Shown: positions 1 through 64,000 of the stretch, piece after piece
How the letters are laid out: each line of letters opens with the position of its first letter
How positions within the stretch are numbered: the stretch's first letter is position 1
Assembly (NCBI RefSeq): GCF_018977255.1
Contig: NW_024704758.1
Location: 5,580,001-5,644,000 of the forward strand
DNA from: Callorhinchus milii
Lineage: Eukaryota
Length of the DNA stretch: 64,000 nt
Direction of reading: 5' to 3'
Notes under the pieces: model-generated
Database searches by the model: none
What the model was told of the DNA's origin: nothing
The model's input: the letters and a program-made list of their open reading frames with translations, nothing else
Translations under genes and position numbers: made by a program

Positions 1-592
1 CTTTGGCTAGCAGGGTTAATGAGGGCTGAGCAGGAAAAGTTTATACCACTTGTCTGCCCTTCGAAGTCCTACTAATGAGCAAGACTGTGCTGTCATTAGC
101 GGTGCCCTGGAGTACTTGCAGACCTGCCTGGCTCAGGTGTCTCAAAACGCTTCACAGGAGTTACTGTGAAATGGAGGGAGGGACTGTGTATCTGTGGGCT
201 AGTGCGGTAGTACAATTCAGCGCAGCAATGTAGGTTTTGAACCCACAAACGTCTGATTCAGAGGCAGGAGTGCTACCACTGAGCCAGGCTGACACAAGCT
301 AAATAAAATGTGTTTCCCCCTTTGTCCAGATTAATTGTTCATTCTGCTCAAGGCTGATTGTGGGACCTCAGTTGTGTAAACAGTTGCTGCATTTGTCAAT
401 GAAAATGCACAGCACCAGTTACTATAAAGCCCTTTGAGACATTGACCGAATAAGGTGCAATAAAAAGTACTCTGTTCTGCACAGGACATTCAGCCTTTTG
501 GAAATATTTATGGTTTTAAATGAAGTTCTTCTCCATGAATTTAGTGTTTTTGTTATAATTCAAGCAACACATGGAACACAATGCTCTGTATA

Positions 593-598
593 TTTATT
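593..598 (-). terminator. Candidate poly(A) signal of gene E
   Basis: AATAAA on minus at the end of an AT-rich tract (about 540-1000), followed by GU-rich tgtgttccatgtgttg. Confidence 0.35.
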
Positions 599-1744
599 TA
601 GCATGGTACAATTAAACATATTATAAAAATATAAAAATGTTTTGAGCCATGCATTTAATTAAACTCCATTCGAAAGGAAATTTACACAAGTTCATTAGTG
701 CACACATTGATTATGTGATAACATTTTCATTCTTTTTCATCAAATGTTAGTTCATTTGACCTAGTACAATGTAGTCACAGTTTTACAAAAGTATTTAAAA
801 TATTTACAAATGTACATTACCTTTACAAAACAATGAATATTGAAAAGAAAATAAGGCACATTATTAAAAATGTAGTGCAAACATATGTCCATCTCATTAG
901 CACCGTGTGTAGACACACCATCCTTTTTTTGTACAGCTTCAAGATATTTTTTGGCTTGCAGTTTGAATCTCTAAAGTAGGCTTCTATTCTAAAATGATTT
1001 CTTAAAATACCAAACATATCTCAGTATTGTCTGAGTCGCTTTCTTTTGACCAGTTGTGTAGTTTCAAAGTGCGAGTCATAGGTGATTTGGCAAAGAGCAA
1101 GAGTAAACATTCAATGCCAACACTGTGAGCTGAGAATACAATATTTTTTCTGTCAAAGTTTCGCTTGTAGGTGTGGGTGGGGTAAGAAACATTTGGTGTT
1201 AAAGGAACTATGTGTGCATGACTCAGAGTGTTAAAATTTTATAGAGAGAGGGTACTTGATCTGAAGTTTCTAATTCTCTCTGAGTTCACAAATTGGCCGT
1301 CACTTTGGACCAAAACTCCTCATCTCTCTGTTTTCCACATTCTCTTTTCTCCCTTCTTCAATTCTTTACACTACCCTTCATTTAACTACAGATTTAAATA
1401 AACTGCCCAGACCACTGTTATTTATGACTGGAAATGGTTGGCAAGAAGGGTGATTGAGACATTAAACTCATTTAAAAAGCAGTTTGGTGCTGTCCAGAGG
1501 GGGAACAGTTGGGTGGGTGTTGTGGAAGAACCAGAGGCCAAGGGCCATCGTTATCCAAACCGATCTTGTGAATATCTCTCCCCAATCCAATAAAACAACT
1601 TTAAAGAAACATGGAGACTCTTTCCTGATTATCAAAATCCCCTACCCCATTCAAATTAATTGGTTACTCATCTCATTGTTGTACAAATTAGCTGCCCTGT
1701 TTGGCTGCATTACATTCACTTCATTTCTAAATAATCTCAATTGT

Positions 1745-2069
1745 GGAGTCCTGTAGCTCAGTGGTCAGAGCACTCGCTTTGCAAGCGAGAGACCTGAGTT
1801 CAATTCCAGGCAGAGGGCGAAACCTTGGGCAAGTTTCCTTACTCCACACGTCTAATAATAATCCCTCCAAAACCAAAAACAATAATAAAATTGGTTATTT
1901 TTAATCTACGACTGTTTGTGGGACATTGCTGTGCGCAATTGGCTGCCGTGTTCGCCCACAAATATACAGTCAGTTCACTTTACAGTGTGTTCTGTGAAGC
2001 GCTTTGGGACGTCCTCCCGACGTGAAAAGCGCTATATCAAATGCAAGGATTATTATTATTATTATTATT
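1745..2069 (+). mobile_element. Young tRNA(Ala)-headed Deu-domain SINE, full length
   Basis: Head GGAGTCCTGTAGCTCAGTGG with A/B boxes and TTTGCAA loop; Deu core gctgtgcgcaattggctgcc; L2-type tail gcgctatatcaaatgcaagg(att)n. Confidence 0.9.
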
Positions 2070-2829
2070 CTGCAAGGCATTTTTCTTGAAAGAAATGTCT
2101 TTTTGTTATTTGAAAAAAGCCTCTCCACTTTTATATAAACCTCATTGTACATCGTCCAGTTGTGGTAAATGACTGGAACATTTTTCATAATATAAGCAGT
2201 ACTGTTTCACAAAGTATATATTGACTTCAGATAATTATTTGGGGAGGACAAGTTTGCAGGGCTATGGGGAAAGGGCAGTGGGATTGATTTGGATAGGTCT
2301 TTTAAAAGCCGGCACAGACGTGATGGGCCGAAGGGCCTCCTTCTGTGCTGTATAATTCCATGATTCTATGATATACTAAAAATCCTAACCCTCATACCCA
2401 TTGGTGCAATACATTTAATGCAATCAATACGAGATCAGACACCATATCAAAAGCCAAAGTCATCACTATCAAGGTTCACGCACAGATTGTCCAATTTTTT
2501 TCAGCCATTCCATTTTATCTCAGTGTTGCTTATGTGGCACTCACCGATGGAAACAGTCTGTGTAATAAAATTAAAATAAATCCATTTACGTCTTCTGAAC
2601 TTTATATTTATTTACATTTTTCATTAAAAATCATCTCAAAACACACCTTATCCATTCATGGATTCCCACATTTTGAGCCCTTGCTCTGCTCCACACACCA
2701 AAGAAATAGTCCAGTTATAGAGATTTTATATCCGTTGGAGCACTCACCCATCTGTTTCCAGATGTCTCCCAATCACTAGAAATATAACAAGTGTATCGTG
2801 GAAATTTTCTAAGTAAGAAGAGGACATAC

Positions 2830-3143
2830 CTAAACCAACAGGCTGGTAAACTTCTCCACAACATCATTTGTTTTTGCATGTCGAATTTCACAACTAAATT
2901 CCTCTGGTTCATCATCTGGTTTCAGCTCAACTTCTAGCTGTGTAAATGTAGAGTAAAGTCCATTTTCACCAATGCGGGGCACCTGTACAAATTGTTCTTC
3001 GGCAAAATCCGTCCATCCCTTACTCCACAGAATGGCAATGTCCCCTGGGCAAAAGTCATCAACCGTGCAAGACAATGTTAATGTTTCACCAATTTTGGGT
3101 CGATCAGGTTTGTGTATGATTTCTGACACCTTAGGAGGTACAC
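2830..3143 (-). CDS. Gene E post-TM Ig C1 domain 6 (last coding exon)
   Basis: ttttcag|GT GTA CCT CCT; LSCTVDDFCPGDIAILW...FSCEIRH...EKFTSLLV then TAG, followed directly by gtatgt. Confidence 0.85.
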
Positions 3144-6100
3144 CTGAAAACACAGAAGCAATGCTTAATGTAAGATCCACGATAGCAACCACATGATGAC
3201 ACAATTAACGAGAAGGAATAAAACTGTTCTGAACTTTAACAAGATGTTATGTGTCAGGCTGGCTCAGTGCTACTCACTTGCCTCCGAGCCAGAAGTAGTG
3301 AGTTCAAGCCAGTCCAGGCTGACATTCCAAAACAATGCTGGAGATTGCACTGCATAAATGGAGGTAATGTCTTATCATTAATAATATGCTTCAACGGAAA
3401 AGACTGACAATCCAACAATAAAATGCAAAAGTGCATCAGTCTCATGCTAAATAAGACCTTCTACCCATGCAATGAACACTATTAAGTCCAAAAAAGGTCA
3501 GTAATGTGAAAATTTGTTGCAAGATTTCAGAAATATATTAAATGCTCAGAATATACTCACGTTTTAGAGGCAAATGACAACGTCTTTTGAACACGTCTGT
3601 TTTGTTATTTTCTTTGTAATGAAAAATTAAATCTTTTTCAAAGTCGTCTGCAGTCAGGAGGAATTTCAAACAACTTATCATGCTGTAAGTGTTTTGAAGT
3701 TCCTGAGTTAGACTGGAATTCACAACTCCTTCAGTAACACGATTGTCCCCTTTGTACCACTCAATACTAAAATCTTTATGACAAAGGCCATTCATTGTTT
3801 GGGACACAGTTAAGTGTTTACCAAACTTAAGAATCTTTGGTTCCAGTACGAATTCTGAAAATCTGGGAGAACCTGTAACAAGATTAGAAAAATTCTTAAT
3901 AGGTACAAATATGAATAAGTCCTGATGAATCTATTTTATTAAACTGTCTAGATATGTCATGTCTACACAAATTGTTAACTCTCCATGGTTTCTGATAACA
4001 TGAACAAGCACTAACCAGTGCAAGAGACACAATTTCTATTTGAATAAAGCTTGTGTTAAACCAGCAAATCATGGCAAAGAGAGCTGGGAACACAAAGAAT
4101 TAAGCATCTTTTTCACGGGCACATTATCTTACATAAAACACTAGCTTCAGGTACAATTTATTTTGAGGGTGGGGGGGGCGCGAGGAGGAAAGAAAGGTGC
4201 CAGTACAGTCTTGTGTTTCTTTTGCTACCTTTAAACACAAACAGAATAGCAAAAAAATCGGTAAAGACTGTCCTTTGAATTTCTTCTTTGTTGTTCGCCT
4301 TTAGAACTTTGGAAAAAGGGAAGCAGAGCGATGAAGATTAATAAAGACTTAGCATCAGTCTAATGGTAAAAGTTATATTTTCTGGGGACAATTGGACTTC
4401 GATTTTCCCTGAGCACAGACTAATATATATACTGTATACCATCATTTGTCCTGGATTGTCCAGTTTTACTTCAAATGGTTTATTAAAGTTACCACTTCAA
4501 AAGCAACATGGTATAGTAACAGCATACCTATTGGTCTAGCATAATTTTTGGGATTACTCTCATCCCCTACATTGCTCATAGTTCCCACCTCATTTCCTTA
4601 CGTATTGATGGACATTTGTAATGTCCTGCAATTAAATATTGTTCAAGTTACCTTTAATCAACAGTTGATAAGTATGCCTGTAAGGTTTGGTTGATGATTT
4701 TGAATGGCAAATTTCTACTGTGTATTTGGCTTGATGGTCATCAGTGGTTGGAGTAAGGGTGACTGTGGTAACTATACAGTTCAGACCATATTCACTGGAT
4801 GATTCTTTCGTAATTGTTCCGTACTTCCCATTCATTTCCATTGCCACATTGTCTCTGAACCACTCGACCTGAATGTCTTTTGGATAAAACTCTTTTATCG
4901 TGCAGGTTAAAGTCAATTCCTTTCCGATTTCAGGGATGGAAGGGTCGCTCAACACTTCTGATACCTTTGGGAAAGCCACTGAAATACAGAGAAAGTGGAA
5001 GAAAAAATGTAAGGTACGATTACGGTTTCAAATCAACTGAAAAGCACAAAATAGGTGAAAACTCTCAATCTTCATCCCAACATATATGTTCATCCAAATT
5101 AATTCAATAAGTATCAATAATTGAAACAAAAAACAAATGTATTCTTCTGGAATATGTGCTTCACAAAATTACTTGGCAGAAAAAAACTTCAAACATACCC
5201 AGGTTTTCAGGAATGTATTCTTCGACTCTTGGATACATAAGACTCTCATGATTAACCTCACATTTGTACACACATTTCAGGTCTAAGAGCGACACAGTAA
5301 ATGCATATTGACTGGTCAGTTCAAACACGTTTTTCTCAAGAGAACCTTGAGTTATCTTCAGCACCTCATCGGTTTCAATAAGATCCTTGTCTTTAAACCA
5401 ACGAACCACTATTTCTTTCGGATAAAATGAATGCACTTTGCAGGACAAAGTCAGTTTCTCTCCAACTACAGAGTTTGGTGGGTCACTCACAATGGTATTC
5501 AGGATTGGAAAAGCTGGAAAAGAAAATGAACAGCTTATAACTGCTTCCAACATATTTCATACAGTAATCCTTGCATTTGATAAAGCATCTTATCAGCCGT
5601 TGAAACGTATCAATGTGCTTTTACGTAAAGTGTAGTGACTGCTTATTTGTAGGTGAATGTAAAAGAATTACCTTTAACTTGCAGTTTGACAAATTTCTCA
5701 ACTGGGTTCTGCAAGGCAATATGCTGAACTTCACAAAAGTACTGACTGTTTTCAGTTTCTTCAATTGTTGCATTGAATAGCAGCATACTGCGAACACTCT
5801 GAGTGTGGTCAGGATAACTGAATTCACTCAGACTATGGGAAAACTCTGCTGCACACCAGCTTTCATCAACTCCATTAATACATTTTACTATGGGACGCTT
5901 CTCCCCATCATCCTTTATTTTGTACCACTTGATAACCAAGTGACTTGGTTTGAAAAAATTAATGGGACACGTCAACATGACTGAATTGTTATGAAGCACA
6001 ATAGGAGGTTGAATTATTTCATCCAATTTCGGAGGAACTAAAGGGAAAGAAAAAAAAAACATTACTTTGGTTGGAATCCCACATTAGCTGTGAAGGTAAA

Positions 6101-9100
6101 TAGTCACTTGATAGTAATATCATTTGTTGATAGAGAACACATTATTTTTCTACAATGTATCATGAATTACTAACTTGGGATTTGGTAAAACAATCAAACC
6201 AAGGAACCAGAGATAGTTGATACTACTGTTTATTACAGTGTGAATTTGGGCTTAAGGCTGCATGGAATTGTAGAAAATTTACTTTTAATTTGGAAGTTTT
6301 TTTAAAATATATAAACTGCAGTTTCCAAATTAAGACCAAATTTAAAGATTTGTCACAATGCTGTGCAATTTCCAAATGAAAGATTTTCAGGCACATCTCA
6401 AACACTCCTGGACTGGATTTAAGGATACAGATTTGGTATCTGACTAACAGATTAGATCCAGAAACCAGTGTAATCAGATGCTGGAGTGCAGCATCTGAGT
6501 GAACTGTATGGATGTGCTGTTTTATTCACCAGAAAGTAATTGGGGAAAAGATGGTGGAGAGAATTCAACAAGACATTAACCCAAGAATTCAAAATCATGG
6601 ATCTTCGGTACAGATTTAGATCGCCCATAAACGATGAGGTTTGAGAAGGCATTGCCATAGCAACTTGCGACTATAATTACAATGGGCACAAATTGGAGAC
6701 ATGTGTGCTCCAAGCAAAAAATTTCACAGCAGCTACGCGTAATAGAAGTTACTATTAATTGACATTTGTTCACTTACTTCCAGTAACATCTAAAGAGAGG
6801 GTTTTGATGACTCCTTTGCCAGATGGATGGATCACTTCGCACATGATTTTGGCTTGGTTGTGCTCATTTATGTCAGGAAAGATACAAAGAATGCTGGAGA
6901 GACTGAATGTTCCATCTTTATTTTTATAAACATTGGCTGTTTTGACTTCCCACTGATGAAGATTCTCGTAGATTGCGATCTCAGAGTCTGGGTTTTTGTT
7001 CTTTTTACCACCAAAAGGTAAACTTTGCATTTGACTTTTAACATATTGCCCAATCAATTTATTCTGCCCTTCCTTCATGTTCTTCAGGTACCAGAAAATA
7101 GAAATAGCTTCGGGTTGGAATCCAGAGACGTGGCACATTAATTCAGCCAATTCTCGGTGTACAATACGAGCGGGTATTTTGATACCTGAAATTTTTGGTG
7201 GAACTGAGAATAAAACGAAATAAGTCAAAGCCGAGAACATTTCAAATTGCGTTTCTCTAACATCTTCAATCCACGACTGTTTGTGGGACGCTGCTGTGCG
7301 CAATTGGCTTCCGTGTTTCTCCCACAAATATACAACCAATTCACTTTACAGTATATTCTGTGAAGCGCTTTGAGACATGTGGAGTCCTGTAGCTCAGTGG
7401 TTAGAGCACTCGCTTTGCAAGCGAGAGACCTGAGTTCAATTCCAGGCAGGTCAGGGCGAAACCTTGGGCAAGTTTCCTTACTCCACACAGAGCCTAATAA
7501 TAATCCCTCCAAAACCAAAAACAATAATAAATTGGTCATTTTCAAGCTACGACTGTTTGTGGGACATTGCTGTGCGCAATTGGCTGCCGCGTTCGCCCAC
7601 AAATATACAGTCAATTTACTTTACAGTGTGTTCTGTGAAGCGCTTTGGGACGTCCTCCCGACGTGAAAAGCGCTATATCAAATGCAAGGATTATTATTAT
7701 TATTATCTAGAAGTCGTGAAAAGCGCTATATCAAATGCAAGGATTATTATATTTTTATGAGCAGCTCCATTCGCATCTGATACCCTCTTAATATTAGCTT
7801 GAGAGAGGGAACTAGATTCATACCTAAAAAGGAGAGGTATGGAGAAAGGGCAGATAAATGGGACTGAAAGGATTGCTCTTTAGTACAGACAGGACACACA
7901 TGATGGGATGACAAGGGGAGTCGACACTTAACTGGCCAAACAAAAGTGTCTATGAATAAGTTAGAGTGGAGGGAAAAAGAGATAATCAAGCAACTACAAC
8001 ATGTCTGTTCCATACAAGATACATAAGAAAATCTACATAACTACTGGACAGAGGAGCTTTCACCCCCTTAAACTGCTAGTTTGCGCAGGGTCACCTTACC
8101 ACAGATATATTCCCTATTAGTAGCACACAAAATTTCCAAATGATTACCTTTATAAAAGTACTTCATGTAAGCATAGATCCCAAATATTATTGCTGCAACA
8201 GTGAATATAATGCTCATGACGATACTTGCAACGACCGATCCTTGAGAAATACGAATTTCTGCCTCTGTGAACAAAAATAAATAACATTTTGTTAAAATAC
8301 TTTTCAAATTAACTTTGGTTTTCAATTGCTCAGAATGCTACAGCAGAGAATAACAAGTGCCTAATACTTAATCAGGGAGACCAACAAAGATCAGACCTAT
8401 CAGTATCGTACATTTTGCAGAACAACATGGAATTTTCTGGAGAAAATGGGCTGTGTCATTACCCAGTAAGGATATTTCAAGCATACTTTCTCAATACTTC
8501 ATCTTGGTTGAGAATTTTCACCTGTGTTAAAACAAGTGCCTCGCAGGTCTATGGCCTTGCAACTTAATGTGGCTGTTTCTGCTGAACAGTAGGTAGCACA
8601 GTTTATCGCACATCCTCTCCCACACAAGGATCTGTGTGTTAACCAACACCCTCATCCTTGCCTAGCTCCACTGTTCCCTGTACCCTCATCAGATCAACTT
8701 CAAGATCCTGACATTGGTAAATCCCTCCACACCTTTGTCACATTCAAACTTCTCCAATTTCCTCCAGCCTCACTCTCCTGCCCACTCCACAAACTGAGTC
8801 CTCTGGCATGTCTGGCTTCCCCACCATCAGTGGCCAAGCTTGAACAAACTATGCTTCCGTTCTCTGAAACTCCCTCCCAAAATCCCTCATCTCAATCTCA
8901 ATCTTAGAATTTCATCTAGAAGTCCACGCCTTAGCCCTATCTTCAAAACCCTTTTTAAAAAAATCTCTCCGATTTGTACCTCGTCACCTTTCCACCTACG
9001 TTTTGAATCAGAGGTTATGTTTGCCATTTTAATAAACAACAAAGACCACTGCAACTGACCTTTCAAAGTAACATGAGCTTCCACGGAGAATGGCTTTTTA

Positions 9101-11497
9101 AACGTCTTGTGTTTTGCTTCACATTCGAAAGTGCTGCCAATATCTTCTTTGACAGGTAACAGTCGAACCTGAATGGACATATTGCACAGTCCATCAGTGT
9201 CAATGACTCTTTGGCTAATGCATATATCTGTTAACTGCTTCTTTTCTCCTTGTCGCATCTTCTGAAACCACTCAGCACTGGCTTCGCAAGGATAAAATCC
9301 ATTTAGCTGACAATCCAAGGTCATCTCTCCTCCAAGGCCGAATTCCACCGTTTCTTCTGAAACCACAATCACTGAGGGCCGTGCTGCCAGAACAAACACA
9401 GGTGTTGTAGTGTAACATAAATACCTACAAATACACTATCACTTTACAGTTAAAATTATGAATCAAAGTGACAAGGCGCTACACCAAATGCAAGGATTAT
9501 TATTATTGTATACAAAACAAACATTTAGCATTCCTTTTTACAAGCTACAAGCGCTTTGAGAAATCCTCCCAATGGGAAAGGTGGTATATCAAAACCAAGG
9601 TTATAGGATTCTTAAGTAATGTTTGCATCAATCACCAGCAGCTTACCTAAAACTTCAAGACGTACAGTGCCAGTAGCTTGCTCATTTGGGGGCACAAATA
9701 CTGTGCACTTATATTCTCCCATTTGTTTCATCGTCACGTTTTTCAACAACAGCGACATGTTCCCTTTTAGGATGGAAGATTCCAGCAGCTCAACGCCTTT
9801 CCCCAATTTGAATAAGGCTCCGTTAATATACTTAAAAATATCATCAGTGAAGGACCACAGAACTCCAAGGTGGTTTTTGTCCAACGTAATGCCCGTCAGG
9901 TCAGCAATTTCACACTGTAGGGATACGTCTTCATTTACCAAACATTCAGCAGGACTCGTTCTCAATGTCATCCTTGCGGCTGTCGATATAAATAAAGGCA
10001 ATTCAGTATTATTCAGGAAAAGAAACGTAAATACATTTGACCCACCTAAACTGTTAACAAGCGAATAATTCCTCCATTGCCCCTCTCGGAAACACAGACC
10101 AAAAAGACTACGCGTGTCACAACGTGATCTATTCCGTCACTTGAAGACGAGCACAATTGGAAGCAAAATAGAAACTCCAAATTTCGCCCTCAAAATCCTT
10201 TACAGTGTGTCCTGTGAAGCGCTTTCAGGCGCCTCGAAGACGTGACGAGGCGCTGTATCAAATCCAAGGATTATTATTGTTATAATAGGTGTCACTTGTA
10301 CTGGGGTGGGGGGGGGAAATGGACACCCTGTACCCTAAGGGGGGAATAGACACCCTGTACCCTAAGGGGGAAATGGACACCCTGTACCCTAAGGGGGGAA
10401 TAGACACCCTGAACCCTAGGGGGGGGGGGGAAGGGGGATAGACACCCTGTACCTAAGGGGGGGGGGTTAGACACCCTGTACCCTGGGGGGGGGGGAATAG
10501 ACACCCTGTACCCTGGTAGGGCGGGGGGGGGGGGGGGAATAGACACCCTGTACTCTAAGAGGTGGGGGGGGCTTAGACACCCTGTACCCTGGGGGGGGGG
10601 GGGGTTAGACACCCTGTACCCTGGGGGGGGAATAGACACCCTGTACCCTGGGGGGGGGGGGGAATAGACACCCTGTACCCTAAAGGGGGAATAGACACCC
10701 TGTATCCTAAGGGGGGAATAGACACCCTGTACCCTGGGGGGTGGGGGGGGTTTAGACACCCTGTACCCTGGGGGGTGGGGGGGGTTTAGACACCCTGTAC
10801 CCTGGGGGGTGGGGGGGGTTTAGACACCCTGTACCCTGGGGGGTGGGGGGGGGTTTAGACACCCTGTACCCTGGGGGGTGGGGGGGGGTTTAGACACCCT
10901 GTACCCTGGGGGGTGGGGGGGGGTTTAGACACCCTGTACCCTGGGGGGTGGGGGGGGGTTTAGACACCCTGTACCCTGGGGGGTGGGGGGGGGTTTAGAC
11001 ACCCTGTACCCTGGGGGGTGGGGGGGGTTTAGACACCCTGTACCCTGGGGGGTGGGGGGGGTTTAGACACCCTGTACCCTGGGGGGTGGGGGGGGGTTTA
11101 GACACCCTGTACCCTGGGGGGTGGGGGGGGGTTTAGACACCCTGTACCCTGGGGGGTGGGGGGGGGTTTAGACACCCTGTACCCTGGGGGGTGGGGGGGG
11201 GTTTAGACACCCTGTACCCTGGGGGGTGGGGGGGGGGGGGAAGACAGTGGTGGGTCAACATTTACTGAATATTTGGGTTCAAGACCTCCACCTCTTCCCG
11301 CTCTCACGTGACATACCCCCCGCGCCCCCCATCCCGGACCCCAGCGATGCTCCGGGTGACGGCCTCATGAGACAGTGAAGAGCCGAGGCCTCCCCCCCCC
11401 CCCCCCGGGGCCCCGGGACTGTACCTCGCGGCGGCGGTGACAGGAGCAGCAGCAGCGCGGCCAGACCCAGGCCCAGGCCCAGGCGCTGCCCCGACAT
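2830..11497 (-). CDS. Gene E: type I Ig-superfamily receptor, SP-V-C1-TM followed by six C1-type Ig domains (predicted cytoplasmic), about 968 aa
   Basis: Exons (minus): 11425-11497, 9647-9979, 9060-9383, 8148-8264, 6778-7203, 5672-6037, 5199-5513, 4652-4978, 3561-3872, 2830-3143. All have AG/GT boundaries and phase-1 junctions. They sum to 2907 nt = 969 codons ending in TAG. Confidence 0.85.
3561..3872 (-). CDS. Gene E post-TM Ig C1-like domain 5 (both canonical Cys lost)
   Basis: cttgttacag|GT TCT CCC; GSPRFSEFVLEPKILKFGKHLTVSQTMNGLCHKDFSIEWYKG...; donor C|gtgagt; 312 nt. Confidence 0.8.
4652..4978 (-). CDS. Gene E post-TM Ig C1 domain 4
   Basis: atttcag|TG GCT; LTCTIKEFYPKDIQVEWFRD; F-strand reads YTVEI (no Cys); donor gtaact; 327 nt. 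Confidence 0.85.
5199..5513 (-). CDS. Gene E post-TM Ig C1 domain 3
   Basis: LSCKVHSFYPKEIVVRWFKD...YKCEVNHESL; donor gtatgt; 315 nt. Confidence 0.88.
5672..6037 (-). CDS. Gene E post-TM Ig C1 domain 2
   Basis: VPPKLDEIIQPP...LTCPINFFKPSHLVIKWYK...YFCEVQH; donor gtaatt; 366 nt. Confidence 0.88.
6778..7203 (-). CDS. Gene E post-TM Ig C1 domain 1 with long internal insertion
   Basis: PPKISGIKIPARIVHRELAELMCHVSGFQPEAISIFWY...DGTFSLSS...IMCEVIH; donor A|gtaagt; 426 nt. Confidence 0.88.
7381..7752 (+). mobile_element. Young SINE, full length, with duplicated 3' tail; preceded by a 3' half-copy (about 7263-7375)
   Basis: Same head, core and tail; the tail is repeated at about 7706-7752. Confidence 0.88.
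8148..8264 (-). CDS. Gene E transmembrane exon
   Basis: EAEIRISQGSVVASIVMSIIFTVAAIIFGIYAYMKYFYK: hydrophobic run followed by basic residues; ttcacag|...|gtaatc; 117 nt. Confidence 0.88.
9060..9383 (-). CDS. Gene E extracellular C1 exon
   Basis: LDCQLNGFYPCEASAEWFQ...FECEAKHKTF; donor gtcagt; 324 nt. Confidence 0.9.
9647..9979 (-). CDS. Gene E V-set exon
   Basis: VSLQCEI...GVLWSF...GNMSLLLKNVTMKQMGEYKCTV; donor gtaagc; 333 nt. Confidence 0.9.
10310..11240. repeat. G-rich minisatellite of about 30 units (about 30-33 bp, agacaccctgtaccctgggggg...) in gene E intron 1
   Basis: Tandem units read directly; long G runs. Confidence 0.9.
11425..11497 (-). CDS. Gene E signal-peptide exon
   Basis: MSGQRLGLGLGLAALLLLLSPPPR G|gtacag; GC/CpG-rich; 73 nt, phase 1. 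Confidence 0.75.
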
Positions 11498-11615
11498 GGT
11501 CCTCGAGGTTGGGGTGAGGGTCTGATCCGGTGTGGGGGGTGTGGGGTCGGAGAGGCCTCTGGCGCTCTCCCTCTCCCTCTCTCCGCGGCCTGAGCTGCAG
11601 CCGCGCCCCGACCTG

Positions 11616-11629
11616 AGTTTCACTTTCAC
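11616..11629. promoter_or_regulatory. ISRE/IRF-E upstream of gene E
   Basis: AGTTTCACTTTCAC matches the AGTTTCNNTTTC consensus; 119 bp upstream of the ATG. Confidence 0.65.
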
Positions 11630-11639
11630 TATCACCACG

Positions 11640-12185
11640 TGCCGGGGGGGGGAGAGGGGCAAAGGGGGTTTGGGGGCGAAGTGTGGAGAGGGGGCCATGG
11701 GAGGGGGGGAGAGGGGTACAGGGGAGAGACAGGAACAAGGGTGGGAATGGTGGGGGGGAGAGGGTGGCACAGGAAGGGGGAAAGAGGGGGGAGTGGGGCA
11801 AAGGGGGGTGGGGGGGGTGGCATGGGAGGGAGGGGAGCAAAGGGGGGAGAGGGGCATAGCGAGGTGAGGGGTACAGAGGGAGAGAGAGAAACCGGGAGGG
11901 GGGGGAAAGGGGGGAAGAAGGGGGCATGGGAGGGAGAGGGGGGCACAGGAGGGAGGGAGAGGGGGGCACAGGAGGGGGAGAGGGGGGCACAGGAAGGGGG
12001 AGAGGGGGGCACAGGAAGGGGGAGGGGGGCACAGGAGGGGGGCACAGGAAGGGGGAGGGGGGCACAGGAAGGGGGAGGGGGGCACAGGAGGGGGTTAGAG
12101 GGGCGCAGGAGAGGGGCACAGGTGGGGGGGAAGGGGGGAGAGATCAACAAAGGGGAGGGAGAGGACCATGCGGGAGGGGGTGAGG
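11640..12185. repeat. Polypurine G-rich low-complexity repeat (ggggcacaggaagggg...) upstream of gene E
   Basis: Read directly; it produces the spurious Pro/Gly-rich ORFs. Confidence 0.85.
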
Positions 12186-12369
12186 GGGCATTTGGTATTG
12201 GTCTTTATTACGTCTTCGGGACGTCTCAGGCCGTCGCCCACAGAGCGTGTTGGGGAGAATAATTTTGCAGGGCTCTGGGGAGAGCGCGGGGGAGTGGGAT
12301 TGACTTGGACAGCTCTTTCAAAAGAGCCGGCAGACAGAACGGGCCGAATGGCCTCCTTCTGTGCTTTAT

Positions 12370-12693
12370 GGAGTCCTGTAGCTCAGTGGTCGGAGCGCTC
12401 GCCTCGCAAGCGAGAGACCAGGGTTGGATTCCCGGCAGAGGGCGAAACCTTGGGCAAGTTTCCTTACTCCACACGCCTGATAATAATCCCACAAGAAAAA
12501 GGATATATAAAATTGGTCGCTTCAATCCACGACTGTTTGCGGGACACCGCTGTGCGCAATCGGCTGCCGCATTTCGCCCAGAAATATACAGTCAATTCAC
12601 TTTACAGTATATTCTGTGAAGCGCTTTGAGACGTCTCGAAGACGTGAAAAGGCGCTATATCAAATGCAAGGATTATTATTATTATTATTATTA
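12370..12693 (+). mobile_element. Young SINE, full length
   Basis: Same consensus. Confidence 0.88.
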
Positions 12694-13369
12694 TGATTCT
12701 ATGAGAAGAAAGTTAGAGGCCATGGGTGGATACCAAAATTCTGCCTACTGGGGACAGCGGAGAGACATTCTGCACAGTTCACTTGCGAGGCTCCATCTCC
12801 TGCCCCGTGGCTGCTGGTTTTGGCAGCTTGTCAAGAATGGCTAAGCCGAAATCCTCTTCACTGCCAAGTGCTAGTTTGTTAGGAGGGGCAATCAGCAGCC
12901 TAGTTTTAGTTTGAAAATGTGACCAGTTTGTGATGCATAATATCTTGGAAATATAGAGTGAACGACAATTTAAGCAAGTGAGCAACTGGGCCACCATGTT
13001 AAATTTTCTTCTGTAAGTGGGACAGGAGATCGGCCCCACCTTGGCTTTTCGCTGCTTTTGCTCCACACCTGAACATTGGACTTTGTCCTGTAATAAGTAC
13101 TGTACTGTGAAACTATTGATTATAATCAGGTTGTAAATGACTTAGCTGTGCTGATTTCAAAATTCTGATTGAAATTAGTTTACCGTCTGCCTCGCCTTGT
13201 TTTTCAAACAAATTGTAGATGTGACTCTCCTGCCCTTTGAGATTACATTCAGTTTACAGAAAAACCTTTGTTTTGAGAGATCAGACAACTTTACTTTTGC
13301 ACTGCCCTTTCTTAATTGCTCTTTTCATCTCTAATTTGGGGATCCTGTTTCAAAGTCTTTCTCAATTGC

Positions 13370-13880
13370 TTTTTCATCTCACGAGACCCTCGTGCACACA
13401 TTCATAATATTCCAGGCTCAATTACGTAAACTCCCTGTTGTCGGCCTCCTCAACTCCTCCTTCCATAGGCTGCACATCATTCAGAACTCTAGCCCATGTC
13501 CTCTCCTGTACCAGGCTCCGTGACCCTATTGCCCCCATCCTCACCCAGATTCCACTGACTTCCCATCACACAGAGGATACAGTTCAGTAACCTGGTCCTC
13601 ACCTTCAAAGCCCTCCATGGCCTTGCTCTTCCCTATCTGTGACTTTCTAACCCCCTACCAACCTACCTTCTCCCTCCACTCAGTGGGCTCGTTTGTTTCA
13701 TGTCCCTTGCCCCCGCCACCATTAGTGGGTGAGCCTTCAACCACTCTGCCCCCACCCTCTGGAACTCCATCCCACAGTCCCTCTGCTTCACCCCCTCCTT
13801 TACCTCCTTCAAAGACCCGTCTGAAGACCCTCCTCTTTGACTGTGCCTTCAGTCATCCTTCTTACCCCCTGCTCTCCACC
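13370..13880 (+). mobile_element. L2 LINE 3' fragment
   Basis: Decayed L2 ORF2 end (cagaactct...ctcaccttcaaagccctccatggccttgct...) plus pyrimidine-rich 3' UTR. Similar fragments at about 18330-18660(-), 25630-26000(-), 45230-45725(+), 54790-55290(-) and 56030-56560(-). Confidence 0.7.
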
Positions 13881-16130
13881 CTCCCTGATCCCAATTTTAC
13901 TGGGGGATTGTTGACCAAAGCACCAGGAGAAACTCCTTTTTCAAATTGTGCCATGGGATCTTAATATCCATCTGAACAAATAAACAGGACCTTTATTTTA
14001 ATGTCTCATCTGAGGGATGGCATCTCCCAATAAACCCAACGTAAGCTTGAAACCACAACGTTCTCATTCAGAAGCGAGAATGTTAGAAACTGAGCTTGGC
14101 TGGCACCTTATTTATTTACAAATATTTCTTCACTAATGGCATGTTTCTGAACAAAGTATTAAAAATCGTTATGTTCAAGGCACAACAAAGAAGTGCTGTG
14201 AATATACAATACAATTTACATTTCCCTTCACCTTGGGCAAAACGTCAAAACGCTTAGCAATGCTGTGCGGTCAAAGGGGAAAGGTTTTCAGACATGCCTT
14301 GAACGAGGGGAAAATAAGGGAGCGACTCACAGGGTGTGCAGGAACAAGATGGTTGATAGCCTGGGCTAATAGAAAAGTGGAAATATTTGCCAGAAATTGT
14401 GTAGAAATTTGAAAATTTCCAGAGAATTGATTGGTGCTATTGAAGTACATTTTACTGCCAACCTACATTTTTTAACTTTATTGATAATAAACATGAGTAA
14501 ATAACACATTAGATTATTGCAAAACATTTTTATTAATTTCTTTACCAAAATACTGAGTGGCCCATTTGGAGGGGTGGGGTGAGGGAGGGTCACCAATGCA
14601 GACCCAAAGCTCCGCCAAAAAAAAACTACACCACGGGGCTACAGAGCTCACCACCTCCCGCCTCTCAAGTCCCAGCAACGTACACAGACCCACAGAGACA
14701 CACACATACATTCACAGAACCAAGACACACACCGACTACCGACGAAAACTATGAAACTCTGCCTTAATCCCTCCGCCTTTGTCTCCTCCATCCCAGTCTT
14801 CAGATCATAACTGAAGACCTTCCTCTTCGGCCATGCCTATTGTCACCCCCCGCTCTCCCTGGCTCAGCGTCAAGCCACCACTGTTAAGCACTCCGAGATG
14901 CTATCCTGCATAAGAGTTGTAAAAAAAAATCCCAACTGTTGGGCATTCACTGTATCTTGCAGTCTAGTTCATTTTAATCAATGGAGGGAATTATAATAAT
15001 AATTCTTGCATGTGATGTAGCTCCTTTCATGTCAGAAGGACATCCCAAAGCACTTCACATGACTTACTGAAAAGTGTAGCGTTTGTAGGTGAATATGGCA
15101 ATCTATTTGTGCACACTTATGTCCACAAACAGAAATGAAGTGAGTGACCAATTTTATTCAGGAAGATTGTCAGCCAGGATACTGAGAGAATCTCTCTATT
15201 CTTTGCAAATAGCACCATCAGATTTTTAACATCACCTAGAGCACTGTATATTTTTCTGGTCACCGTTAAATGAGGGTAATTAATGAGTGAAACAGGTTAC
15301 TAGGAAGGGTGGTTGAGGCCAGGACATTTAAAAACACAGCCTGATGCCGTGATGGAAAGACAGTAGGGTGGTAGGATGAGATCAAATGGGCTCAAGAGTC
15401 TTCTTCTCATTATCCTGTGTAGCAACAAACATGATATATCAAACAGCATGTACAGTATAAAAACAGTAGACAACTATCTATATTAATTACAAATTCTAGT
15501 ATAATATCCTTTTGCCTCTATGTACATGATTCTATTGCAAAATACACAACCGCTTTATCGAAAGCAAATTTCATTCTGTGTAGGTATTTGAGAAAGTTCA
15601 GGCACAATCTTGTAGTGACTAATAGCATTGTTCTGATTGAAATATCATCTTAGTTGACCACTATACAGCTCACAGTGTTGTATATTGTATTTAAAAACGT
15701 TTCGCTCTTCTCTTTAGAAACGTCTTCTTTTGTTCCGACGGACTAAGTTCCGTTTGCTTCAGCGACAGGATGGAAAATGCAGATTGGATTATATCTCCAA
15801 TCATTCCTTTATAGAGAACAAAATGCACTGTTAAACCCACTGGAAACCGCAGGCAATACCTAAATCTAAACCAGTTTCTTACATGCTTGCTGCACTTACC
15901 CCGCCACCCTCCACCTCACCATCAGCGGCCAAGCTTTCAACCACTATTGCCACATTATCTCAAACTCCCTCCATATACCACTCCACCATACCACCTCCAT
16001 CTGGCTTCAAACGTCGATGAAAAATCTATTGCTTTGACCAAGCCCATTGGTCATCTTCCAGTTCCCCCATCATTCCTCTGCTTGGTATCCAAACAGTGTC
16101 ACAGGATCTTTAGCGTCAGGTTCAAACAGA

Positions 16131-16431
16131 TAATAATCCTTGCATTTGATATAGCACTTTTCACGTCTCTTAGATGTCTCAAAGTGCTTCACAGAATATT
16201 CTGTTAAGTTAATTGACTGTATATTTTGTGGGCGAAACGCAGCAGCCGATTGCGCACAGCAGTGTCCCGCAAACAGTCGTGGATTGAGTGACCAAATCAT
16301 TTTTTTTCTTGGGGGATTATTATCAGGCATGTGGAGTAAGGAAACTTGCCCAAGGTTTCGCCCTGCTGGGAATCGAACCCAAGTCTCTGGCTTGCGAGGT
16401 GAGTGCTCTAACCAATGAGGTACAGAACTCC
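16131..16431 (-). mobile_element. Young SINE
   Basis: Reverse complement of the same consensus. Confidence 0.85.
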
Positions 16432-16447
16432 TTAAACAAAACTCACC

Positions 16448-16761
16448 TCAACTGGAAATTTGGTACTTTATCTCCTTCACTGCTGTGGATTCAGGATGAG
16501 TAACCTCGCATCTGAGATCAGTGTTCTGATCAGAAGGATCGGGGGCAAATTCGATTTTTGTAACTGAAGCAAAGAGTCCATTCTCTGCAATCTGCGCCTT
16601 GGTGTTTGTCACTGGGCCTGTGTAGGGCACTTTCCCTTTGAACCACTTCACTTCAATTTCTTCAGGAGCGTAGTCACTCAGTGAAACACTGAAAGTCGTT
16701 TGCTTGTTTACCTCTGGAATTGTTGGATTGCATTGCATTTCGGACACGGTGGGAGCAGAAG
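16448..16761 (-). CDS. Gene D post-TM domain 6 (B-strand Cys lost; ends TGA then G|gtgagt)
   Basis: ASAPTVSEMQCNPTIPEVNKQTTFSVSLSDYAPEEIEVKWFKG...LRCEVTH. Confidence 0.82.
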
Positions 16762-19700
16762 CTGAAAGAGTGCAATAAAATATAATAAATAACCCTTGTG
16801 TTTAATATAGCACATTTCAAGTCATGAGGATGTCGCAAAGCATTCACAGAATGCACTATACAGTGTAGTGACTGACTTTATATTTTTGTAGGTGAATGTG
16901 ACAGCCAGTTTGCACACAGTAATGTCTCACAAACAGCCATGAAATGAATTACCCATTCTTATCTGAGGGATTGTTGGCCAGGACACAGAAAGGAGCTCCC
17001 TTCTCTTTTTTAATGTGACATAGTGCCACAGGATCTTTAATGTCAAGGACCTTGATGGGTGGTAGACAGGTTTAGATAGGTCAATCGATCGAGGTTTAAA
17101 GTTTCATCCGAAGGACGGCACCAACAATATAGTGCAACCCAAGTACTGCACTGGGATTTCAGATTAGATTATGAGCTTCAAGTCATGAAGTGGGACTTGA
17201 ACCCAAAACCTTCTGACTCAGAGGCAAGAGAGTGCTACCAAATGAGTTAGGCTGACAAACAGAAATAAGTGTGTGCATTTACCCCAACACAATTATCAAC
17301 ATTTTTCGATACAGGAAAAATAGAAACTTGAATAGAAATAGAAATCAGGCAAGCAAAAAAGGTACAAAATTGAATTTTGTAAAAAAACAAAAAAATATTG
17401 TTAACCCTTGTGAAGATGCTGGGCAGCTTCATTCAGAAGAAAATGAAGTGAAATAGTGGTTTGTGTACGTTATTTACACATCAGTAAATAAAGATCTCAA
17501 TACGATTTGTGGAAAAAGCACGAACGTGCCTCCCTTATTTCTTGTGATAGAGCATGGGTTCAAGCAGCATTCTGCATATGGATATGTAATGCAACAACAA
17601 CATGAGTTTATATAGCAGCCTCGGCATAGGATAACGTCTCGTAGCACTTCATATTGGTGGGGTTGAATGCCAAGCAAAGGAGAAGGAGGGGTGAATATGC
17701 ACTGTCAATGATGAAGGCTTTTAGGCAGAATTTAAAGACTTATAGAGAATTGGTGAGACGAACGAAAAGGAGGAAGCTCCAAAGGTTAGGAGCATAGTAG
17801 ATGAAGACTCCGCCATCGGTGCAAGTACACCAATAAGGGAAGGTGCAAGGGAAAACTGTTCACTGGCCTCTGTTTGTCACCCCTGTTTGAACCTACCTGG
17901 AAGGAGAAGGAGAATGTCTCTTTGAATAGGTTCTTGCAAAGCTTTATGTTTGACTAAAAAGGAAACTGTTGTATTGTGATCCAAAGCGGTTGGTGTCATC
18001 GTTAAGAAGGAAGTCAGCTGGAAATATCCATTTTCATCCTTCTCAGGCCCTATATTTCTTACTCCTTCGGAGATGGTCGTTTTACCTTGTAACCAAGTGG
18101 TTACGATTTCTTTTGGAGAAAAATTAGTCACACAACACCTAATGACCAGAGGTTGTCCATAGGACGGCTCGTTTGAATCAAACTCGATGTCTGAAATTTT
18201 CGGAATTCCTGTTTCAAGAAAGCACAAGGAAATAATTGTTTTCCCTTAGAAGTAATCATTGCACCTACTCATGAATGAAGAAATATTGTCCCACAGTAAC
18301 ATTTTGCAAGACAGTACAACAACCACAAATTACATTTGTATAGCGCCTTTCACGTGGGGAGGATGTCCCAAGGCATTGGACAGTCAGGTATTTGGACCCG
18401 AGTAGGGGGTTGGGATCAGGAGGGGTGGACTGTGGGATGGAGTTCCAAAGGGTGGAGGCAGAGAGGCTGAAGACCTGACCGCCAATGATGGGATGGGCCA
18501 GGCGGGGAACATGGAGTCGGGGCCTGCTAAGCGGAGGGAATGGACAAGTTGATATGGAGTTAGCAGGTCGCAGAGGTAGGAAGGAGCAAAGTCGTGGAGG
18601 GTTTTGAAGGTGAGGATGAGGATTTTGAACTCTATCCTCTGGGGGATGGGAATCAGTGGAGCCAGACGAGAGTGGAAACCAAATAAAAAGTATCAAATCG
18701 AAAAGGAAAAAGAACATAAAATGAACTGACTGAACAATTTAAGTTGACCCAACTGTGAAAAGCAATTTTCAAAGGACAATTGTTTTTCACATCACTTCCA
18801 TCAAATCTTAAAAGAAGAGGTTAAATGATTTTGGTAATAAATGTATGTGTGGATTTATGAATCTAACCTTAAATTTCAGACTCATGCTACTGTGTCTGGT
18901 TCCAAATTCTTGGCTAAACTGTGCCATGCTATTTTTTTTAAACAAAATATATAACTATTTGTAGATATATATTTATGCTTATCTCACACAGTATCAAACC
19001 CATAACAGAAAAAAGAGATGCAACAGGATATATGCAATCCCTTTTCCCATTACCCATCTCGCCAGACAAGCTTGATCAATCTGCACTGAACGTCTTGTAT
19101 CTTCCAGGTTATCACTTCCCACCACTCACGCTTGCAGTCAGTCAGAACCAGATGCTACTGTAATTCCTTGCTCACCGTTCTCGCAAACCTTTTGTCACCA
19201 TGCAGCAAGAAAGATTATAGCAAATCCCCAGGATATGTTTCTAAATCTTTTTTGTTCCTAACTGCACTCAGAATCAGTCAGCCTCTAATTCTCTACTTAT
19301 AACACTCATTGTTGGCCCGCCCTGTGGTGCAGAGTTCCAGCCAAAGTCATTCATCTCGGGCCACTTTGAACACAATTTGTTAATAATTGCCATTTTAACG
19401 TCAATTATTCCTAATCCGTGGATGGTTTTATGCAATGCCCTTGCACTCAATACGAAGTTGAAATACGACTTTCATGAACTCATTTCCATGGAAAGAGGTG
19501 TCATTCCACTGTTCTTGCCACAGTTTAAACTCTGGCTGCAGATGTTTATCTAGAGTAACTCAGATAGTCAAATGACCCACTGCTCCTCCATTTCTCCATC
19601 TTCTTTCCCTAGTCTTCCTACTGTTATTCAATCAATGGAAACAGCACTTAAAGTTATCGGGCAGTAATCAACAAAAACCTACATTGCCAAATGTGAGGTT

Positions 19701-22700
19701 TAGTACATCACATAAAGTTTTGTTAGAGTAAATTAGGGCATATAAATACACATGTATAAAATTCCAATCCATCTTTTGAGTTCAATCTTACCGTGCTTAA
19801 TGCATTAGTTCGCTTCAACCACCCTTCTTAAAACTAGAAACGAGTGTGACCCAGTTGTTGATTTCTCTCAGTATAAAGAAACACTTTGTGTGTCCGCCCT
19901 ACAATTGCCCTTCACAACCCATAACCTGTGCCCCCTTGGCCTGGTCCCTACGATGATCTAAAGTATCACTCTGTGTTTTCTTTGCAAAACCTATTCATTT
20001 ACATTCTCAACCAACAGCAATCCCATTTGGTGCTTATCCATAACTTAGAGTGGGGTGGGAGCTATAAATATAAGAGGTGGAAGCGCAGTATGGCTGACGA
20101 GCAGTACATTATAGAAGCAAAATGATATGTAGTCATTGGGTACCTCCAAGGTGCAGGGTGAGGAAGGCTTTTATAGGAGTGTGCGATGTTGGAAAATGTA
20201 GAACTTCAATCTTAATCTCAGCTCCATGGTCTTCTGGATTTATAAACAATTTCCACGTGGACTCGCGGTAGTAAAGACCAGTCTCTATATTTCCCTGAGG
20301 CTCAATGGATTGGATGTTAGCCTCCTCCACTCGCTCATTATTTTTGAACCACAAGAAGACAACATCCTTTGGAAAATACTTATGCACTCGGATTTGGATG
20401 GTTGCTTCTTTGCCTGGCTCTGGAAAGGTGGCTCTGATTTTAGGTATTCTATTATTGGAGATGCCACTGTTTCAACAGAGAAAGGACAACAAAGTTAGTA
20501 CTCACATCAATAAGCTGTCAAAAAAGTTGCTGAGAAATTCAAAATAGCAACGAGGAATCATTGGGCATGCATTGAACTGTGCTAAACCTCATAAGTAATT
20601 TGTTTAGAAGTTATTGCACAATGATTTACCATCCACTGACTATCTTATTTGACTGAAGAATAGGAACGTAGAAATTTACAGCACTGAAGATGGCCATTTC
20701 AGCCCATTATGTCCATGCTGGCTCTTTTGAAGAGCAATCCTTAAGCAGTCCCAGGCTGACACTCTTCACATTTAAGCTGTAAATAAGTGGCTATCATTGT
20801 ACTCACCCATTGGAATGAGCGAACACTCAGCTCTTCTACACTCTCCAGGACTATCAGAACGCATTTCACAATACAGGTGCTTTCCGAAATCTTCTCTGAC
20901 CACAACGAATTCCAGACGGCTCTTAAAGTAAAACAAGTTATCTTTCCCGCTGGTTACCTCTGCGTCAGGGATCATTTCAGCCAAGATTTCGTCATCCTTT
21001 CTCCAAACAATTATAATATTTCTTGGAAAAAAGGAATGTACTCTGCAGGTGGCGATCAAGATTTCGTCCGCAATGGGGGACTTTGGATGCAGTATAATGT
21101 CATCAAAGTTCGGCAAAGCTGACAAATAAAATAATAATAATATTAATAATACTTGCATCTGATAAAGTGCCTCATCTCGTCACAGCAAAGCCCCACAAAC
21201 AGCCATGGAGTGAATGATCAATTTTATTTTGGGGGATTGTTGGCCTGGACACCAGGAGAAACTCCCTTCTCTATTCGATTAGTGCCGCAGGATCTTTAAA
21301 TGTCTACCCGAACAGGCAGGTGGCACCACATTTGAATATTTATCTGAAGGATTGCATCTCTGACAATGCAGCAGCCTGCAGTACTGTATTGGAGTGTCAC
21401 CTTCCAGTAAATCCTGGGAAGCATTTTGAGACTCTTCCTGCTGTTAAAGACGCGATATCAAATATAAGAAATATTTATTATCAAATGTAACAAATATTAT
21501 CATCATCATCTCATTTTAAACACAATGGTCAGAAAATGCACACCGTACCTTTAACAGTTAGGCTGACTTCTTTGGTTCTTGTTATACTTGTTGCTGGATG
21601 TGTTATTTTGCAAATGTACTGTGAATTGTTGTCTTCAATTATGGTTGGAATAAACTTTAAAATACTAGTGATACTGTAAGTACCGTCTTCATATCTCAAC
21701 TCATTCAAATTGTGGACATATTTGGGCCTCTCTATTTCATTTCCAACCGTCTCACTCAGTTTCCCTGGTTCAACCTTCACAATTTCCACTTCCTCGTTGT
21801 TATGTCTTTTGTACCAGGAGATAGCCAGTGGCCTTGGCTTGAATCCATTAATTGGGCAAGTCAGAGCCAGGACTTCTTGGTGGATGACACGAGGCGGCAT
21901 CACAATGTCAGTCAACATCGGTGGGACTTCGAGTAAGAAAGAAAAATTAAAGTTGCACGTGTTGTGGCAAAAAAAAACTTACACTTTGAAACACATTTGG
22001 AACTCAATTCTTTTTAAACACTGGTTTAAAATCTTCACTTCAATCTGCAGGTACAGAAAATCAGAGGTTGCTGGTCCTAGTTGACCTCTCCCTCCTTAAC
22101 CCATGAACTGAGGGCAATCTTATAGGCTAAAGCTCAGTGGAATTTTCGGCTCTGAGATTTTTCCCATATTTCCCAATATTTTCCCAGATATTCTGTTGAT
22201 TAAGCTCGCTTATCAGAGTTATCAGAGCTTTGATTGACAATGCTGAAATAATGACGAGGCCTAAAATCACTGAAAACCTTTTTGTAAAAGTCTTATTAAA
22301 GCCATCAATTTTAACTTCTCAAACAGAGTACAACAAATAAGACACTGGTTTCACCAATAACTGGTAATAATAGTAATTTTTACTTACCTCCTTCCACATT
22401 CAGAGTGACACTTTCAGAAAAAAAGCTTTCTGTGCTGTCATGACGTACGTGAAGCGTGAGAATAGCCTTGTCATCCTTAAAAATATCAAGCAGCAATTTA
22501 ACATGACACGTGACACTGGAAGTCCCATCACTATGTTGTTCAATAGATGATACAATATTGAAAGTCTGATCTAAGGTCTCACTGTCAGAAAGAAGTAAAC
22601 TCTTGACATCCTCTGTGGACTCTTTGTCAGACCACTTGTATATTGTGACTGTATTCGATTCCCTTCTTTGTAGTAGCCATTCAATATTAATACCGTCCGG

Positions 22701-25700
22701 TCTGTATCCAGAAATCTCACAGTCCAAGAAAGCTTCTTGATGATGTAGAAAGTGAGCTGGCTTGGTGATATTTGTAACTTTTGGAGGAACTAAAATAACA
22801 TTGAAAAGCACACTTGAATTTATTTGTTCTGAGGATGCCACATCAAAAACACCATACACATTACAGTAAAGTTCTGCAAAATTCTTTGAGATGTTTCAAT
22901 CATATGTTAAAGTGTTATATCAAATGCAAGTCTTATTATTAATAATAGAATAAAAATACATATGATATATAGATTAAATAGTCAATATGCGAATTGTTTT
23001 ATTGAAAAAGAAATAATTGAAGTGCACATACTACTATAAGACATGTAAAGAATTGTTTTACCTTTTTTGATTCTAAGGTAAGCATAAAATGCTCCTCCCA
23101 GGATTAGTGCACATAGCAAGACAGTAATGAACACGCTCGTCACTATTCGTCCTACTGGTATAACAATATCTTTCTCTGAGGGGAAGACAAAAGGACATAT
23201 TTAGCTCTACAGTGGGTTACGAATATAACTTGTCTGGAAAATGGAAACCAATTCCAATTCAACACCTGAAATTCCACCTGTCAGATCATCTTGTCTTAAA
23301 ATTTAAGGTTGCGCAGAATTATAGAAAACTCCTTTGGAAGCTGTTTTTTTGATGGTTCTTAAAAGAACACAGCTTCAGATTGAAATTGAATAGAAGAAAT
23401 TTGCACAATCCTGTGCCATTTCAAATCGTAAGACAGAATGGTCTTACAAATTGCAGAGTTGCATGCCTCCTGAACAGTGTGAAAGTCTGTGATCACTTTC
23501 TGCATCTCTCCCAATCTACTTCCCAATTTCATCCTTCTCTCTGCGAATTGCAACCATTGCATGAACCTTTCTGTATGCCTGAAAATCTCTGATAGCTCAC
23601 TCAGGGGACTGTTCCTGAGCAGGAATGACTGGTAGTCAGTATCGAGCATGGAGGCACGTCTTAGTTGAGCCCAATCCTATCCTCACTTGGCGTCCAACAG
23701 AAGCACAATTTCCGGCTGGGAGGTGGAAGGTTATTAAACATGGATGAAAGACTTATCCCCTTCCCAGACTAAGGACACTGAGACTAACTACATTGGACCC
23801 AAAAATACCCATACTAAACTCACATATTTTCACTTCCACCTTCGCATTCTAACACAAACTACTTTTTGGAGATTGGTGTACGTTTCTGAAATTAAAATGG
23901 TACCTTTGACAGTCAGGAGAACGTCCTTGCTCAAACCACCAACGAGTGTCCTATGGTTTACAAGGCATGTGTAGGTTTTGCCGCTGTCTGTAAGATCTGG
24001 TCGGAGGGTCAGGCGGCTGGACAGGTTGAAAGTTCCATCTTCGTTTTTCACTGGGGATTTTCTGCAGACCGACTTTAAAACCTCTTGTTTTCCATCCCCG
24101 CTGTTGTGAATCCACTTCACATCAATTTTTAAAGGATAGTAGCGGTTGATGTTGCACATGATTGACTTCTCTGTGCCGTTCTCGATTATGATACTAGATT
24201 GATCTACACTCACCTTTGGTTCAGCTGTGAAGATGAACAGAAATCTGCGTCAAACATTTAAATATTTAAAACCGTCATTTTTAAAACTTAAATTTGTGTA
24301 TTTTTTCTGCAACTTTCTCTCCGTACCTACTGAGTCTTTTGAATTATGCAACCATGGCACTAATCATTGATGGAGCCTGGACCTCCACAACCCATACACC
24401 TCATATGAGATACAGGACTGGAGTGGCTTCTTTACAAGAGGCCAAATCAAAAAACTTCTGGGCATCACAAGAAATCCTCTGTATGCAACAGATCTACAGG
24501 GGTAAGAACCTATAACCAACCTGATCTACCTATATTGGACCATGATCAAACTACATAAATTCCAAGTAAAATACATTCTATCAAAAAGCTTGTTGCTTGC
24601 CCTCATCCTCCTAAAATTCCTTCACATTACACCTTCACTCTCTACTTTCAGATCCCTCCTCAAAATCAGAGTATTTTGACTCTACTTTCTGTCAAGAACC
24701 TCCCCCACCACCCCCCCCGCCCCCCCACACACACACCCCACCTCCATTTGCCCCTATTAAATGCTTCATGACATTCTCCTAAATGACAGGCGCTGTGCAA
24801 GTACAAGGTCTTGTTTGAACATAGAATACCAATAACATAACAAGATCGCAAAAATTAGAATAACACAGCATGAAAACATTATTTCCTTTTAAAACCTAGT
24901 CAGAATTTATTCTCCCTTTTGAAAAATCCCATTGATCAAGCCACTTACCTGAAACAAACATTTCCGCGTTTCCCCTTCCAGAATCAGGTGTGATAAACAC
25001 AACACATTCATACTGTCCTTCATCCTGGAATCCCACACTCAACAGAAACAGGGAAGCAATGCCTTTCTTCAATTTATCATCGGATATCTTTGCTCCCTTT
25101 CGATGAGGTGTGTGTGCACTGTTTACAAATTTGTATACCAGTTTCCTGGTGACATCAGGAGGCTTTGAGAAGTACCATTCAACACTAACACTTGCAAGGT
25201 CAATGGTTCTCGATTCATAGCCAGGTACCTGACATTTCAGTAAAGTATCCTTGTTTACAGCGACCCTCACAGGTCCTGAATCCATCAGCACATTGAGGAC
25301 ATCTTCCACTGTGGTAATTTAACAAAACAGCTAAGGTTAGTCCACAAATCATTTCATCATAAAAAACACAATGCTAGATACATCATAAAGAAAGAAAAAT
25401 CCACTCTTCAGATATTAAAATGTCTTGTTTTATTACCCACTTATTAACCTGTTCTATATGGGGCAACCAGGATAAAATAATCAGACTTTCAATGAATTTT
25501 ACACGTCACAAAACGTGCCCAAATGAGTTAGTGAAGGGGAGGAAATTTCACCTGAGTCTAAACATAAAGTGCTTGAAATGCCACTCAGTCTTTGCCTGTA
25601 ACATCAGCGGTTTATATTACAGAGTGGGAGCAAGTCTCAAAGTGTTTCATACAAATGACTGGGAGCCTGAGCTGATGCGGGGGGGGAGCTGAGGAGCGGC

Positions 25701-27009
25701 AGGGAAGGTATCTGAAAGCACAGTCGATGAGATAAATATAAAAGGCAAGTTTTGAAGGAGGTGTGGGAGGGAGGGAGGGAGAGGGCTCGGTGGAGGGATT
25801 CTGGCTTGGAATTCCAGAGAGCAGAGTGGCTAAAAGCTCACTCACCAATGGTAGGATGGAGTGCCTGGGAACCATGAAGCTGGTCAGTGTTTGCTGAGCA
25901 GAGGGAGCAGCCAGTGTCATGGGGATGGGGGCGTGGTAAATCACAGTGGTCAGAAGGGTGCTAGAGCCTGGATGTAGTGCGAATTTAATGTACGAATTTG
26001 TCTGAAAATTTAGGATTGCATAGAATGGATAAACTGCAAAAACACATCCATTTCTTAGTAATCTTTGCATGTTAATACATCGCCTTATCACGCCGTCAAG
26101 ACGTCTCAAAGAGTTTCATAGGATTTTATTGTGAATAATATATTTTGTAAGCGAACGTGACAGCCATTATAGCCACTCCGGCTCTCCCCTCTCGTGCCTC
26201 CTTCAAGTCCCGTCTAAAGACCTTCCTCTTCCACCACGCCTCGGCCACCCCCACCACCCCTCCTGATCCCAACTGCCAGCTGGGGTCCAAACCCCATCCC
26301 CCCACCACCACCACCACTCCTGATCCCAACTGCCAACTGGGGTCCAAACCCCATCCCCCCACCACCACCCCTCCTGATCCCAACTGCCAACTGGGGTCCA
26401 AACCCCACCCCTCCACCACCACCCCTCCTGATCCCAACTGCCAACTGGGGTCCAAACCCCAACCCCACCACCACCACCCCTCCTGATCCCAACTGCCAGC
26501 TGGGGTCCAAACCCCAACCCCCCACCACCACCACCCCTCCTGATCCCAACTGCCAACTGGGGTCCAAACCCCAACCCCACCACCACCACCCCTCCTGATC
26601 CCAACTGCCAACTGGGGTCCAAACCCACCCCCCACCACCCCTCCTGATCCCAACTGCCAACTGGGGTCCAAACCCCAACCCCTAAATAAACGTGGAGATA
26701 ACAACCGGGTTCAGGGGCAGCGGCGGAGGGGCAAATAAGGAAAACGGCAACACTTTTAGGAGCAATTGGACTGAGCAGAAGCCCCGCTGCTCGGGGGTGG
26801 GGGGGTGAGGGTGGGGGTGGGGGGGTGAGGGTGGGGGTGGTGGGGGGGGAACCCGCAGAAAGGGGTTCAAGTTCCGTAGCGATGGTTTTACGCGCAGAGA
26901 GGACTTCACCGCCGCACCGAGAGCGCCTCTCCACTCGCACTGTACCTGACAGCGGCGGCCAAGTCACCACCAGCAGCACCAGCAGCAGATTAGGGCTCAT
27001 TCCCCCCAT
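16448..27009 (-). CDS. Gene D: SP-V-C1-TM followed by six C1-type Ig domains; as assembled it has a 1-nt frameshift in post-TM domain 4
   Basis: Exons: 26946-27009, 24949-25308, 23904-24224, 23062-23175, 22388-22789, 21549-21926, 20807-21118, 20144-20466 (323 nt, frameshifted), 17897-18208, 16448-16761. About 966 aa if the frameshift is corrected; about 710 aa as read. Confidence 0.75.
16800..17255 (-). mobile_element. Older SacSINE1-like DeuSINE (diverged)
   Basis: Minus-strand head tggtagcactctcttgcctctgagtcagaaggttttgggttcaagtcccac plus full Deu domain. Similar copies at about 228-296, 3253-3400, 13895-14110, 21150-21420, 49845-50300 and 61850-62100. Family name is from recall. Confidence 0.7.
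17897..18208 (-). CDS. Gene D post-TM domain 5
   Basis: GIPKISDIEF...IRCCVTNFSPKEIVTTWLQG...; F-strand reads VSFLVKH; donor gtaggt; 312 nt. Confidence 0.85.
20144..20466 (-). CDS. Gene D post-TM domain 4 (frameshifted near 20424; both Cys absent)
   Basis: VASPIIEYLKSEPP, then a -1 shift to PEPGKEATIQIRVHKYFPKDVVFLWFKN...; donor gtaccc. Confidence 0.75.
20807..21118 (-). CDS. Gene D post-TM domain 3
   Basis: ATCRVHSFFPRNIIIVWRKD...LYCEM; donor gtgagt; 312 nt. Confidence 0.85.
21549..21926 (-). CDS. Gene D post-TM domain 2
   Basis: VPPMLTDIVMPPRVIHQEVLALTCPINGFKPRPLAISWYK...YICKITHP; 378 nt. Confidence 0.88.
22388..22789 (-). CDS. Gene D post-TM domain 1
   Basis: VPPKVTNITKPAHFLHHQEAFLDCEISGYRPDGINIEW...; F-strand reads LTLHVRH; donor gtaagt; 402 nt. 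Confidence 0.86.
23062..23175 (-). CDS. Gene D transmembrane exon (not in the ORF track)
   Basis: ttcccctcag|AG AAA GAT...: EKDIVIPVGRIVTSVFITVLLCALILGGAFYAYLRIKK G|gtaaaa; 114 nt, the same length as the gene C TM exon. Confidence 0.86.
23904..24224 (-). CDS. Gene D extracellular C1 exon
   Basis: IMCNINRYYPLKIDVKW...DGTFNLSSRL...YTCLVNHRTL; 321 nt. Confidence 0.9.
24949..25308 (-). CDS. Gene D V-set exon
   Basis: LLKCQV...VSVEWYF...GIASLFLLSVGFQDEGQYECVVF; donor gtaagt; 360 nt. Confidence 0.9.
26245..26685. repeat. VNTR, 8 units of about 55 bp (cccctcctgatcccaactgccaactggggtccaaacccc...) in gene D intron 1
   Basis: Eight copies counted. Confidence 0.9.
26946..27009 (-). CDS. Gene D signal-peptide exon
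   Basis: MGGMSPNLLLVLLVVTWPPLS G|gtacag; same donor sequence as the gene E leader; 64 nt. Confidence 0.78.
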
Positions 27010-27098
27010 TGACTGTCTGGGGATCTGGGCTGTGGTTGTGGAGATGTGCTTCTCCCCCTCTCCTCCTCCTCCTCTCTCTCTCTCTCTCTCTCAGTTCC

Positions 27099-27110
27099 TT
27101 TCACTTTCAC
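27099..27110. promoter_or_regulatory. IRF-E/ISRE core upstream of gene D
   Basis: TTTCACTTTCAC (GTGAAAGTGAAA on minus); 90 bp upstream of the ATG. Confidence 0.6.
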
Positions 27111-27261
27111 ATTGACTGCGCCTTTGCCCTTGAACCCAACCCCACCCCCCACTGCACTACACTACACAGGACTCCCTGTACTGCGAAGCGCTTCAGTTCA
27201 GAGGGACTCACTCAGTGGTGAATGCAGACACTTTTGTTGGGGAATAGAAAAAGGGGAGTTG

Positions 27262-27582
27262 GGAGTCCTGTAGCTCAGCGGTTAGAGCACTCGCTTTGCA
27301 AGTGAGACGCCTGGGCTCAATTCCGGGCAGGTCAGGGCGAAACCTTGGGCGGGTTTCCTTGCTCCGCGCGCCTGATAATAATCCCTCCAAAAAAAAAACA
27401 ATAATAAATTGGTCATTTTCAAACCACGACTGTTTGTGGGGACGCTGCTGTGCGCAATTGGCTGCCGGGTTCGCCCACAAGTATACAGTCAATTCACTTG
27501 ACGGTATATTCTGTGAAGCGCTTTGGGACGTCTAGAAGACGTGAAAAACGCTATATCAAATGCAAGGATTATTATTATTATT
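27262..27582 (+). mobile_element. Young SINE, full length
   Basis: Same consensus. Confidence 0.88.
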
Positions 27583-28279
27583 AAAGGACTGGATGAAAAG
27601 TGAGCTGCACACCGACTCGATAAGCAAAGTTACCTTCGTGTGAAAGTTACCTCCTTTTCAACCGCGTCTTCAGTCACTCTCCTCCCTGCCCTCCCTGCCC
27701 TCCACCCCTCCTGATTCCAACCCCCAGCCCGGTTCCAAATCCCTGACTGTCCAGGGCCTCGGAAACATCTGATGTGGAAAGGCGCTATACAAATGCAATT
27801 TGTTGGTGGTTGTACATAGGCAAAGGCGCAGTCAATGTTTAACAAGGCAACAGGACAAGAAATTACAGGTTCAACATTGTAAAAGGAAATTCTTTCTAAG
27901 GGTGAGACTTTAAACCCAGTTCCCATCTGCCTGTTTCCCATCTGTTAAAGATCCTGTGAACTGGTGTCCTGGCTAACAATCCTCCGGAGTTTCCCTCGGA
28001 GACTGGAGAAGTTCCGATCTGTAAAAGAAGAGAATCACACCGGCTTCCATCCTACCTCAGCATGTTGTCTGCGTTCCATCCCACATTGCATATGAGGCAG
28101 AATGCAAGCATCCTTTCAGCCACTGTCATAACTGATTTGAAGTTACTGATGAGCTGAAGCCAACATCCGATGTCAATGACAATAGCTCTCCCAATATTCC
28201 ATGTCATAATGTGGCCAGAAAACAGAGTAACTAAGTCTGCAGATGAGGTGGGTGGTGGGGTGAGGAGAAATAAAATAAT

Positions 28280-28725
28280 CCATGCATTTGCTTTGATATA
28301 GCACCTTGCAAGTCTGGAGCACATCCCAATAATACTTAATAATCCTTACATTTGGTATAACCTGTTTATTTTGTAGGCAACATTCAGCAGTCAGTTTGCA
28401 CACAGCAGTATCCCACAAACTGCCATGGAGCGAGTGACCAATTTTATTTGGGGGATTGTTGGCCAGGACACTGAGAGACGTTTTTCTCTTTTTGAATAGT
28501 GCCATAGGATCTTTAACATCCATCTGAACAGGCAGAAGGGACCTAGGTTTAATGTATTATCAAAAGACAACACCTTCGACAAGTAACCCCCACCCCATCC
28601 CCACTCACCCAGCACTGCATTGGAGTGTCATCTTTGACTGTGATTCCATGTCCAACATGGGGCTTGAACCCACAGCCTTCCAACTCATACGCAACAATGC
28701 TACCACTGAGCTAGGCTGACACACA
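28280..28725 (-). mobile_element. Older SacSINE1-like DeuSINE
   Basis: Deu domain plus tRNA-like head. Confidence 0.7.
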
Positions 28726-29472
28726 ATACATCCCTGTGAAGTGCTTAGGAACATTCTCTGCTCGTGAGAGGTGATATATCAAACGCAAGTATTATTATGG
28801 TTATTATTATACTCTTTCAGACAGAGATCAAGTTCATAGAGATATTTCTGCCAGGAATTTGAACTCGCAGACTAAGTTGACACTCGTTGAAGTGCTGGGG
28901 GAGTTCTGCATCGTCCTTTGGATGTTATGTTAAACCGAGATCACGTCTGTAGCTTTGGAACTCTACCCCCAGTGCCTTCGCCGCCTCCACCCTTTCCTCC
29001 TTCAAGGCCGGTCTCAAGACCTTTCTCTTTGACCGAGCCTTCGGCTCCCCTCTCGACTCTCTACCCCCTCCTCGCTCCCTCCCTTCCCTCCCCTCACCCT
29101 GACCATTTCTCCCCTGCTCAGGTCCTGACCCAACTGTACAGCGCCTTGGGACGCCCTCCCGACGTGAAAGGTGCTCTATAAATGGAATCTTGTTGCTGTT
29201 CAGCTGAACTTTTCAAATCCCTGACACTATGTGAAAAGAAAAGGGAGTTTCCTCCAGTGATCTGAGCAACACTCCTCCAGACCATTCACTTCATGGCTGT
29301 TTGTGGGACATTGCTATACGCAAGTTAGCTGCTGTATTTGCCCATAAAATACACAGTCACTACAGTCTACAGGAAAATCTGGTGAAGCACTTTAAGATGT
29401 TGTATCAAATGCAAGGCTGAAAAGTGGGAATTATGGCTGTTTTATTCTCCTCTGAAAACAGCAAACAGATGT

Positions 29473-29793
29473 AATAATAATAATAATAATCCTTGCATTT
29501 GATATAGCGCTTTTCACGTCGGGAGGACGTCCCAAAGCGCTTCACAGAATATACTGTAAAGTGAATTGACTGTATATTTGTGGGCGAACGCGGCAGCCAA
29601 TTGCGCACAGCAATGTCCCACAAACAGTCGTAGATTGAAAATGACCAATTTATTATTGTTTTGGGTTTTTTGGAGGGATTATTATTAGGCGTGTGGAGTA
29701 AGGAAACTTGCCCAAGGTTTCGCCCTGCCTGGAAATGAACCCAGGTGTCTTGCTTGCAAAGCAAGTGCTCTAACCACTGAGCTACAGGACTCC
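29473..29793 (-). mobile_element. Young SINE, full length
   Basis: Ends ...gagctacaggactcc. Confidence 0.88.
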
Positions 29794-31244
29794 ACAATGT
29801 ATCAACATTTTTGAAGCTTCGAGAAATACAGATGCATACAGATCCCATGGGTGGACCGTGTTGCTTGTACATTAACATATGTGATCAATTATTAATAAAA
29901 CCGCAGCCAAATATTGACTGAATTAATACTTCCTTAAAAAACTGTATATACACCGAGGAAATACAAATGAAACAAATTTCAACAAATGAATTATTGGAAG
30001 TTTGCAAATTTAGTATTTGAAAAGACTCAAGATAAAAAGACCGCCCCCTGCTCAGATGGATGTTAATGATCCTGTGGCACAATTCAAAAGAGAAGGGCGT
30101 TTCTCTCAATGTTCAGGCTGCTGGTTTCAAAGATATGGCCAGTAGTAGAGATTACCACTCAGTGGAAGCCTGAGACAAAAGATATGGCTAGAATTTGTTA
30201 GGCGAAAGAAGACCATGACCCATCCTGGCAGTCGCATGTCATGTTGCAAACTGTGTGTTGTTTTCAGAGATATTATTTCCTAACAGAAATCGATGTCACT
30301 TATTCTTGAAAGAATCAACACTTTCTGCGTCTACTCCTCTTTTCTCTGAAGCTGAATGCTGACAATAGCAGGTGTTGAATAAAAAAAACACAAAGTTGTG
30401 TTGCAGCTGTATTCTCATATCTTTACAATCTGTTCATCTCTTTGGCTTTTTTTCCGATGTTGCTGGAATTGCTGGAACCTGGAACAGTCGCAGAACGAAG
30501 GAAAAGAAAGATGTCTTTTTTCCCACCAGCTCAGACCGAACACCAATTCTGACTGAGCAAAGTGTAGCAATACTTCTTTCATCATTGTCCTTTTTTTAAC
30601 ATCAGGATGATCCGATTTAAGACTTCAAGGCACAGCATAATGACATTTTCTCTAAACATTTTGTCTTAAAGAGTTATACCAACTATAGAGTAATAATATA
30701 CATCATGTTAGAAAATAAAATCTTCTTTTCGAGTTCCAATCAAACACAACCACTTTTTGCAACCAGAGTAGTTAAACTCCAGGATCCGTCCAAGTTCCCG
30801 ATGGGCGTGGGCAAGTAAGCATAATCAATAGATTCACTAACAGAACAATAGTACCACGTAATCCCTCCTCGTGGTCGTCTACATCTGCCTTCTAGCTCTC
30901 AGTCTTCCATCCACGGTAGGTACTGTCCTGGGCACACGATCTTGGTCTGGCACGGTGTCTTAAGCTTGTGTCCATCCAATCATGGTGCTGACATTAGGTC
31001 ACCTGGCCAAAATCATGCTGGGTTCACGTGAACATCTCATGGGGTGTACGTGCCTCACACACACAAACACACCTTCCTTGAGACAGTCCGTTATCTCGTG
31101 TACGTGCAGGACAGTAGTACACATCTTGTCCTTGAGACACTCACGTGATCCTGGGAAACTCATGAGTTTCAGTCCAGCTGCCCACAACACACTTAACTTA
31201 AAAGTTAACCCGTTCGCAACATCTATTATGATTCTAACATTATA

Positions 31245-31542
31245 TAATAATAATAATAATAATCCTTGCATTTGATATAGCGCTTTTCACGTCGGGAGGA
31301 CGTCCCAAAGCGCTTCACAGAACACACTGTAAAGTGAATTGACTGTATATTTGTGGGCGAACGCGGCAGCCAATTGCGCACAGCAATGTCCCACAAACAG
31401 TAATGGATTGAAAATAACCAATTTATTATTGTTTTGTGGTTTTGGAGGGATTATTATTAGGCGTGTGGAGTAAGGAAACTTGCCCAAGGTTTCGCCCTGC
31501 CTGGAATTGAACTCAGGTCTCTCGCTTGCAAAGCGAGTGCTC
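31245..31542 (-). mobile_element. Young SINE, head truncated
   Basis: Consensus stops at gcgagtgctc. Confidence 0.85.
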
Positions 31543-32911
31543 AATTATGCAAAAAGTGTAAATTCTAACAATCACCCTTGGGTAAAAAATCTATAATTCA
31601 GCTCAATTTAATTAGACTTATAATTAATTACTGCAATACCACTGTTAAGCACTCTGAGACACTACCCTGAGTAAAGTGCGCTATATAAACGCAGGTTGTT
31701 GTTGTTGTTACTTTTTTTTTTCGTCAGCCGGGTCAGACAGACAATGCGGAAACCCATCACGATGCTTAAGAGTATCCAAATCATTCTGAGTTTACCATGC
31801 ATCCCACCTACATATGGAAATCCCAGAGATAGATTATTGGAATGGAATGCACACTCTTTCCCTGGAATTGTTATTCCACGCTGTAGCTAACAAACATAAG
31901 CATTCGATACACTGAGCCAGACTCACACAAAAAGCCTGGTTGATACCAGTGCCCCTTTCAACTTCTAATTTTTTAATCACAAAATCACAAGATTGGTTTG
32001 GATGAAGAAGTCTCTTCGGCCCATCCAATTTCATCTTTCCAGAACACCCACCACACTGTCTCCCCATCACATTAAATAAGTACTGCAACCTGGTCTCTAC
32101 CATCTTTCCTGTTCCAGTCGATCATTACCCTTAATCCTCTTGACATGGAAGGCTCTATTCAAATATAATTTGCTGTTGTTGTTGTTAATCGCATCTCCAT
32201 CTGAACTCTAATTCAGAACTATTCTTATATTTTTATTCTTTCTTCAAATCCAAGTGGAAAATTAGTGTTGAACATTTTTCCTCTAATCTACTACTAGAGA
32301 TGATTTTGATTTTCTCACTAAAATCAACTTCCAAACCCTCTGTTGCGTGGAACCTGCACAGTAGTGTTCAAAGCAAATTGAATTCATTTGTGTGAAGAAG
32401 TCTGCCCTCGTTCTTAACTTTTCTTCCTTGCTATAATTATTTCCCCAGCACTTTCCAAATCCCTCTGTAGCTATTGGTGCAGTAAATGAAGGTTTTCATT
32501 TGAAATTTCTTTAATTTCTAATTTCAAATGATCATACATTTCAAGCAGATTGAATGAATCTAAATTGCAAAAATCTGCAAAGAATGTACAGCACGGAAAC
32601 AGGCCCTTTGGTCCAACCAGTCTGTCCCGGTGTTTATACATCATTCCACACCAGTCTTACCCCCAATTTATGCGAAGAGAGAATTACTTCAATTTTCAAA
32701 GTTGCTAAACAAACTCAGTTCCTCAGGGACATCCAAGCCAAACCAAGGCAAATCAACTGCCAGACAGAAAATATAAAAGCTAGATTATATCAATGCATTA
32801 GGCTTTCTTTCCGAAGTCACAATAAGGATTAGGAGTCCAAGCATGATACACAGGCACAATGACATTTCACTTTCGGATTCATAAAATAAGGTGCATGCTT
32901 GCTCCAAGGCT

Positions 32912-33216
32912 TCAACTGAGTTTCAGATGAAAGAATTTGCTAATCGGGTCCATCTCAGTCATCACATCACATTGCAATAGGATTCCATCATCCTCCTTCT
33001 CTGCTGTAAAAGTTAGTGCACACTTGAAACTTCCATCTGGAAGGGCTATCTTTTTAACAACATCTTCCTTTTCATAAGGGTATACACCCTTAAACCAAGT
33101 GATGTGCGTGCTGTCCATGGGGTGCCCTTTAATAGTGCAGGCCACAGTAACAGGCTGACCAGCTTTCGGATTTTCTGTTTCACACCTGATGTCCGAGACA
33201 AAATCCATGTCCTCTG
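32912..33216 (-). CDS. Gene C post-TM domain 7 (terminal)
   Basis: ttttttcccag|CA GAG GAC; VACTIKGHPMDSTHITWFKG...LQCDV...FHLKLS then TGA. Confidence 0.82.
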
Positions 33217-36200
33217 CTGGGAAAAAAGTAAAAACAAGCCTTTGGTAAAGAATTAAATGCAGTCAGTCATATCTATGTTTTAGGTAACTCGTTCTTGAAG
33301 ATGAACACATTGTTCTATTGATACATTGTGCCGTGGAGTCCTTGTCCCTTACAAATCCTAGTTACCATTGCTCTCGTCTATCACGAGTGAACATTTCCCT
33401 GGGGTTTCCCCGGGTTATGTGCATTATGTCAATGGTAGTATTGCTCTTGTGGAAGAGACAATTCCTTAGGAATCTCTCCGACAAATACACTTCTCCTGGT
33501 GCCCAATAGTGGCATGGTTGTTTACAGGATGTTACAGAAATCGAATAGCCAGAAAGTCTTCTGGATGAAGAGAGGAAGCCATGAAAGTGAGAGAGAAGAC
33601 ATGATTGTAACTCAGCATCTTAATTGAACATCTATGAAGCTACCATGAGTCTCCAGCTAGGATGACCTTTCTCTTTTCAGCTTTGGCTTTCAGGGTCGAG
33701 TCCTTGCCTAGACCTCCAATTCTCATTAATGAGCCATAAAAGCTGCTCAGCAATGTTCAATGCCTTGGATTAACTGCAGACCTGCATTGATGTCTCGGTG
33801 TGTCTCCTCAGATCCAGTTAACCTCCAGGGAGACCCTACTTACCATGAGGGCCATTTAGATAATTCAGAGCATGCTAAATCTTGTGTATATTGGGTATTC
33901 TGGAAAGATGAGATCAAATGAGTCAAATGGCCCTCCTCATTTGAACTCACTTGTGAAAGTAATAGGTGCAAGTTGACAGAAATATCAAAAAACAGAAACT
34001 TGGTAAAATTTAAGAGTATTTTACCTTCATCATCGGATTTCATTTCATCAGATACAGGTTCATCCACCTCATCATCATCACCATCTTAAATGGGAAACAA
34101 GAATATTAGACTGGGCATATTATCAGCGGGATCACGCAAGTAGTTTCAATAAGTTAAACAGCAGTAGCTTTCAACATTAAAGTAACTTAAATCATCCAAT
34201 GTAAACTGTGGGGTGGATTCTACATGATTTTGTAGCTAACAAATTAGGAATCACAAGATTCGGACTTGGAAATGCTGAATCAACTCAATCCATTTTCGGA
34301 TGCGGCTCTCTCGAGTCAGCAAACCAAATGTAGGGTTACCAGAAGACGATCCCTTTTAGATTTCTTATGAAATCCCATTAAGTAATGTCGCAAAATTGAC
34401 CCCAGCATTTCCAACATATCAGCACATGAGTTATGAAGCACGCAAAATTACGGACAGTGGCAGCGTTCAGACACTTCACTGTGTTATGGAAAGTCCATGT
34501 CATGAACCCATTTAATGAACTATCAAACCCCTCCACAATCTTTTCCATTGTAAACTTCTCTGTGAGGACAGTAGGGCATGCATAACTAGGGGCAATGCAT
34601 CTGGGCGATGGAGGGGGAAGAGGGGGAAATAAATCTGGCAGAGTTCTCACTCCTGATCCATGGAATTAGTTCAAGATCTTGCTCAGTTGTGCTATACCTT
34701 ACACAAGAGTCATCTGGTAATTCCTGCTAACATTCATGAATGAAGAACTGAGGCATGATGAAGCCATAGCCTGTGGAGCATGTTCCAAAACATGCCTTTG
34801 TGAACTTTTACTTCTAAGGAAAAAATTGAGAAATATTTAGGCTGTTTCTCCTGGAACAAAGAAGGTTGAAAGGAGACCCGATGGTTGTTTTTAAAAATAT
34901 GAATGGTTTTGAAGAAGTGAACAGGAAGAAGCTATTTCCACTAGTTGGTGAGGTGGTAACTAGATAGCGCAGGTTTAAGGCAATTACCAAAGGAGCAAAG
35001 CAAATGGGTTACCCAGAGGGGTGTTAAGATATGGAATTCCCTACTGGAAGCCACGGTTTAGCCACAATCTCCATACGCTTTTAGGGATATGTAAAAGAGT
35101 GTGGGAGAAAAGGTAAGAGAATGGAATTAAGCAGATAGCATGGTCAGAGATCCAGCCAGGTACAATGAGCCACATGACCACCTTCTATGCTGCAAATTTT
35201 TATGGTTCCATGATTTTCGAGAGTTTAGCCAGGTGACTGACACATCTAGAAACACATTACCTCATGTTTCAGTGTATCCAAATCAGACAGAGTTTCACCT
35301 ATGTTTGCCACCTATAATGAAAACCTCCCCTTGTCTAGCAGGGAATTTGCATTCTTTCCTTGGAGACACACATCTTGCGTACCCAATCTGGACAGAATGC
35401 ATTAGGTCCAGATTGGCAAGAGCCAAGGCTTGTGGACCCCACAGTGTGCTTGGGTTACTTCAGTAGTTAAACCAGCTTTTGATAGCTTGCCATTGAAAAC
35501 ACTACCTGGCAAGCTTTCTGCTGCTGTTCAGTTAGAACCACCCTAAGCATGAGGGCTTTGGCTTGCACATTAAACAGGAGCTGAGTAGCAAGAATCCCTA
35601 CCCCACAGTGGGAGAATAGGGATCAAAGGTAGAATTTGGTAGCAATAAAGCATCTGGAGGGTTTTGCAGTGAATCGGGATGGGATAGAGTGACATTTACC
35701 TCTGATACACAAAATGAAATCCTTCTCCTGAATCTCCTTTGTTTCTTCGTGAGTGACCTCACACCTGAACTCGCATTTCTGATCATCTAAAGTGGCCTGA
35801 AAGTCTATCTTCGAAATGGAAGAAAAGAGACCATTTTCAGCCACTTGCGGAAGGCTATTGATCACAGTCCCTGTGTAAGGCTTCCATTTTTTGAACCATT
35901 TCACAGTGATACCACTGGGTACGTAGTTGCTCAGCGAAATGCTCAGTGATACTGCTTGATTGACTTGCGGTGACACGGGATCAACTTTAATTTTGGACAC
36001 TTGCGGAGAAAAGGCTGAGGAAACAGAAAAACGTGCACAAATGTTAGTCAAGAAAGCAGGTAAACACAGTATTTATTGTGATTTTTTATGGCTGTGAATA
36101 TAAGTATACTCCAATTTGTTGAAGTGCCACAAATCTGAGGAAAATAATTCCATGCATCTATAATAAGAGACAAAAATGTTCTGGGCTGCAGAACCATACC

Positions 36201-39200
36201 TGGAAAACTGACAAAGGCATTTTTCACGATTGGCTTGGTAAATTTCATATGTTCGACACGGAAAGAAAATTCCTTTTCGTAATCCTGGGCATTTGGCACC
36301 AGTTTCAGGCTAGAAGAAAACCGATAGCATCCACCTTCATCTGGATCAGGACCCTGATTAGTGATCCCTTCGTAGATCTTATTGTTCTGCTTAAGCCATG
36401 ATGTTGTGATGCTCTGAGTTGTGAAGTTGCTCACATTGCAGGTGAGAACAAGTTCCTTGCCATACACAGGCTCTGGCGGCTCAAGTATGATGTCGGAAAT
36501 TGATGGGATTCCTGTTTAAAAATCGAACAGATGGGATATTGTTGATAAATTTTAGGTCTGCAATTTCACATCATCTTAGCCTTTGGGATCATTTTGCCTT
36601 GAAAATCAAGATGGCACAGAATTGTGGAAAATTGTTTGATTTAGTTGTCATTTTAAAGATCCACTTATATAAAAAAAGGTTCCAAATTAAGACTGGGTTT
36701 AAAACATTACACATCTCGGGGTAATGTTAAATTTCAAGACAACCTGGTCTCAAAGGCTACGACTAGGAATTTCAAGGCACCTTTCTTCCTTTTAAAAGAT
36801 CAAACGGCAGAATGAAGAGAGCCTTCAGCTATTTTGTTCAAGGCCAAGATTAAATGTATAAAAAAATAACCTGTGCACTTGGTATAGCGCCTTATCACAT
36901 TGTTGAAATGGCTCAAGCACTTCATAGGATCTACTGTTGTGTAGTGAGTGTGTATTTGTCAACAAATGTAGCAATACATTTGAGCACAGCAATGTCCCAC
37001 AAATAGCCCAGAAAGTGAACAACTACATTTTATCTTTAGGATTGTTGATCAGGACAATGGAAAAATTCCCATGAAATATCATAGTGCCACGGTATCTTTA
37101 ATGTCTATCCGACAGGCAGACTGGACCTTGGTTTAACATCGCATCTGAAGGACCTCTGACAATGTAGTGCTTCCCCCAGCACCGCACTGGAGTATCACTT
37201 TAAAATATGTGCACAAAATGGGGCCTTGAACAAACAAGCTTTTGACTGAGCAAGGATGCTACGAACTGAGCCAGGCTGATCGGAATGATACACACTTAGA
37301 AAGAAAATAGTCATTAAACCCAAGTTGCTATAAATTACATTGCTGAATTGCTGAAAATAATTGGATCATTTTTGTTTAGAAACACCACTGTGTAAAATGA
37401 ATGCGGGCTCAATAATCACATCTGGACATGGATACCAGGAATACATTCCTGTAGGGCAGCTTAGCTAGCAGGTTTGCACATCTAAATCGATGATAAAACT
37501 CATGTGAAACACCACACGTCTGTCCACTGATAAAATATTATTTGTCACAGTTAAAATTCTATAACTATAAATTTACATTTGTAGCTAAAATAATATTTAC
37601 CCTTTAAGTTCAACATCCGGCTGATCCTCTGTGGCTTACTGGAGGTTTCCACATGAAGAATTTCCATTGTGTATTCAGTGCCATGATCCAGTTCTGTTGG
37701 AATGAACGTCCACTTGGACTTGCGATAATACAGTCCGGTACTCAAATCTTGTTCAGTATCTTCACTTTCGAATTTTTGTCCTGTTATATCGAAACCCCGA
37801 ATCCAGGAAATTTTATTTTCCTTTGGATAGAAGTCATATGCCTTGCAGGACAGAGTAACGGATTTCCCTGCCTCCGGCGAGGGTGGATCAATTTCAATCT
37901 CCATCAGTTTGGGCGCAGATACTTTATTTGGAACAAGAAAAAATTAGTCAATTGCACATTGACAAACAAAATAATCAACTGGTTCACATTACTGGGTAGT
38001 ATTCAAACAAAATAACACCCCAAACCTTCAATATTTTAATAATAATAATAATGCATAATTATCCTAGTGCCTCATCACGTCGTTGAGTTATCTCAAAGTG
38101 CTTCACAAATTATCCTGCATAGAATCATAGAATTATACAGGACAGAAGGAGACCATTCGGCTCTTGTGTCTGTGCCAGCTCTTTGAAAAGAGCTATTCAA
38201 TCCCACTCCCCCGCTCTCACCCCATAGCTCTGCAAACTTGTCCTCCCCAAATAATTATCTACTTCTCTCTTAAAAGTTGTTATCGAATTGGCTTCCACAA
38301 CCCTTTCATGCAATACATTCCAGATCTGAACAACTCGCTGTGCGAAAAGTTTTCTCCTCACCTCCCGTTTCTTTTAACAACTACTTTAAATTGGTGCCCT
38401 CAGGTTACCGACCCACCCACCAGTGGAATTAGTTTCTCCTTGTTCACCCTATCGAATCCCCTCATAATTTTGAAAACTTCCATTAAGTCTCCTCTTAACC
38501 TGCTCTGCTCCCAGGAGAAGGGAGAGTTTCCCAGTGTCCTGACCAATAATCCCCCATATAAAGTTGGTCATTCACTTTATGATTTTTGTCGGAGATTACT
38601 GTATACAAATTGGCTGCCGTCTTTTGCCTACAAATACAGTCACTACACTTCCTAGTAAATCACGTGAAGCTCCTTGACATGTCCTGATGATGTGATAAGG
38701 CGCTATATCAGAAGTAAGAATTATTATCTTCTGAATTCGTAACCAAAACATAATGGTCCCTCCCTTCGTCTGGTTCAACTGATCCATAATTGTATAAAAG
38801 GTTGAATGACAGAATTGTTAGAAGTAGGCTTTGTGCTTTATCCTCTAAGAAACCCATTCATATTTATATAAGTAGCAAAACACTTTGGAATTTTATGCAA
38901 GATTCATTTATACATTTGCGATTTTATATCTGTCTATGAAAAATAACCAATGAAATGTTACAAAAAAATCATAACATTTCATAGCAAATTGAATACCTCA
39001 CTCTGCTATTTAGCACATTTCATAGAATATACAAAATGATGATCAACAGCGATCCTGACTGCACAGAATTAATACTCACCCAAACGGTCAAGAACCCAAT
39101 GGATCTCCGCCGGTTCTGTTAGGCTCTCGTGGTACATTTTACAAACATACTTGCTGTCAACATCCTTTCTCGTGGCTACAGTCGTCATGTTAGATGTAAA

Positions 39201-42200
39201 ATAGAACAACGCATTGTTTCCCAACATAGGCTCACTATCTTCCGATTCTAATGGGTTCTGCTCATTGTCCTTAAACCATTCAGCTCTGATTGTTTTGGGG
39301 TAAAAGAAATTGACCCGGCAGCTTAATTTCAAAGACTCTCCTGCCACTGGTGTTTTGGGGACTGACTGAATCTGCTCCAGTTTGGGTGTGCCTGAAAGCG
39401 GAACAATATGAACACAGCAATTAAATACAAGGACATTGCAGACATTTTGGAATTAAAATAGGAATTTTTCTTTTTGTCTGTTCATTTTAAGCCACATAAT
39501 TTTTCTTTGATATGTTAGGTAATATTCCCCCAATTACCACCCCACCCCATCCCAACCCCCCCCCCCACACACACACACACATCCACAGCACCCTCCAGTA
39601 TAATTAGCAAGTGTAGGTTTATAAGAGGCATGGCTTGGGGGCTACCGCATTACTAGAACCAGCTAAAACTCCGAGCACGACATTGCGAACACTGCTAGGC
39701 TTCCTTGCTTGTACAGTTCTGATCAACCTGCCCATTCAGCCTTTGACTTGCAAGGTTAACAGAATCACTGCCTCCAGAACCTCTTAACTAGAGCAAAATT
39801 AAAGTATTTCACTCCTGCAGTTCAGAGTTGTTTCAGTAAACTTTAAACATAAAGCATTTTTTAAAATAAACCTACCTTTAATATCCAGCTTAGTTTCTCT
39901 TTTTTCAACCTTGTCAGTGGCCTCATGATGCACCTCACAAACATACTTTATTCCCATGTCTTCCTGAATATCTGGTATAATATTCAATACACTGATGACG
40001 CTATATGTTTTATCCTCATACTGCATCTCACTGATGTAATGGTTAAACTTATTCGTCTGACTGGGGTTGGTTTCGAGCAACCTCTTTGTGTCTTTGTCGA
40101 GGTAAGCAATTTCTTTCTTGTTGCCAGCACCCCAGAGTTGGTACCAAATGATTTTCAATGGTTTTGGTTTAAATCCATTGATGGAACAGGCCAAGGACAC
40201 CAGCTCATTGTGAATGATGCGAGGTGGCAGCAAAATGTCCGAAATCTTCGGTGGAACTTTGGGAAAGAAAAATAGCAGAACAATGCATCAGAAAAGGAAA
40301 AGGTCCCATTTGCTGATTGGAATTTTCTCTGAATAAGCCACAGTTAAAAGGTAGCAATGCTTTTCCTGAAGAAATGCAAAACGATTTGAGATTTCTTACT
40401 TTTATGTAATCAAAGTGCTATGTAAATAATACTAAGAATCTTGCAATTGATATAGCATTATGTCTTTGAGATGCTTCACAGTGCTTCACAGAATATGCTA
40501 TAAAGTGGATTGACTGTAGAATTTGTGGGCGAAGCGAGGCAACCAATTATGCTCAGCAGTATAATAATAACAATAATAATGCTTATATTTGGTATAACAC
40601 CTTCCATGTCGGTAGGACTTCCCAAAGTACTTCACAGAATATACTGTAAAGTGCAGTGACTGTGTATTTTATGGGTGAATGCTACGGCCAATTTGTTCAT
40701 AGACAAATTTTATTTGGGTGATTGTTGGCCAGGACACTGGGAGAAACTCCTTTCTCTTTTCAAATAATGCTATGGACTCTTTGATATCCACCTGAACAGG
40801 CAGACATGGCCTTGATTTTTAATCTCATGCAAAGGAAGGCACCTCGAACAACTCAGCACATCCCAGCAACTTATTGGAAAGTCATCTTGGATTATATGAG
40901 TTCCAAGTCTCGGCACGGGGCTTGAACCCACAACCTTCTGATGAGAGTGCTACCAACGGAGATAGGAATGATCATTGTAACTTTTGCTAAATTTCCAGAT
41001 TACCAGCAAGGCATTTTCACATTAAGATGTTCACAGTAAAATCCTGTGAAGCACTTTCAGACATCTCAACAACAAATGTAAGGATTATTATTATTATATC
41101 ATGCGGAATCACGTGAAAAGTGTTAAATCATTTAGTTACCTCCAACGACCTCCAGAGTTATCTTCTCCTCCATCGCAATCCAAAGAGTTTCATGCTGCAC
41201 TTCAAAGGTTAATTCCATCCCGTTATCGCTGTACATGTCGGGCCACATTTTAATGACACAATTCACAGTGGAATTCCCATCTTTCAAACTAGTAAGTGAG
41301 AAATTGGGAGTAAAGGATTCATCACAACAGCCCTTTCCATTTGAGAGAAGATTCGCTTCCTCATCAGGATTTTTCAACATAGTATTGCTCCAACAATAAA
41401 TTTTCTTCTTTTCCTGTTCGCTTCTTTTGACCCATAAAGTGATGGAAATCTTAACCGGTCTAAAACCAATAACTTGGCAACTTATTAAGGCTTCTTCTTG
41501 GTGTCTAATAGTGGCAGGTTTGCTGATTTTAGTGAATTTTGGAGAAACTGAGGAAAGAAAACAGGAGTTAAAACCAGATATTCGAGTGTTTGCATGTGTT
41601 TGCTCTGTGTGCGCACTGCCACCTAAGCGCTGATTCCAGTAAGAAAATAGAATGGGAGACACTGTTTCATACGTGCACATTAGAACAACTTTAACCCTTC
41701 TGCCCTCATGCTCTGGGACTCCGGCTCACCCACTTCCCTCAATACCTATCTTTTCAACTGTGCTTTTACTTAGAATCTCTGGCCCAACTAGTCCTTGCTG
41801 GTGTTTATTCTCCACACAAGTCTCCACACACTCCATGTTCCCTCCCATACCCTTCTATCCCCTTCTCCCTCAAGCGTTACATAGCTTCCTCTTAGGTTCA
41901 AGCACCTCAAAATGTTAAAACAATTTTGCACGTCAACCTAACATGAAATTTGATATATAAATATAAACTGATGTTCCTGTACTTATGCATTTCACAATGG
42001 ATTTAAGAGGAAACTCGATCCATACATGAGAAAAAAAGGGAGGAATGAACAGCAGATTAGACACAAGATCACATTGAACAGATTCCTAGCACGTTGTAAA
42101 CTGAAAGCCTCCAACCAAGCAACACTTTACCTTTTTTAAAACGTGTTGTATAAACGAAGAACAGTCCAGCAAATGCCAACGTGCTCAGGATCAAGGTTCC

Positions 42201-45200
42201 AATTATAGCCCCAGCAATCGCTCCTCCCGATGTTTTCTCTGGTTCTGAAACATAACAAATAACAAGGTACAGTCTTCGAGGCAAAGGCAGCATCACAAGC
42301 AACATGGTGTCTAACGCATGGCAAATTTCTCCGCCAGAAAGGATCTAAAGTTCCAACAAATGAGCTGGAAAACCAATCACAACTTTCAGGATTCGAGAGC
42401 CAATATTATTTCTTTCTTCGAAACTCAAATCGAGAATCACAATCCAAAAGCCAAAATGAATGCCACAAGTCTGACTTTGCACCTAAGACCTTGCATCTAA
42501 AAGTGCAAACTGATTTTTATAGCTTCGTACACGATTCACAAGAGACGTTCATTTCGTTACTTTACTCATGAAATAGAATCATGGAAATTTACAGATCAGG
42601 AGAGGCCAGCCCTTTGAGTCTGCACCAGCTCTCAGAGCAAGCTTTTTGTTTGATCCCACTGCCCCGTTTTTCCCCCACCCCTTTCAAGGCTTTTTTTTTA
42701 TATACCCGTCTACTTTCCTCTGGAAACCCACAATGAACTCTTGCCTCTAACAGAGCCGTTCCACATCCCAACAGCTCTCTGTGTGTGAAAATATTTCTCC
42801 TAAGATCGCCTTTCACTCTTCTTGCAGCTATCTGATATCTATTTACCTTTCACGGTGAGTTTGGCCTCTGTTATCCATGGGCTACTAAATGTTTTGTGCC
42901 GAACCTCACACTTGTAGATGGCCCCATTGTCAACCATTGTTGGTTCAATCCGTATCACACTGGACACATTGAACGTTCCATCTTTGTCAGGCACTGGAAC
43001 ACCTGTGCAGATATCATTGACAACTGTCTCAGTGCTTCCCGATAAGATCTTGACCCACTTGATAGTGTATTCCTGGGGATAAAACCTGATAATGTTGCAC
43101 CTCACAGAGCCCTCTGAACCGCTCACCACAGTAAAGTGTTTTGTGGACAAGCTGACTCTTGGTTTAACTGCATAAAAGAAAAACATTAGGTTTAGAACAG
43201 TCACACTGAAAAACAAGCAAAGTCGCATCTTACTGCAAATGTTGTCTATTTTCCTGTCTCCGTTATTGTATATGCTTTGGAAAACCAGCTTCCATATTAC
43301 TGGAATTAAAGATTTTTTTAAATTCTGCCTGATCTTAAATTTTAAGACAAAAAATTGGTGCAGAAATTTCAAATTTTCTCTCAGTTCTTTCAGGAACTGC
43401 AGAATAATCAGCTTCAATGTTAAGATTGAATTCAACAATTTGCCAAACTCTGGACCTTCTAAAGTGCTAAAAAAAACAGCAAATCTAGTCTCAGATGGAA
43501 TTTCTATCCCGCAATGGTTTATCAGGCGAAGACTGGGTGGAATTCCAGGCCTCTCTAAATTGTTGGCATCTCTTTTGGAGCGGTTACTGGAAAATGAAAA
43601 TTCTCTTTACAAGCTTGTTCACTGATATTGGGGTGGAGAGGATGGGGGACATGAAGCAGACTGGTGTTTGCTGAGCAAAGGTAATGGTTGGGGCTTTAGG
43701 GTTATAGAAGGTGATCACAGAGGGAGGGTGGAACAAGGCCATGATTGGATGGATAGGGTACTCAAGGGATATGATAAAAGGGTAGGGAAATGAAAGTTGC
43801 AGATCAGCCATGACCTAATAAATAATGAAATAATCTGGTCGGACTGAATGATTTAATCCTGTTCCTATCTTCTAATGCTCTTAACAACTTAACACACATC
43901 CCAATGTACAGTTTGTTGAATCTCTTTACCTGACACCAGGATTGATGCAGATTTTTCTACTTTAGAAGGGGTAATAAATATAGCACACGTGTACTGTCCC
44001 TCGTCTTCAAATTGTACTCTCAAAAGTTCAAGGGTTGCATCTCCTAGTTTTAAGAGGTCGTCTGACATCCTTACTCCTGCTTTCTTTGAAATATGTTTTC
44101 CTCCATTGAACACGTAGATTTCTTTCTTAGTCATGTTCTTGTAAGAGAACAACCACTGCACAGCCAGATTGTCAAGGTTAAGTGTATCTGAGCCATAGTT
44201 AGTTATTTTGCACTCCAGCCTAACTGCTGTGTCTAATAGCACTTCCATTGGATTTTTAAATATGGTCACGTCAAAAGAACCTGCAGACGACAGAAAACAA
44301 AATGAATATTCCAACAACTTTATACAGCGCCCTTCACTTAGAATAACATCTCAGAGCGCTTTACAATGGCAGGGTGGACAACCAAGCCAGATGGGGATGG
44401 GTGGGAGGGGGGGTGGGGGGGGAGAGAGTAAGGCTGAAACATTAATATCTAATCCAAATATCAAAGCAAAAATAAAAGTTGAGGTTCTCCAACAGATTAG
44501 TGATAACTTCGACATAATGTGCTGTGAAATTATGCCCACAAAGTTTCACCCATCCCTACCCTTCTCCACTCATTGACAAATTCAACAGCATGAGGCAATT
44601 GACTGATTTCTAAGAGTTATAAGGTGAGACTCACTCCCTCGTTTTCAAGATACTGAACCTTTCAAGCTTGTAGCTCTTACCGCAAACAATATTAAGGCAC
44701 ATCTGAATTGTGTTTGTGTTGGAATTTTTAGTGTTACATTGAAACTTCCATCCTTTTATGTTGGTCTACCAATGTTGCTCTGAGTGGTTTATTATTTAAA
44801 AACACACTTTTTTACATCAACAGGAAAGCACAGTAAACTTGAGGAGGGAATTGCAACATTTGATGTGACACATACACAATTGTTACTCAATTTGTAACAT
44901 TGTTAACAAATGTGACATCAAACACAACTAATAATAAAATAATAATAATCCTTGCATTTGATATAGGGTTTTTCACGTCGTCTCAATGTTTCGAAGTGCT
45001 TCACAGAATAGACTGTAAAGTGAATTGACTGTACATTTGTGACCGAACGCAGCAGCCAATTGCGCACAGCAGTTTCCCACAAACAGTCATGGATTGAAAA
45101 TGACCAATTTATTGTTGTTTTGTTTTGGAGGGATTATTATTAGGCGTGTGGAGTAAGAAAACTTGCCCAAGGTTTCCTCCTGTACATTGTAAAGAACTTG

Positions 45201-46556
45201 TAACCTAATGTTGCATTTTAAAAGTACAGACCATTGCTGAGCTAAGTTCAAACAGATTGACTTTGCTACAAGATTTCTCCTCCTGACTACAATGCCGGTC
45301 TCCCCAGCTCCACCATTCACAAAATCCAACTGATTCAAAACTCCACCGCCTCTCCCATACCAAACTCCGCACTCCCATGAGCCCAGTACTGGCCAGACTC
45401 CACTGACATCCTGTTGCTGAATGAATCGATTTCAGGATCTCTGCTCTCACCTACAAATCACTTCATGCCCAGCACCTGCCTATCTTTCCAGCCTTGTGCA
45501 CATCAGTTGTCCCCTCCACCTTCTGCTTTTAGTTCATAGGCCCTAAAGCTCTGGAACTCCTTGCTTCGATCCCTCCACCTTGCCCCCTCTTGGCCCATCT
45601 TCAAATCTTACCGAAAGACCTTTTCCTTTAACCTTGTCTACATTCAATTCTTCCCAGATCTGCATCAAACTGTGCCATTGTTAAGCGCTCCGAAACACAC
45701 GAAGGGCATTATATAAATGCAAGTTATGATTGTTTTTAAGTGGAATTGAGAAAGTAAGCCCAAAACAATCTTTTCAGATGCACGGAGACAGCAGAACAAG
45801 GGGACACACATTTAATGGTCAGAAAAGGCAGACTCCTCAGAGTATTTCCTTACCCTGAGGGTAATTAATAATAATAATAATAATCCTTGCATTTGATATA
45901 GCGCTTTTCACGTCGGGAGGACGTCCCAAAGCGCTTCGCAGAACACACTGTAAAGTGAATTGACTGTATATTTGTGGGGGAACGCGGCAGCCAGGTCTCT
46001 CACTTGCAAAGCAAGTGCTCTAACAACTGAGCTACAGGACTCCTAATGACTGAAGCACATTATCAGGAAGTGGAACTTTAACATACACCTGAACACGCAA
46101 ATGGCACCTCAGTTTAACGTATTCAGGGGTGAATAGATCAAATGAGTCTTTATCCATACCCAGTGTGATCTACTAGTGAAAATAGCCTTTGCTCAGAGCA
46201 ATTCACTCACTGGACAAAGTCAAAAAAGGGTTGGATCCCGCCTCAAGTTAGTGTTAAAAGAACCTGACATATTCACACAAGCATAGAGGCAGTACTAAAG
46301 CATCCAGATTTTTTCTTTTGCACTAAAAATCTACAGTTTGCTGAGAATTATTTTATCATGGTAACAGGAAAATATTGATTTCTCTCTCCAGCCTCTACAC
46401 CTTCTCCACCACCACCACCTTCCACCCACCACCACCCAAACAACAAAAAACATAGTGCCTTAAAACAAGGCGAGTTACTTCACTACCTGCTAGGCAGAAG
46501 AGACTGCAGGAGATCAGAGCCCACATTAAGGTCGCTGCATGCAGATCGTGTCCCAT
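32912..46556 (-). CDS. Gene C: SP-V-C1-TM, six C1-type domains, acidic mini-exon, seventh C1 domain; about 1089 aa, intact
   Basis: Exons: 46487-46556, 43930-44280, 42847-43167, 42131-42244, 41140-41547, 39876-40256, 39080-39391, 37601-37921, 36200-36511, 35700-36014, 34025-34084, 32912-33216. Total 3270 nt = 1090 codons with no internal stop. Confidence 0.85.
34025..34084 (-). CDS. Gene C acidic linker mini-exon
   Basis: cccatttaag|AT GGT GAT...GAA G|gtaaaa; DGDDDEVDEPVSDEMKSDDE; 60 nt, phase 1-1. Confidence 0.72.
35700..36014 (-). CDS. Gene C post-TM domain 6 (B-strand Cys lost)
   Basis: VSLSISLSNYVPSGITVKWFKK...FRCEVTH; 315 nt. Confidence 0.85.
36200..36511 (-). CDS. Gene C post-TM domain 5
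   Basis: GIPSISDIILEPPEPVYGKELVLTCNVSNF...; F-strand reads FSFRVEH; 312 nt. Confidence 0.86.
36860..37280 (-). mobile_element. Older SacSINE1-like DeuSINE
   Basis: Deu domain plus tRNA-like head. Confidence 0.68.
37601..37921 (-). CDS. Gene C post-TM domain 4
   Basis: LSCKAYDFYPKENKISW...; F-strand reads YTMEILH; 321 nt. Confidence 0.86.
39080..39391 (-). CDS. Gene C post-TM domain 3
   Basis: LSCRVNFFYPKTIRAEWFKD...YVCKMYHESL; donor gtgagt; 312 nt. Confidence 0.88.
39876..40256 (-). CDS. Gene C post-TM domain 2
   Basis: VPPKISDILLPPRIIHNELVSLACSINGFKPKPLKIIWY...YVCEVHH; 381 nt. Confidence 0.88.
40560..40960 (-). mobile_element. Older SacSINE1-like DeuSINE
   Basis: Deu domain plus tRNA-like head. 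Confidence 0.68.
41140..41547 (-). CDS. Gene C post-TM domain 1
   Basis: VSPKFTKISKPATIRHQEEALISCQVIGFRP...; F-strand reads LTFEVQH; 408 nt. Confidence 0.86.
42131..42244 (-). CDS. Gene C transmembrane exon
   Basis: EPEKTSGGAIAGAIIGTLILSTLAFAGLFFVYTTRFKK G|gtaaag; 114 nt. Confidence 0.88.
42847..43167 (-). CDS. Gene C extracellular C1 exon
   Basis: VRCNIIRFYPQEYTIKW...DGTFNVSSVIR...YKCEVRHKTF; 321 nt. Confidence 0.9.
43930..44280 (-). CDS. Gene C V-set exon
   Basis: VRLECKI...AVQWLF...GDATLELLRVQFEDEGQYTCAIF; 351 nt. Confidence 0.9.
44930..45180 (-). mobile_element. Young SINE lacking the head
   Basis: Tail plus Deu core. Confidence 0.8.
45866..46043 (-). mobile_element. Young SINE with internal deletion
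   Basis: Deu core joined directly to the tRNA head (gcggcagcca|ggtctctc). Confidence 0.82.
46487..46556 (-). CDS. Gene C signal-peptide exon
   Basis: MGHDLHAATLMWALISCSLFCLA G|gtagtg; 70 nt, phase 1; ISRE 90 bp upstream. Confidence 0.72.
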
Positions 46557-46645
46557 GTCTCGAAGCTTCACCCTGGGATATTTTCGCCAGCCATCTCTGT
46601 TCGAAGCCATTTTATAAATCCACCAAAATTTCTGTTTAAGAATTA

Positions 46646-46657
46646 AGTTTCGCTTTC
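46646..46657. promoter_or_regulatory. ISRE upstream of gene C
   Basis: AGTTTCGCTTTC, exact consensus; 90 bp upstream of the ATG. Confidence 0.65.
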
Positions 46658-46789
46658 TCTCATGAGAGCTTACGCAAACACCCAAAAGCAGACTCAAATG
46701 ATTCGAGTTACGTAGCACCACTCGGTGGTTTCCGATAGTACAGCACACAGAATTCATCCAACATATACAGTAGTTACAGAATTTAAATA

Positions 46790-47380
46790 ATCATAATAAT
46801 CCTTCCATTTGATACAACGCTTTGTCACATCTTCGAGACGTCTCAAAGAATTCACGGAATATACTGTAAAGTGAATCGACTGTATATATTGTGGGCGAAA
46901 TGCAGCAGCCAATTGCCCACAGCACTGTCCCACAAGCAGTCGTGGATTGAAGTGACCAATTTATTATTTTTTTGAAAGAATTATTAACCCCGGAAAACGT
47001 TCCGCCAATCAACTAACATGCGGGTTGCTACCTTGGGCAAGTTTCCTTACTCCACATGCCTAATAATAATCCCTCCAAAACCAAAAACAATAATAAATTG
47101 GTCATTTTCAATCTACGACTGTTTGTGGGACATTGCTGTGCGCAATTGGCTGCCGCGTTCCCTCACAAATATACAGTCAATTCACTTCACAGTTTGTTCT
47201 GTGAAGCGCTTTGGGACGTCCTCCCGACGTGAAAACGCGATATCAAATGCAAGGATTATTATTACTGCTAGGTAAACCGAGGTGTGTGGAAGTAAGGAAA
47301 CCTGCCCAACATTTCGCCCTGCCAGGAATTGAACCAGATCTCTCGCTTGCGAGGCAAGTGCTCTAACCACTGAGCTACAG
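46790..47380. mobile_element. Cluster of SINE fragments in alternating orientation
   Basis: Minus 3' part at about 46790-46985; plus headless copy at about 47030-47263; minus head at about 47285-47380. Confidence 0.78.
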
Positions 47381-48132
47381 TCTTTCTGTATGTTTAGGCA
47401 TATTTAACATCATTACTTTAATTCAGGCATTAACATTCCATTGGTGTTATATTTAGCATCTTCTTCCTTTTTTTTAGAAACAAAGCAATCAGTAAAGCAA
47501 ATTATATTGACCAAACTGCTTCCTACATTTGTATCTGATTCCACTTTAAGAACAATAACTAGAGGGAGTTTAATGCTTAAAATAATAATAATCATAATAA
47601 ATAATCCTTGTATTTGACACAGCGTGTTGTCACACAATCCCAATCTTTCAAATGTCACACAGGTTTTGCTGTAGAGTGTAGTGACTGTATATTTTGTAGA
47701 CAGGCCTGTGCCACAATTGCAATAATAGTTTTGTGCATTTGATATAGTGTCTATATTGCATTGTTCTTGCTGCTGAAGAAAATCTTCCTCGTGCCTGTCC
47801 TGAAATTGCCCTTTACAACTCTAAACCCATGTCCAGAACAGACACCAGGAAGAATTTCTTTATCCAGAGATTAGTTAATAACTGCAACAAGTTTCCAGGA
47901 AGAGTGGGTGAGACCATTGGACTCATTTTGAAAAAAAGTTTGGGATTTTACCCTGTAATGGGAAGACACGAGAGTGGGTATTCTGGAAATATGAGATCAG
48001 ATGAGCTGAAAGGGCTTTTTTCATTCGAATTAATTTTGTGATCTTGTGAAAAAGACAGTATCTCAGACAATACATCACACCCCAGCACTGCACTAAAGCA
48101 TCAGCTATGTGGGGCTTGAACCCACAAACTGT

Positions 48133-48454
48133 GGAGTCCTGTAGCTCAGTGGTTAGAGCACTCGCTTTGCAAGTGAGAGACCTGAGTTCAATTCCAGGCA
48201 GGTCAGGGCGAAACCTTGGGCAAGTTTCCTTACTCCACACAGAGCCTAATAATAATCCCTCCAAAACCAAAAACAATAATAAATTGGTCATTTTCAATCT
48301 ACGACTGTTTGTGGGACACTGTTGTGCGCAATTGGCTGCCGCGTTCTCCCACAAATATACAGTCAATTCACTTTACAGTATATTCTGTTAAGCGCTTTGG
48401 GACGTCTAGAAGACGTGAAAAGCGCTATATCAAATGCAAGGATTATTATTATTA
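48133..48454 (+). mobile_element. Young SINE, full length
   Basis: Same consensus. Confidence 0.88.
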
Positions 48455-48521
48455 TTTACAGAATTACAGGCTAAATTTAGGTCTTATTTTCAGGACATGG
48501 GATCGTATTTGACAGCCTTAC

Positions 48522-48872
48522 CTATGTAACATGTAGCTCTGTGCTCTTCTCTTCTTTTTCTAGGGTAATATAAACAGTCCAGGTGTATAGTCCTCTCTCT
48601 TCCAGCTATATATTTGACTGATAAAGGGAGGCATTTCCTTCCAATAATTAATGATCAAAAATTTTCACTCCAGGTCTTGTAACTGTATGATTCCCTTCAT
48701 TGAAATGTGTACAAGAATTTCTTTACTCCTGTTTGCCGAAAGTTCCACTTAACAGCTATAAAAGTGATGTCAAGTTCTGATTTATTGTAACTGGTCACTT
48801 TGCATTTCAGGAGAACATCTGTATTTGCCAAAACTTTCTTTGGGGAGGGAAATTTCTCAAAATCTAAAACAT
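48522..48872 (-). pseudogene. Dead copy of the gene B V exon
   Basis: Aligns with 57949-58299 ([16 protein letters not shown] shared). The acceptor AG has become AT, a frameshift gives a stop at 48697, and there is a further TAA in the original frame. The donor is retained. No leader or C1 exon found nearby. Confidence 0.85.
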
Positions 48873-48949
48873 ATTTATACAAATAAGATATTTCAAACAG
48901 AACATAAGTGGACATTAAACATCTTTCAACATCTTTCATGGGAGTCATA

Positions 48950-49375
48950 GGTGTTTAAAGAGGCACGATTTTAGGCAGGATTTAAAGAGAGAAAGAGAGG
49001 TGAGATGGAGTGGTAAGGGGAAGGAGATCCACAGTTTACGGGTATTGGAACTGGAAGCTCGATTACTGATGTGGATCCAGCCTAAGTTTGCTGAGCAGAG
49101 GAGGTGGGCAGAAGAGTAGGGTAGGAGATCAGAGCAATAAGGGAGTTTCACAGAGTGGATGGATTTGTAGGTGAGGATGAGAACCTTGAAATTGATCCAC
49201 TGTGAAATAGGGAGCCAGTGGAGACTGGCAAGGGCTGGGAAGGTGGGTGTGCGGAGTTTGGTGCAGGTGATGATGCAAACAGCACAGTTTTGGATGAGTT
49301 GCAGTTTGTGAATGGTGGAGCTAGGGAGACCAGTGAGGAGTGAGTTAGAAAACAGTGGGACAGTCAGATACAGTT
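48950..49375 (-). mobile_element. L2 LINE 3' fragment
   Basis: Translates [17 protein letters not shown]...LHWLPISQWINFKVLILTYK, the typical L2 ORF2 C-terminus. Confidence 0.8.
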
Positions 49376-50369
49376 TAAACTCTGGGAACAATAATATGCA
49401 GGATATACAAATATGCCTGAAAACATCACAGACAGATTAAGGTTGTAAAGTAAATAAATATTTATTGTAGTTTTGGAATGACAAGGCAAAGTTACAAGGG
49501 ATTTTACATTCACGGCAATATAAACTCATCAAACAGAAATTATACAACGAGCTTTGCTGGAAAGCAGCTTTCTCCAAACTGCCTTCCTAAACAAAATCAA
49601 TTTCAAGTCAAATTTGCCTGATTTCCAATCAGTGATCAAATGGTCAAAAAGGCCACTACAAAGAGTGTTACATGATGGCAGCAATCATGTTTGAAAAGTT
49701 AATTGACTTCCAATAAGTAAGATTTTAATCACTATAATTCATATATGCAGTATTACATTTTACATCCAAAATTGATTTTGTATATGCAAATATTATGGGC
49801 AGCATATTTCCTTGTTTCTTAACTTCCCATGAATTGTCTCAACCTGGTTTATTTGGTAGCATTCATGTGTCTGAATCAGAAGGTTGTAGGGTCAAGTTCC
49901 ATATTGGGACTTTGAGTTCATGGTGTCAGCGGACATGCCAGCATAGTGTGGGACCAGTGTTGCATAGACCATGATTGTGTTCTTTGGATGAGATGTTAAA
50001 CTGGGTTTCATCTGCCTGTTTAACTGTATGTTAAATAATAATCCTTGTATTTAATACAGTGCCTTGAGAAGTCTCAAACTGCTTCACATGATTTACTGTT
50101 GAGTGTAGCAACTGTGTATTTTGCAGGCAATTTAAAGATTCCATGCTACTATGCAAAGAGAGAAGGGAGTTGTTGCTAGTGTCTTGGGCAATAATCCTCT
50201 GGATAAAATTGGTCATTAATTTCATGGAATCTTTGTGGGGCATTGCTGTGTGAAAATTGACCACATTGTTCGCCTACAGAATATTCACTCACAAGTAAAA
50301 ATCTGTGCGCTTTGAGATGCAAAAATAGCAAATGCGGGGATTATTATTATTTTAATGTTAAGGAACAGA

Positions 50370-51200
50370 AATTATTTTCAGTCAAACAGGCAGAGGTTGG
50401 GAGGTGCCAGGATATGAGGGTATTTGTAGATAACTGTGAGGATCTTGAAGTCGATACATTCTGTGATAGGGAGTCAGTTGAGGCTGGAGAGGACTGGTGT
50501 GATGGGTGTACGGAGCTTAGTGCAGGTGAGTATACAAGCAGTGGAATTCTGAATTACAGTTGGATTGTATGGATAGTGGTAGTGGAAAGTAGTGGTAGGC
50601 GAGGAGTGCATTGGAATAATTCAGATGGGAGGTGATGAAAACATGGACAATGATCTCAGCTGTATTGGTTGTGAGGTATGTTTGGAGCGGGCAATGTGAT
50701 TGCGGTGGAGGAAAGCGGTACTAGTTAGGGATCGCATGTGGGATAGGAAGGACAGTTGGGGATGGAACCTGATAGGCTGGTGAGGTTGAGGAAGTCAGAG
50801 CCACAGGAGAAAAGATATTGATGGGAGCCAAGGAGTATGGCTTCCGTTTTGTCAACATTCAGCAGCAGGAAATTTGTGATCATTCGGGTACAATTGGTAA
50901 TGGTTGGGCTGTCAAAGTTCTGGGAATTGGGGTACTAATGAAACCAAGCAAGGATGGAAGTGATAGACTCGTGGAGAGGACTTGAGCTGCAGAGGGCAGG
51001 ATGGGCAATAAGTGAGAAGAGTTGAGTGATCATAGTGAGAAAGAGAGGAGGGGTATTTGGTAAGGAGTGCAGCTTGGGTCAGGGGCTGCAGCCAATACAT
51101 GCACACCAAAACTAGAAGCAAGGGATCAGTGGGGCATGCTCAGGCTCACTGCTGTTGGAGAGGACGAGGGGAGACAGATTGGGATGGGTGGGGGTGTGTG
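50370..51200 (-). mobile_element. Decayed L2-like LINE fragment
   Basis: Purine-rich plus strand with L2-like motifs; no intact ORF. Confidence 0.5.
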
Positions 51201-51665
51201 GTGAGAGTTGAATAGCGCAGGAAATAGTGCTCATAATATAACTGTATTCATTAATTTAGGCACAGGTTTAGATTAATAAAGTTCACCAAAAAGATTTGTG
51301 GTTTGTTGGATTTAATGAGGTAGTAACAGTAACCAGAAAAATAAAAAAAACAGCTTTTTACATAGGCTATGAAATGACTTCACACAACAACTTGTCTCCA
51401 GCCTGCATCATTCCTCTTCGTACCTAATCTGCTCAGGTTTGTTTTCACCTTCAAAGTTTAGTTCCTTCCTCAGTTCTTTCGTTGATCATTTTGTTCACAT
51501 TTAAGAAAATCTTAACTTTTTGTTGACATCAGTGCAAAGGCAACATTGGGTTTAATAAAATTAGGTGGGATTCAATGAAGCCATGGTGGGCAGTAATGTA
51601 AAAGGATGCCATGGAATCAGGGGTGGTGTACAATCAAGGAGGGATTCAGTAGATGACTTGGTAGA

Positions 51666-53179
51666 TTAAGGGAGAGATTCAATAAAAACAGCGCTAGGTG
51701 CAGTGGAAACAGAGTTTGAATCAATGGAACCACATTCAGGTTCAATGAAAACAGAACTGGGTTCAGTGGGAGTTGGTTTAGTATCAGTGGGAGATGGTTC
51801 AGTGGGTGTTGGCTTAGGGTCAGTTGGAGGTGGTTTGCATTCAGTGGAAGTTGGTTTAGGGTCAGTGGGAGATGGTTTAAGGTCAGTGCGAGATGGTTCA
51901 ATGGAAGTTTGTTTAAGATCAGTGGGAGGCAGTTTGCGTTTAGTGGGAGTTGGTTTTGTGTCAGTGAGAGTTGGTTTAGAGTCAGTGGGAGATGGTTCAG
52001 TGTCTGTGGGAGGTTGTTTAGGGTCAGTGGGAGGTGGTTTAGCATCAGTGGGAGGTGGTTTAGCATCAGTGGGAGGTGGCTTAGGGTCAGTGAGAGATGG
52101 TTTAGGGTCAGTGGGAGGTGGTTTAGGGTCAGTGGCAGATGGTTTAGTGTCTGTGGGAGGTGGTTTAGGGTCAGTGGGAGATGGTTTAAGGTCAGTGGGA
52201 GTTGGTTCAGTGGAAGTTTGTTTAAGGTCAGTGGGAGGTGGTTTAGCATCAGTGGGAGGTGGTTTAGGGTAAGTAGGAGGTGGTTTAGGGTCAGTGGGAG
52301 GTGGTTTAGGGTCAGTGGGAGTTGATTTAGGGTCAATGGGAGTTGGTTTAGGGTCAGTGGAAGGTGGTTTAGGGTCAGTGGGAGGTGGTTTAGTGTCAGT
52401 GGGAGGTGGTTTAGGGTCAGTGGGAGGTGATTCAGGGTCAGCGGGAGGTGGTTTAGGGGACGGGGGAGGTGGTTTAGGGTAAGTGGGAGGTGGTTTAGTG
52501 TCAGTGGGAGGTGATTCAGGGTCAGCGGGAGTTGGTTTAGGGTCAGTGGGAGTTGGTTTAGAGTCAGTGGGAGATGGTTCTGTGTCTGTGGGAGGTTGTT
52601 TAGGGTCAGTGGGAGGTGGTTTAGCATCAGTGGGAGGTGGTTTAGCGTCAGTGGGAGGTGGTTTAGGGTCAGTGAGAGATGGTTTAGGGTCAGTGGGAGG
52701 TGGTTTAGTATCAGTGGGAGGTGGTTTAGGGTCAGTGGGAGGTGGTTTAGCGTCAGTGGGAGGTGGTTTAGGGTCAGTGGGAGGTGGTTTAGTGTCAGTG
52801 GGAGGTGGTTTAGGGGAGGGGGGAGGTGGTTTAGGGTAAGTGGGAGGTGGTTCAGTGTTAGGGTAAGTATGAGATGGTTTAAGGTAAGTGGGAGGTGGTA
52901 TAGGGTATGTGGGAGTTGGTTTAGTGTTAGGGTAAGTATGAGATGGTTTAAGGTAAGTGGGAGGTGGTATAGGGTATGTGGGAGTTGGTTTAGTGTTAGG
53001 GTAAGTATGAGATGGTTTAAGGTAAGTGGGAGGTGGTATAGGGTATGTGGGAGTTGGTTTAGTGTTAGGGTAAGTATGAGATGGTTTAAGATAAGTGGGA
53101 GGTGGTATAGGGTAAGTGGGAGGTGGTTTAGGGTACGTGGGAGGTCGTTTGTATTCAGTTGAAGTTGGTTCAGTTGGTT
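51666..53179 (-). CDS. Gene B terminal exon: coding 21-bp minisatellite (KPPPTDP / KPPPTYP repeats)
   Basis: Strong acceptor tttttttttgcttcacttgttgtttcttttaattag|AA CCA. I checked the frame codon by codon and it is open to TAA at 51666-51668. It ends ...[15 protein letters not shown]. Confidence 0.78.
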
Positions 53180-56100
53180 CTAATTAAAAGAAACAACAAG
53201 TGAAGCAAAAAAAATTAATTTGTTTTAAAAATAACAAAAGTAATAATCATTTTACTATGCATTACCAATTCACAGGTTTTACTGTCCAACTGAGAATTAT
53301 GTTTAAATTTTCTAGTGATTTCAGAATAAATTCTATAACACTGGTAATGGAGGCTTTTAATTTCTATCAGGCAGAGCCTCACAGAAGGCTAACGTTTCTA
53401 ATCACAGTGGTCTTGCTTGTTTCTTGGGAAGGCAACCTTTTCCCTCAGCACTGTGCCGCTCATCACACTCCCGGTATGCAGGGTGGTTAGCTAGGTGGTG
53501 CAGGTAAGTTCATTCCAATGATATAACTGACATAGAGAATGCGACTTTATATAAGCGAGTGATGAAATAAAGGTGGCGGGGGGATCCTTTATTCACATTT
53601 TGTATGGGAAACTGCCGGTATATTGACAGCATGATGATATAGACATGTGATGATATAAGCCAGGGTCTTATTATCGGGAGTGCACTATAATATTTTTCAT
53701 GCTGCATTAAATAGTTTGCAATAATTACAGTTACCAAATCCATTCTGAGAGCAATTTTTACTTTTTCAAAAAATGTCTTTCCTGAAGTCTCAACTTGTCT
53801 GCCTCCTTATTGTCTGATTTGTTAAACAAAGGCCTTTTCGTTCACTCAACGATGGGAATATTTTATTCCAGTGGGTCTTGTAATCATCCAGGTGCACCAA
53901 TAAAAGACCATTGCAATGGTTAAAACTCAAGTCTCTGAGAACCTATTAGATGTGATATTGTACAGAAAGCCTAGTCTCAACAGTAGATCCACTGATCTAA
54001 CACTTATCCAAATATAGTAATTACCTTCTTCTTCACCCATCTCCTTAGATTTCTTTCCTTTTCTCAAAAATATGGTTTGTTCTTCAGTTTGAGCACCTGA
54101 TCCATTAGAAAGAACAACAATGGAAGTAAGGCAACAACAATGGATGGAAGATTTTTACAGAACAATCATGCATGAAAAGATGTCTAGTAACTTTGTGCTG
54201 GATGAATGGCAAGGTAATCTTCGCATTTAATACTAATTAGAAATATTTGAACATTAGTGCATTAATTTTACAGGATCTAGATTTTTTTCAATTGCAAAGA
54301 GTAGTGTTCATGTCAACTATGTTCCATTGCCTGGCATTGCAATATCACTTAAAATAAATACCAGATTTCAGGAGCACGTAAATGTAAATTTCACCTTTTT
54401 CGACACCATTCACATTAATAATAATCCTTGCATTTGATATAGTGCTTTTCATGTCTTCTAGATGTCTCAAAGCGCATCACAGAATATATTGTAAAGTGAA
54501 TTGACTGTATATTTTGTGGGCGAAAAGCGGCAGTCAATTGCGCACAGCAGTATCTCACAAACAGCCGTGGATGAGTGACCAAATTTTTATTGTTTTTTTT
54601 TTCCTTAAGGGATTATTATCAGGCATTTGGAGTAAGGAAACTGGCCTAAGGTTTCACCTTGCCAGGAATCGAACCCAGGTCTCTCGCTTGCAAGGTGAAT
54701 GCTCTATCCACTGAGCTACAGGACTCCACAGGACTTTGGAGATATCCCAAGTTGCTTGACAGTCCTGTCTTGCCACCCAAGCTGGCGGTGGTAGCAGAGG
54801 GGGATGAGGAGGAGGAAAATGATCAAAGGGGCATTCAGAGCAAGGTCTTGAGACAGGCGTTCAAAGATGGAGGGAAGGAACGAGTTGAAGGAACTCTGGG
54901 ATGGAGTTCCAGAGAGTGGGGGCAGCTAGACTGAAAGCTCGACTGCCGAAGGTGGGTAGGGGACATGAAGCAGGCGGGTGCTTGCTGAGGAAAGTGGACA
55001 GATGGATCAGGATGGTTGAGGAAGTCTCAGCGATAGGGTGGGGCAAGGCTGTGAAGGCATTTGAAGATGAGGATAGCCTTTCAGAGTTCTGGATAATCTT
55101 CAACTTGTGTAGGGAAGAGTTGGATAGTCTGGCAAGTAGAGTGTTGAAGTAGTCAACCCTGGATGTGATAAATTTATGGATTTCGGTCTCAGAGGCCCGA
55201 AGGGAGAAGCAGTGATGGAGATGGGCAATATTACTGAGAGAAAGCTGAGCGAGTCAACACATAGATGTGGGGTTTAAAGAACAGTTGGGAGTCGAACAAG
55301 AGCTTCACCTTCCTCTTTACTCTTACATAAGGAACACATTATGCCACAACTTTTACCCAATAACCAAATGCAGGGTGAATAGGAGTTAAGCCACCAATGA
55401 AATGGTTTCAGCTCCACATGAAGTATAAATGTAGTGATGAAATCATTCCTGACTCCTTCCCGAAACAGTCACTTCAAATTTCATATGAGATCCAAGTGTT
55501 TGCTCACCAATTTCAGTCTCGAAAGAAACATTTCAAAGAAAACCATTTAGGAGGAATATATAATTTTTAAATGATTATATAACATCTGCATTGTTTCTTC
55601 ATGAAAAATATCTTACCTTTAACTCTATAATTTTTCCACCAATAAATCCCAATGGCTGCACATATGGCACATAGCAGACCACCGATTACACCTCCAACTA
55701 TTGCTGGAATTGGGTCTGCAACAAGAAATGATGAAACATAGATGATTTGTGCCACGGCAATAAAAAAAAGTCAGAGGTTTTAACTATTCATCGTCATTAG
55801 TTACCTTCAAAAACCTGTTTCTGTATCACCTTTTCTCTCACTCTGGGCAACAAGAACCCTGGCTGACTGAATCCTTTCCCTACTGAGGTCAGTATCATTT
55901 TATTACAATAATATTAACCCAAAATTAATAAACACATACAAAATGTAGAACACTTTTATTTGTCCTGTATTTCCTTTATTTTTCCACATTCTTTCCCTGT
56001 CTCTGGCACCAAGCAGGGATTGAGGGAGAGTGGCTGTGAGAGGTGATTGTAGGCATGGTCAAAGAATAGGTTTACAGGAGTGTTTGAAAAGACAAAGAGG

Positions 56101-59100
56101 TGGAGGGATTTAGGGAGGGAATTCCAGAGGGATGGGTGGCTGAAGGCTGATCTGTGGATGGTGACTGGAAGAGCAGCTGAATGGATGAGTGGGTAGGAAA
56201 GTGAAGCTGTAGAACATCACACAGATATGGAGGGGTTTGTTGCTGAGAGTGAGGACCTTGAAGATGATCCATAGAGAGACAGAAAGTCAGTAAATCCTGG
56301 TGAGGATGGGAATGAAAAGCACGTGTGGGTAAAGAAGCAAATAGACAAATTTTGGATGAGCTTGTGAATTGTAGAGCTGGGTGAAGCTGGTGAGGAGAGC
56401 ATTAGAGAAATCCAATTTCGTAATGAAGGCACCTATGAAGGTTTTAGCCACATTGAATGTGGGATAGGGATAGAGCCAGACAAAGTGGCTGAGATGAGGA
56501 GGATAGAGTGGTCAACAATGTCAAAAACAGCAAAGAATGTTTAAGTTGGATGAGTGGCCCTTGGTCACAGACTAAATGTACATCATTTGTATCTTAAACG
56601 TGGGCTGTTTTGGTGCTATGAGTGGGATAGAAGACTACTTTATATTAGTACTTTATATTAGTGAGGGATGTAAAATCTATAAACAGGTTTAATTTCTTTA
56701 CACTCTCTCATTTATCCCTGGTTTAAGTGAGCACAAGCAGTGGTAACGTAAATCAAAACTTACAAGAGTAACATTGCATTGCTCTCAAAATACAGCTTAC
56801 CGTGATTTGATGTTACAAATGATATTTCTGCTGCAAAGTTATCAGGAAATGTTTCATACTTCACAACACATTTATATTTTACATTGTCATCGATTTCTTC
56901 ATCCCCTGACGATACAACATTCAATGTACTGGAAACACTGAAGGCCCCATCTTTGTTCCTAACAGGGGTTTCAGTTGAAGAATCATTTAAAACATGTTCT
57001 GTTTTTCCTTGTGATGTCTTGAACCAACTGATCTCAAGTTTCTCAGGATAAGATCTGATAACATCGCATCTGATTGACCTCGATGAATTCTTGTGACCAG
57101 CAGTGGATAAGATGATCTCTGGCTGATCTGTGGAGAAGAAAAACAGGTTATGCAAGATGAAAATGAGTTGGCAAAACTACATCAAACTGAATTTTACTGA
57201 TTTTTGCTCAAAGGGGCAATGAATAAACACAAGCCACCCCACTTTAGGAAATATGTCAAGGTAGTAGAAGGGATTGGGTGGGGGGGTTGCAGAGGAGATT
57301 TACTGGGATTATACTTGTAATGAATGGTTTGACCTATGAGACTGAAGGAACTGTGACTTTCTTTGTTGGAACGCAAAAGGTTGAGAGGTGACCTGATAGA
57401 GATCTTTAAAATAATGAGGGGTTTGATAGAGTAAACAATCGGGAGAAATTATATGCGCTGGTCAGTGAGTCAGTAACTAGAGAGCATCAATTTTAAGTTA
57501 GTTTGTAAATGAGCAAATGGGGAGGCTAGGAGAAATAATTTCATGCACAGAGTAGTTAAGATATGGAATGCCCTGATGGGTGCAGTGGCTGAGGCAAAAT
57601 CCACACTGTCCTTCAAGAGGGAACCAGAGAGATAGCCTACAAAGAGTCCACTACAGGGGGATGGAAAACGAGAGGTAAATGGGGCTGAAAGGATTGCTTT
57701 TGAAGGAGCAGGCACAACATGATGGGCCAATTGCTCTGTGCCATAAATTTCTATGGTTCTAAGTCCCAATAAAACCATCAGATACTGGAGTTACACAGAA
57801 TTATATGGTACGAAAACAAGTAGTCCATGTCGGACATATGCCAGACTAATGAGATTATTTTCTTTTTCACTGTCAACAGCCCTAAAACAATGAGTTTGAC
57901 CATTCTATGTAGAATTTCAGGCCATGAGATATGTTTTGACAGACTTACCTATCACAAGCAGCTCTCCGGTCACTTCTTCTTTTTCTGGGGTAATATAAAC
58001 AGTGCAGAAGTATACACCTCTCTCCTCCAGCTGTATGTTTGGTAGATAAAGCGAGGCATTTCCTTCCAATATTTCATCATCAAAGATTTTCGCTCCAGGT
58101 CTTGAAATTGCATGAGTCCCTCCGTTGAATGTGTATAGGTCTTTTTGTACTCCACTTGAATAAATCACTTTCCACTTAACAGCTACAAATTTGATGTCAA
58201 GGTCTGATTTATCATAATTAGTTGCTTTACATTTCAGGAGAACATCTGTATTTGCCAAAACTTTCTTTGGGGAGTGAAATATCTCCAAATCCAAGGCACC
58301 TTTATACAAATCAAATATTTCAAAGAGAACATTAGTGGGCATTAAACATCTTTCAAAGGTGCCATAGACATTTAAAAAGATAAGATTTCGCCCTCAAATT
58401 ACACAGTCAATTCACTTTACAGTATATTCTGTGAAGTGCTTTGAGACCTCTCAATGACGCGATAATGCACCATATCAAATGCAAGGATTGTTATTATTAT
58501 TTACTTCCTTTGCTCAGCAAACACTGGCCTGCTTCATGTATCCTGCCCTATCTGCCCTTTCAGCCATTCTGCCCATGACCTCTGGCACTCCCAATGTCCC
58601 TCCCTCTCACTCCCTGAAACTGTAGGGTGTAACTGAAGTGAAAGCTGAGATCCAATTAGAACATGAATAACCTTACACGATAGAACTCAACAACCAGGAT
58701 GACACTACATTCAGGTTCCTGACAATAACCCCTATGAATCCTACCTCAACTTTCTTTTCTTAAAAAAAACTACACATCACAAAATACTCCTCAATTCTAA
58801 GAATCAAACAATTTAGCAATAACACTTCAACTCCTGCCTGTATCCATTTATCGCCATGCATTAGAAAGGGGGAAAATGTAAACAAAAAAATGCTCTTTTT
58901 ACATTATTTACCTGATGAACAACTGAAAGACATGATGACTGCACACAAAGTTAAGATCTTCATCTCTAACTTAGTAAATCCAATATTCATTGCATTATCC
59001 AGGCTTTGGAGTCTTTTTCACTAAACCTCAAATCCATGTTCTGACCCATTCAGCTTTTCCCTAACTCCGCAACATTGCTCACCTCCACCGCCACCCTTGG

Positions 59101-60390
59101 GCGACCGAAAGCCTCATCTATACGTGTATCACGTCCAGGCTAGACTATGGCAACTCTCTGCTCACTCGACTTCCCAACTCTTCCCTCCACAAGCTGCAGA
59201 CCATCCAGAATTCTGCAGCTCATGTTCTCTCCTGCACCAGGCTTGTGAGCCTACAACAATAATAATAATCCTTGCATTTGGATTTGACATAGTGCCTTAT
59301 CAAGTCTTTGAGATGTCTCAAAGCGCTTCACAGAATATACTGTAAAGTGAAAGGCAAAATAAAGAGAATTCATTACTAATATGAATTGACTGTAATTTGT
59401 AGGTGAAATGCACCCAAGTGTCCCACAAACAGTTATGAATTGAGTGATCCAGTTTTTTAAAAAAGGATTACAAAACCATTTGCATTTGTATAGCACGTTT
59501 AACGCTGGGCAGAGTGCCAGAACCATAACCCCCGGAAAAGCGATCCGCCAACCGACTAACAAGGCGTGTGGGTTGGTCGGGTTTAAGAATATCACAAAGG
59601 TAAGGAGGGGCAAGACACTAGAGCGATTTCAAAGTGAGGACGAGGATCTTGAACTCAATCCTCTGGGGAATGGGGAGCCAGTGGAACCGGGAGAGAATAG
59701 AATCCTGTAGTTAGGGTTAGAGTTAGTGCATTCACCTCGCAAGTGAGAACACCCAGGTTTGATTACTGGACAGGCACAGTCTCCTTCCGCTCCAGAAAGG
59801 ACAAGTACATGAATAACTTTATAATATAAACTAACAAAAAGGTACATATAAGAAACAGGAATAATTTCTTGACAAATGAACTCTGTGCTTTCTATTCCAC
59901 CACGGATTTGCCATTGCAAATGTCTGTAGTTACCAGTTATAATGGTAACTTGAGAGATATTTGCAAAGAGTTAGCGAACAAACAAAGGTGAATACCAAGG
60001 TTACAGTTTGAAACAATAAGTTAGCGAATGGAAAACAAAACCATAAATGCTAACACTGGTAAATGTAATATTGTAGTTTGCTCTAAAGGCTTCTTACTAT
60101 TTTGTGGGTAAGTCGTTTACAATTCATAGCGACTTCCGTAGCTGCAACAGTAACTTTAGACATCTGCAAAAGTTAGCGATTGATTAATGAAAATAAAAGA
60201 TTTCTATTTAAAAAATATTATAAATAGCGAATGGAAAACGCAAGAGAGGCTGGAGTGAAGCTGTGCTGATCCTCCGCTCATTCCTTCAACCTACTAAGGA
60301 TTGCGGACGGGAAAGACATGGGGGTCAGTGATATTTACCTGATATTGAGATAAACGAGACAGCAACAGCACACAACACTAGAATCGCCAT
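51666..60390 (-). CDS. Gene B: SP-V-C1-TM receptor with a roughly 530-aa cytoplasmic tail dominated by Pro/Thr/Tyr repeats; about 804 aa
   Basis: Exons: 60339-60390, 57949-58299, 56801-57127, 55617-55715, 54025-54096, 51666-53179. Total 2415 nt = 805 codons, all phase-1 junctions. Confidence 0.8.
54025..54096 (-). CDS. Gene B first cytoplasmic exon
   Basis: ggatcag|GT GCT CAA...GAA G|gtaatt; [24 protein letters not shown]; 72 nt. Confidence 0.7.
54416..54727 (-). mobile_element. Young SINE, full length
   Basis: Same consensus. Confidence 0.86.
55617..55715 (-). CDS. Gene B transmembrane exon
   Basis: [34 protein letters not shown]|gtaaga; 99 nt. Confidence 0.88.
56801..57127 (-). CDS. Gene B extracellular C1 exon
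   Basis: [19 protein letters not shown]...[10 protein letters not shown]...YKCVV; donor gtaagc; 327 nt. Confidence 0.88.
57330..57760 (+). mobile_element. CR1-type LINE 3' fragment
   Basis: ggttgagaggtgacctgatagag...aagatatggaatgccctg...gatgggcc. Other CR1 3' ends at about 2230-2370(+), 7770-8035(-), 34790-35200(+), 38120-38510(-) and 42570-42830(-). Confidence 0.68.
57949..58299 (-). CDS. Gene B V-set exon
   Basis: VLLKCKA...VAVKWK...[23 protein letters not shown]; donor gtaagt; 351 nt. Confidence 0.9.
60339..60390 (-). CDS. Gene B signal-peptide exon
   Basis: [18 protein letters not shown]|gtaaat; 52 nt, phase 1. Confidence 0.82.
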
Positions 60391-60485
60391 GCTTCCCTCC
60401 ACAAAAGCAGGATTTTCTTAATAAAACAATTTGCCACAATTATCCCAGAGTGCTGACGATCAGCGTCTGTACCTGGAATTCACCC

Positions 60486-60497
60486 TTTCACTTTCAC
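60486..60497. promoter_or_regulatory. IRF-E/ISRE core upstream of gene B
   Basis: TTTCACTTTCAC; 96 bp upstream of the ATG. Confidence 0.6.
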
Positions 60498-62294
60498 TGC
60501 TCCACACCTTTTTTTTACATCACGAGGTGAATAACTTTGTGCAGAACAAGAGCTGGGATTTGAATGGAAAGTGAGTTTAACATCACAATAAAATCCTTAC
60601 TCGAGACAGAATTCAAACACTCGTACAGCTGATCCCATAAATGGGATAAATATACCAGGTTGATATTATCTCCCCAAGCAAAAAACTATTACTATATGGG
60701 TAACCAATCTCTAAAGTGAAGAGCCACATGAAGCAGAGTGGAAAATTGGCTTTAATCCGGTTCTTTATCACACTTCACTGGGTTGATTCTTCTTGTTTGA
60801 CCTCATAGTGCAGTCTTGTGGTGCATTGGTTTAGAGTATTCGCCTCGCAAGTTCAATTCCAGGCCAGGGTGAAAGTAAGGCAAGTTTCCTTACTCCACAC
60901 ACCTCTGTTTACCAAGTAGTAAATAGGAGCCCGGTTGTTCGTCTATTGGCGCATCACATCCACAGATAAGAATCCCAGGAAAAATAAATAAAATGTTTTC
61001 ACTCAATCCACAACTGTTTCTGGGACACTGCTGTGCACAATTGGCTACCACATGTTGCCCACAAAATATAATCAAATCATATTATAGTATATTCTGTGAA
61101 GCCCTCAACAACATGATAAGAAATACTTTCTAATTATTATTTTTATATTTGGGATCAACTGCCTCCTTAATTTGAAGTTTACAAAGTGCAACAACCTCCT
61201 TTAGAGAGAAATTGACTCAGATATCTTGTCATTGAAGCTTCTAACACTGCTCAAAATCCCGATCAGTGTGCTTGTGGGTGGGAGGGGTGTGCTGTGTGCG
61301 TGGGATGTACAAGCGAGGGGAAGGGGATTATAATTATTCACCACCCTTTTACACAGCTACACTTTAAAACTCCGAGTACAATATTACCAAATTCACGATT
61401 TTTAAAGATGCATCACATATAGATTTAATGCCGAGATGGTGGGTGAGTTTCTAAAGTAAATGTTATTCAGGTTTAGGCCAGACAAGGCTCATTCTGCTGC
61501 AGCAAAATTAAGAGCTGATATTAGCAGCCAGCACATGATCAGTAATGATAAGCAGAGATAACTGAGTTAAAGAGTTTCGTGGTGACTTTAATGTTTTTTT
61601 TACAGTGACAGCAACACAAAGACATCTGACAGAAATTATACAGTGAGCTTTGCTGGAAAACGAGGCTCTGCAAATATTGTTCCAAAAAAAAATTAGTTCA
61701 AATTAAGTTTCCAACCGTTGGTCAATGATTAAACAGCCCAATACAAAGATCATTACATTATCACATGATAACATTTGAAAAGTTATCTAACTTTTATTCC
61801 CTGCAATTCAAACTGTACATACATGATCACATTCTTCATACACAGCAGCATGATATGCAATTGATATATATAATAAAAACCCTTGTATTTGCTGTGCACT
61901 GTGACTGCGTATTTATGGACAAACATAGCAGCACAATTGGCACAGCAATGTCCCACAATGTCCTACAAATAGCCATGGAGTGAGTGACCAAATTTATTAG
62001 GGGGATTGTTGGCTAAAAAAATCAGGAGAGAGAAGCTCCCTTCTCTTTTTCAATAGTGCGATGGGATCTTTAACGTCCACCTAAACAGGCAAACGGGACC
62101 TCAACAACAACAACAGCTTGCATTTATATGGCATTTATATATATATAATACATCTAAATTTGTAGTATTCTTTTAGTATTCCTGATTAAAAGGGTTTTTT
62201 TTAATTGGAAAGGGTGAGAGCATTGATCGATTTCTGGTCTTATTTTGTGGAGAAAGAAGAAAGTTTTTCACAGAAATTTGTTCCCTTCTTCTGT

Positions 62295-63888
62295 CTAGTT
62301 GACTTGGTCAGTGCTGACATCAACTTGCACGTCAACTGCATCACTTCCTTCAGTGGAATTCCTCCTTGACTCTGAATTTGTGCAAAAGAAACTTTACTGA
62401 AATCAAACTATAACAAGGAAACAGAAACAGGAGCAATACCACCGCCCTGTACAATATCATTAAGTAATCGTGGTCTTTGACAAACAGCCTTTCAAGTCGG
62501 GATGATGTCTCAAAACAGGATTTACTGTAAAGTGTATTGATGGTTTATTTTGTGGACAATCATGACCGCCAATTAGTACACAGCTATGTCCCACAAACAG
62601 CATTGAAGAGAATGACTAATTTTATCTGGAGCAATGTTGGCCAGGAAATCAGGCAAAACTTCCTTCTCTTTTCAAATACTGTCATGGGATCTTTGTTATC
62701 TGCCTGAACAGACAAACAGGACCTCAATTGAATGTGTTATCTGACAATGCAATATGCTGCCAGCATTGTAATGGAATGTTAGCCTCGACTATGTGACACT
62801 ATACAGATATAGAATCAAAACAACAACTTTTTATAGTGTTTATAGTGTTAGGAGAATAAAAGTAACTTTGGGTTCAACACTTCAGACAATTTCCAAGGCC
62901 GATTGGATATACCAATCAGGAGATAATTTGACTCCCATTCAGACAGCCTCAGACAGAATCTTGTAATTTACCAAATGTAAATCTTAGAAATGTTGAATTT
63001 CTCCGTCGTCCAGATTGGCTCATAAATGCAGAACTTTGTTGCAGACTAATATTGATCATTGACGAAAATGTGGCATGTGTAAATTAGCATGTGGGTCAAG
63101 ATCCAAAAAGGGGAGCATGGGCTAAAAGCAACATGGACAAGAGAGGGTGTCAAGATGTCTGATAAGACTGTAGAATATCTCAGTAATCTATAACATGAAG
63201 AAAAAATTATACAAAAAAAGACAACTCTAATCCAGTCCTTGGTATTTTGGATTACATTGATCAGATTTTTCCCACCCAACTGACTATCATTATTCTTTTC
63301 AATATAATGTAGCACTTCAGCTTGCTCACTTTGTTCTGAACTTTAGTCTTCTTCAGCTTGAGCATTATATTTTACATCAATGAATTACCCTCAAATATGG
63401 GCAGTTTGGGGCTTAACAGAAATGACTCATTAAATCATGGTCATTTTAGACGATATTGGATCAGATATTTCCATCCAACTCAATCTTCATTATTCTTTCC
63501 AATTTCACCTTTAACTCCATGTTCATGATGGTCTTTCATTTCCCCTTGCTTACTTTCTTGTGAAGATTGGTTTCCATCAGTTTGAGTGTCAGGTTTTCCT
63601 CCTCCTTCATTGCCTCTTTTTGTTCCTGTTCCTTGACTGTCTGGTGTCGCTACTGCTGCAATGAAAGAAAATGCAAAACACAGGTCATTGTTTAAAATGA
63701 ATAATAATCCTTGCATTTAATATAGCATAATTTAATTATTATATTTAATTTAAATAATTTAATTTAATATAATTTATTTTTCTCTTCAGCTTGCTTACTT
63801 TCTTGTGAACGTTGCTGTTCATCAGTTTGAGCTCCTCCTGCATTGTCTCCTGTTGTATCTGTTCCTTCACTGTTTGCCGTCTCTCCTG
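62295..63888 (-). CDS. Gene A (partial): last cytoplasmic exons of an upstream paralog running off the window
   Basis: Exons 63799-63888 (90 nt) and 63554-63655 (102 nt), both cattgcag|CA...GAA A|gtaagc. Terminal exon 62295-62371 reads (K)SRRNSTEGSDAVDVQVDVSTDQVN-TAG. GAQTDEQ resembles GAQTEEQ of gene B. Confidence 0.65.
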
Positions 63889-64000
63889 CTGCAATGAAAG
63901 AAAATGGAAAACACAGGTCATTGTTTAAAATGAATAATAATCCTTGCATTTAATATAGCGCCTTATCAGATCTTAGAGGCACCTCAAAGCACTTCATAGA

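What the first reader, a model, noticed from the sequence alone, without database searches (positions are those of the whole stretch)
2830..46556. Family of type I receptors with arrays of 6-7 C1-set Ig domains on the cytoplasmic side of the membrane
Seen: genes C, D and E each run leader-V-C1-TM (hydrophobic run ending in K/R). They then continue, 0.27-0.95 kb later, into 6-7 in-frame C1-type Ig exons. I found no new leader, ISRE or second TM in between, and the protein ends at an Ig domain. Known: C1-set domains are typical of extracellular or lumenal adaptive-immune proteins (Ig, TCR, MHC, beta2m, tapasin, SIRP, B7-H6), whereas familiar intracellular Ig arrays (titin, obscurin, MyBP-C) are I-set. 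Inference: this is a receptor family that signals or scaffolds through an intracellular Ig array. I cannot name a characterised gene with this architecture, but cannot exclude that database models exist.
Basis: partly seen in the sequence, partly recalled or inferred. Interest (0 to 1): 0.93.

Follow-up and report, generated by a model that had tools for sequence, protein, structure and literature searches.

The report
B7-H6-like genes with post-membrane Ig arrays
Three neighbouring elephant-shark genes encode relatives of the NK-cell ligand B7-H6 whose membrane anchor is followed by six or seven antibody-type (C1) Ig domains that should lie inside the cell, an arrangement conserved from sharks to frogs and turtles and sitting unnamed in the databases.

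Summary
The window is Callorhinchus milii. Each runs leader, V, C1, TM exon, then 6 (C, D) or 7 (E) C1-type Ig exons. Every exon is phase 1-1 with clean AG/GT sites, and there is no second hydrophobic segment.

- **Corrections:** E has an extra 60-nt acidic exon. In this assembly D carries a 1-nt deletion in its Ig4 exon.
- **Transcripts:** a cDNA-derived UniProt entry and two RNA-like Logan contigs join the TM exon to the array. No database isoform lacks the TM.
- **Spread:** the architecture recurs in sharks, rays, coelacanth, lungfish, caecilians, frogs, turtles and a gecko, and distantly in bichir.
- **Ectodomain:** it is a B7-H6 (NCR3LG1) homologue.
- **Cytosolic placement:** supported by the signal peptide plus a single TM, the positive-inside charge bias, loss of the canonical disulfide in most array domains but never in the ectodomain, and an enriched acidic di-leucine motif in a predicted disordered loop of Ig1. 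Topology is still inferred, not shown.

These look like ligands rather than receptors. I rate it a new variant of a known kind; interest 0.7.

The parts
46487..46610 (-). Gene E (LOC103174895) leader exon. ATG options at 46610 (RefSeq), 46556 (reader) and 46526 (cDNA-derived entry). Donor GCAG|GTAGTG, phase 1.
43930..44280 (-). Gene E V-set exon
42847..43167 (-). Gene E ectodomain C1-set exon
42131..42244 (-). Gene E transmembrane exon (EPEKTSGGAIAGAIIGTLILSTLAFAGLFFVYTTRFKK), 114 nt, phase 1-1
41140..41547 (-). Gene E Ig1 exon. It holds the disordered insert with the EEANLL motif and has no F-strand Cys.
39876..40256 (-). Gene E Ig2 exon (C1-set, Cys pair kept)
39080..39391 (-). Gene E Ig3 exon (C1-set, Cys pair kept)
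37601..37921 (-). Gene E Ig4 exon (C1-set, F-strand Cys replaced by Met)
36200..36511 (-). Gene E Ig5 exon (C1-set, F-strand Cys replaced by Phe)
35700..36014 (-). Gene E Ig6 exon (C1-set, B-strand Cys replaced)
34025..34084 (-). Gene E 60-nt acidic linker exon (DGDDDEVDEPVSDEMKSDDE), predicted disordered.
32915..33216 (-). Gene E Ig7 exon ending in the stop codon (...HLKLS*)
26946..27009 (-). Gene D (LOC103174894) leader exon (MGGMSPNLLLVLLVVTWPPLS)
24949..25308 (-). Gene D V-set exon
23904..24224 (-). Gene D ectodomain C1 exon
23062..23175 (-). Gene D transmembrane exon, phase 1-1
22388..22789 (-). Gene D Ig1 exon (272-nt intron after the TM exon; DVKSLL motif)
21549..21926 (-). Gene D Ig2 exon
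20807..21118 (-). Gene D Ig3 exon
20144..20466 (-). Gene D Ig4 exon, 323 nt. A 1-nt deletion near 20422, relative to the older model, shifts the frame and gives a premature stop in this assembly.
17897..18208 (-). Gene D Ig5 exon (intact ORF, out of frame in this assembly because of the Ig4 deletion)
16448..16761 (-). Gene D Ig6 exon with stop TGA placed just before a retained GT donor
11425..11497 (-). Gene C candidate leader exon (MSGQRLGLGLGLAALLLLLSPPPR, donor CGAG|GTACAG). Inferred; not in the RefSeq model.
9647..9979 (-). Gene C (LOC103174893) V-set exon
9060..9383 (-). Gene C ectodomain C1 exon
8148..8264 (-). Gene C transmembrane exon, 117 nt, phase 1-1
6778..7203 (-). Gene C Ig1 exon (Cys pair kept; insert holds YENL)
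5672..6037 (-). Gene C Ig2 exon
5199..5513 (-). Gene C Ig3 exon
4652..4978 (-). Gene C Ig4 exon (F-strand Cys lost)
3561..3872 (-). Gene C Ig5 exon (both canonical Cys lost)
2833..3143 (-). Gene C Ig6 exon with stop TAG placed just before a GTATGT donor-like site

Best explanation
Genes C, D and E are three ancient paralogues of the B7-H6 (NCR3LG1) family. Each encodes a type I membrane protein.

- **Outside the cell:** a cleaved leader and a V-C1 ectodomain, predicted to be B7-H6-like and presumably a ligand for NKp30-type receptors.
- **In the membrane:** one transmembrane helix.
- **Inside the cell (inferred):** a tail of six or seven Ig domains. They arose by duplication of C1-type exons downstream of the TM exon.

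The tail behaves like a folded cytosolic module under purifying selection. Most of its domains have given up the canonical disulfide. Its disordered loops and linkers carry short motifs that work only in the cytosol: an acidic di-leucine adaptor-protein sorting signal in Ig1, and acidic Ser or Tyr stretches before Ig7.

The likely mechanism is that the array controls trafficking and surface display of the ligand and docks cytosolic partners. Butyrophilins do something comparable, coupling a B7-like ectodomain to an intracellular B30.2 domain. Human B7-H6, which has a different tail after the TM helix (known to me from memory only), would represent loss of this array.

Shown here: gene structure, the transcript join, family-wide conservation, B7-H6 homology, C1-type identity, cysteine loss, and motif enrichment. 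Inferred: topology, NKp30 binding, and the sorting or scaffold role.
For: **Structure and transcripts**
- All exons are phase 1-1 and give one ORF.
- V9K7L7 (P0039, cDNA-derived by my reading of its accession series, with allelic differences from the genome) and two intron-less Logan contigs (L001 3517 nt, L002 3886 nt) join the TM exon to the array.
- None of the isoforms examined lacks the TM: 9 Leucoraja, 2 Rhincodon, 2 Pristis.

**Family**
- The same L-V-C1-TM-Ig(n) plan occurs in sharks, rays, coelacanth, lungfish, caecilian, frogs, axolotl, turtles and gecko. Nearly all of the 63 non-redundant full-length members show one strong hydrophobic segment at about residue 230-330 and none later.

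**Ectodomain**
- The best solved relative is human B7-H6: E = 1e-24, against 1e-17 for CD276. Gene F gives 4e-22 and gene C 8e-14.
- The AF2 model superposes on 3PV7 and 6YJP at TM-score 0.88-0.91 and rmsd 1.9-2.8 A.

**Array**
- Pfam C1-set. The nearest solved relatives are IgG, IgA, IgM and IgE constant regions, SIRPalpha and UrIg2.
- The domains are related to the ectodomain C1 and to each other.
- They are as conserved as the ectodomain: 55-67% against 57-64% among elasmobranch orthologues.

**Topology signals**
- Net charge is -0.55 on the N-side flank of the TM and +2.95 on the C-side flank.
- Complete canonical Cys pair: V 20/20, C1 20/20, Ig1 0/20, Ig4 0/20, Ig5 2/20, Ig6 0/20, Ig7 5/14.
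- Cys counts in the array vary from 12 to 33 and are often odd.
- [DE]xxxL[LI] occurs in the Ig1 insert in 28 of 63 non-redundant members. Shuffling predicts 5.7, and control windows show 11%.
- That insert and the acidic linker are the only low-confidence segments inside the array (pLDDT below 50 at residues 333-349 and 961-982).
Against: - No experiment places the array. Topology rests on the signal peptide plus single TM rule.
- Ig2 and Ig3 keep Cys-Trp-Cys in every sequence. The C-type lineage, which includes gene C, also keeps the pair in Ig1 and Ig6. That is not expected if disulfides never form.
- I know of no C1-set domain that works in the cytosol.
- The TM exon is a symmetric cassette, so skipping it would keep the frame and give a secreted nine-domain protein.
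- One sequon in Ig5 (C-N-V-S/T-N-F-S/T) is shared by several cartilaginous fishes.
- The di-leucine motif is missing in C-type genes, skates and some frogs.
- Sequon density (observed/expected 1.06 in the array, 1.25 in the ectodomain) and amino-acid composition do not discriminate.
- Two key papers on shark and frog B7H6 could not be read.
Confidence: 0.75

Rival explanations
1. The array is extracellular or secreted. The TM exon is a cassette that is skipped in the isoform that matters, giving a soluble L-V-C1-(C1)6-7 protein, antibody- or UrIg-like. The TM-containing message would either be minor or end early through read-through and polyadenylation in the next intron.
For: - The TM exon is phase 1-1, so skipping keeps the frame.
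- Read-through after the TM exon gives a short tail and a stop in E (20 aa) and C (26 aa). AATAAA or ATTAAA signals lie in the following intron of D and E.
- Ig2 and Ig3 always keep the Cys pair, as do four of six domains in the C-type.
- All known C1-set domains are extracellular or lumenal, and the nearest solved relatives are antibody constant regions and UrIg2.
Against: - Every transcript-level record and every RefSeq isoform examined contains the TM.
- A search with the C1-TM-Ig1 junction found no TM-less fragment, although that search has low power.
- The TM segment with its basic C-side flank is conserved at the same place in every full-length member checked.
- The canonical disulfide is lost in 2-5 of the 6-7 array domains but never in the ectodomain.
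- A cytosolic sorting motif is enriched in a disordered loop.
- Sequons in the array occur at chance frequency.
Confidence: 0.12
2. A short membrane isoform (L-V-C1-TM plus a few residues) is the working NK ligand. The long isoform is a second, regulatory product of the same gene, so both exist and the array is used only in some tissues or states.
For: - Intronic poly(A) signals and short read-through tails follow the TM exon.
- Array-less relatives exist: gene F in this window, and a 273-aa Cetorhinus model with a V-C1-TM-short tail plan.
Against: - No short transcript of C, D or E was found.
- The array is as conserved as the ectodomain across more than 400 million years of divergence, the chimaera-elasmobranch split by my own estimate.
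- This reading is compatible with the main explanation rather than a replacement for it.
Confidence: 0.1
3. Annotation artefact: two separate genes, a V-C1-TM gene and an Ig-array gene, fused by the reader and by gene predictors.
For: Tandem duplication of a two-gene unit would give the same repeated pattern in raw DNA.
Against: - The gap between the TM exon and Ig1 is only 272 nt in gene D. That leaves no room for a promoter, a leader exon and an intron.
- There is no leader or start codon context before Ig1.
- cDNA-derived and Logan transcripts span the junction.
- The same junction...KK|VPPK..., is conserved from chimaera to turtle.
Confidence: 0.02

Closest known systems
Human B7-H6 / NCR3LG1 (ligand of NKp30; PDB 3PV6, 3PV7, 4ZSO, 6YJP)
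   Same: V-set plus C1-set ectodomain, best sequence match among solved structures, and a predicted fold at TM-score about 0.9. A type I membrane anchor comes directly after C1. NCBI already gives this name to the tetrapod members.
   Different: From my own knowledge, not tested here, human B7-H6 has a short cytoplasmic tail described as Gag-like, with ITIM-, SH2- and SH3-binding motifs. The genes here have 700-800 residues of C1-type Ig domains instead, and up to about 1,400 in frogs. They also carry a conserved extra Cys (D-I-C-T-G) in the ectodomain C1.
Butyrophilins (BTN/BTNL: B7-like V-C ectodomain, TM, intracellular B30.2)
   Same: A B7-superfamily ectodomain coupled through one TM helix to a large folded beta-sandwich module inside the cell. 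This is the best functional analogy, since in BTN3A1 the intracellular domain controls what the ectodomain signals (established knowledge).
   Different: The intracellular module here is an array of Ig C1-type domains, not PRY-SPRY/B30.2. Pfam finds only Ig families. No ligand for the array is known.
UrIg2, IgW/IgM heavy chains, SIRPalpha (multi-C1 arrays)
   Same: Runs of C1-set domains, each encoded by a phase 1-1 exon. These are among the best sequence and fold matches of the array (UrIg2 described in PMC12227049).
   Different: In those proteins the array is extracellular, lies before the TM, and every domain keeps the canonical disulfide (PMC12227049). Here the array follows the TM and most domains have lost the pair.
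Titin, obscurin, MyBP-C (intracellular Ig arrays)
   Same: Tandem Ig-fold domains working in the cytosol without obligatory disulfides.
   Different: Those domains are I-set, and the proteins are soluble or cytoskeletal with no signal peptide or TM. Here C1-set scores far above I-set: about 1e-64 against 1e-14 for the whole protein.
IGSF1 (Ig domains on both sides of an internal hydrophobic linker)
   Same: Ig domains both before and after an internal hydrophobic segment (abstract seen; the rest is from my own knowledge).
   Different: From my own knowledge, IGSF1 has a second hydrophobic stretch and a C-terminal TM, and is cleaved so that the downstream Ig domains end up outside the cell. The family here has a single hydrophobic segment and no C-terminal TM.

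Membership tests
B7-H6 / NCR3LG1 family | V-set plus C1-set ectodomain closest to B7-H6 among B7 relatives | tested here: met
   Human B7-H6 is the top PDB hit for genes E (1e-24), F (4e-22) and C (8e-14), each ahead of CD276. Foldseek gives TM-score 0.88-0.91 to 3PV7 and 6YJP.
B7-H6 / NCR3LG1 family | Type I membrane protein with the TM directly after the C1 domain | tested here: met
   Leader, one hydrophobic helix after C1, positive-inside flank. This is prediction only.
B7-H6 / NCR3LG1 family | Binds NKp30 (NCR3) | not testable with these tools
   Needs a binding assay with Callorhinchus NKp30-like receptors.
B7-H6 / NCR3LG1 family | Short cytoplasmic tail of the human type (Gag-like, tyrosine motifs) | tested here: not met
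   The tail is 6-7 Ig domains, and Pfam finds only Ig families. The human tail itself was not compared.
B7-H6 / NCR3LG1 family | Orthology by synteny with human NCR3LG1 | not tested
   The window holds only family members (C, D, E, F and a pseudo-V). No flanking marker genes were available.
Ig C1-set domain | Matches the Pfam C1-set model above its gathering score | tested here: met
   Met for the ectodomain C1 and for Ig2-Ig6 of gene E (31.7-44.2 bits against a cut-off of 21). Ig1 and Ig7 fall just below, at 17.6 and 17.2 bits. Whole proteins score 1e-56 to 1e-64.
Ig C1-set domain | Canonical B-strand Cys, C-strand Trp and F-strand Cys | tested here: inconclusive
   Trp is kept in all domains except Ig1. 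The Cys pair is complete only in Ig2 and Ig3 in all lineages, plus Ig1 and Ig6 in the C-type. It is lost in Ig4 and Ig5 almost everywhere.
Ig C1-set domain | Extracellular or lumenal location | not testable with these tools
   Sequence signals point to the cytosol. This needs a topology experiment.
Intracellular I-set arrays (titin type) | Domains best described by the I-set model | tested here: not met
   I-set scores 1e-9 to 1e-14 against C1-set 1e-56 to 1e-64 on the same proteins.
Butyrophilin | Intracellular B30.2 / PRY-SPRY domain | tested here: not met
   No SPRY or PRY hit in Pfam.
UrIg / UrIg2 | VJ-type V domain followed by C1 domains, all before any TM | tested here: not met
   The TM lies after the first C1. 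The V domain is closest to B7-H6, not to an antigen receptor. UrIg2 is only a mid-ranking hit for the array, at 6.5e-11.

The most novel reading that the evidence does not exclude
The array is the first case of antibody-type (C1-set) Ig domains working in the cytosol. It would act as an intracellular sensor or scaffold that gates surface display or conformation of an NK-cell ligand from the inside, as B30.2 does for butyrophilins. On this reading it is the ancestral state of B7-H6 in jawed vertebrates, kept in cartilaginous fishes, lobe-finned fishes, amphibians and some reptiles, and not seen in the mammalian protein.
Probability: 0.35. Interest if true: 0.9.

Novelty: new variant of a known kind. 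Interest (0 to 1): 0.7.

Why it matters
C1-set domains are the hallmark of the extracellular adaptive-immune proteins: Ig, TCR, MHC, beta2-microglobulin and tapasin. A family conserved for over 400 million years that places six to thirteen of them behind a membrane anchor would break that rule.

It would also show that the B7-H6/NKp30 axis, studied in humans as a tumour-recognition system, once had a large intracellular component. That opens three testable questions:
- How do Ig-fold domains adapt to a reducing compartment?
- What does the array bind?
- Is display of this NK ligand controlled from inside the cell in cold-blooded vertebrates?

The proteins sit in public databases, mostly as 'uncharacterized', so the material for these tests is at hand.

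Tried and rejected
1. **Shark Ig heavy-chain cluster (IgW/IgNAR) or UrIg2.** This was my first guess. Rejected because the V domain is B7-H6-like and the TM lies after the first C1.
2. **Two fused genes.** Rejected on intron size, transcripts and the conserved junction.
3. **TM-less transcripts.** A search with the C1-TM-Ig1 piece returned only one unrelated short model. The Logan fragment P0054 maps to Ig1-Ig2 and says nothing about the TM.
4. **N-glycosylation sequon density.** Ectodomain 1.25 times expectation, array 1.06 times. Too weak to use.
5. **Charged-residue and Cys composition, ectodomain against array.** Small differences, not used.
6. **ITIM or YxxPhi in gene C's Ig1 insert (IAIYENL).** Not conserved in C-type orthologues, so dropped as a family feature.
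7. **Literature.** Six full-text searches found no description of this architecture, and two narrower B7H6 searches added nothing. The two most relevant papers, Flajnik et al. 2012 Immunogenetics and Ohta & Flajnik 2015 Immunol Rev, are not held. Prior description cannot be excluded.
8. **Whole-model Foldseek.** It cannot classify single array domains as C1 or I-set because the inter-domain geometry is uncertain (pTM 0.40). I relied on Pfam and sequence matches instead.

Full report
**What is there**

The window matches Callorhinchus milii (elephant shark) gene models. My spliced model of gene E is 98% identical over its full length to RefSeq LOC103174895. Gene C is 100% identical to LOC103174893. 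Gene D corresponds to LOC103174894.

All three lie on the minus strand in tandem and share one plan: leader exon, V exon, C1 exon, a 114-117-nt exon encoding a hydrophobic helix followed by basic residues, then six (C, D) or seven (E) Ig exons. Every exon after the leader starts and ends in phase 1, with a polypyrimidine-AG acceptor and a GT donor.

Pfam calls the first exon V-set. It calls the ectodomain C1 and Ig2-Ig6 C1-set above the curated cut-off, with Ig1 and Ig7 just under it. On whole proteins C1-set scores 1e-56 to 1e-64 against 1e-9 to 1e-14 for I-set.

**Corrections to the observation**

- Gene E has an additional 60-nt exon (34084-34025) encoding an acidic linker between Ig6 and Ig7.
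- Gene D is not in frame in this assembly. The current RefSeq protein therefore stops at residue 710. I cannot tell here whether this is an allele or an assembly error.
- Genes C and D end with a stop codon placed immediately before a retained donor site.

**Is the TM exon really joined to the array?**

Yes, as far as public data go.

- The UniProt entry V9K7L7 (P0039, 1079 aa) carries several amino-acid differences from the genome, so it is independent of the genome prediction. It reads straight from the TM helix into Ig1. That this entry comes from the elephant-shark transcriptome is my reading of its accession series, not a tool result.
- Two Logan contigs from runs SRR5172151 and SRR5172152 (3517 and 3886 nt) carry uninterrupted ORFs of 958 and 949 aa with the same join. 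One is a D-type and the other a C-type orthologue.
- None of the RefSeq isoforms I examined lacks the TM: nine in Leucoraja, two in Rhincodon, two in Pristis.
- In gene D the intron between the TM exon and Ig1 is only 272 nt, which leaves no room for a separate promoter and leader.
- A search with the C1-TM-Ig1 piece found no TM-less fragments, but that search has little power.

**How wide is the family?**

A profile of 23 members finds 532 proteins at E <= 1e-30 among 1.84 billion representatives. Named members come from sharks, rays, coelacanth, lungfish, a caecilian, many frogs, axolotl, turtles and a gecko, with a distant relative in bichir.

Nearly all of the 63 non-redundant full-length members show one strong hydrophobic segment at about residue 230-330, followed by 400 to 1,800 further residues. 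In the members examined in detail there is no later TM. Frogs have versions with tails of about 1,400 residues.

Each of the three Callorhinchus genes has its own orthologues at 45-55% identity in elasmobranchs. The C, D and E types therefore predate the chimaera-shark split. NCBI labels the tetrapod members 'natural cytotoxicity triggering receptor 3 ligand 1' and the rest 'uncharacterized protein'.

**What the two halves are**

The V-C1 ectodomain is a B7-H6 homologue.
- Human B7-H6 is the best match among all solved structures for genes E, F and C: 1e-24, 4e-22 and 8e-14. CD276 comes next.
- An AlphaFold2 model built on the family alignment has mean pLDDT 83.3 and nine confident beta-sandwiches. 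It superposes on B7-H6 crystal structures at TM-score 0.88-0.91 and rmsd 1.9-2.8 A.

The array is C1-type.
- It is closest to antibody constant regions, SIRPalpha and shark UrIg2, by sequence and by fold.
- Its domains are related to the ectodomain C1 and to one another (20-58 bits), which points to old exon duplications.
- It is as conserved as the ectodomain among elasmobranch orthologues (55-67% against 57-64% identity), so it is under selection.

**Which side of the membrane?**

This step is inferred, not shown. A cleaved leader plus a single TM helix puts what follows in the cytosol. Four further signals agree.

1. The flanks obey the positive-inside rule: net charge -0.55 before the helix and +2.95 after it, averaged over 20 members.
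2. The canonical Cys pair is complete in 20 of 20 V domains and 20 of 20 ectodomain C1 domains. In the array it is complete in 0/20 Ig1, 0/20 Ig4, 2/20 Ig5, 0/20 Ig6 and 5/14 Ig7. In the C-type lineage Ig4 and Ig5 have lost it in 13 of 13. Total Cys counts in the array vary from 12 to 33 and are often odd.
3. The only low-confidence stretches inside the modelled array are an insert in Ig1 (residues 333-349, LKNSDEEANLLSNGKGC) and the acidic linker (961-982).
4. That insert carries an acidic di-leucine motif, [DE]xxxL[LI]. Examples are EEANLL here, DDVQLL in white shark, EEVHILL in coelacanth, EEAVPLL in lungfish, EEEQPLI and EDKEPLL in frogs, and ENAALL in turtle. It occurs in 28 of 63 non-redundant members, against 5.7 expected from shuffling and 11% in control windows further along the array.

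From established knowledge (cited from memory), this motif binds AP-1, AP-2 and AP-3 on the cytosolic face. The versions with a proline before the leucines resemble those of tyrosinase and LIMP-II.

In elasmobranch E-type genes the linker exon before Ig7 carries Y-x-N-[I/L] in an acidic setting. That would suit phosphotyrosine signalling, though tyrosine sulfation outside the cell would fit too.

**What does not fit**

- Ig2 and Ig3 keep Cys-Trp-Cys in every sequence, and the C-type also keeps the pair in Ig1 and Ig6.
- The TM exon is a symmetric cassette, so skipping it would give an in-frame secreted protein.
- A sequon in Ig5 is shared by several cartilaginous fishes.
- The di-leucine motif is absent from C-type genes and from skates.
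- Sequon density and composition are uninformative.

I therefore put the cytosolic-array reading at about 0.75. A TM-skipped secreted form as the product that matters gets about 0.12. A short membrane isoform alongside the long one, which is compatible with the main reading, gets about 0.1.

**Most likely mechanism**

These are ligands of the B7-H6 type rather than receptors. I propose that the cytosolic array does two things.
- It sets where and when the ligand is displayed, through adaptor-protein sorting via the Ig1 loop.
- It docks cytosolic partners on a rigid string of beta-sandwiches.

This would parallel butyrophilins, where an intracellular B30.2 domain controls a B7-like ectodomain. 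All of this part is inference.

**Comparison with the known, and novelty**

The family passes the sequence and fold tests for B7-H6 ectodomains. It fails the human type of tail. It is not a butyrophilin (no B30.2), not UrIg2 (TM in the wrong place, V of another kind), and not a titin-type array (C1-set, not I-set).

The gene models have been public since about 2014 (my estimate from the .1 accession versions, not a tool result). Six full-text searches found no paper describing the architecture, and two narrower B7H6 searches added nothing. The two papers most likely to mention it could not be read.

I rate it a new variant of a known kind. Interest is 0.7: surprising to an immunologist if the topology holds, and directly testable.

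Noticed in passing
window 55618-58300, minus strand: A fourth B7-H6-like gene ('F'): V exon 58300-57938, C1 exon 57125 to about 56800, and a phase 1-1 TM exon at about 55715-55618. No Ig array was found downstream as far as 49 kb. Its best solved relative is again human B7-H6 (4e-22), and it lacks the extra D-I-C-T-G cysteine of the array-bearing genes. A 273-aa basking-shark model has the same short plan.
   Followed up: partly
window 48525-48951, minus strand: A V-exon fragment related to gene F with in-frame stop codons, so a pseudo-exon.
   Followed up: partly
window 20380-20466 (gene D, Ig4 exon): One base is missing from a C-run (TTCCCAGAG in the older model, TTCCAGAG here). This shifts the frame, and the current RefSeq protein is cut to 710 aa. 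The downstream Ig5 and Ig6 exons are still intact ORFs. It could be an allele or an assembly error.
   Followed up: partly
window 2833 and 16448: Genes C and D end with a stop codon placed directly in front of a retained splice donor (TAG|GTATGT and TGAG|GTGAGT). It looks as if an internal Ig exon became the last coding exon through a point change. Gene E continues at the equivalent site.
   Followed up: no
window 10312-11236, 11908-12116, 26245-26682: GC-rich tandem repeats with units of 20-57 nt lie beside the leader exons of genes C and D. Local GC rises to 0.54-0.63 against about 0.40 elsewhere.
   Followed up: partly
window 51763-53150: A minisatellite of about 66 copies of a 21-nt unit with a strong G-over-C skew, lying between gene F and gene E.
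   Followed up: no
e.g. window 7228-7620, 12229-12629, 16073-16447, 27211-27531, 29408-29884, 31229-31544, 47018-47275, 47923-48512, 54657-54934: Many copies, on both strands, of one interspersed repeat that gives the same spurious ORFs (WSPVAQW..., LGKFPYST...IIIPPKPK...). It looks like a tRNA-derived SINE. Some copies sit inside introns of genes C, D and E.
   Followed up: no
ectodomain C1 exons 43167-42847, 24224-23904, 9383-9060: A third cysteine (D-I-C-T-G, in the D-strand region) is conserved in 20 of 20 array-bearing family members and is absent from gene F. It might make an interchain disulfide.
   Followed up: no
L001 and L002 (Logan contigs of SRR5172151 and SRR5172152): Two full-length spliced transcripts of D-type and C-type orthologues, from neighbouring sequencing runs of what appears to be a skate or ray (closest to the Rhinoraja and Leucoraja models). 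L002 still carries adapter sequence at its 5' end.
   Followed up: partly

What the first reader, a model, noticed from the sequence alone, without database searches (positions are those of the whole stretch)
2830..41547. Canonical Ig disulfide lost only in post-TM domains (10 of 19, against 0 of 8 before the TM)
Seen: all eight V/C1 domains before the TM in B-E keep both cysteines. After the TM, one or both are replaced in E4 and E5; D1, D4, D5 and D6; and C1, C4, C5 and C6 (e.g. YTVEI, LTLHV, IQIRV, FSVSL, LTFEV, FSFRV). The core Trp and FxP motifs persist and frames stay open. Known: the cytosol is reducing and intracellular Ig folds often lack the disulfide. Inference: this is independent support for cytoplasmic topology, and argues for selection on the fold rather than decay.
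Basis: partly seen in the sequence, partly recalled or inferred. Interest (0 to 1): 0.75.

Follow-up and report, generated by a model that had tools for sequence, protein, structure and literature searches.

The report
Disulfide loss in post-membrane Ig array
Three elephant-shark relatives of the NK-cell ligand B7-H6 carry six or seven antibody-type domains after their membrane anchor, and about half of these have lost the usual internal disulfide while staying conserved, which fits (without proving) a location inside the cell.

Summary
The count is exact. All 8 V/C1 domains before the membrane anchor keep both cysteines; 10 of 19 domains after it (C1, C4-C6, D1, D4-D6, E4, E5) lack one or both.

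Two corrections:
- Exon D4 is 323 nt and frameshifted.
- The FxP motif survives in 16 of 19 domains, not all.

The window statistic (Fisher p=0.012) is pseudo-replicated. The losses sit at shared array positions 1, 4, 5 and 6 and predate the split of cartilaginous and bony fishes, so about 4 of 7 lineages against 0 of 2 (p=0.44).

Family-wide the contrast holds. In 100 database relatives from sharks to reptiles, 46% of post-anchor against 8% of pre-anchor domains lack the pair. A rough tree correction leaves a 2-3-fold higher loss rate (p=0.001; C-type only p=0.04).

Independent support for a cytoplasmic array: N-glycan sequons are enriched only before the anchor, cysteine counts lose their even bias after it, and the positive-inside rule holds.

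Decay is excluded, apart from D4.

Caveats: positions 2-3 keep both cysteines almost invariably, and RefSeq lists anchor-skipping isoforms in three species.

The scan had already noted this architecture on neighbouring DNA (s1-139332).

The parts
46485..46610 (-). Gene C leader exon (MASNRDGW...FCLAG)
   Evidence: Matches the N-terminus of XP_007885688.2
43930..44280 (-). Gene C V-set exon, both Cys kept
   Evidence: Ectodomain best PDB hit is human B7-H6
42847..43167 (-). Gene C pre-TM C1-set exon, C/C
42131..42244 (-). Gene C TM exon (phase 1-1), ...FFVYTTRFKK
41140..41547 (-). C1, post-TM domain 1, C/F (F-strand Cys lost)
   Evidence: pLDDT 82-92 outside the loop at residues 361-377
39876..40256 (-). 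C2, C/C
39080..39391 (-). C3, C/C
37601..37921 (-). C4, C/M (lost)
   Evidence: pLDDT 90-95
36200..36511 (-). C5, C/F (lost). The Phe is invariant across 18 orthologs
35700..36014 (-). C6, I/C (B-strand Cys lost)
34025..34084 (-).
   Evidence: Present in XP_007885688.2 and V9K7L7; coordinates and splice sites
32915..33216 (-). C7, C/C, last coding exon, followed by a stop
24949..25308 (-). Gene D V-set exon, both Cys kept
23904..24224 (-). Gene D pre-TM C1-set exon, C/C
   Evidence: Pfam C1-set 58.5 bits
23062..23175 (-). Gene D TM exon
22388..22789 (-). D1, C/L (lost)
21549..21926 (-). D2, C/C
20807..21118 (-). D3, C/C
20144..20466 (-). D4, I/I (both lost). Exon of 323 nt with a 1-nt deletion frameshift
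   Evidence: Pfam C1-set score is below the cut-off (18.8 < 21). Elasmobranch orthologs are C/V
17897..18208 (-). D5, C/F (lost)
16451..16761 (-). D6, V/C (lost). A stop codon sits directly before a preserved phase-1 donor
9647..9979 (-). Gene E V-set exon, both Cys kept
9060..9383 (-). Gene E pre-TM C1-set exon, C/C
8148..8264 (-). Gene E TM exon
6778..7203 (-). E1, C/C
5672..6037 (-). E2, C/C
5199..5513 (-). E3, C/C
4652..4978 (-). E4, C/V (lost)
3561..3872 (-). E5, both Cys and the FxP motif lost
   Evidence: AlphaFold2 pLDDT 93.8. Matches MHC-II and beta2-microglobulin C1-set domains, TM 0.74-0.83
2833..3143 (-). E6, C/C, followed by a stop
57949..58299 (-). Gene B V-set exon, both Cys kept
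56801..57127 (-). Gene B pre-TM C1-set exon, C/C. This gene has no Ig array after the TM

Best explanation
Genes C, D and E are ancient paralogs of a B7-H6 (NCR3LG1)-like family. Their mRNA encodes signal peptide, V, C1, a single TM helix, and then, 4-5 residues later, a chain of six or seven C1-set Ig domains.

Shown:
- The layout is in one ORF and one transcript-derived protein.
- The disulfide is missing at array positions 1, 4, 5 and 6 and kept at positions 2, 3 and 7.
- These states are shared with elasmobranch, coelacanth, lungfish, bichir and amphibian orthologs, so they are more than 400 million years old.
- The array is as conserved as the ectodomain.

Inferred:
- In the TM-containing isoform the array lies in the reducing cytosol, where the B-F disulfide cannot form.
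- Domains whose core could be repacked with V/L/I/F/M therefore lost one or both cysteines, while the fold stayed under purifying selection.
- The ectodomain presumably engages NKp30-type receptors, and the rod of Ig domains acts as an intracellular scaffold whose partner is unknown.
For: Architecture:
- My gene C exon model equals XP_007885688.2 apart from the leader and one acidic mini-exon. UniProt V9K7L7 differs at several residues, which I take to mean it comes from an independent transcript, and it holds V-C-TM-7 Ig in one ORF.
- The ectodomain's best PDB match is human B7-H6 (E=2.4e-25; target-normalised TM-score 0.89-0.92).
- 100 of the 150 best family representatives have domains on both sides of a single TM.

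Cysteine loss:
- Family-wide, 228/498 post-TM domains against 15/190 pre-TM domains lack the pair. The per-protein sign test is 79 against 8.
- An irreversible-loss count on domain trees gives 43 events over 196 at-risk units against 10 over 129, a 2.8x ratio, p=0.001.
- Extracellular C1 arrays in the same hit list are intact in 26 of 26 domains.

Topology:
- Sequons run at 1.82x the shuffle expectation before the TM (z=11.6) and 1.15x after it.
- Odd Cys counts occur in 30% of pre-TM and 49% of post-TM domains. Non-canonical Cys number 0.46 and 1.98 per domain.
- Net flank charge is -0.6 on the N side and +2.5 on the C side of the TM, with C>N in 84 of 100 proteins.

Fold retention:
- pN is well below the saturated pS.
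- Ortholog identity is equal before and after the TM.
- AlphaFold2 pLDDT is about 90 for Cys-less domains, and E5 matches the C1-set fold.
Against: - Positions 2 and 3 keep both Cys in 66 of 70 relatives, as strictly as the extracellular C1 domain (56 of 56). Pure relaxation in a reducing compartment does not predict this.
- Lone partner-less Cys are themselves conserved.
- After tree correction the rate excess is only 2-3x, and p=0.044 for C-type domains alone. The domain trees are noisy.
- A frog clade lost the B-Cys in an extracellular C domain.
- RefSeq isoforms in Heterodontus, Bombina and Microcaecilia skip exactly the TM exon, and Scyliorhinus and other models lack it. In such products the array would pass through the ER.
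- No experiment places the array in the cytosol.
Confidence: 0.6

Rival explanations
1. The cysteine pattern reflects domain-specific structural or functional specialisation and has nothing to do with compartment. The array, or much of it, works in the secretory pathway through TM-exon-skipped soluble isoforms. Positions 2-3 keep a working disulfide, and positions 1, 4, 5 and 6 became stable without one, as some extracellular Ig domains do.
For: - RefSeq isoforms differ by exact removal of the TM exon in Heterodontus (31 aa), Bombina (34 aa) and Microcaecilia (37 aa).
- Every exon is phase 1-1, so skipping stays in frame.
- Positions 2-3 are C/C in 66 of 70 relatives.
- One clade lost a Cys in an extracellular domain.
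Against: - Sequons in the array are near chance level, while the ectodomain is 1.8x enriched.
- Cys parity is random, and free Cys are four times more frequent after the TM.
- The only transcript-derived elephant-shark protein, and both RefSeq isoforms of gene C, contain the TM.
- Extracellular C1 arrays keep 26 of 26 disulfides.
- In-frame exon-skipping isoforms may be splicing noise that annotation pipelines pick up.
Confidence: 0.22
2. The pre/post contrast is a phylogenetic artefact. A few ancient losses were inherited by many paralogs and orthologs, and there is no real difference in the propensity to lose the disulfide.
For: - In the window the 10 losses reduce to about 4 array positions, Fisher p=0.44.
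- The unordered parsimony count gives 33 changes over 331 units after the TM and 6 over 77 before it, almost the same rate.
Against: - Counting only intact-state (at-risk) branch length, and including V domains, the rate ratio is 2.8x with p=0.001.
- Different subfamilies lost different positions, for example the frog 'LV CC' repeats and the horn-shark all-'WI' array.
- Control extracellular arrays are intact in 26 of 26 domains.
- Sequon and parity evidence is independent of the Cys columns.
Confidence: 0.13
3. The post-TM exons are decaying remnants, that is pseudo-exons, and disulfide loss is the first sign of erosion.
For: D4 has a frameshift, lost both Cys (its orthologs are C/V) and scores below the Pfam cut-off.
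Against: - 18 of 19 exons have intact phase-1 splice sites and open frames although synonymous sites are saturated.
- They are present in a transcript-derived protein.
- They are 41-61% identical to elasmobranch orthologs, the same as the ectodomain.
- The fold is predicted with high confidence.
Confidence: 0.03

Closest known systems
Human B7-H6 / NCR3LG1 (PDB 3PV6, 3PV7, 6YJP)
   Same: - A V-set plus C1-set ectodomain followed by one TM.
- It is the best sequence match (E=2.4e-25) and a close structural match (target TM-score about 0.9, rmsd 2.0-2.8 A) for the ectodomain of gene C.
- NCBI names the long homologs in Ambystoma, Bombina and Sphaerodactylus NCR3LG1.
   Different: - From my own knowledge, the human cytoplasmic tail is about 170 aa, is described as gag-like, and carries short signalling motifs.
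- Here the whole tail is six or seven C1-set Ig domains, plus one acidic linker in gene C.
Cytosolic Ig domains of titin, obscurin and MyBP-C (I-set)
   Same: - Tandem Ig-fold domains that work in a reducing compartment, most of them without the canonical disulfide.
- Titin I65-I70 is the top Foldseek hit for the whole chain.
   Different: - Those proteins have no signal peptide or TM, and they are I-set.
- The domains here score as C1-set, and E5 superposes on MHC-II and beta2-microglobulin C1 domains.
Extracellular tandem C1-set arrays: shark UrIg2, IgM/IgW-type heavy chains, 'titin-like' XP_041031359.1 of Carcharodon
   Same: - Chains of 5-11 C1-set domains in cartilaginous fishes.
- UrIg2 and Ig heavy chains are among the best sequence matches of the array (UrIg2 is described in PMC12227049).
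   Different: - Their arrays lie before a C-terminal TM, so they are extracellular.
- They keep the disulfide in 26 of 26 domains examined (P0076, P0123, P0148).
Membrane versus secreted splicing of immunoglobulin heavy chains
   Same: One gene may give both an anchored and a soluble product, depending on whether TM-coding sequence is used (TM-skipping isoforms).
   Different: - In Ig genes the TM exons follow the C domains.
- Here the TM exon sits in the middle, so including it would move the downstream Ig domains to the other side of the membrane.

Membership tests
B7-H6 / NCR3LG1 family | V-set plus C1-set ectodomain closest to B7-H6 among solved structures | tested here: met
   3PV6 E=2.4e-25 against the next family, CD276, at 4e-18. 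Foldseek target TM-score 0.89-0.92, rmsd 2.0-2.8 A.
B7-H6 / NCR3LG1 family | Type I single-pass membrane protein | tested here: met
   One hydrophobic segment after the C1 domain. Positive-inside bias in 84 of 100 relatives.
B7-H6 / NCR3LG1 family | Orthology to mammalian NCR3LG1 by phylogeny or synteny | not tested
   The only evidence is NCBI's automatic naming of the Ambystoma, Bombina and Sphaerodactylus homologs as NCR3LG1.
B7-H6 / NCR3LG1 family | Binds NKp30 | not testable with these tools
   Needs a binding assay.
B7-H6 / NCR3LG1 family | Mammalian-type cytoplasmic tail (gag-like region with short signalling motifs; from my own knowledge) | tested here: not met
   The whole tail is accounted for by C1-set Ig domains and one acidic linker. 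I did not align it directly to the human tail.
C1-set Ig domain (Pfam PF07654) | Pfam score above the gathering threshold (21 bits) | tested here: inconclusive
   Of the post-TM domains scanned, D1 27.8, D2 37.5, D3 23.3, D5 51.4 and D6 37.3 pass; D4 18.8 and C7 16.8 fail. The gene C (C1-C6) and gene E domains were not scanned individually.
C1-set Ig domain (Pfam PF07654) | Canonical B-F disulfide | tested here: not met
   Missing in 10 of 19 post-TM domains and present in 4 of 4 pre-TM C1 domains.
C1-set Ig domain (Pfam PF07654) | Invariant strand-C Trp and C1-type fold | tested here: met
   Trp in 23 of 23 C-type domains. The AlphaFold2 model of E5 (pLDDT 93.8) matches MHC-II and beta2-microglobulin C1 domains at TM 0.74-0.83. 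All domains of gene C are modelled at pLDDT 82-96.
Cytosolic Ig-fold proteins (titin type) | No signal peptide or TM; I-set domains | tested here: not met
   A leader and a TM are present. C1-set outscores I-set in Pfam.

The most novel reading that the evidence does not exclude
C1-set immunoglobulin domains, so far known only from extracellular immune molecules, work in the cytosol as the tail of an ancient B7-H6-type ligand. That tail is conserved from chimaeras to reptiles and was lost in mammals. Inclusion or skipping of the central TM exon would decide on which side of the membrane the same Ig array ends up. The mosaic of kept (positions 2-3) and lost (1, 4-6) disulfides would record that double life.
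Probability: 0.4. Interest if true: 0.8.

Novelty: new variant of a known kind. Interest (0 to 1): 0.6.

Why it matters
If the array is cytosolic, a large and old vertebrate family of NK-ligand-like proteins carries a kind of intracellular domain that has not been described for the C1-set. Mammalian B7-H6, with its unrelated tail, would then be the derived form.

The cysteine pattern, the sequon depletion and the loss of Cys parity give a cheap, sequence-only test for which side of the membrane an Ig domain sits on.

The analysis also shows that counting paralogous domains as independent overstated the evidence in the window by a wide margin.

Tried and rejected
- **dN/dS between C, D and E.** Synonymous sites are saturated (pS 0.74-0.80, dS undefined), so only pN against pS could be used.
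- **Unordered parsimony count of state changes.** It gave nearly equal rates before and after the TM. I replaced it with an irreversible-loss count using at-risk branch length. Both rest on noisy FastTree domain trees.
- **The search for homologous proteins with a 7-sequence profile.** It returned only 14 proteins because of the candidate cap, and it did not retrieve gene models for D or E. I do not know whether NCBI annotates them, or how it treats D4.
- **Flajnik et al. 2012 (PMC3709836) and Ohta & Flajnik 2015 (PMC4594805).** These are the papers most likely to mention non-mammalian B7H6 tails, and neither is held.
- **Four full-text searches.** None found a description of Ig domains after the TM of B7-H6 homologs. 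That is absence in this library only.
- **A C7-like exon or acidic mini-exon downstream of D6 or E6.** None found.
- **Post-TM exons as a separate gene.** Rejected because they are contiguous with V-C-TM in XP_007885688.2 and in V9K7L7.

Full report
**What is in the window.**
The window is vertebrate DNA. Earlier scan notes, and exact protein matches, identify it as elephant shark, Callorhinchus milii. It contains no N runs. On the minus strand lie four tandem IgSF genes.

I built exon models from open segments and phase-1 AG/GT sites.
- Genes C, D and E each have a V exon, a C1-set exon and a 114-117-nt TM exon. These are followed by seven (C) or six (D, E) further Ig exons, and a stop follows directly after the last domain.
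- Every exon is phase 1-1.
- Pfam calls the post-TM exons of gene D C1-set: D1, D2, D3, D5 and D6 score above the cut-off, D4 below it. C7 also falls below.
- Gene B has V and C1 exons.

**The observation.**
- The eight pre-TM domains keep both cysteines.
- C1, D1, C4, E4, C5 and D5 lack the F-strand Cys.
- C6 and D6 lack the B-strand Cys.
- D4 and E5 lack both.
- The strand-C Trp is invariant.

Two details need correction.
- The [FY]xP motif is gone in C5, C7 and E5.
- D4 is not an intact exon. It is 323 nt from its natural acceptor to its donor. A 1-nt deletion separates the A-strand frame from the rest, and reading from the acceptor meets a stop.

**Are the post-TM exons part of the same gene?**
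Yes for gene C. My model equals RefSeq XP_007885688.2 except for the leader and a 60-nt acidic mini-exon between C6 and C7.

UniProt V9K7L7 differs at several residues. I therefore take it to derive from an independent transcript, which is an inference from the differences and from my knowledge of that accession series. It carries V, C1, TM and seven Ig domains in one ORF.

The ectodomain's best solved relative is human B7-H6 (E=2.4e-25; Foldseek target TM-score about 0.9). The array resembles generic C1-set domains: Ig heavy chains, SIRP-alpha and UrIg2.

**How independent are the ten losses?**
Not very. The domain positions are orthologous between C, D and E and across vertebrates.
- The position-5 Cys-to-Phe change is invariant in 18 sequences from sharks, coelacanth, lungfish, bichir and amphibians.
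- Position 4 is C/V, C/I or C/M almost everywhere.
- Position 6 is V/C or I/C in the C and D lineages.
- The sawshark ortholog of gene E has E's exact pattern (CC CC CC CI HF CC).

So the window holds about four ancient loss events, plus secondary ones in D4 and E5. The raw Fisher p of 0.012 becomes 0.44 at the level of array positions.

**Family-wide test.**
A profile of position-2 domains found 417 relatives, and the best 150 were returned. Of those, 100 have Ig domains on both sides of a single predicted TM, mostly as V-C-TM-C(n). The species looked up include chimaera, sharks, rays, coelacanth, lungfish, bichir, frogs, salamanders, a caecilian, a gecko and a skink.
- Ignoring alignment gaps, the canonical pair is missing in 228 of 498 post-TM domains and 15 of 190 pre-TM domains (Fisher p=1e-23).
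- Within proteins the post-TM fraction is higher in 79 and lower in 8. These counts are still not independent.
- On FastTree domain trees, with losses counted as irreversible and only intact-state branch length counted as exposure, I get 43 events over 196 units after the TM. Before it I get 10 events over 129 units (8 in C domains, 2 in V domains). The ratio is 2.8, p=0.001. For C-type domains alone it is 2.0, p=0.044.
- An unordered parsimony count gave nearly equal rates, so the size of the effect depends on the method.
- Natural controls in the same hit list are C1 arrays that precede a C-terminal TM. They are intact in 26 of 26 domains.
- The pre-TM losses are real, but they are concentrated in an extracellular C domain of what are apparently mostly frog proteins, which has S, A or G at the B-Cys position.

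**Independent evidence on topology.**
- N-glycosylation sequons occur at 1.36 per 100 aa before the TM. That is 1.82 times the shuffled expectation, z=11.6. After the TM they occur at 0.61 per 100 aa, 1.15 times expectation.
- Domains with an odd number of cysteines make up 30% before and 49% after the TM. Non-canonical cysteines rise from 0.46 to 1.98 per domain.
- The 12 residues flanking the TM carry a net charge of -0.6 on the N side and +2.5 on the C side.

All three fit a type I protein whose array is cytosolic.

**Selection against decay.**
- Between C, D and E synonymous sites are saturated, yet pN is 0.41-0.52 both before and after the TM.
- Each paralog has a co-linear elasmobranch ortholog. 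Its post-TM domains, Cys-less ones included, are 41-61% identical, the same as V and C1.
- Replacements are hydrophobic: V, L, I, F, M, A, W and Y.
- AlphaFold2 models every Ig domain of gene C at pLDDT 82-96. It models E5, which lacks both Cys and the FxP motif, at 93.8. E5's best structural matches are the C1 domains of MHC class II and beta2-microglobulin.

Only D4 looks eroded.

**What does not fit the simple reading.**
- Positions 2 and 3 are C/C in 66 of 70 relatives, as strict as the extracellular C1 domain (56 of 56).
- Single surviving cysteines are also conserved.
- RefSeq lists isoforms that differ by exact removal of the TM exon in horn shark, fire-bellied toad and a caecilian. Other models lack the TM as well. 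If these products are real, the same array also passes through the ER.

I could not weigh their expression.

**Verdict.**
The cytoplasmic reading is the best explanation, but it is not proven, and the window's own statistic adds little to it.

The architecture itself was noted earlier by this scan on neighbouring DNA (s1-139332).

Noticed in passing
window 20144-20466 (-): Exon D4 is 323 nt. A 1-nt deletion near its 5' end shifts the frame relative to the natural acceptor, which has a TACTAAC branch site upstream. In-frame cryptic acceptors exist at 20431, 20419 and 20413, and skipping the exon would also keep the frame.
   Followed up: partly
window 34025-34084 (-): A 60-nt acidic mini-exon (DGDDDEVDEPVSDEMKSDDE) lies between C6 and C7 of gene C. 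It is present in RefSeq and in the transcript-derived protein. AlphaFold2 gives it pLDDT below 50, so it is probably a disordered linker, and its S-x-x-D/E sites resemble CK2 sites. No counterpart was found in D or E.
   Followed up: partly
window 48528-48870 (-): A V-exon fragment is about 66% identical to the V exon of gene B. It is split over two reading frames and adjoins repeat-like sequence. It is probably a pseudogene remnant.
   Followed up: no
window 16447-16453 (-): The stop codon of D6 (TGA) sits directly in front of a preserved phase-1 donor (TGAG|gtgagt). Gene D may have lost downstream exons of the kind gene C still has.
   Followed up: partly
window 10295-12200 and 26130-27090: GC-rich (54-64%), proline/glycine-rich low-complexity repeats lie between the genes. 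They contain signal-peptide-like ORFs that may be the leader exons of E and D.
   Followed up: no
window 7228-7620, 12229-12591, 16073-16447, 27211-27531, 29408-29884, 31290-31544, 47926-48372: Repeated SINE-like elements share the translated motif ...[12 protein letters not shown].../...AANCAQQ... and occur in introns and between genes.
   Followed up: no
window about 55620-55720 (-): A candidate TM exon of gene B ([34 protein letters not shown]) lies between its C1 exon and the proline-rich tail exon.
   Followed up: no
P0165 / P0167 (Heterodontus), P0188 / P0016 (Bombina), P0185 / P0184 (Microcaecilia): These RefSeq isoform pairs differ by exact deletion of the TM exon (31, 34 and 37 aa). 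That predicts soluble V-C-array products.
   Followed up: partly
P0133 / P0165 (Heterodontus francisci): This paralog's post-TM array is made of near-identical repeats. Each scores closest to domain 1, has W and I at the two Cys positions, and is separated from the next by acidic linkers (GKTIPKEIEDDSDRSLLENVPDSER).
   Followed up: no
P0004, P0047, P0052, P0064, P0066, P0074 and others (those looked up, P0004 and P0052, are frogs): Their arrays are built from an alternating two-domain unit: one domain without either Cys (L/V) and one with both (C/C), repeated up to about seven times.
   Followed up: no

Follow-up and report, generated by a model that had tools for sequence, protein, structure and literature searches.

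Four B7-H6 (NCR3LG1)-like immunoglobulin-superfamily genes lie on the minus strand of a 64 kb stretch of Callorhinchus milii DNA (the window, by which the whole stretch analysed is meant), and each carries a short IRF-type motif upstream of its leader ATG. Does this motif constitute a selected promoter element, and might it place the genes under the control of the interferon system? The genes and their exons are as follows:

2830..11497, minus strand: gene 1 (g1), B7-H6-like; leader exon 11497-11425, IgV 9979-9647, C1 9383-9060, TM 8264-8148, six further C1 exons between 7203 and 2833, and a stop
16448..27009, minus strand: gene 2 (g2), LOC103174894 (XP_007885687.1); leader 27009-26946, IgV 25308-24949, C1 24224-23904, TM 23175-23062, six further C1 exons between 22789 and 16451
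32912..46556, minus strand: gene 3 (g3), LOC103174895; leader 46556-46487, IgV 44280-43930, C1 43171-42847, TM 42244-42131, six further C1 exons between 41548 and 35700, an acidic exon at around 33.85-33.9 kb, and at 33216-32915 the terminal Ig exon
55617..60390, minus strand: gene 4 (g4), short; leader 60390-60339, IgV about 58299-57949, C1 57127-56801, TM 55715-55617
11497, 27009, 46556 and 60390, minus strand: leader ATGs of g1, g2, g3 and g4

The RefSeq models of g2 (XP_007885687.1) and g3 (LOC103174895 X2) have leader exons and splice junctions identical to those called here. A reading of the window made from the letters alone (the sequence-only reading) had taken the shared position of the motif as corroboration of all four leader exons, and the public models bear these calls out for g2 and g3; the motif analysis lends validity to the calls as well. 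Its description of all four genes as complete is not established for g4, which has leader, V, C1 and TM exons only and lacks a C1 array after the TM exon. The architecture of the genes is a separate curiosity: six to eight C1 domains come after a cassette TM exon, and isoforms that skip the TM are predicted for the cluster. The possibility that the C1 array represents a separate gene was rejected, because the next C1 exon of g2 begins only about 270 nt beyond the TM exon, phase 1-1 holds for every exon (in g1 throughout), and RefSeq joins these exons.

V-set and C1-set domains were found with Pfam, and among PDB entries all four ectodomains match human B7-H6 best (E 1e-13 to 1e-24), with 3PV6, 4ZSO and 6YJP as the top matches for g1-g4, ahead of B7-H3. 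Together with the NCBI name of the amphibian homologues, which is NCR3LG1, this ranking suggests that the genes are B7-H6-like. They have in common with human B7-H6 an IgV-IgC1 ectodomain followed by a single TM, but they form a multigene cluster and have predicted TM-skipped isoforms. Furthermore, human B7-H6 has a gag-like cytoplasmic tail with signalling motifs, which is absent here, where the six to eight C1-set domains and a stop follow the TM. The possession of one V and many C1-set domains is also reminiscent of UrIg/UrIg2, the non-rearranging proteins of cartilaginous fish (PMC12227049), and the C domains of UrIg2 give weak PDB matches to the C1 array (9dmx, E 1e-7). UrIg, however, has a VJ-type V exon, a split leader, a C1 array and a C-terminal TM (PMC12227049), whereas the V of the cluster genes is of B7 type, their TM lies between C1 domains 1 and 2, and they have no C-terminal TM; on these grounds membership of UrIg/UrIg2 was rejected. 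In addition, unlike UrIg, the B7-H6-like family extends to coelacanth, bichir and amphibians.

The four promoters carry these elements:

11616..11630, minus strand: g1 ISRE/IRF-E, forward AGTTTCACTTTC at 11616, gene sense AGTGAAAGTGAAACT; 5' end of the core at -130; ends in ISGF3-type GAAACT
27097..27110, minus strand: g2 IRF-E, forward TTTCACTTTCAC at 27099, gene sense GTGAAAGTGAAAGG; 5' end of the core at -99; PRDI/IRF1 type without the CT end
46646..46657, minus strand: g3 ISRE, forward AGTTTCGCTTTC at 46646, gene sense GAAAGCGAAACT; 5' end of the core at -101 from ATG 46556; ISGF3-type
46610..46618, minus strand: g3 TATA box TTTATAAAA, 27 nt 3' of the g3 ISRE
60483..60498, minus strand: g4 IRF-E, forward TTTCACTTTCAC at 60486, gene sense AGTGAAAGTGAAAGGG; 5' end of the core at -105; IRF1/PRDI type without the 3' CT

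Their common form is GAAAG(T/C)GAAA(C/G), present as one sense-oriented copy per promoter with its 5' end 99-130 nt upstream of the leader ATG. The same element had been placed 90-120 bp upstream of the ATG in the sequence-only reading; all four strings were found where it had put them, and its distances (-119, -90, -90 and -96) are correct as measured from the 3' end of the motif. A CACGTG E-box is located 4 nt upstream of the g1 15-mer (9 nt upstream of its GAAA core), and a fifth GAAAGTGAAA at 32865-32874 lies outside any promoter.

Comparison with a shuffled background revealed enrichment: TTTCNNTTTC has 16 matches compared to 5.6 +/- 2.1 expected, a count reached in 0 of 100 shuffles. Matches to the IRF-E consensus GAAASYGAAAS number four over the two strands of the 64 kb (0.47 +/- 0.72 expected), each of them a promoter copy, and the probability that four randomly placed matches all fall into the four sense windows is about 1e-11. 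MAFFT found no alignable sequence among the four promoters and left the motifs themselves out of register, therefore the promoters were anchored on the motif for comparison. Anchored in this way, the flanks are 16-33% identical, which is the random level, versus 61-78% for the core, and GC in the 150 nt preceding the motif amounts to 0.67 (g1) and 0.53 (g2) versus 0.39 in both g3 and g4, in agreement with the earlier description of otherwise unrelated promoters, two GC-rich and two AT-rich. SINEs are abundant in the window, and the promoter elements are located outside them. A search for partner motifs (NF-kB, GAS, CCAAT/Y box, X1/RFX, CRE, Sp1 and EICE) within 400-1500 nt revealed none common to the four genes; a GAS-like TTCACAGAA upstream of all four was rejected, as it sits inside tRNA-Ala SINEs. 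These results establish the element as real, non-random and fixed in position.

Among g1-g4, amino-acid identity of the V-C1 ectodomains is only 25-38%, which indicates that the paralogues are very old. They are older than the chimaera/shark split: g2 groups with elasmobranch orthologues (support 97/98), and g3 has its own orthologues in shark and skate, the Heptranchias g3 orthologue (P0031) not being within the Heptranchias locus analysed as L001. Just 5' of the leader ATG, the element was also found in orthologues from two sharks (in one of them as a one-mismatch variant), two rays and the bichir:

Heptranchias orthologue promoter: GAAAGTGAAACG at -119
Pristis orthologue promoter: GAAAGTGAAAGT at -82
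Hypanus orthologue promoter: GAAAGTGAAAGA at -56
Scyliorhinus orthologue promoter: AAAAGTGAAACT at -84
Bichir orthologue promoter: GAAAGTGAAACT at -17 relative to the annotated ATG and at about -89 relative to the signal-peptide ATG

In L001, L002 and L003 (41-60 kb), no match besides the promoter element occurs anywhere in the locus, and the element is present in 8/11 promoters, compared to a background chance of 2.8e-4 per promoter. The bichir has a second match 9.9 kb 3' of the gene, with no leader in the following 80 nt. Two ranoid frogs retain the first half-site only, GAAAGTAA(C/T)TTC, so the element is not universal, and a match in the frog locus L006 is intronic and lies within A-rich repeat-like sequence. 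The orthologues diverged more than 400 million years ago, and the phylogenetic footprint shows conservation of the element beyond neutral expectation. Because the core has been kept in paralogues and orthologues while the surrounding non-coding sequence was randomised, purifying selection on a cis-regulatory site is implied. That the deep paralogues and the shark, ray and bichir orthologues all retain it at one promoter position gives strong and independent support to a cis-element function, and the element is almost certainly a working promoter switch. The reading that we favour as probable is that of a promoter-proximal IRF-binding element, under purifying selection for more than 400 million years, which would most likely give IRF- or interferon-driven expression.

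The assignment to the known ISRE/IRF-E type is upheld by published definitions, as the ISRE core 5'-GAAANNGAAA-3' (PMC6954429) is matched in 4/4 promoters and g1 and g3 also fit GAAANNGAAACT, the IRF9/ISGF3-preferred form that is enriched at IRF9-bound sites (PMC6954429). The latter form is present in the bichir as well, is absent from g2 and g4, and in Scyliorhinus differs in its first base. None of the copies conforms to the full ISGF3 consensus WBVGGAAANNGAAACT (the core is preceded by TAGT in g1 and by GAGA in g3), and this long consensus is itself not enriched at IRF9 sites (PMC6954429).

This variation among the copies bears on an alternative to which we assign a minor yet appreciable probability, namely that the site is a real and selected IRF-family site that serves constitutive or lineage-specific expression and not interferon induction. 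Candidate activities would be basal IRF1/IRF2 function of the kind known from MHC class I promoters, an IRF4/IRF8 role in cells of myeloid or lymphoid type, or PRDM1/BLIMP-1 repression. The copies of g2, g4, Pristis and Hypanus read GAAAGTGAAAG(G/T/A), a PRDI/IRF-E type without the ISGF3-preferred CT; the PRDM1/BLIMP-1 consensus, AGTGAAAGTG, is contained in the g1 and g4 elements; and the rays have a GGAAG ETS core 2-3 nt after the element, all of which suits such a role. However, of the nine full copies, five have a GAAAC(T/G) end, and IRF-E sites bound by IRF1 are themselves responsive to interferon-gamma, therefore this alternative overlaps with interferon-driven expression. Much less probable is a location of the motif downstream of the true start sites, in the 5'UTR, where any function would be exerted through the RNA or as an element downstream of the start. 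The NCBI coding sequence of g3 begins at an upstream in-frame ATG (first base 46610), 36 nt 3' of the motif, and the annotated bichir ATG lies 5 nt from the 3' and 17 nt from the 5' end of the motif; transcription of such N-terminal extensions would require start sites at or upstream of the motif. Nevertheless, the extension added by each of the two upstream ATGs is non-hydrophobic and precedes a normal signal peptide, a pattern typical of computational furthest-in-frame-ATG calls, and N-terminal over-extension of these two public gene models is probable. Moreover, the upstream ATG of g3 overlaps a consensus TATA box whose predicted start site is further downstream, and the motif is strictly sense-oriented and resembles a DNA consensus.

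An origin by chance, or as a neutral relic of tandem duplications or of a common repeat element, is hardly credible. The genes are paralogues, for which a common ancestral promoter is expected, and the SINE content of the window would provide a source of repeats, but the core is kept between flanks at random identity, the motif lies outside the SINEs, and the paralogous proteins have diverged as far as stated above. The orthologues, with their more than 400 million years of divergence, carry the motif, in three of their loci as the sole match, and the chance probabilities range from 1e-11 to 1e-26. The contrast between flank and core, the sole-match loci and these probabilities effectively refute such an origin.

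If the element is indeed a target of IRF-family dimers, their binding would turn the ligand genes on during infection or interferon signalling, and the gene products could then mark stressed cells for NKp30-type receptors. IRF1 may act on the element after interferon-gamma, and IRF3 or IRF7 after virus sensing, whereas ISGF3 (STAT1-STAT2-IRF9) would act on the copies classed as GAAACT-ending, those of g1, g3, Heptranchias (where the end is GAAACG), Scyliorhinus and bichir. The lack of the favoured CT end argues against ISGF3 for g2 and g4. We infer that the cluster is interferon-inducible, as the sequence-only reading had proposed. A point against this is that human B7-H6 is known to be induced by stress, MYC and TLR/TNF and is not known as a classical ISG or as ISRE-driven. 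Literature searches on B7-H6 with ISRE/IRF and on the LOC identifiers returned nothing relevant, and no paper on the regulation of these genes was found.

Several known systems offer a comparison. ISRE/IRF-E sites of ISG promoters (mammalian and zebrafish IFIT genes, and PRDI of IFN-beta) have the same GAAANNGAAA core, and the GAAACT end is found in g1 and g3; these sites are likewise sense-oriented and promoter-proximal, and in g3 a TATA box follows the element, an arrangement that IFIT promoters also show. Two or three copies are usual for IFIT genes, whereas the B7-H6-like promoters have one each, and the g2 and g4 elements differ from ISGF3-type ISREs in being of the (AAGTGA)n/PRDI type. 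PD-L1, BTN3A, MHC class I and tapasin are B7-family or MHC-related immune-recognition genes of the immunoglobulin superfamily in which IRF1/ISRE sites of the proximal promoter mediate interferon induction, and the cluster genes resemble them in this placement; however, no enhancer A/NF-kB site or SXY module was found beside the element here. In fish ISG promoters, induction by interferon and poly(I:C) is driven by ISREs (PMC3688568).

To conclude, ISREs are textbook elements, therefore the mechanism as such holds no novelty. The novelty lies in the attachment of an ISRE-type element to an uncharacterised, deeply conserved B7-H6-like gene family, and one 12-nt site to mutate offers a simple handle on these genes. 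Its presence at the same promoter position in chimaeras, sharks, rays and bichir connects the interferon/IRF system, in a concrete and testable way, with the display of NK-type ligands at the root of the jawed vertebrates. A broader scenario can be offered tentatively, in which the ancestral jawed-vertebrate B7-H6/NKp30-ligand gene was wired directly to IRF/interferon by a single proximal ISRE. Cartilaginous and basal ray-finned fish would have retained this site for more than 400 million years, and it would have decayed in frogs and perhaps also in mammals. One interferon-responsive promoter might thereby yield two products, a membrane-anchored V-C1 ligand and, when the cassette TM exon is skipped, a long secreted V-(C1)7-9 protein. 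If true, the family would represent an 'induced-self' system with a switchable soluble form.

Each of the four minus-strand B7-H6 (NCR3LG1)-like genes in the window carries one copy of an ISRE/IRF-E sequence 5' of its leader ATG (in gene sense, gene 1 AGTGAAAGTGAAACT, gene 2 GTGAAAGTGAAAGG, gene 3 GAAAGCGAAACT and gene 4 AGTGAAAGTGAAAGGG), and the four strings lie exactly where the sequence-only reading had placed them. Relative to the leader ATG, the core begins at -130, -99, -101 and -105 in genes 1 to 4, respectively. Matches to TTTCNNTTTC are over-represented in the window (16 observed versus 5.6 expected), and the IRF-E consensus GAAASYGAAAS has 4 matches on both strands versus 0.47 expected, all of which are the sense-oriented promoter copies; the probability of such a placement at random is ~1e-11. 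The same reading had described the flanks as unrelated, with two GC-rich and two AT-rich promoters, and this was borne out, as the flanks are not alignable and motif-anchored identity is 16–33% in the flank versus 61–78% in the core. The GC-rich look of the gene 1 and gene 2 promoters is due to G-rich minisatellites (10312-11236, 11908-12138 and 26245-26682; 35-, 20-53- and 55-57-bp units), located in intron 1 and upstream of these genes. A fifth sense-oriented GAAAGTGAAA at 32865-32874, ~40 nt past the stop codon of gene 3 and away from the promoters, may be a chance match (0.4–0.5 are expected per window) or else a 3' element.

The footprint was compared across seven orthologous loci, from two sharks, two rays, a bichir and two frogs. 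Over all loci the element is present in 8 of 11 promoters, the chance per promoter from background being 2.8e-4.

Element in orthologous loci
Heptranchias (L001): GAAAGTGAAACG, 5' end at -119 from the leader ATG
Pristis (L002): GAAAGTGAAAGT, 5' end at -82 from the leader ATG
Hypanus (L003): GAAAGTGAAAGA, 5' end at -56 from the leader ATG and -77 from a second ATG
Scyliorhinus (L004): AAAAGTGAAACT, one mismatch, 5' end at -84 from the leader ATG
bichir (L005): GAAAGTGAAACT, 5' end at -17 from the annotated ATG and ~-89 from the ATG opening the hydrophobic signal peptide

In the first three of these loci the promoter copy is the sole match in 41–60 kb, and two ranoid frogs have the first half-site only, GAAAGTAA(C/T)TTC, in the same place. 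In addition, a second perfect GAAAGCGAAACT is found in the bichir locus (75516-75526), 9.9 kb downstream of the gene at the extreme edge of the locus examined, which may represent the promoter of a neighbouring gene.

The window is vertebrate sequence, and all of its genes are on the minus strand. Two exons account letter for letter for the UniRef model A0A4W3IK41 (Callorhinchus milii), and RefSeq XP_007885687.1 (LOC103174894, gene 2) and isoform X2 of LOC103174895 (gene 3) match exon by exon, with a joint range of 96–100% identity. Stop-to-stop ORFs, Pfam and splice-phase analysis delimit four units, each consisting of a leader exon (signal peptide), IgV, IgC1 and a transmembrane exon, which in genes 1–3 is followed by six more C1-set exons and in gene 3 additionally by an acidic exon and a terminal Ig exon; all exons of the four genes are phase 1-1.

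Transmembrane exons
8148-8264, minus strand, gene 1, between the first C1 domain and the C1 run
23062-23175, minus strand, gene 2, between the first C1 domain and the C1 run
42131-42244, minus strand, gene 3, between the first C1 domain and the C1 run
55617-55715, minus strand, gene 4, which has no C1 array

In the region where the gene 4 array would be (49000-55600), a 21-bp minisatellite of ~66 copies fills the place (51763-53150). An isolated 5' half of a gene 4-related V exon at 48700-48954, with neither leader nor motif, looks like a pseudogene fragment. In the fifth C1 exon of gene 2 (~20420-20430, minus strand) the window has CCTTTCCAGAG, whereas XP_007885687.1 needs one extra C; this 1-nt frame difference within a C run, where the frame is preserved in the window only via a downstream acceptor, could stem from misassembly of one or the other version, or be a genuine variant.

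The transmembrane segment lies mid-protein, preceded by the first C1 domain and followed by six to eight more C1-set domains, with no C-terminal transmembrane segment in the protein, and this layout is conserved across lineages from chimaera as far as amphibians. In Carcharodon, Cetorhinus and Bombina the RefSeq X2 isoforms lack precisely this exon (...TVK|VPPKV...), which is how a cassette exon behaves; a single promoter may therefore produce a membrane-anchored form as well as a long, secreted one.

The best solved relative of each V-C1 ectodomain is human B7-H6 (NCR3LG1; 3PV6, 4ZSO, 6YJP; E 1e-13 to 1e-24), with lower scores for B7-H3 and TAPBPR. Membership of the UrIg/UrIg2 family was rejected, the families being distinct. 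Full-length homologues sharing this architecture are present in sharks, rays, coelacanth, bichir, salamanders and frogs, some amphibian ones being named NCR3LG1 by NCBI. The four ectodomains share only 25–38% pairwise identity; gene 2 clusters with elasmobranch orthologues (50–53% identity, support 97/98), and gene 3 has separate orthologues of its own in Heptranchias, skates and bamboo sharks. Judged from these comparisons, the duplications are older than the chimaera/elasmobranch split. "NLRC3-like" models of Carcharodon (P0037) and Heterodontus (P0038) combine CARD, NACHT and LRR with V-set and C1-set domains, their Ig domains being related to the C1 array (24–27% identity over ~1/3 of the query); the combination could be a true fusion or merged neighbouring genes.

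The four elements agree with the published ISRE definition, GAAANNGAAA (PMC6954429). Those of genes 1 and 3 have the GAAACT end, a variant enriched at IRF9/ISGF3-dominant sites (PMC6954429), and those of genes 2 and 4 belong to the (AAGTGA)n PRDI/IRF-E class, which is bound by IRF dimers (PMC6954429). Furthermore, gene 3 has a consensus TATA box 27 nt downstream of the ISRE, from which a start site ~30 nt before the ATG at 46556 is predicted, putting the ISRE at about -60 to -70 relative to that site. In fish ISG promoters, such ISREs drive induction by interferon and poly(I:C) (PMC3688568). On these grounds a selected, promoter-proximal element of the IRF-binding type is regarded as shown, and induction by IRF or interferon would be its most likely function. 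No NF-kB, GAS or SXY partner common to the four promoters was found near the element. Upstream, all four genes have a GAS-like TTCACAGAA, which was rejected as a shared regulatory motif because it is part of SINEs, each gene having one such SINE 250–1100 nt upstream; several minisatellites are also interspersed in the window.

tRNA-Ala-derived SINE heads in the window (seven)
1748, 7384, 12373, 27264, 29721, 48136 and 54654

Chance or a relic of duplication is ruled out by the gap between flank and core identity, by the sole matches in three elasmobranch loci and by the divergence of the paralogous ectodomains, and chance also by the placement probability and the number of promoters carrying the element against background. 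The motif may instead itself be transcribed, which would follow if the N-terminal extensions in two NCBI models were real: coding starts at an upstream in-frame ATG in gene 3 (46610 versus 46556, minus strand) and in bichir (L005 10001 versus ~10073), adding non-hydrophobic extensions before the signal peptide. However, normal signal peptides follow both extensions, and the gene 3 ATG at 46610 overlaps the TATA box, so the two starts look like N-terminal over-extensions. The element may also confer constitutive or lineage-specific control by IRF or PRDM1 in place of interferon induction.

The literature searched yielded no paper on how these B7-H6-like genes are regulated. To conclude, a well-known element is found here in a new instance, on a B7-H6-like family that is ancient but uncharacterised. 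The footprint is cleaner than usual and offers a direct handle for experiments, whereas the proposed mechanism is a conventional one.
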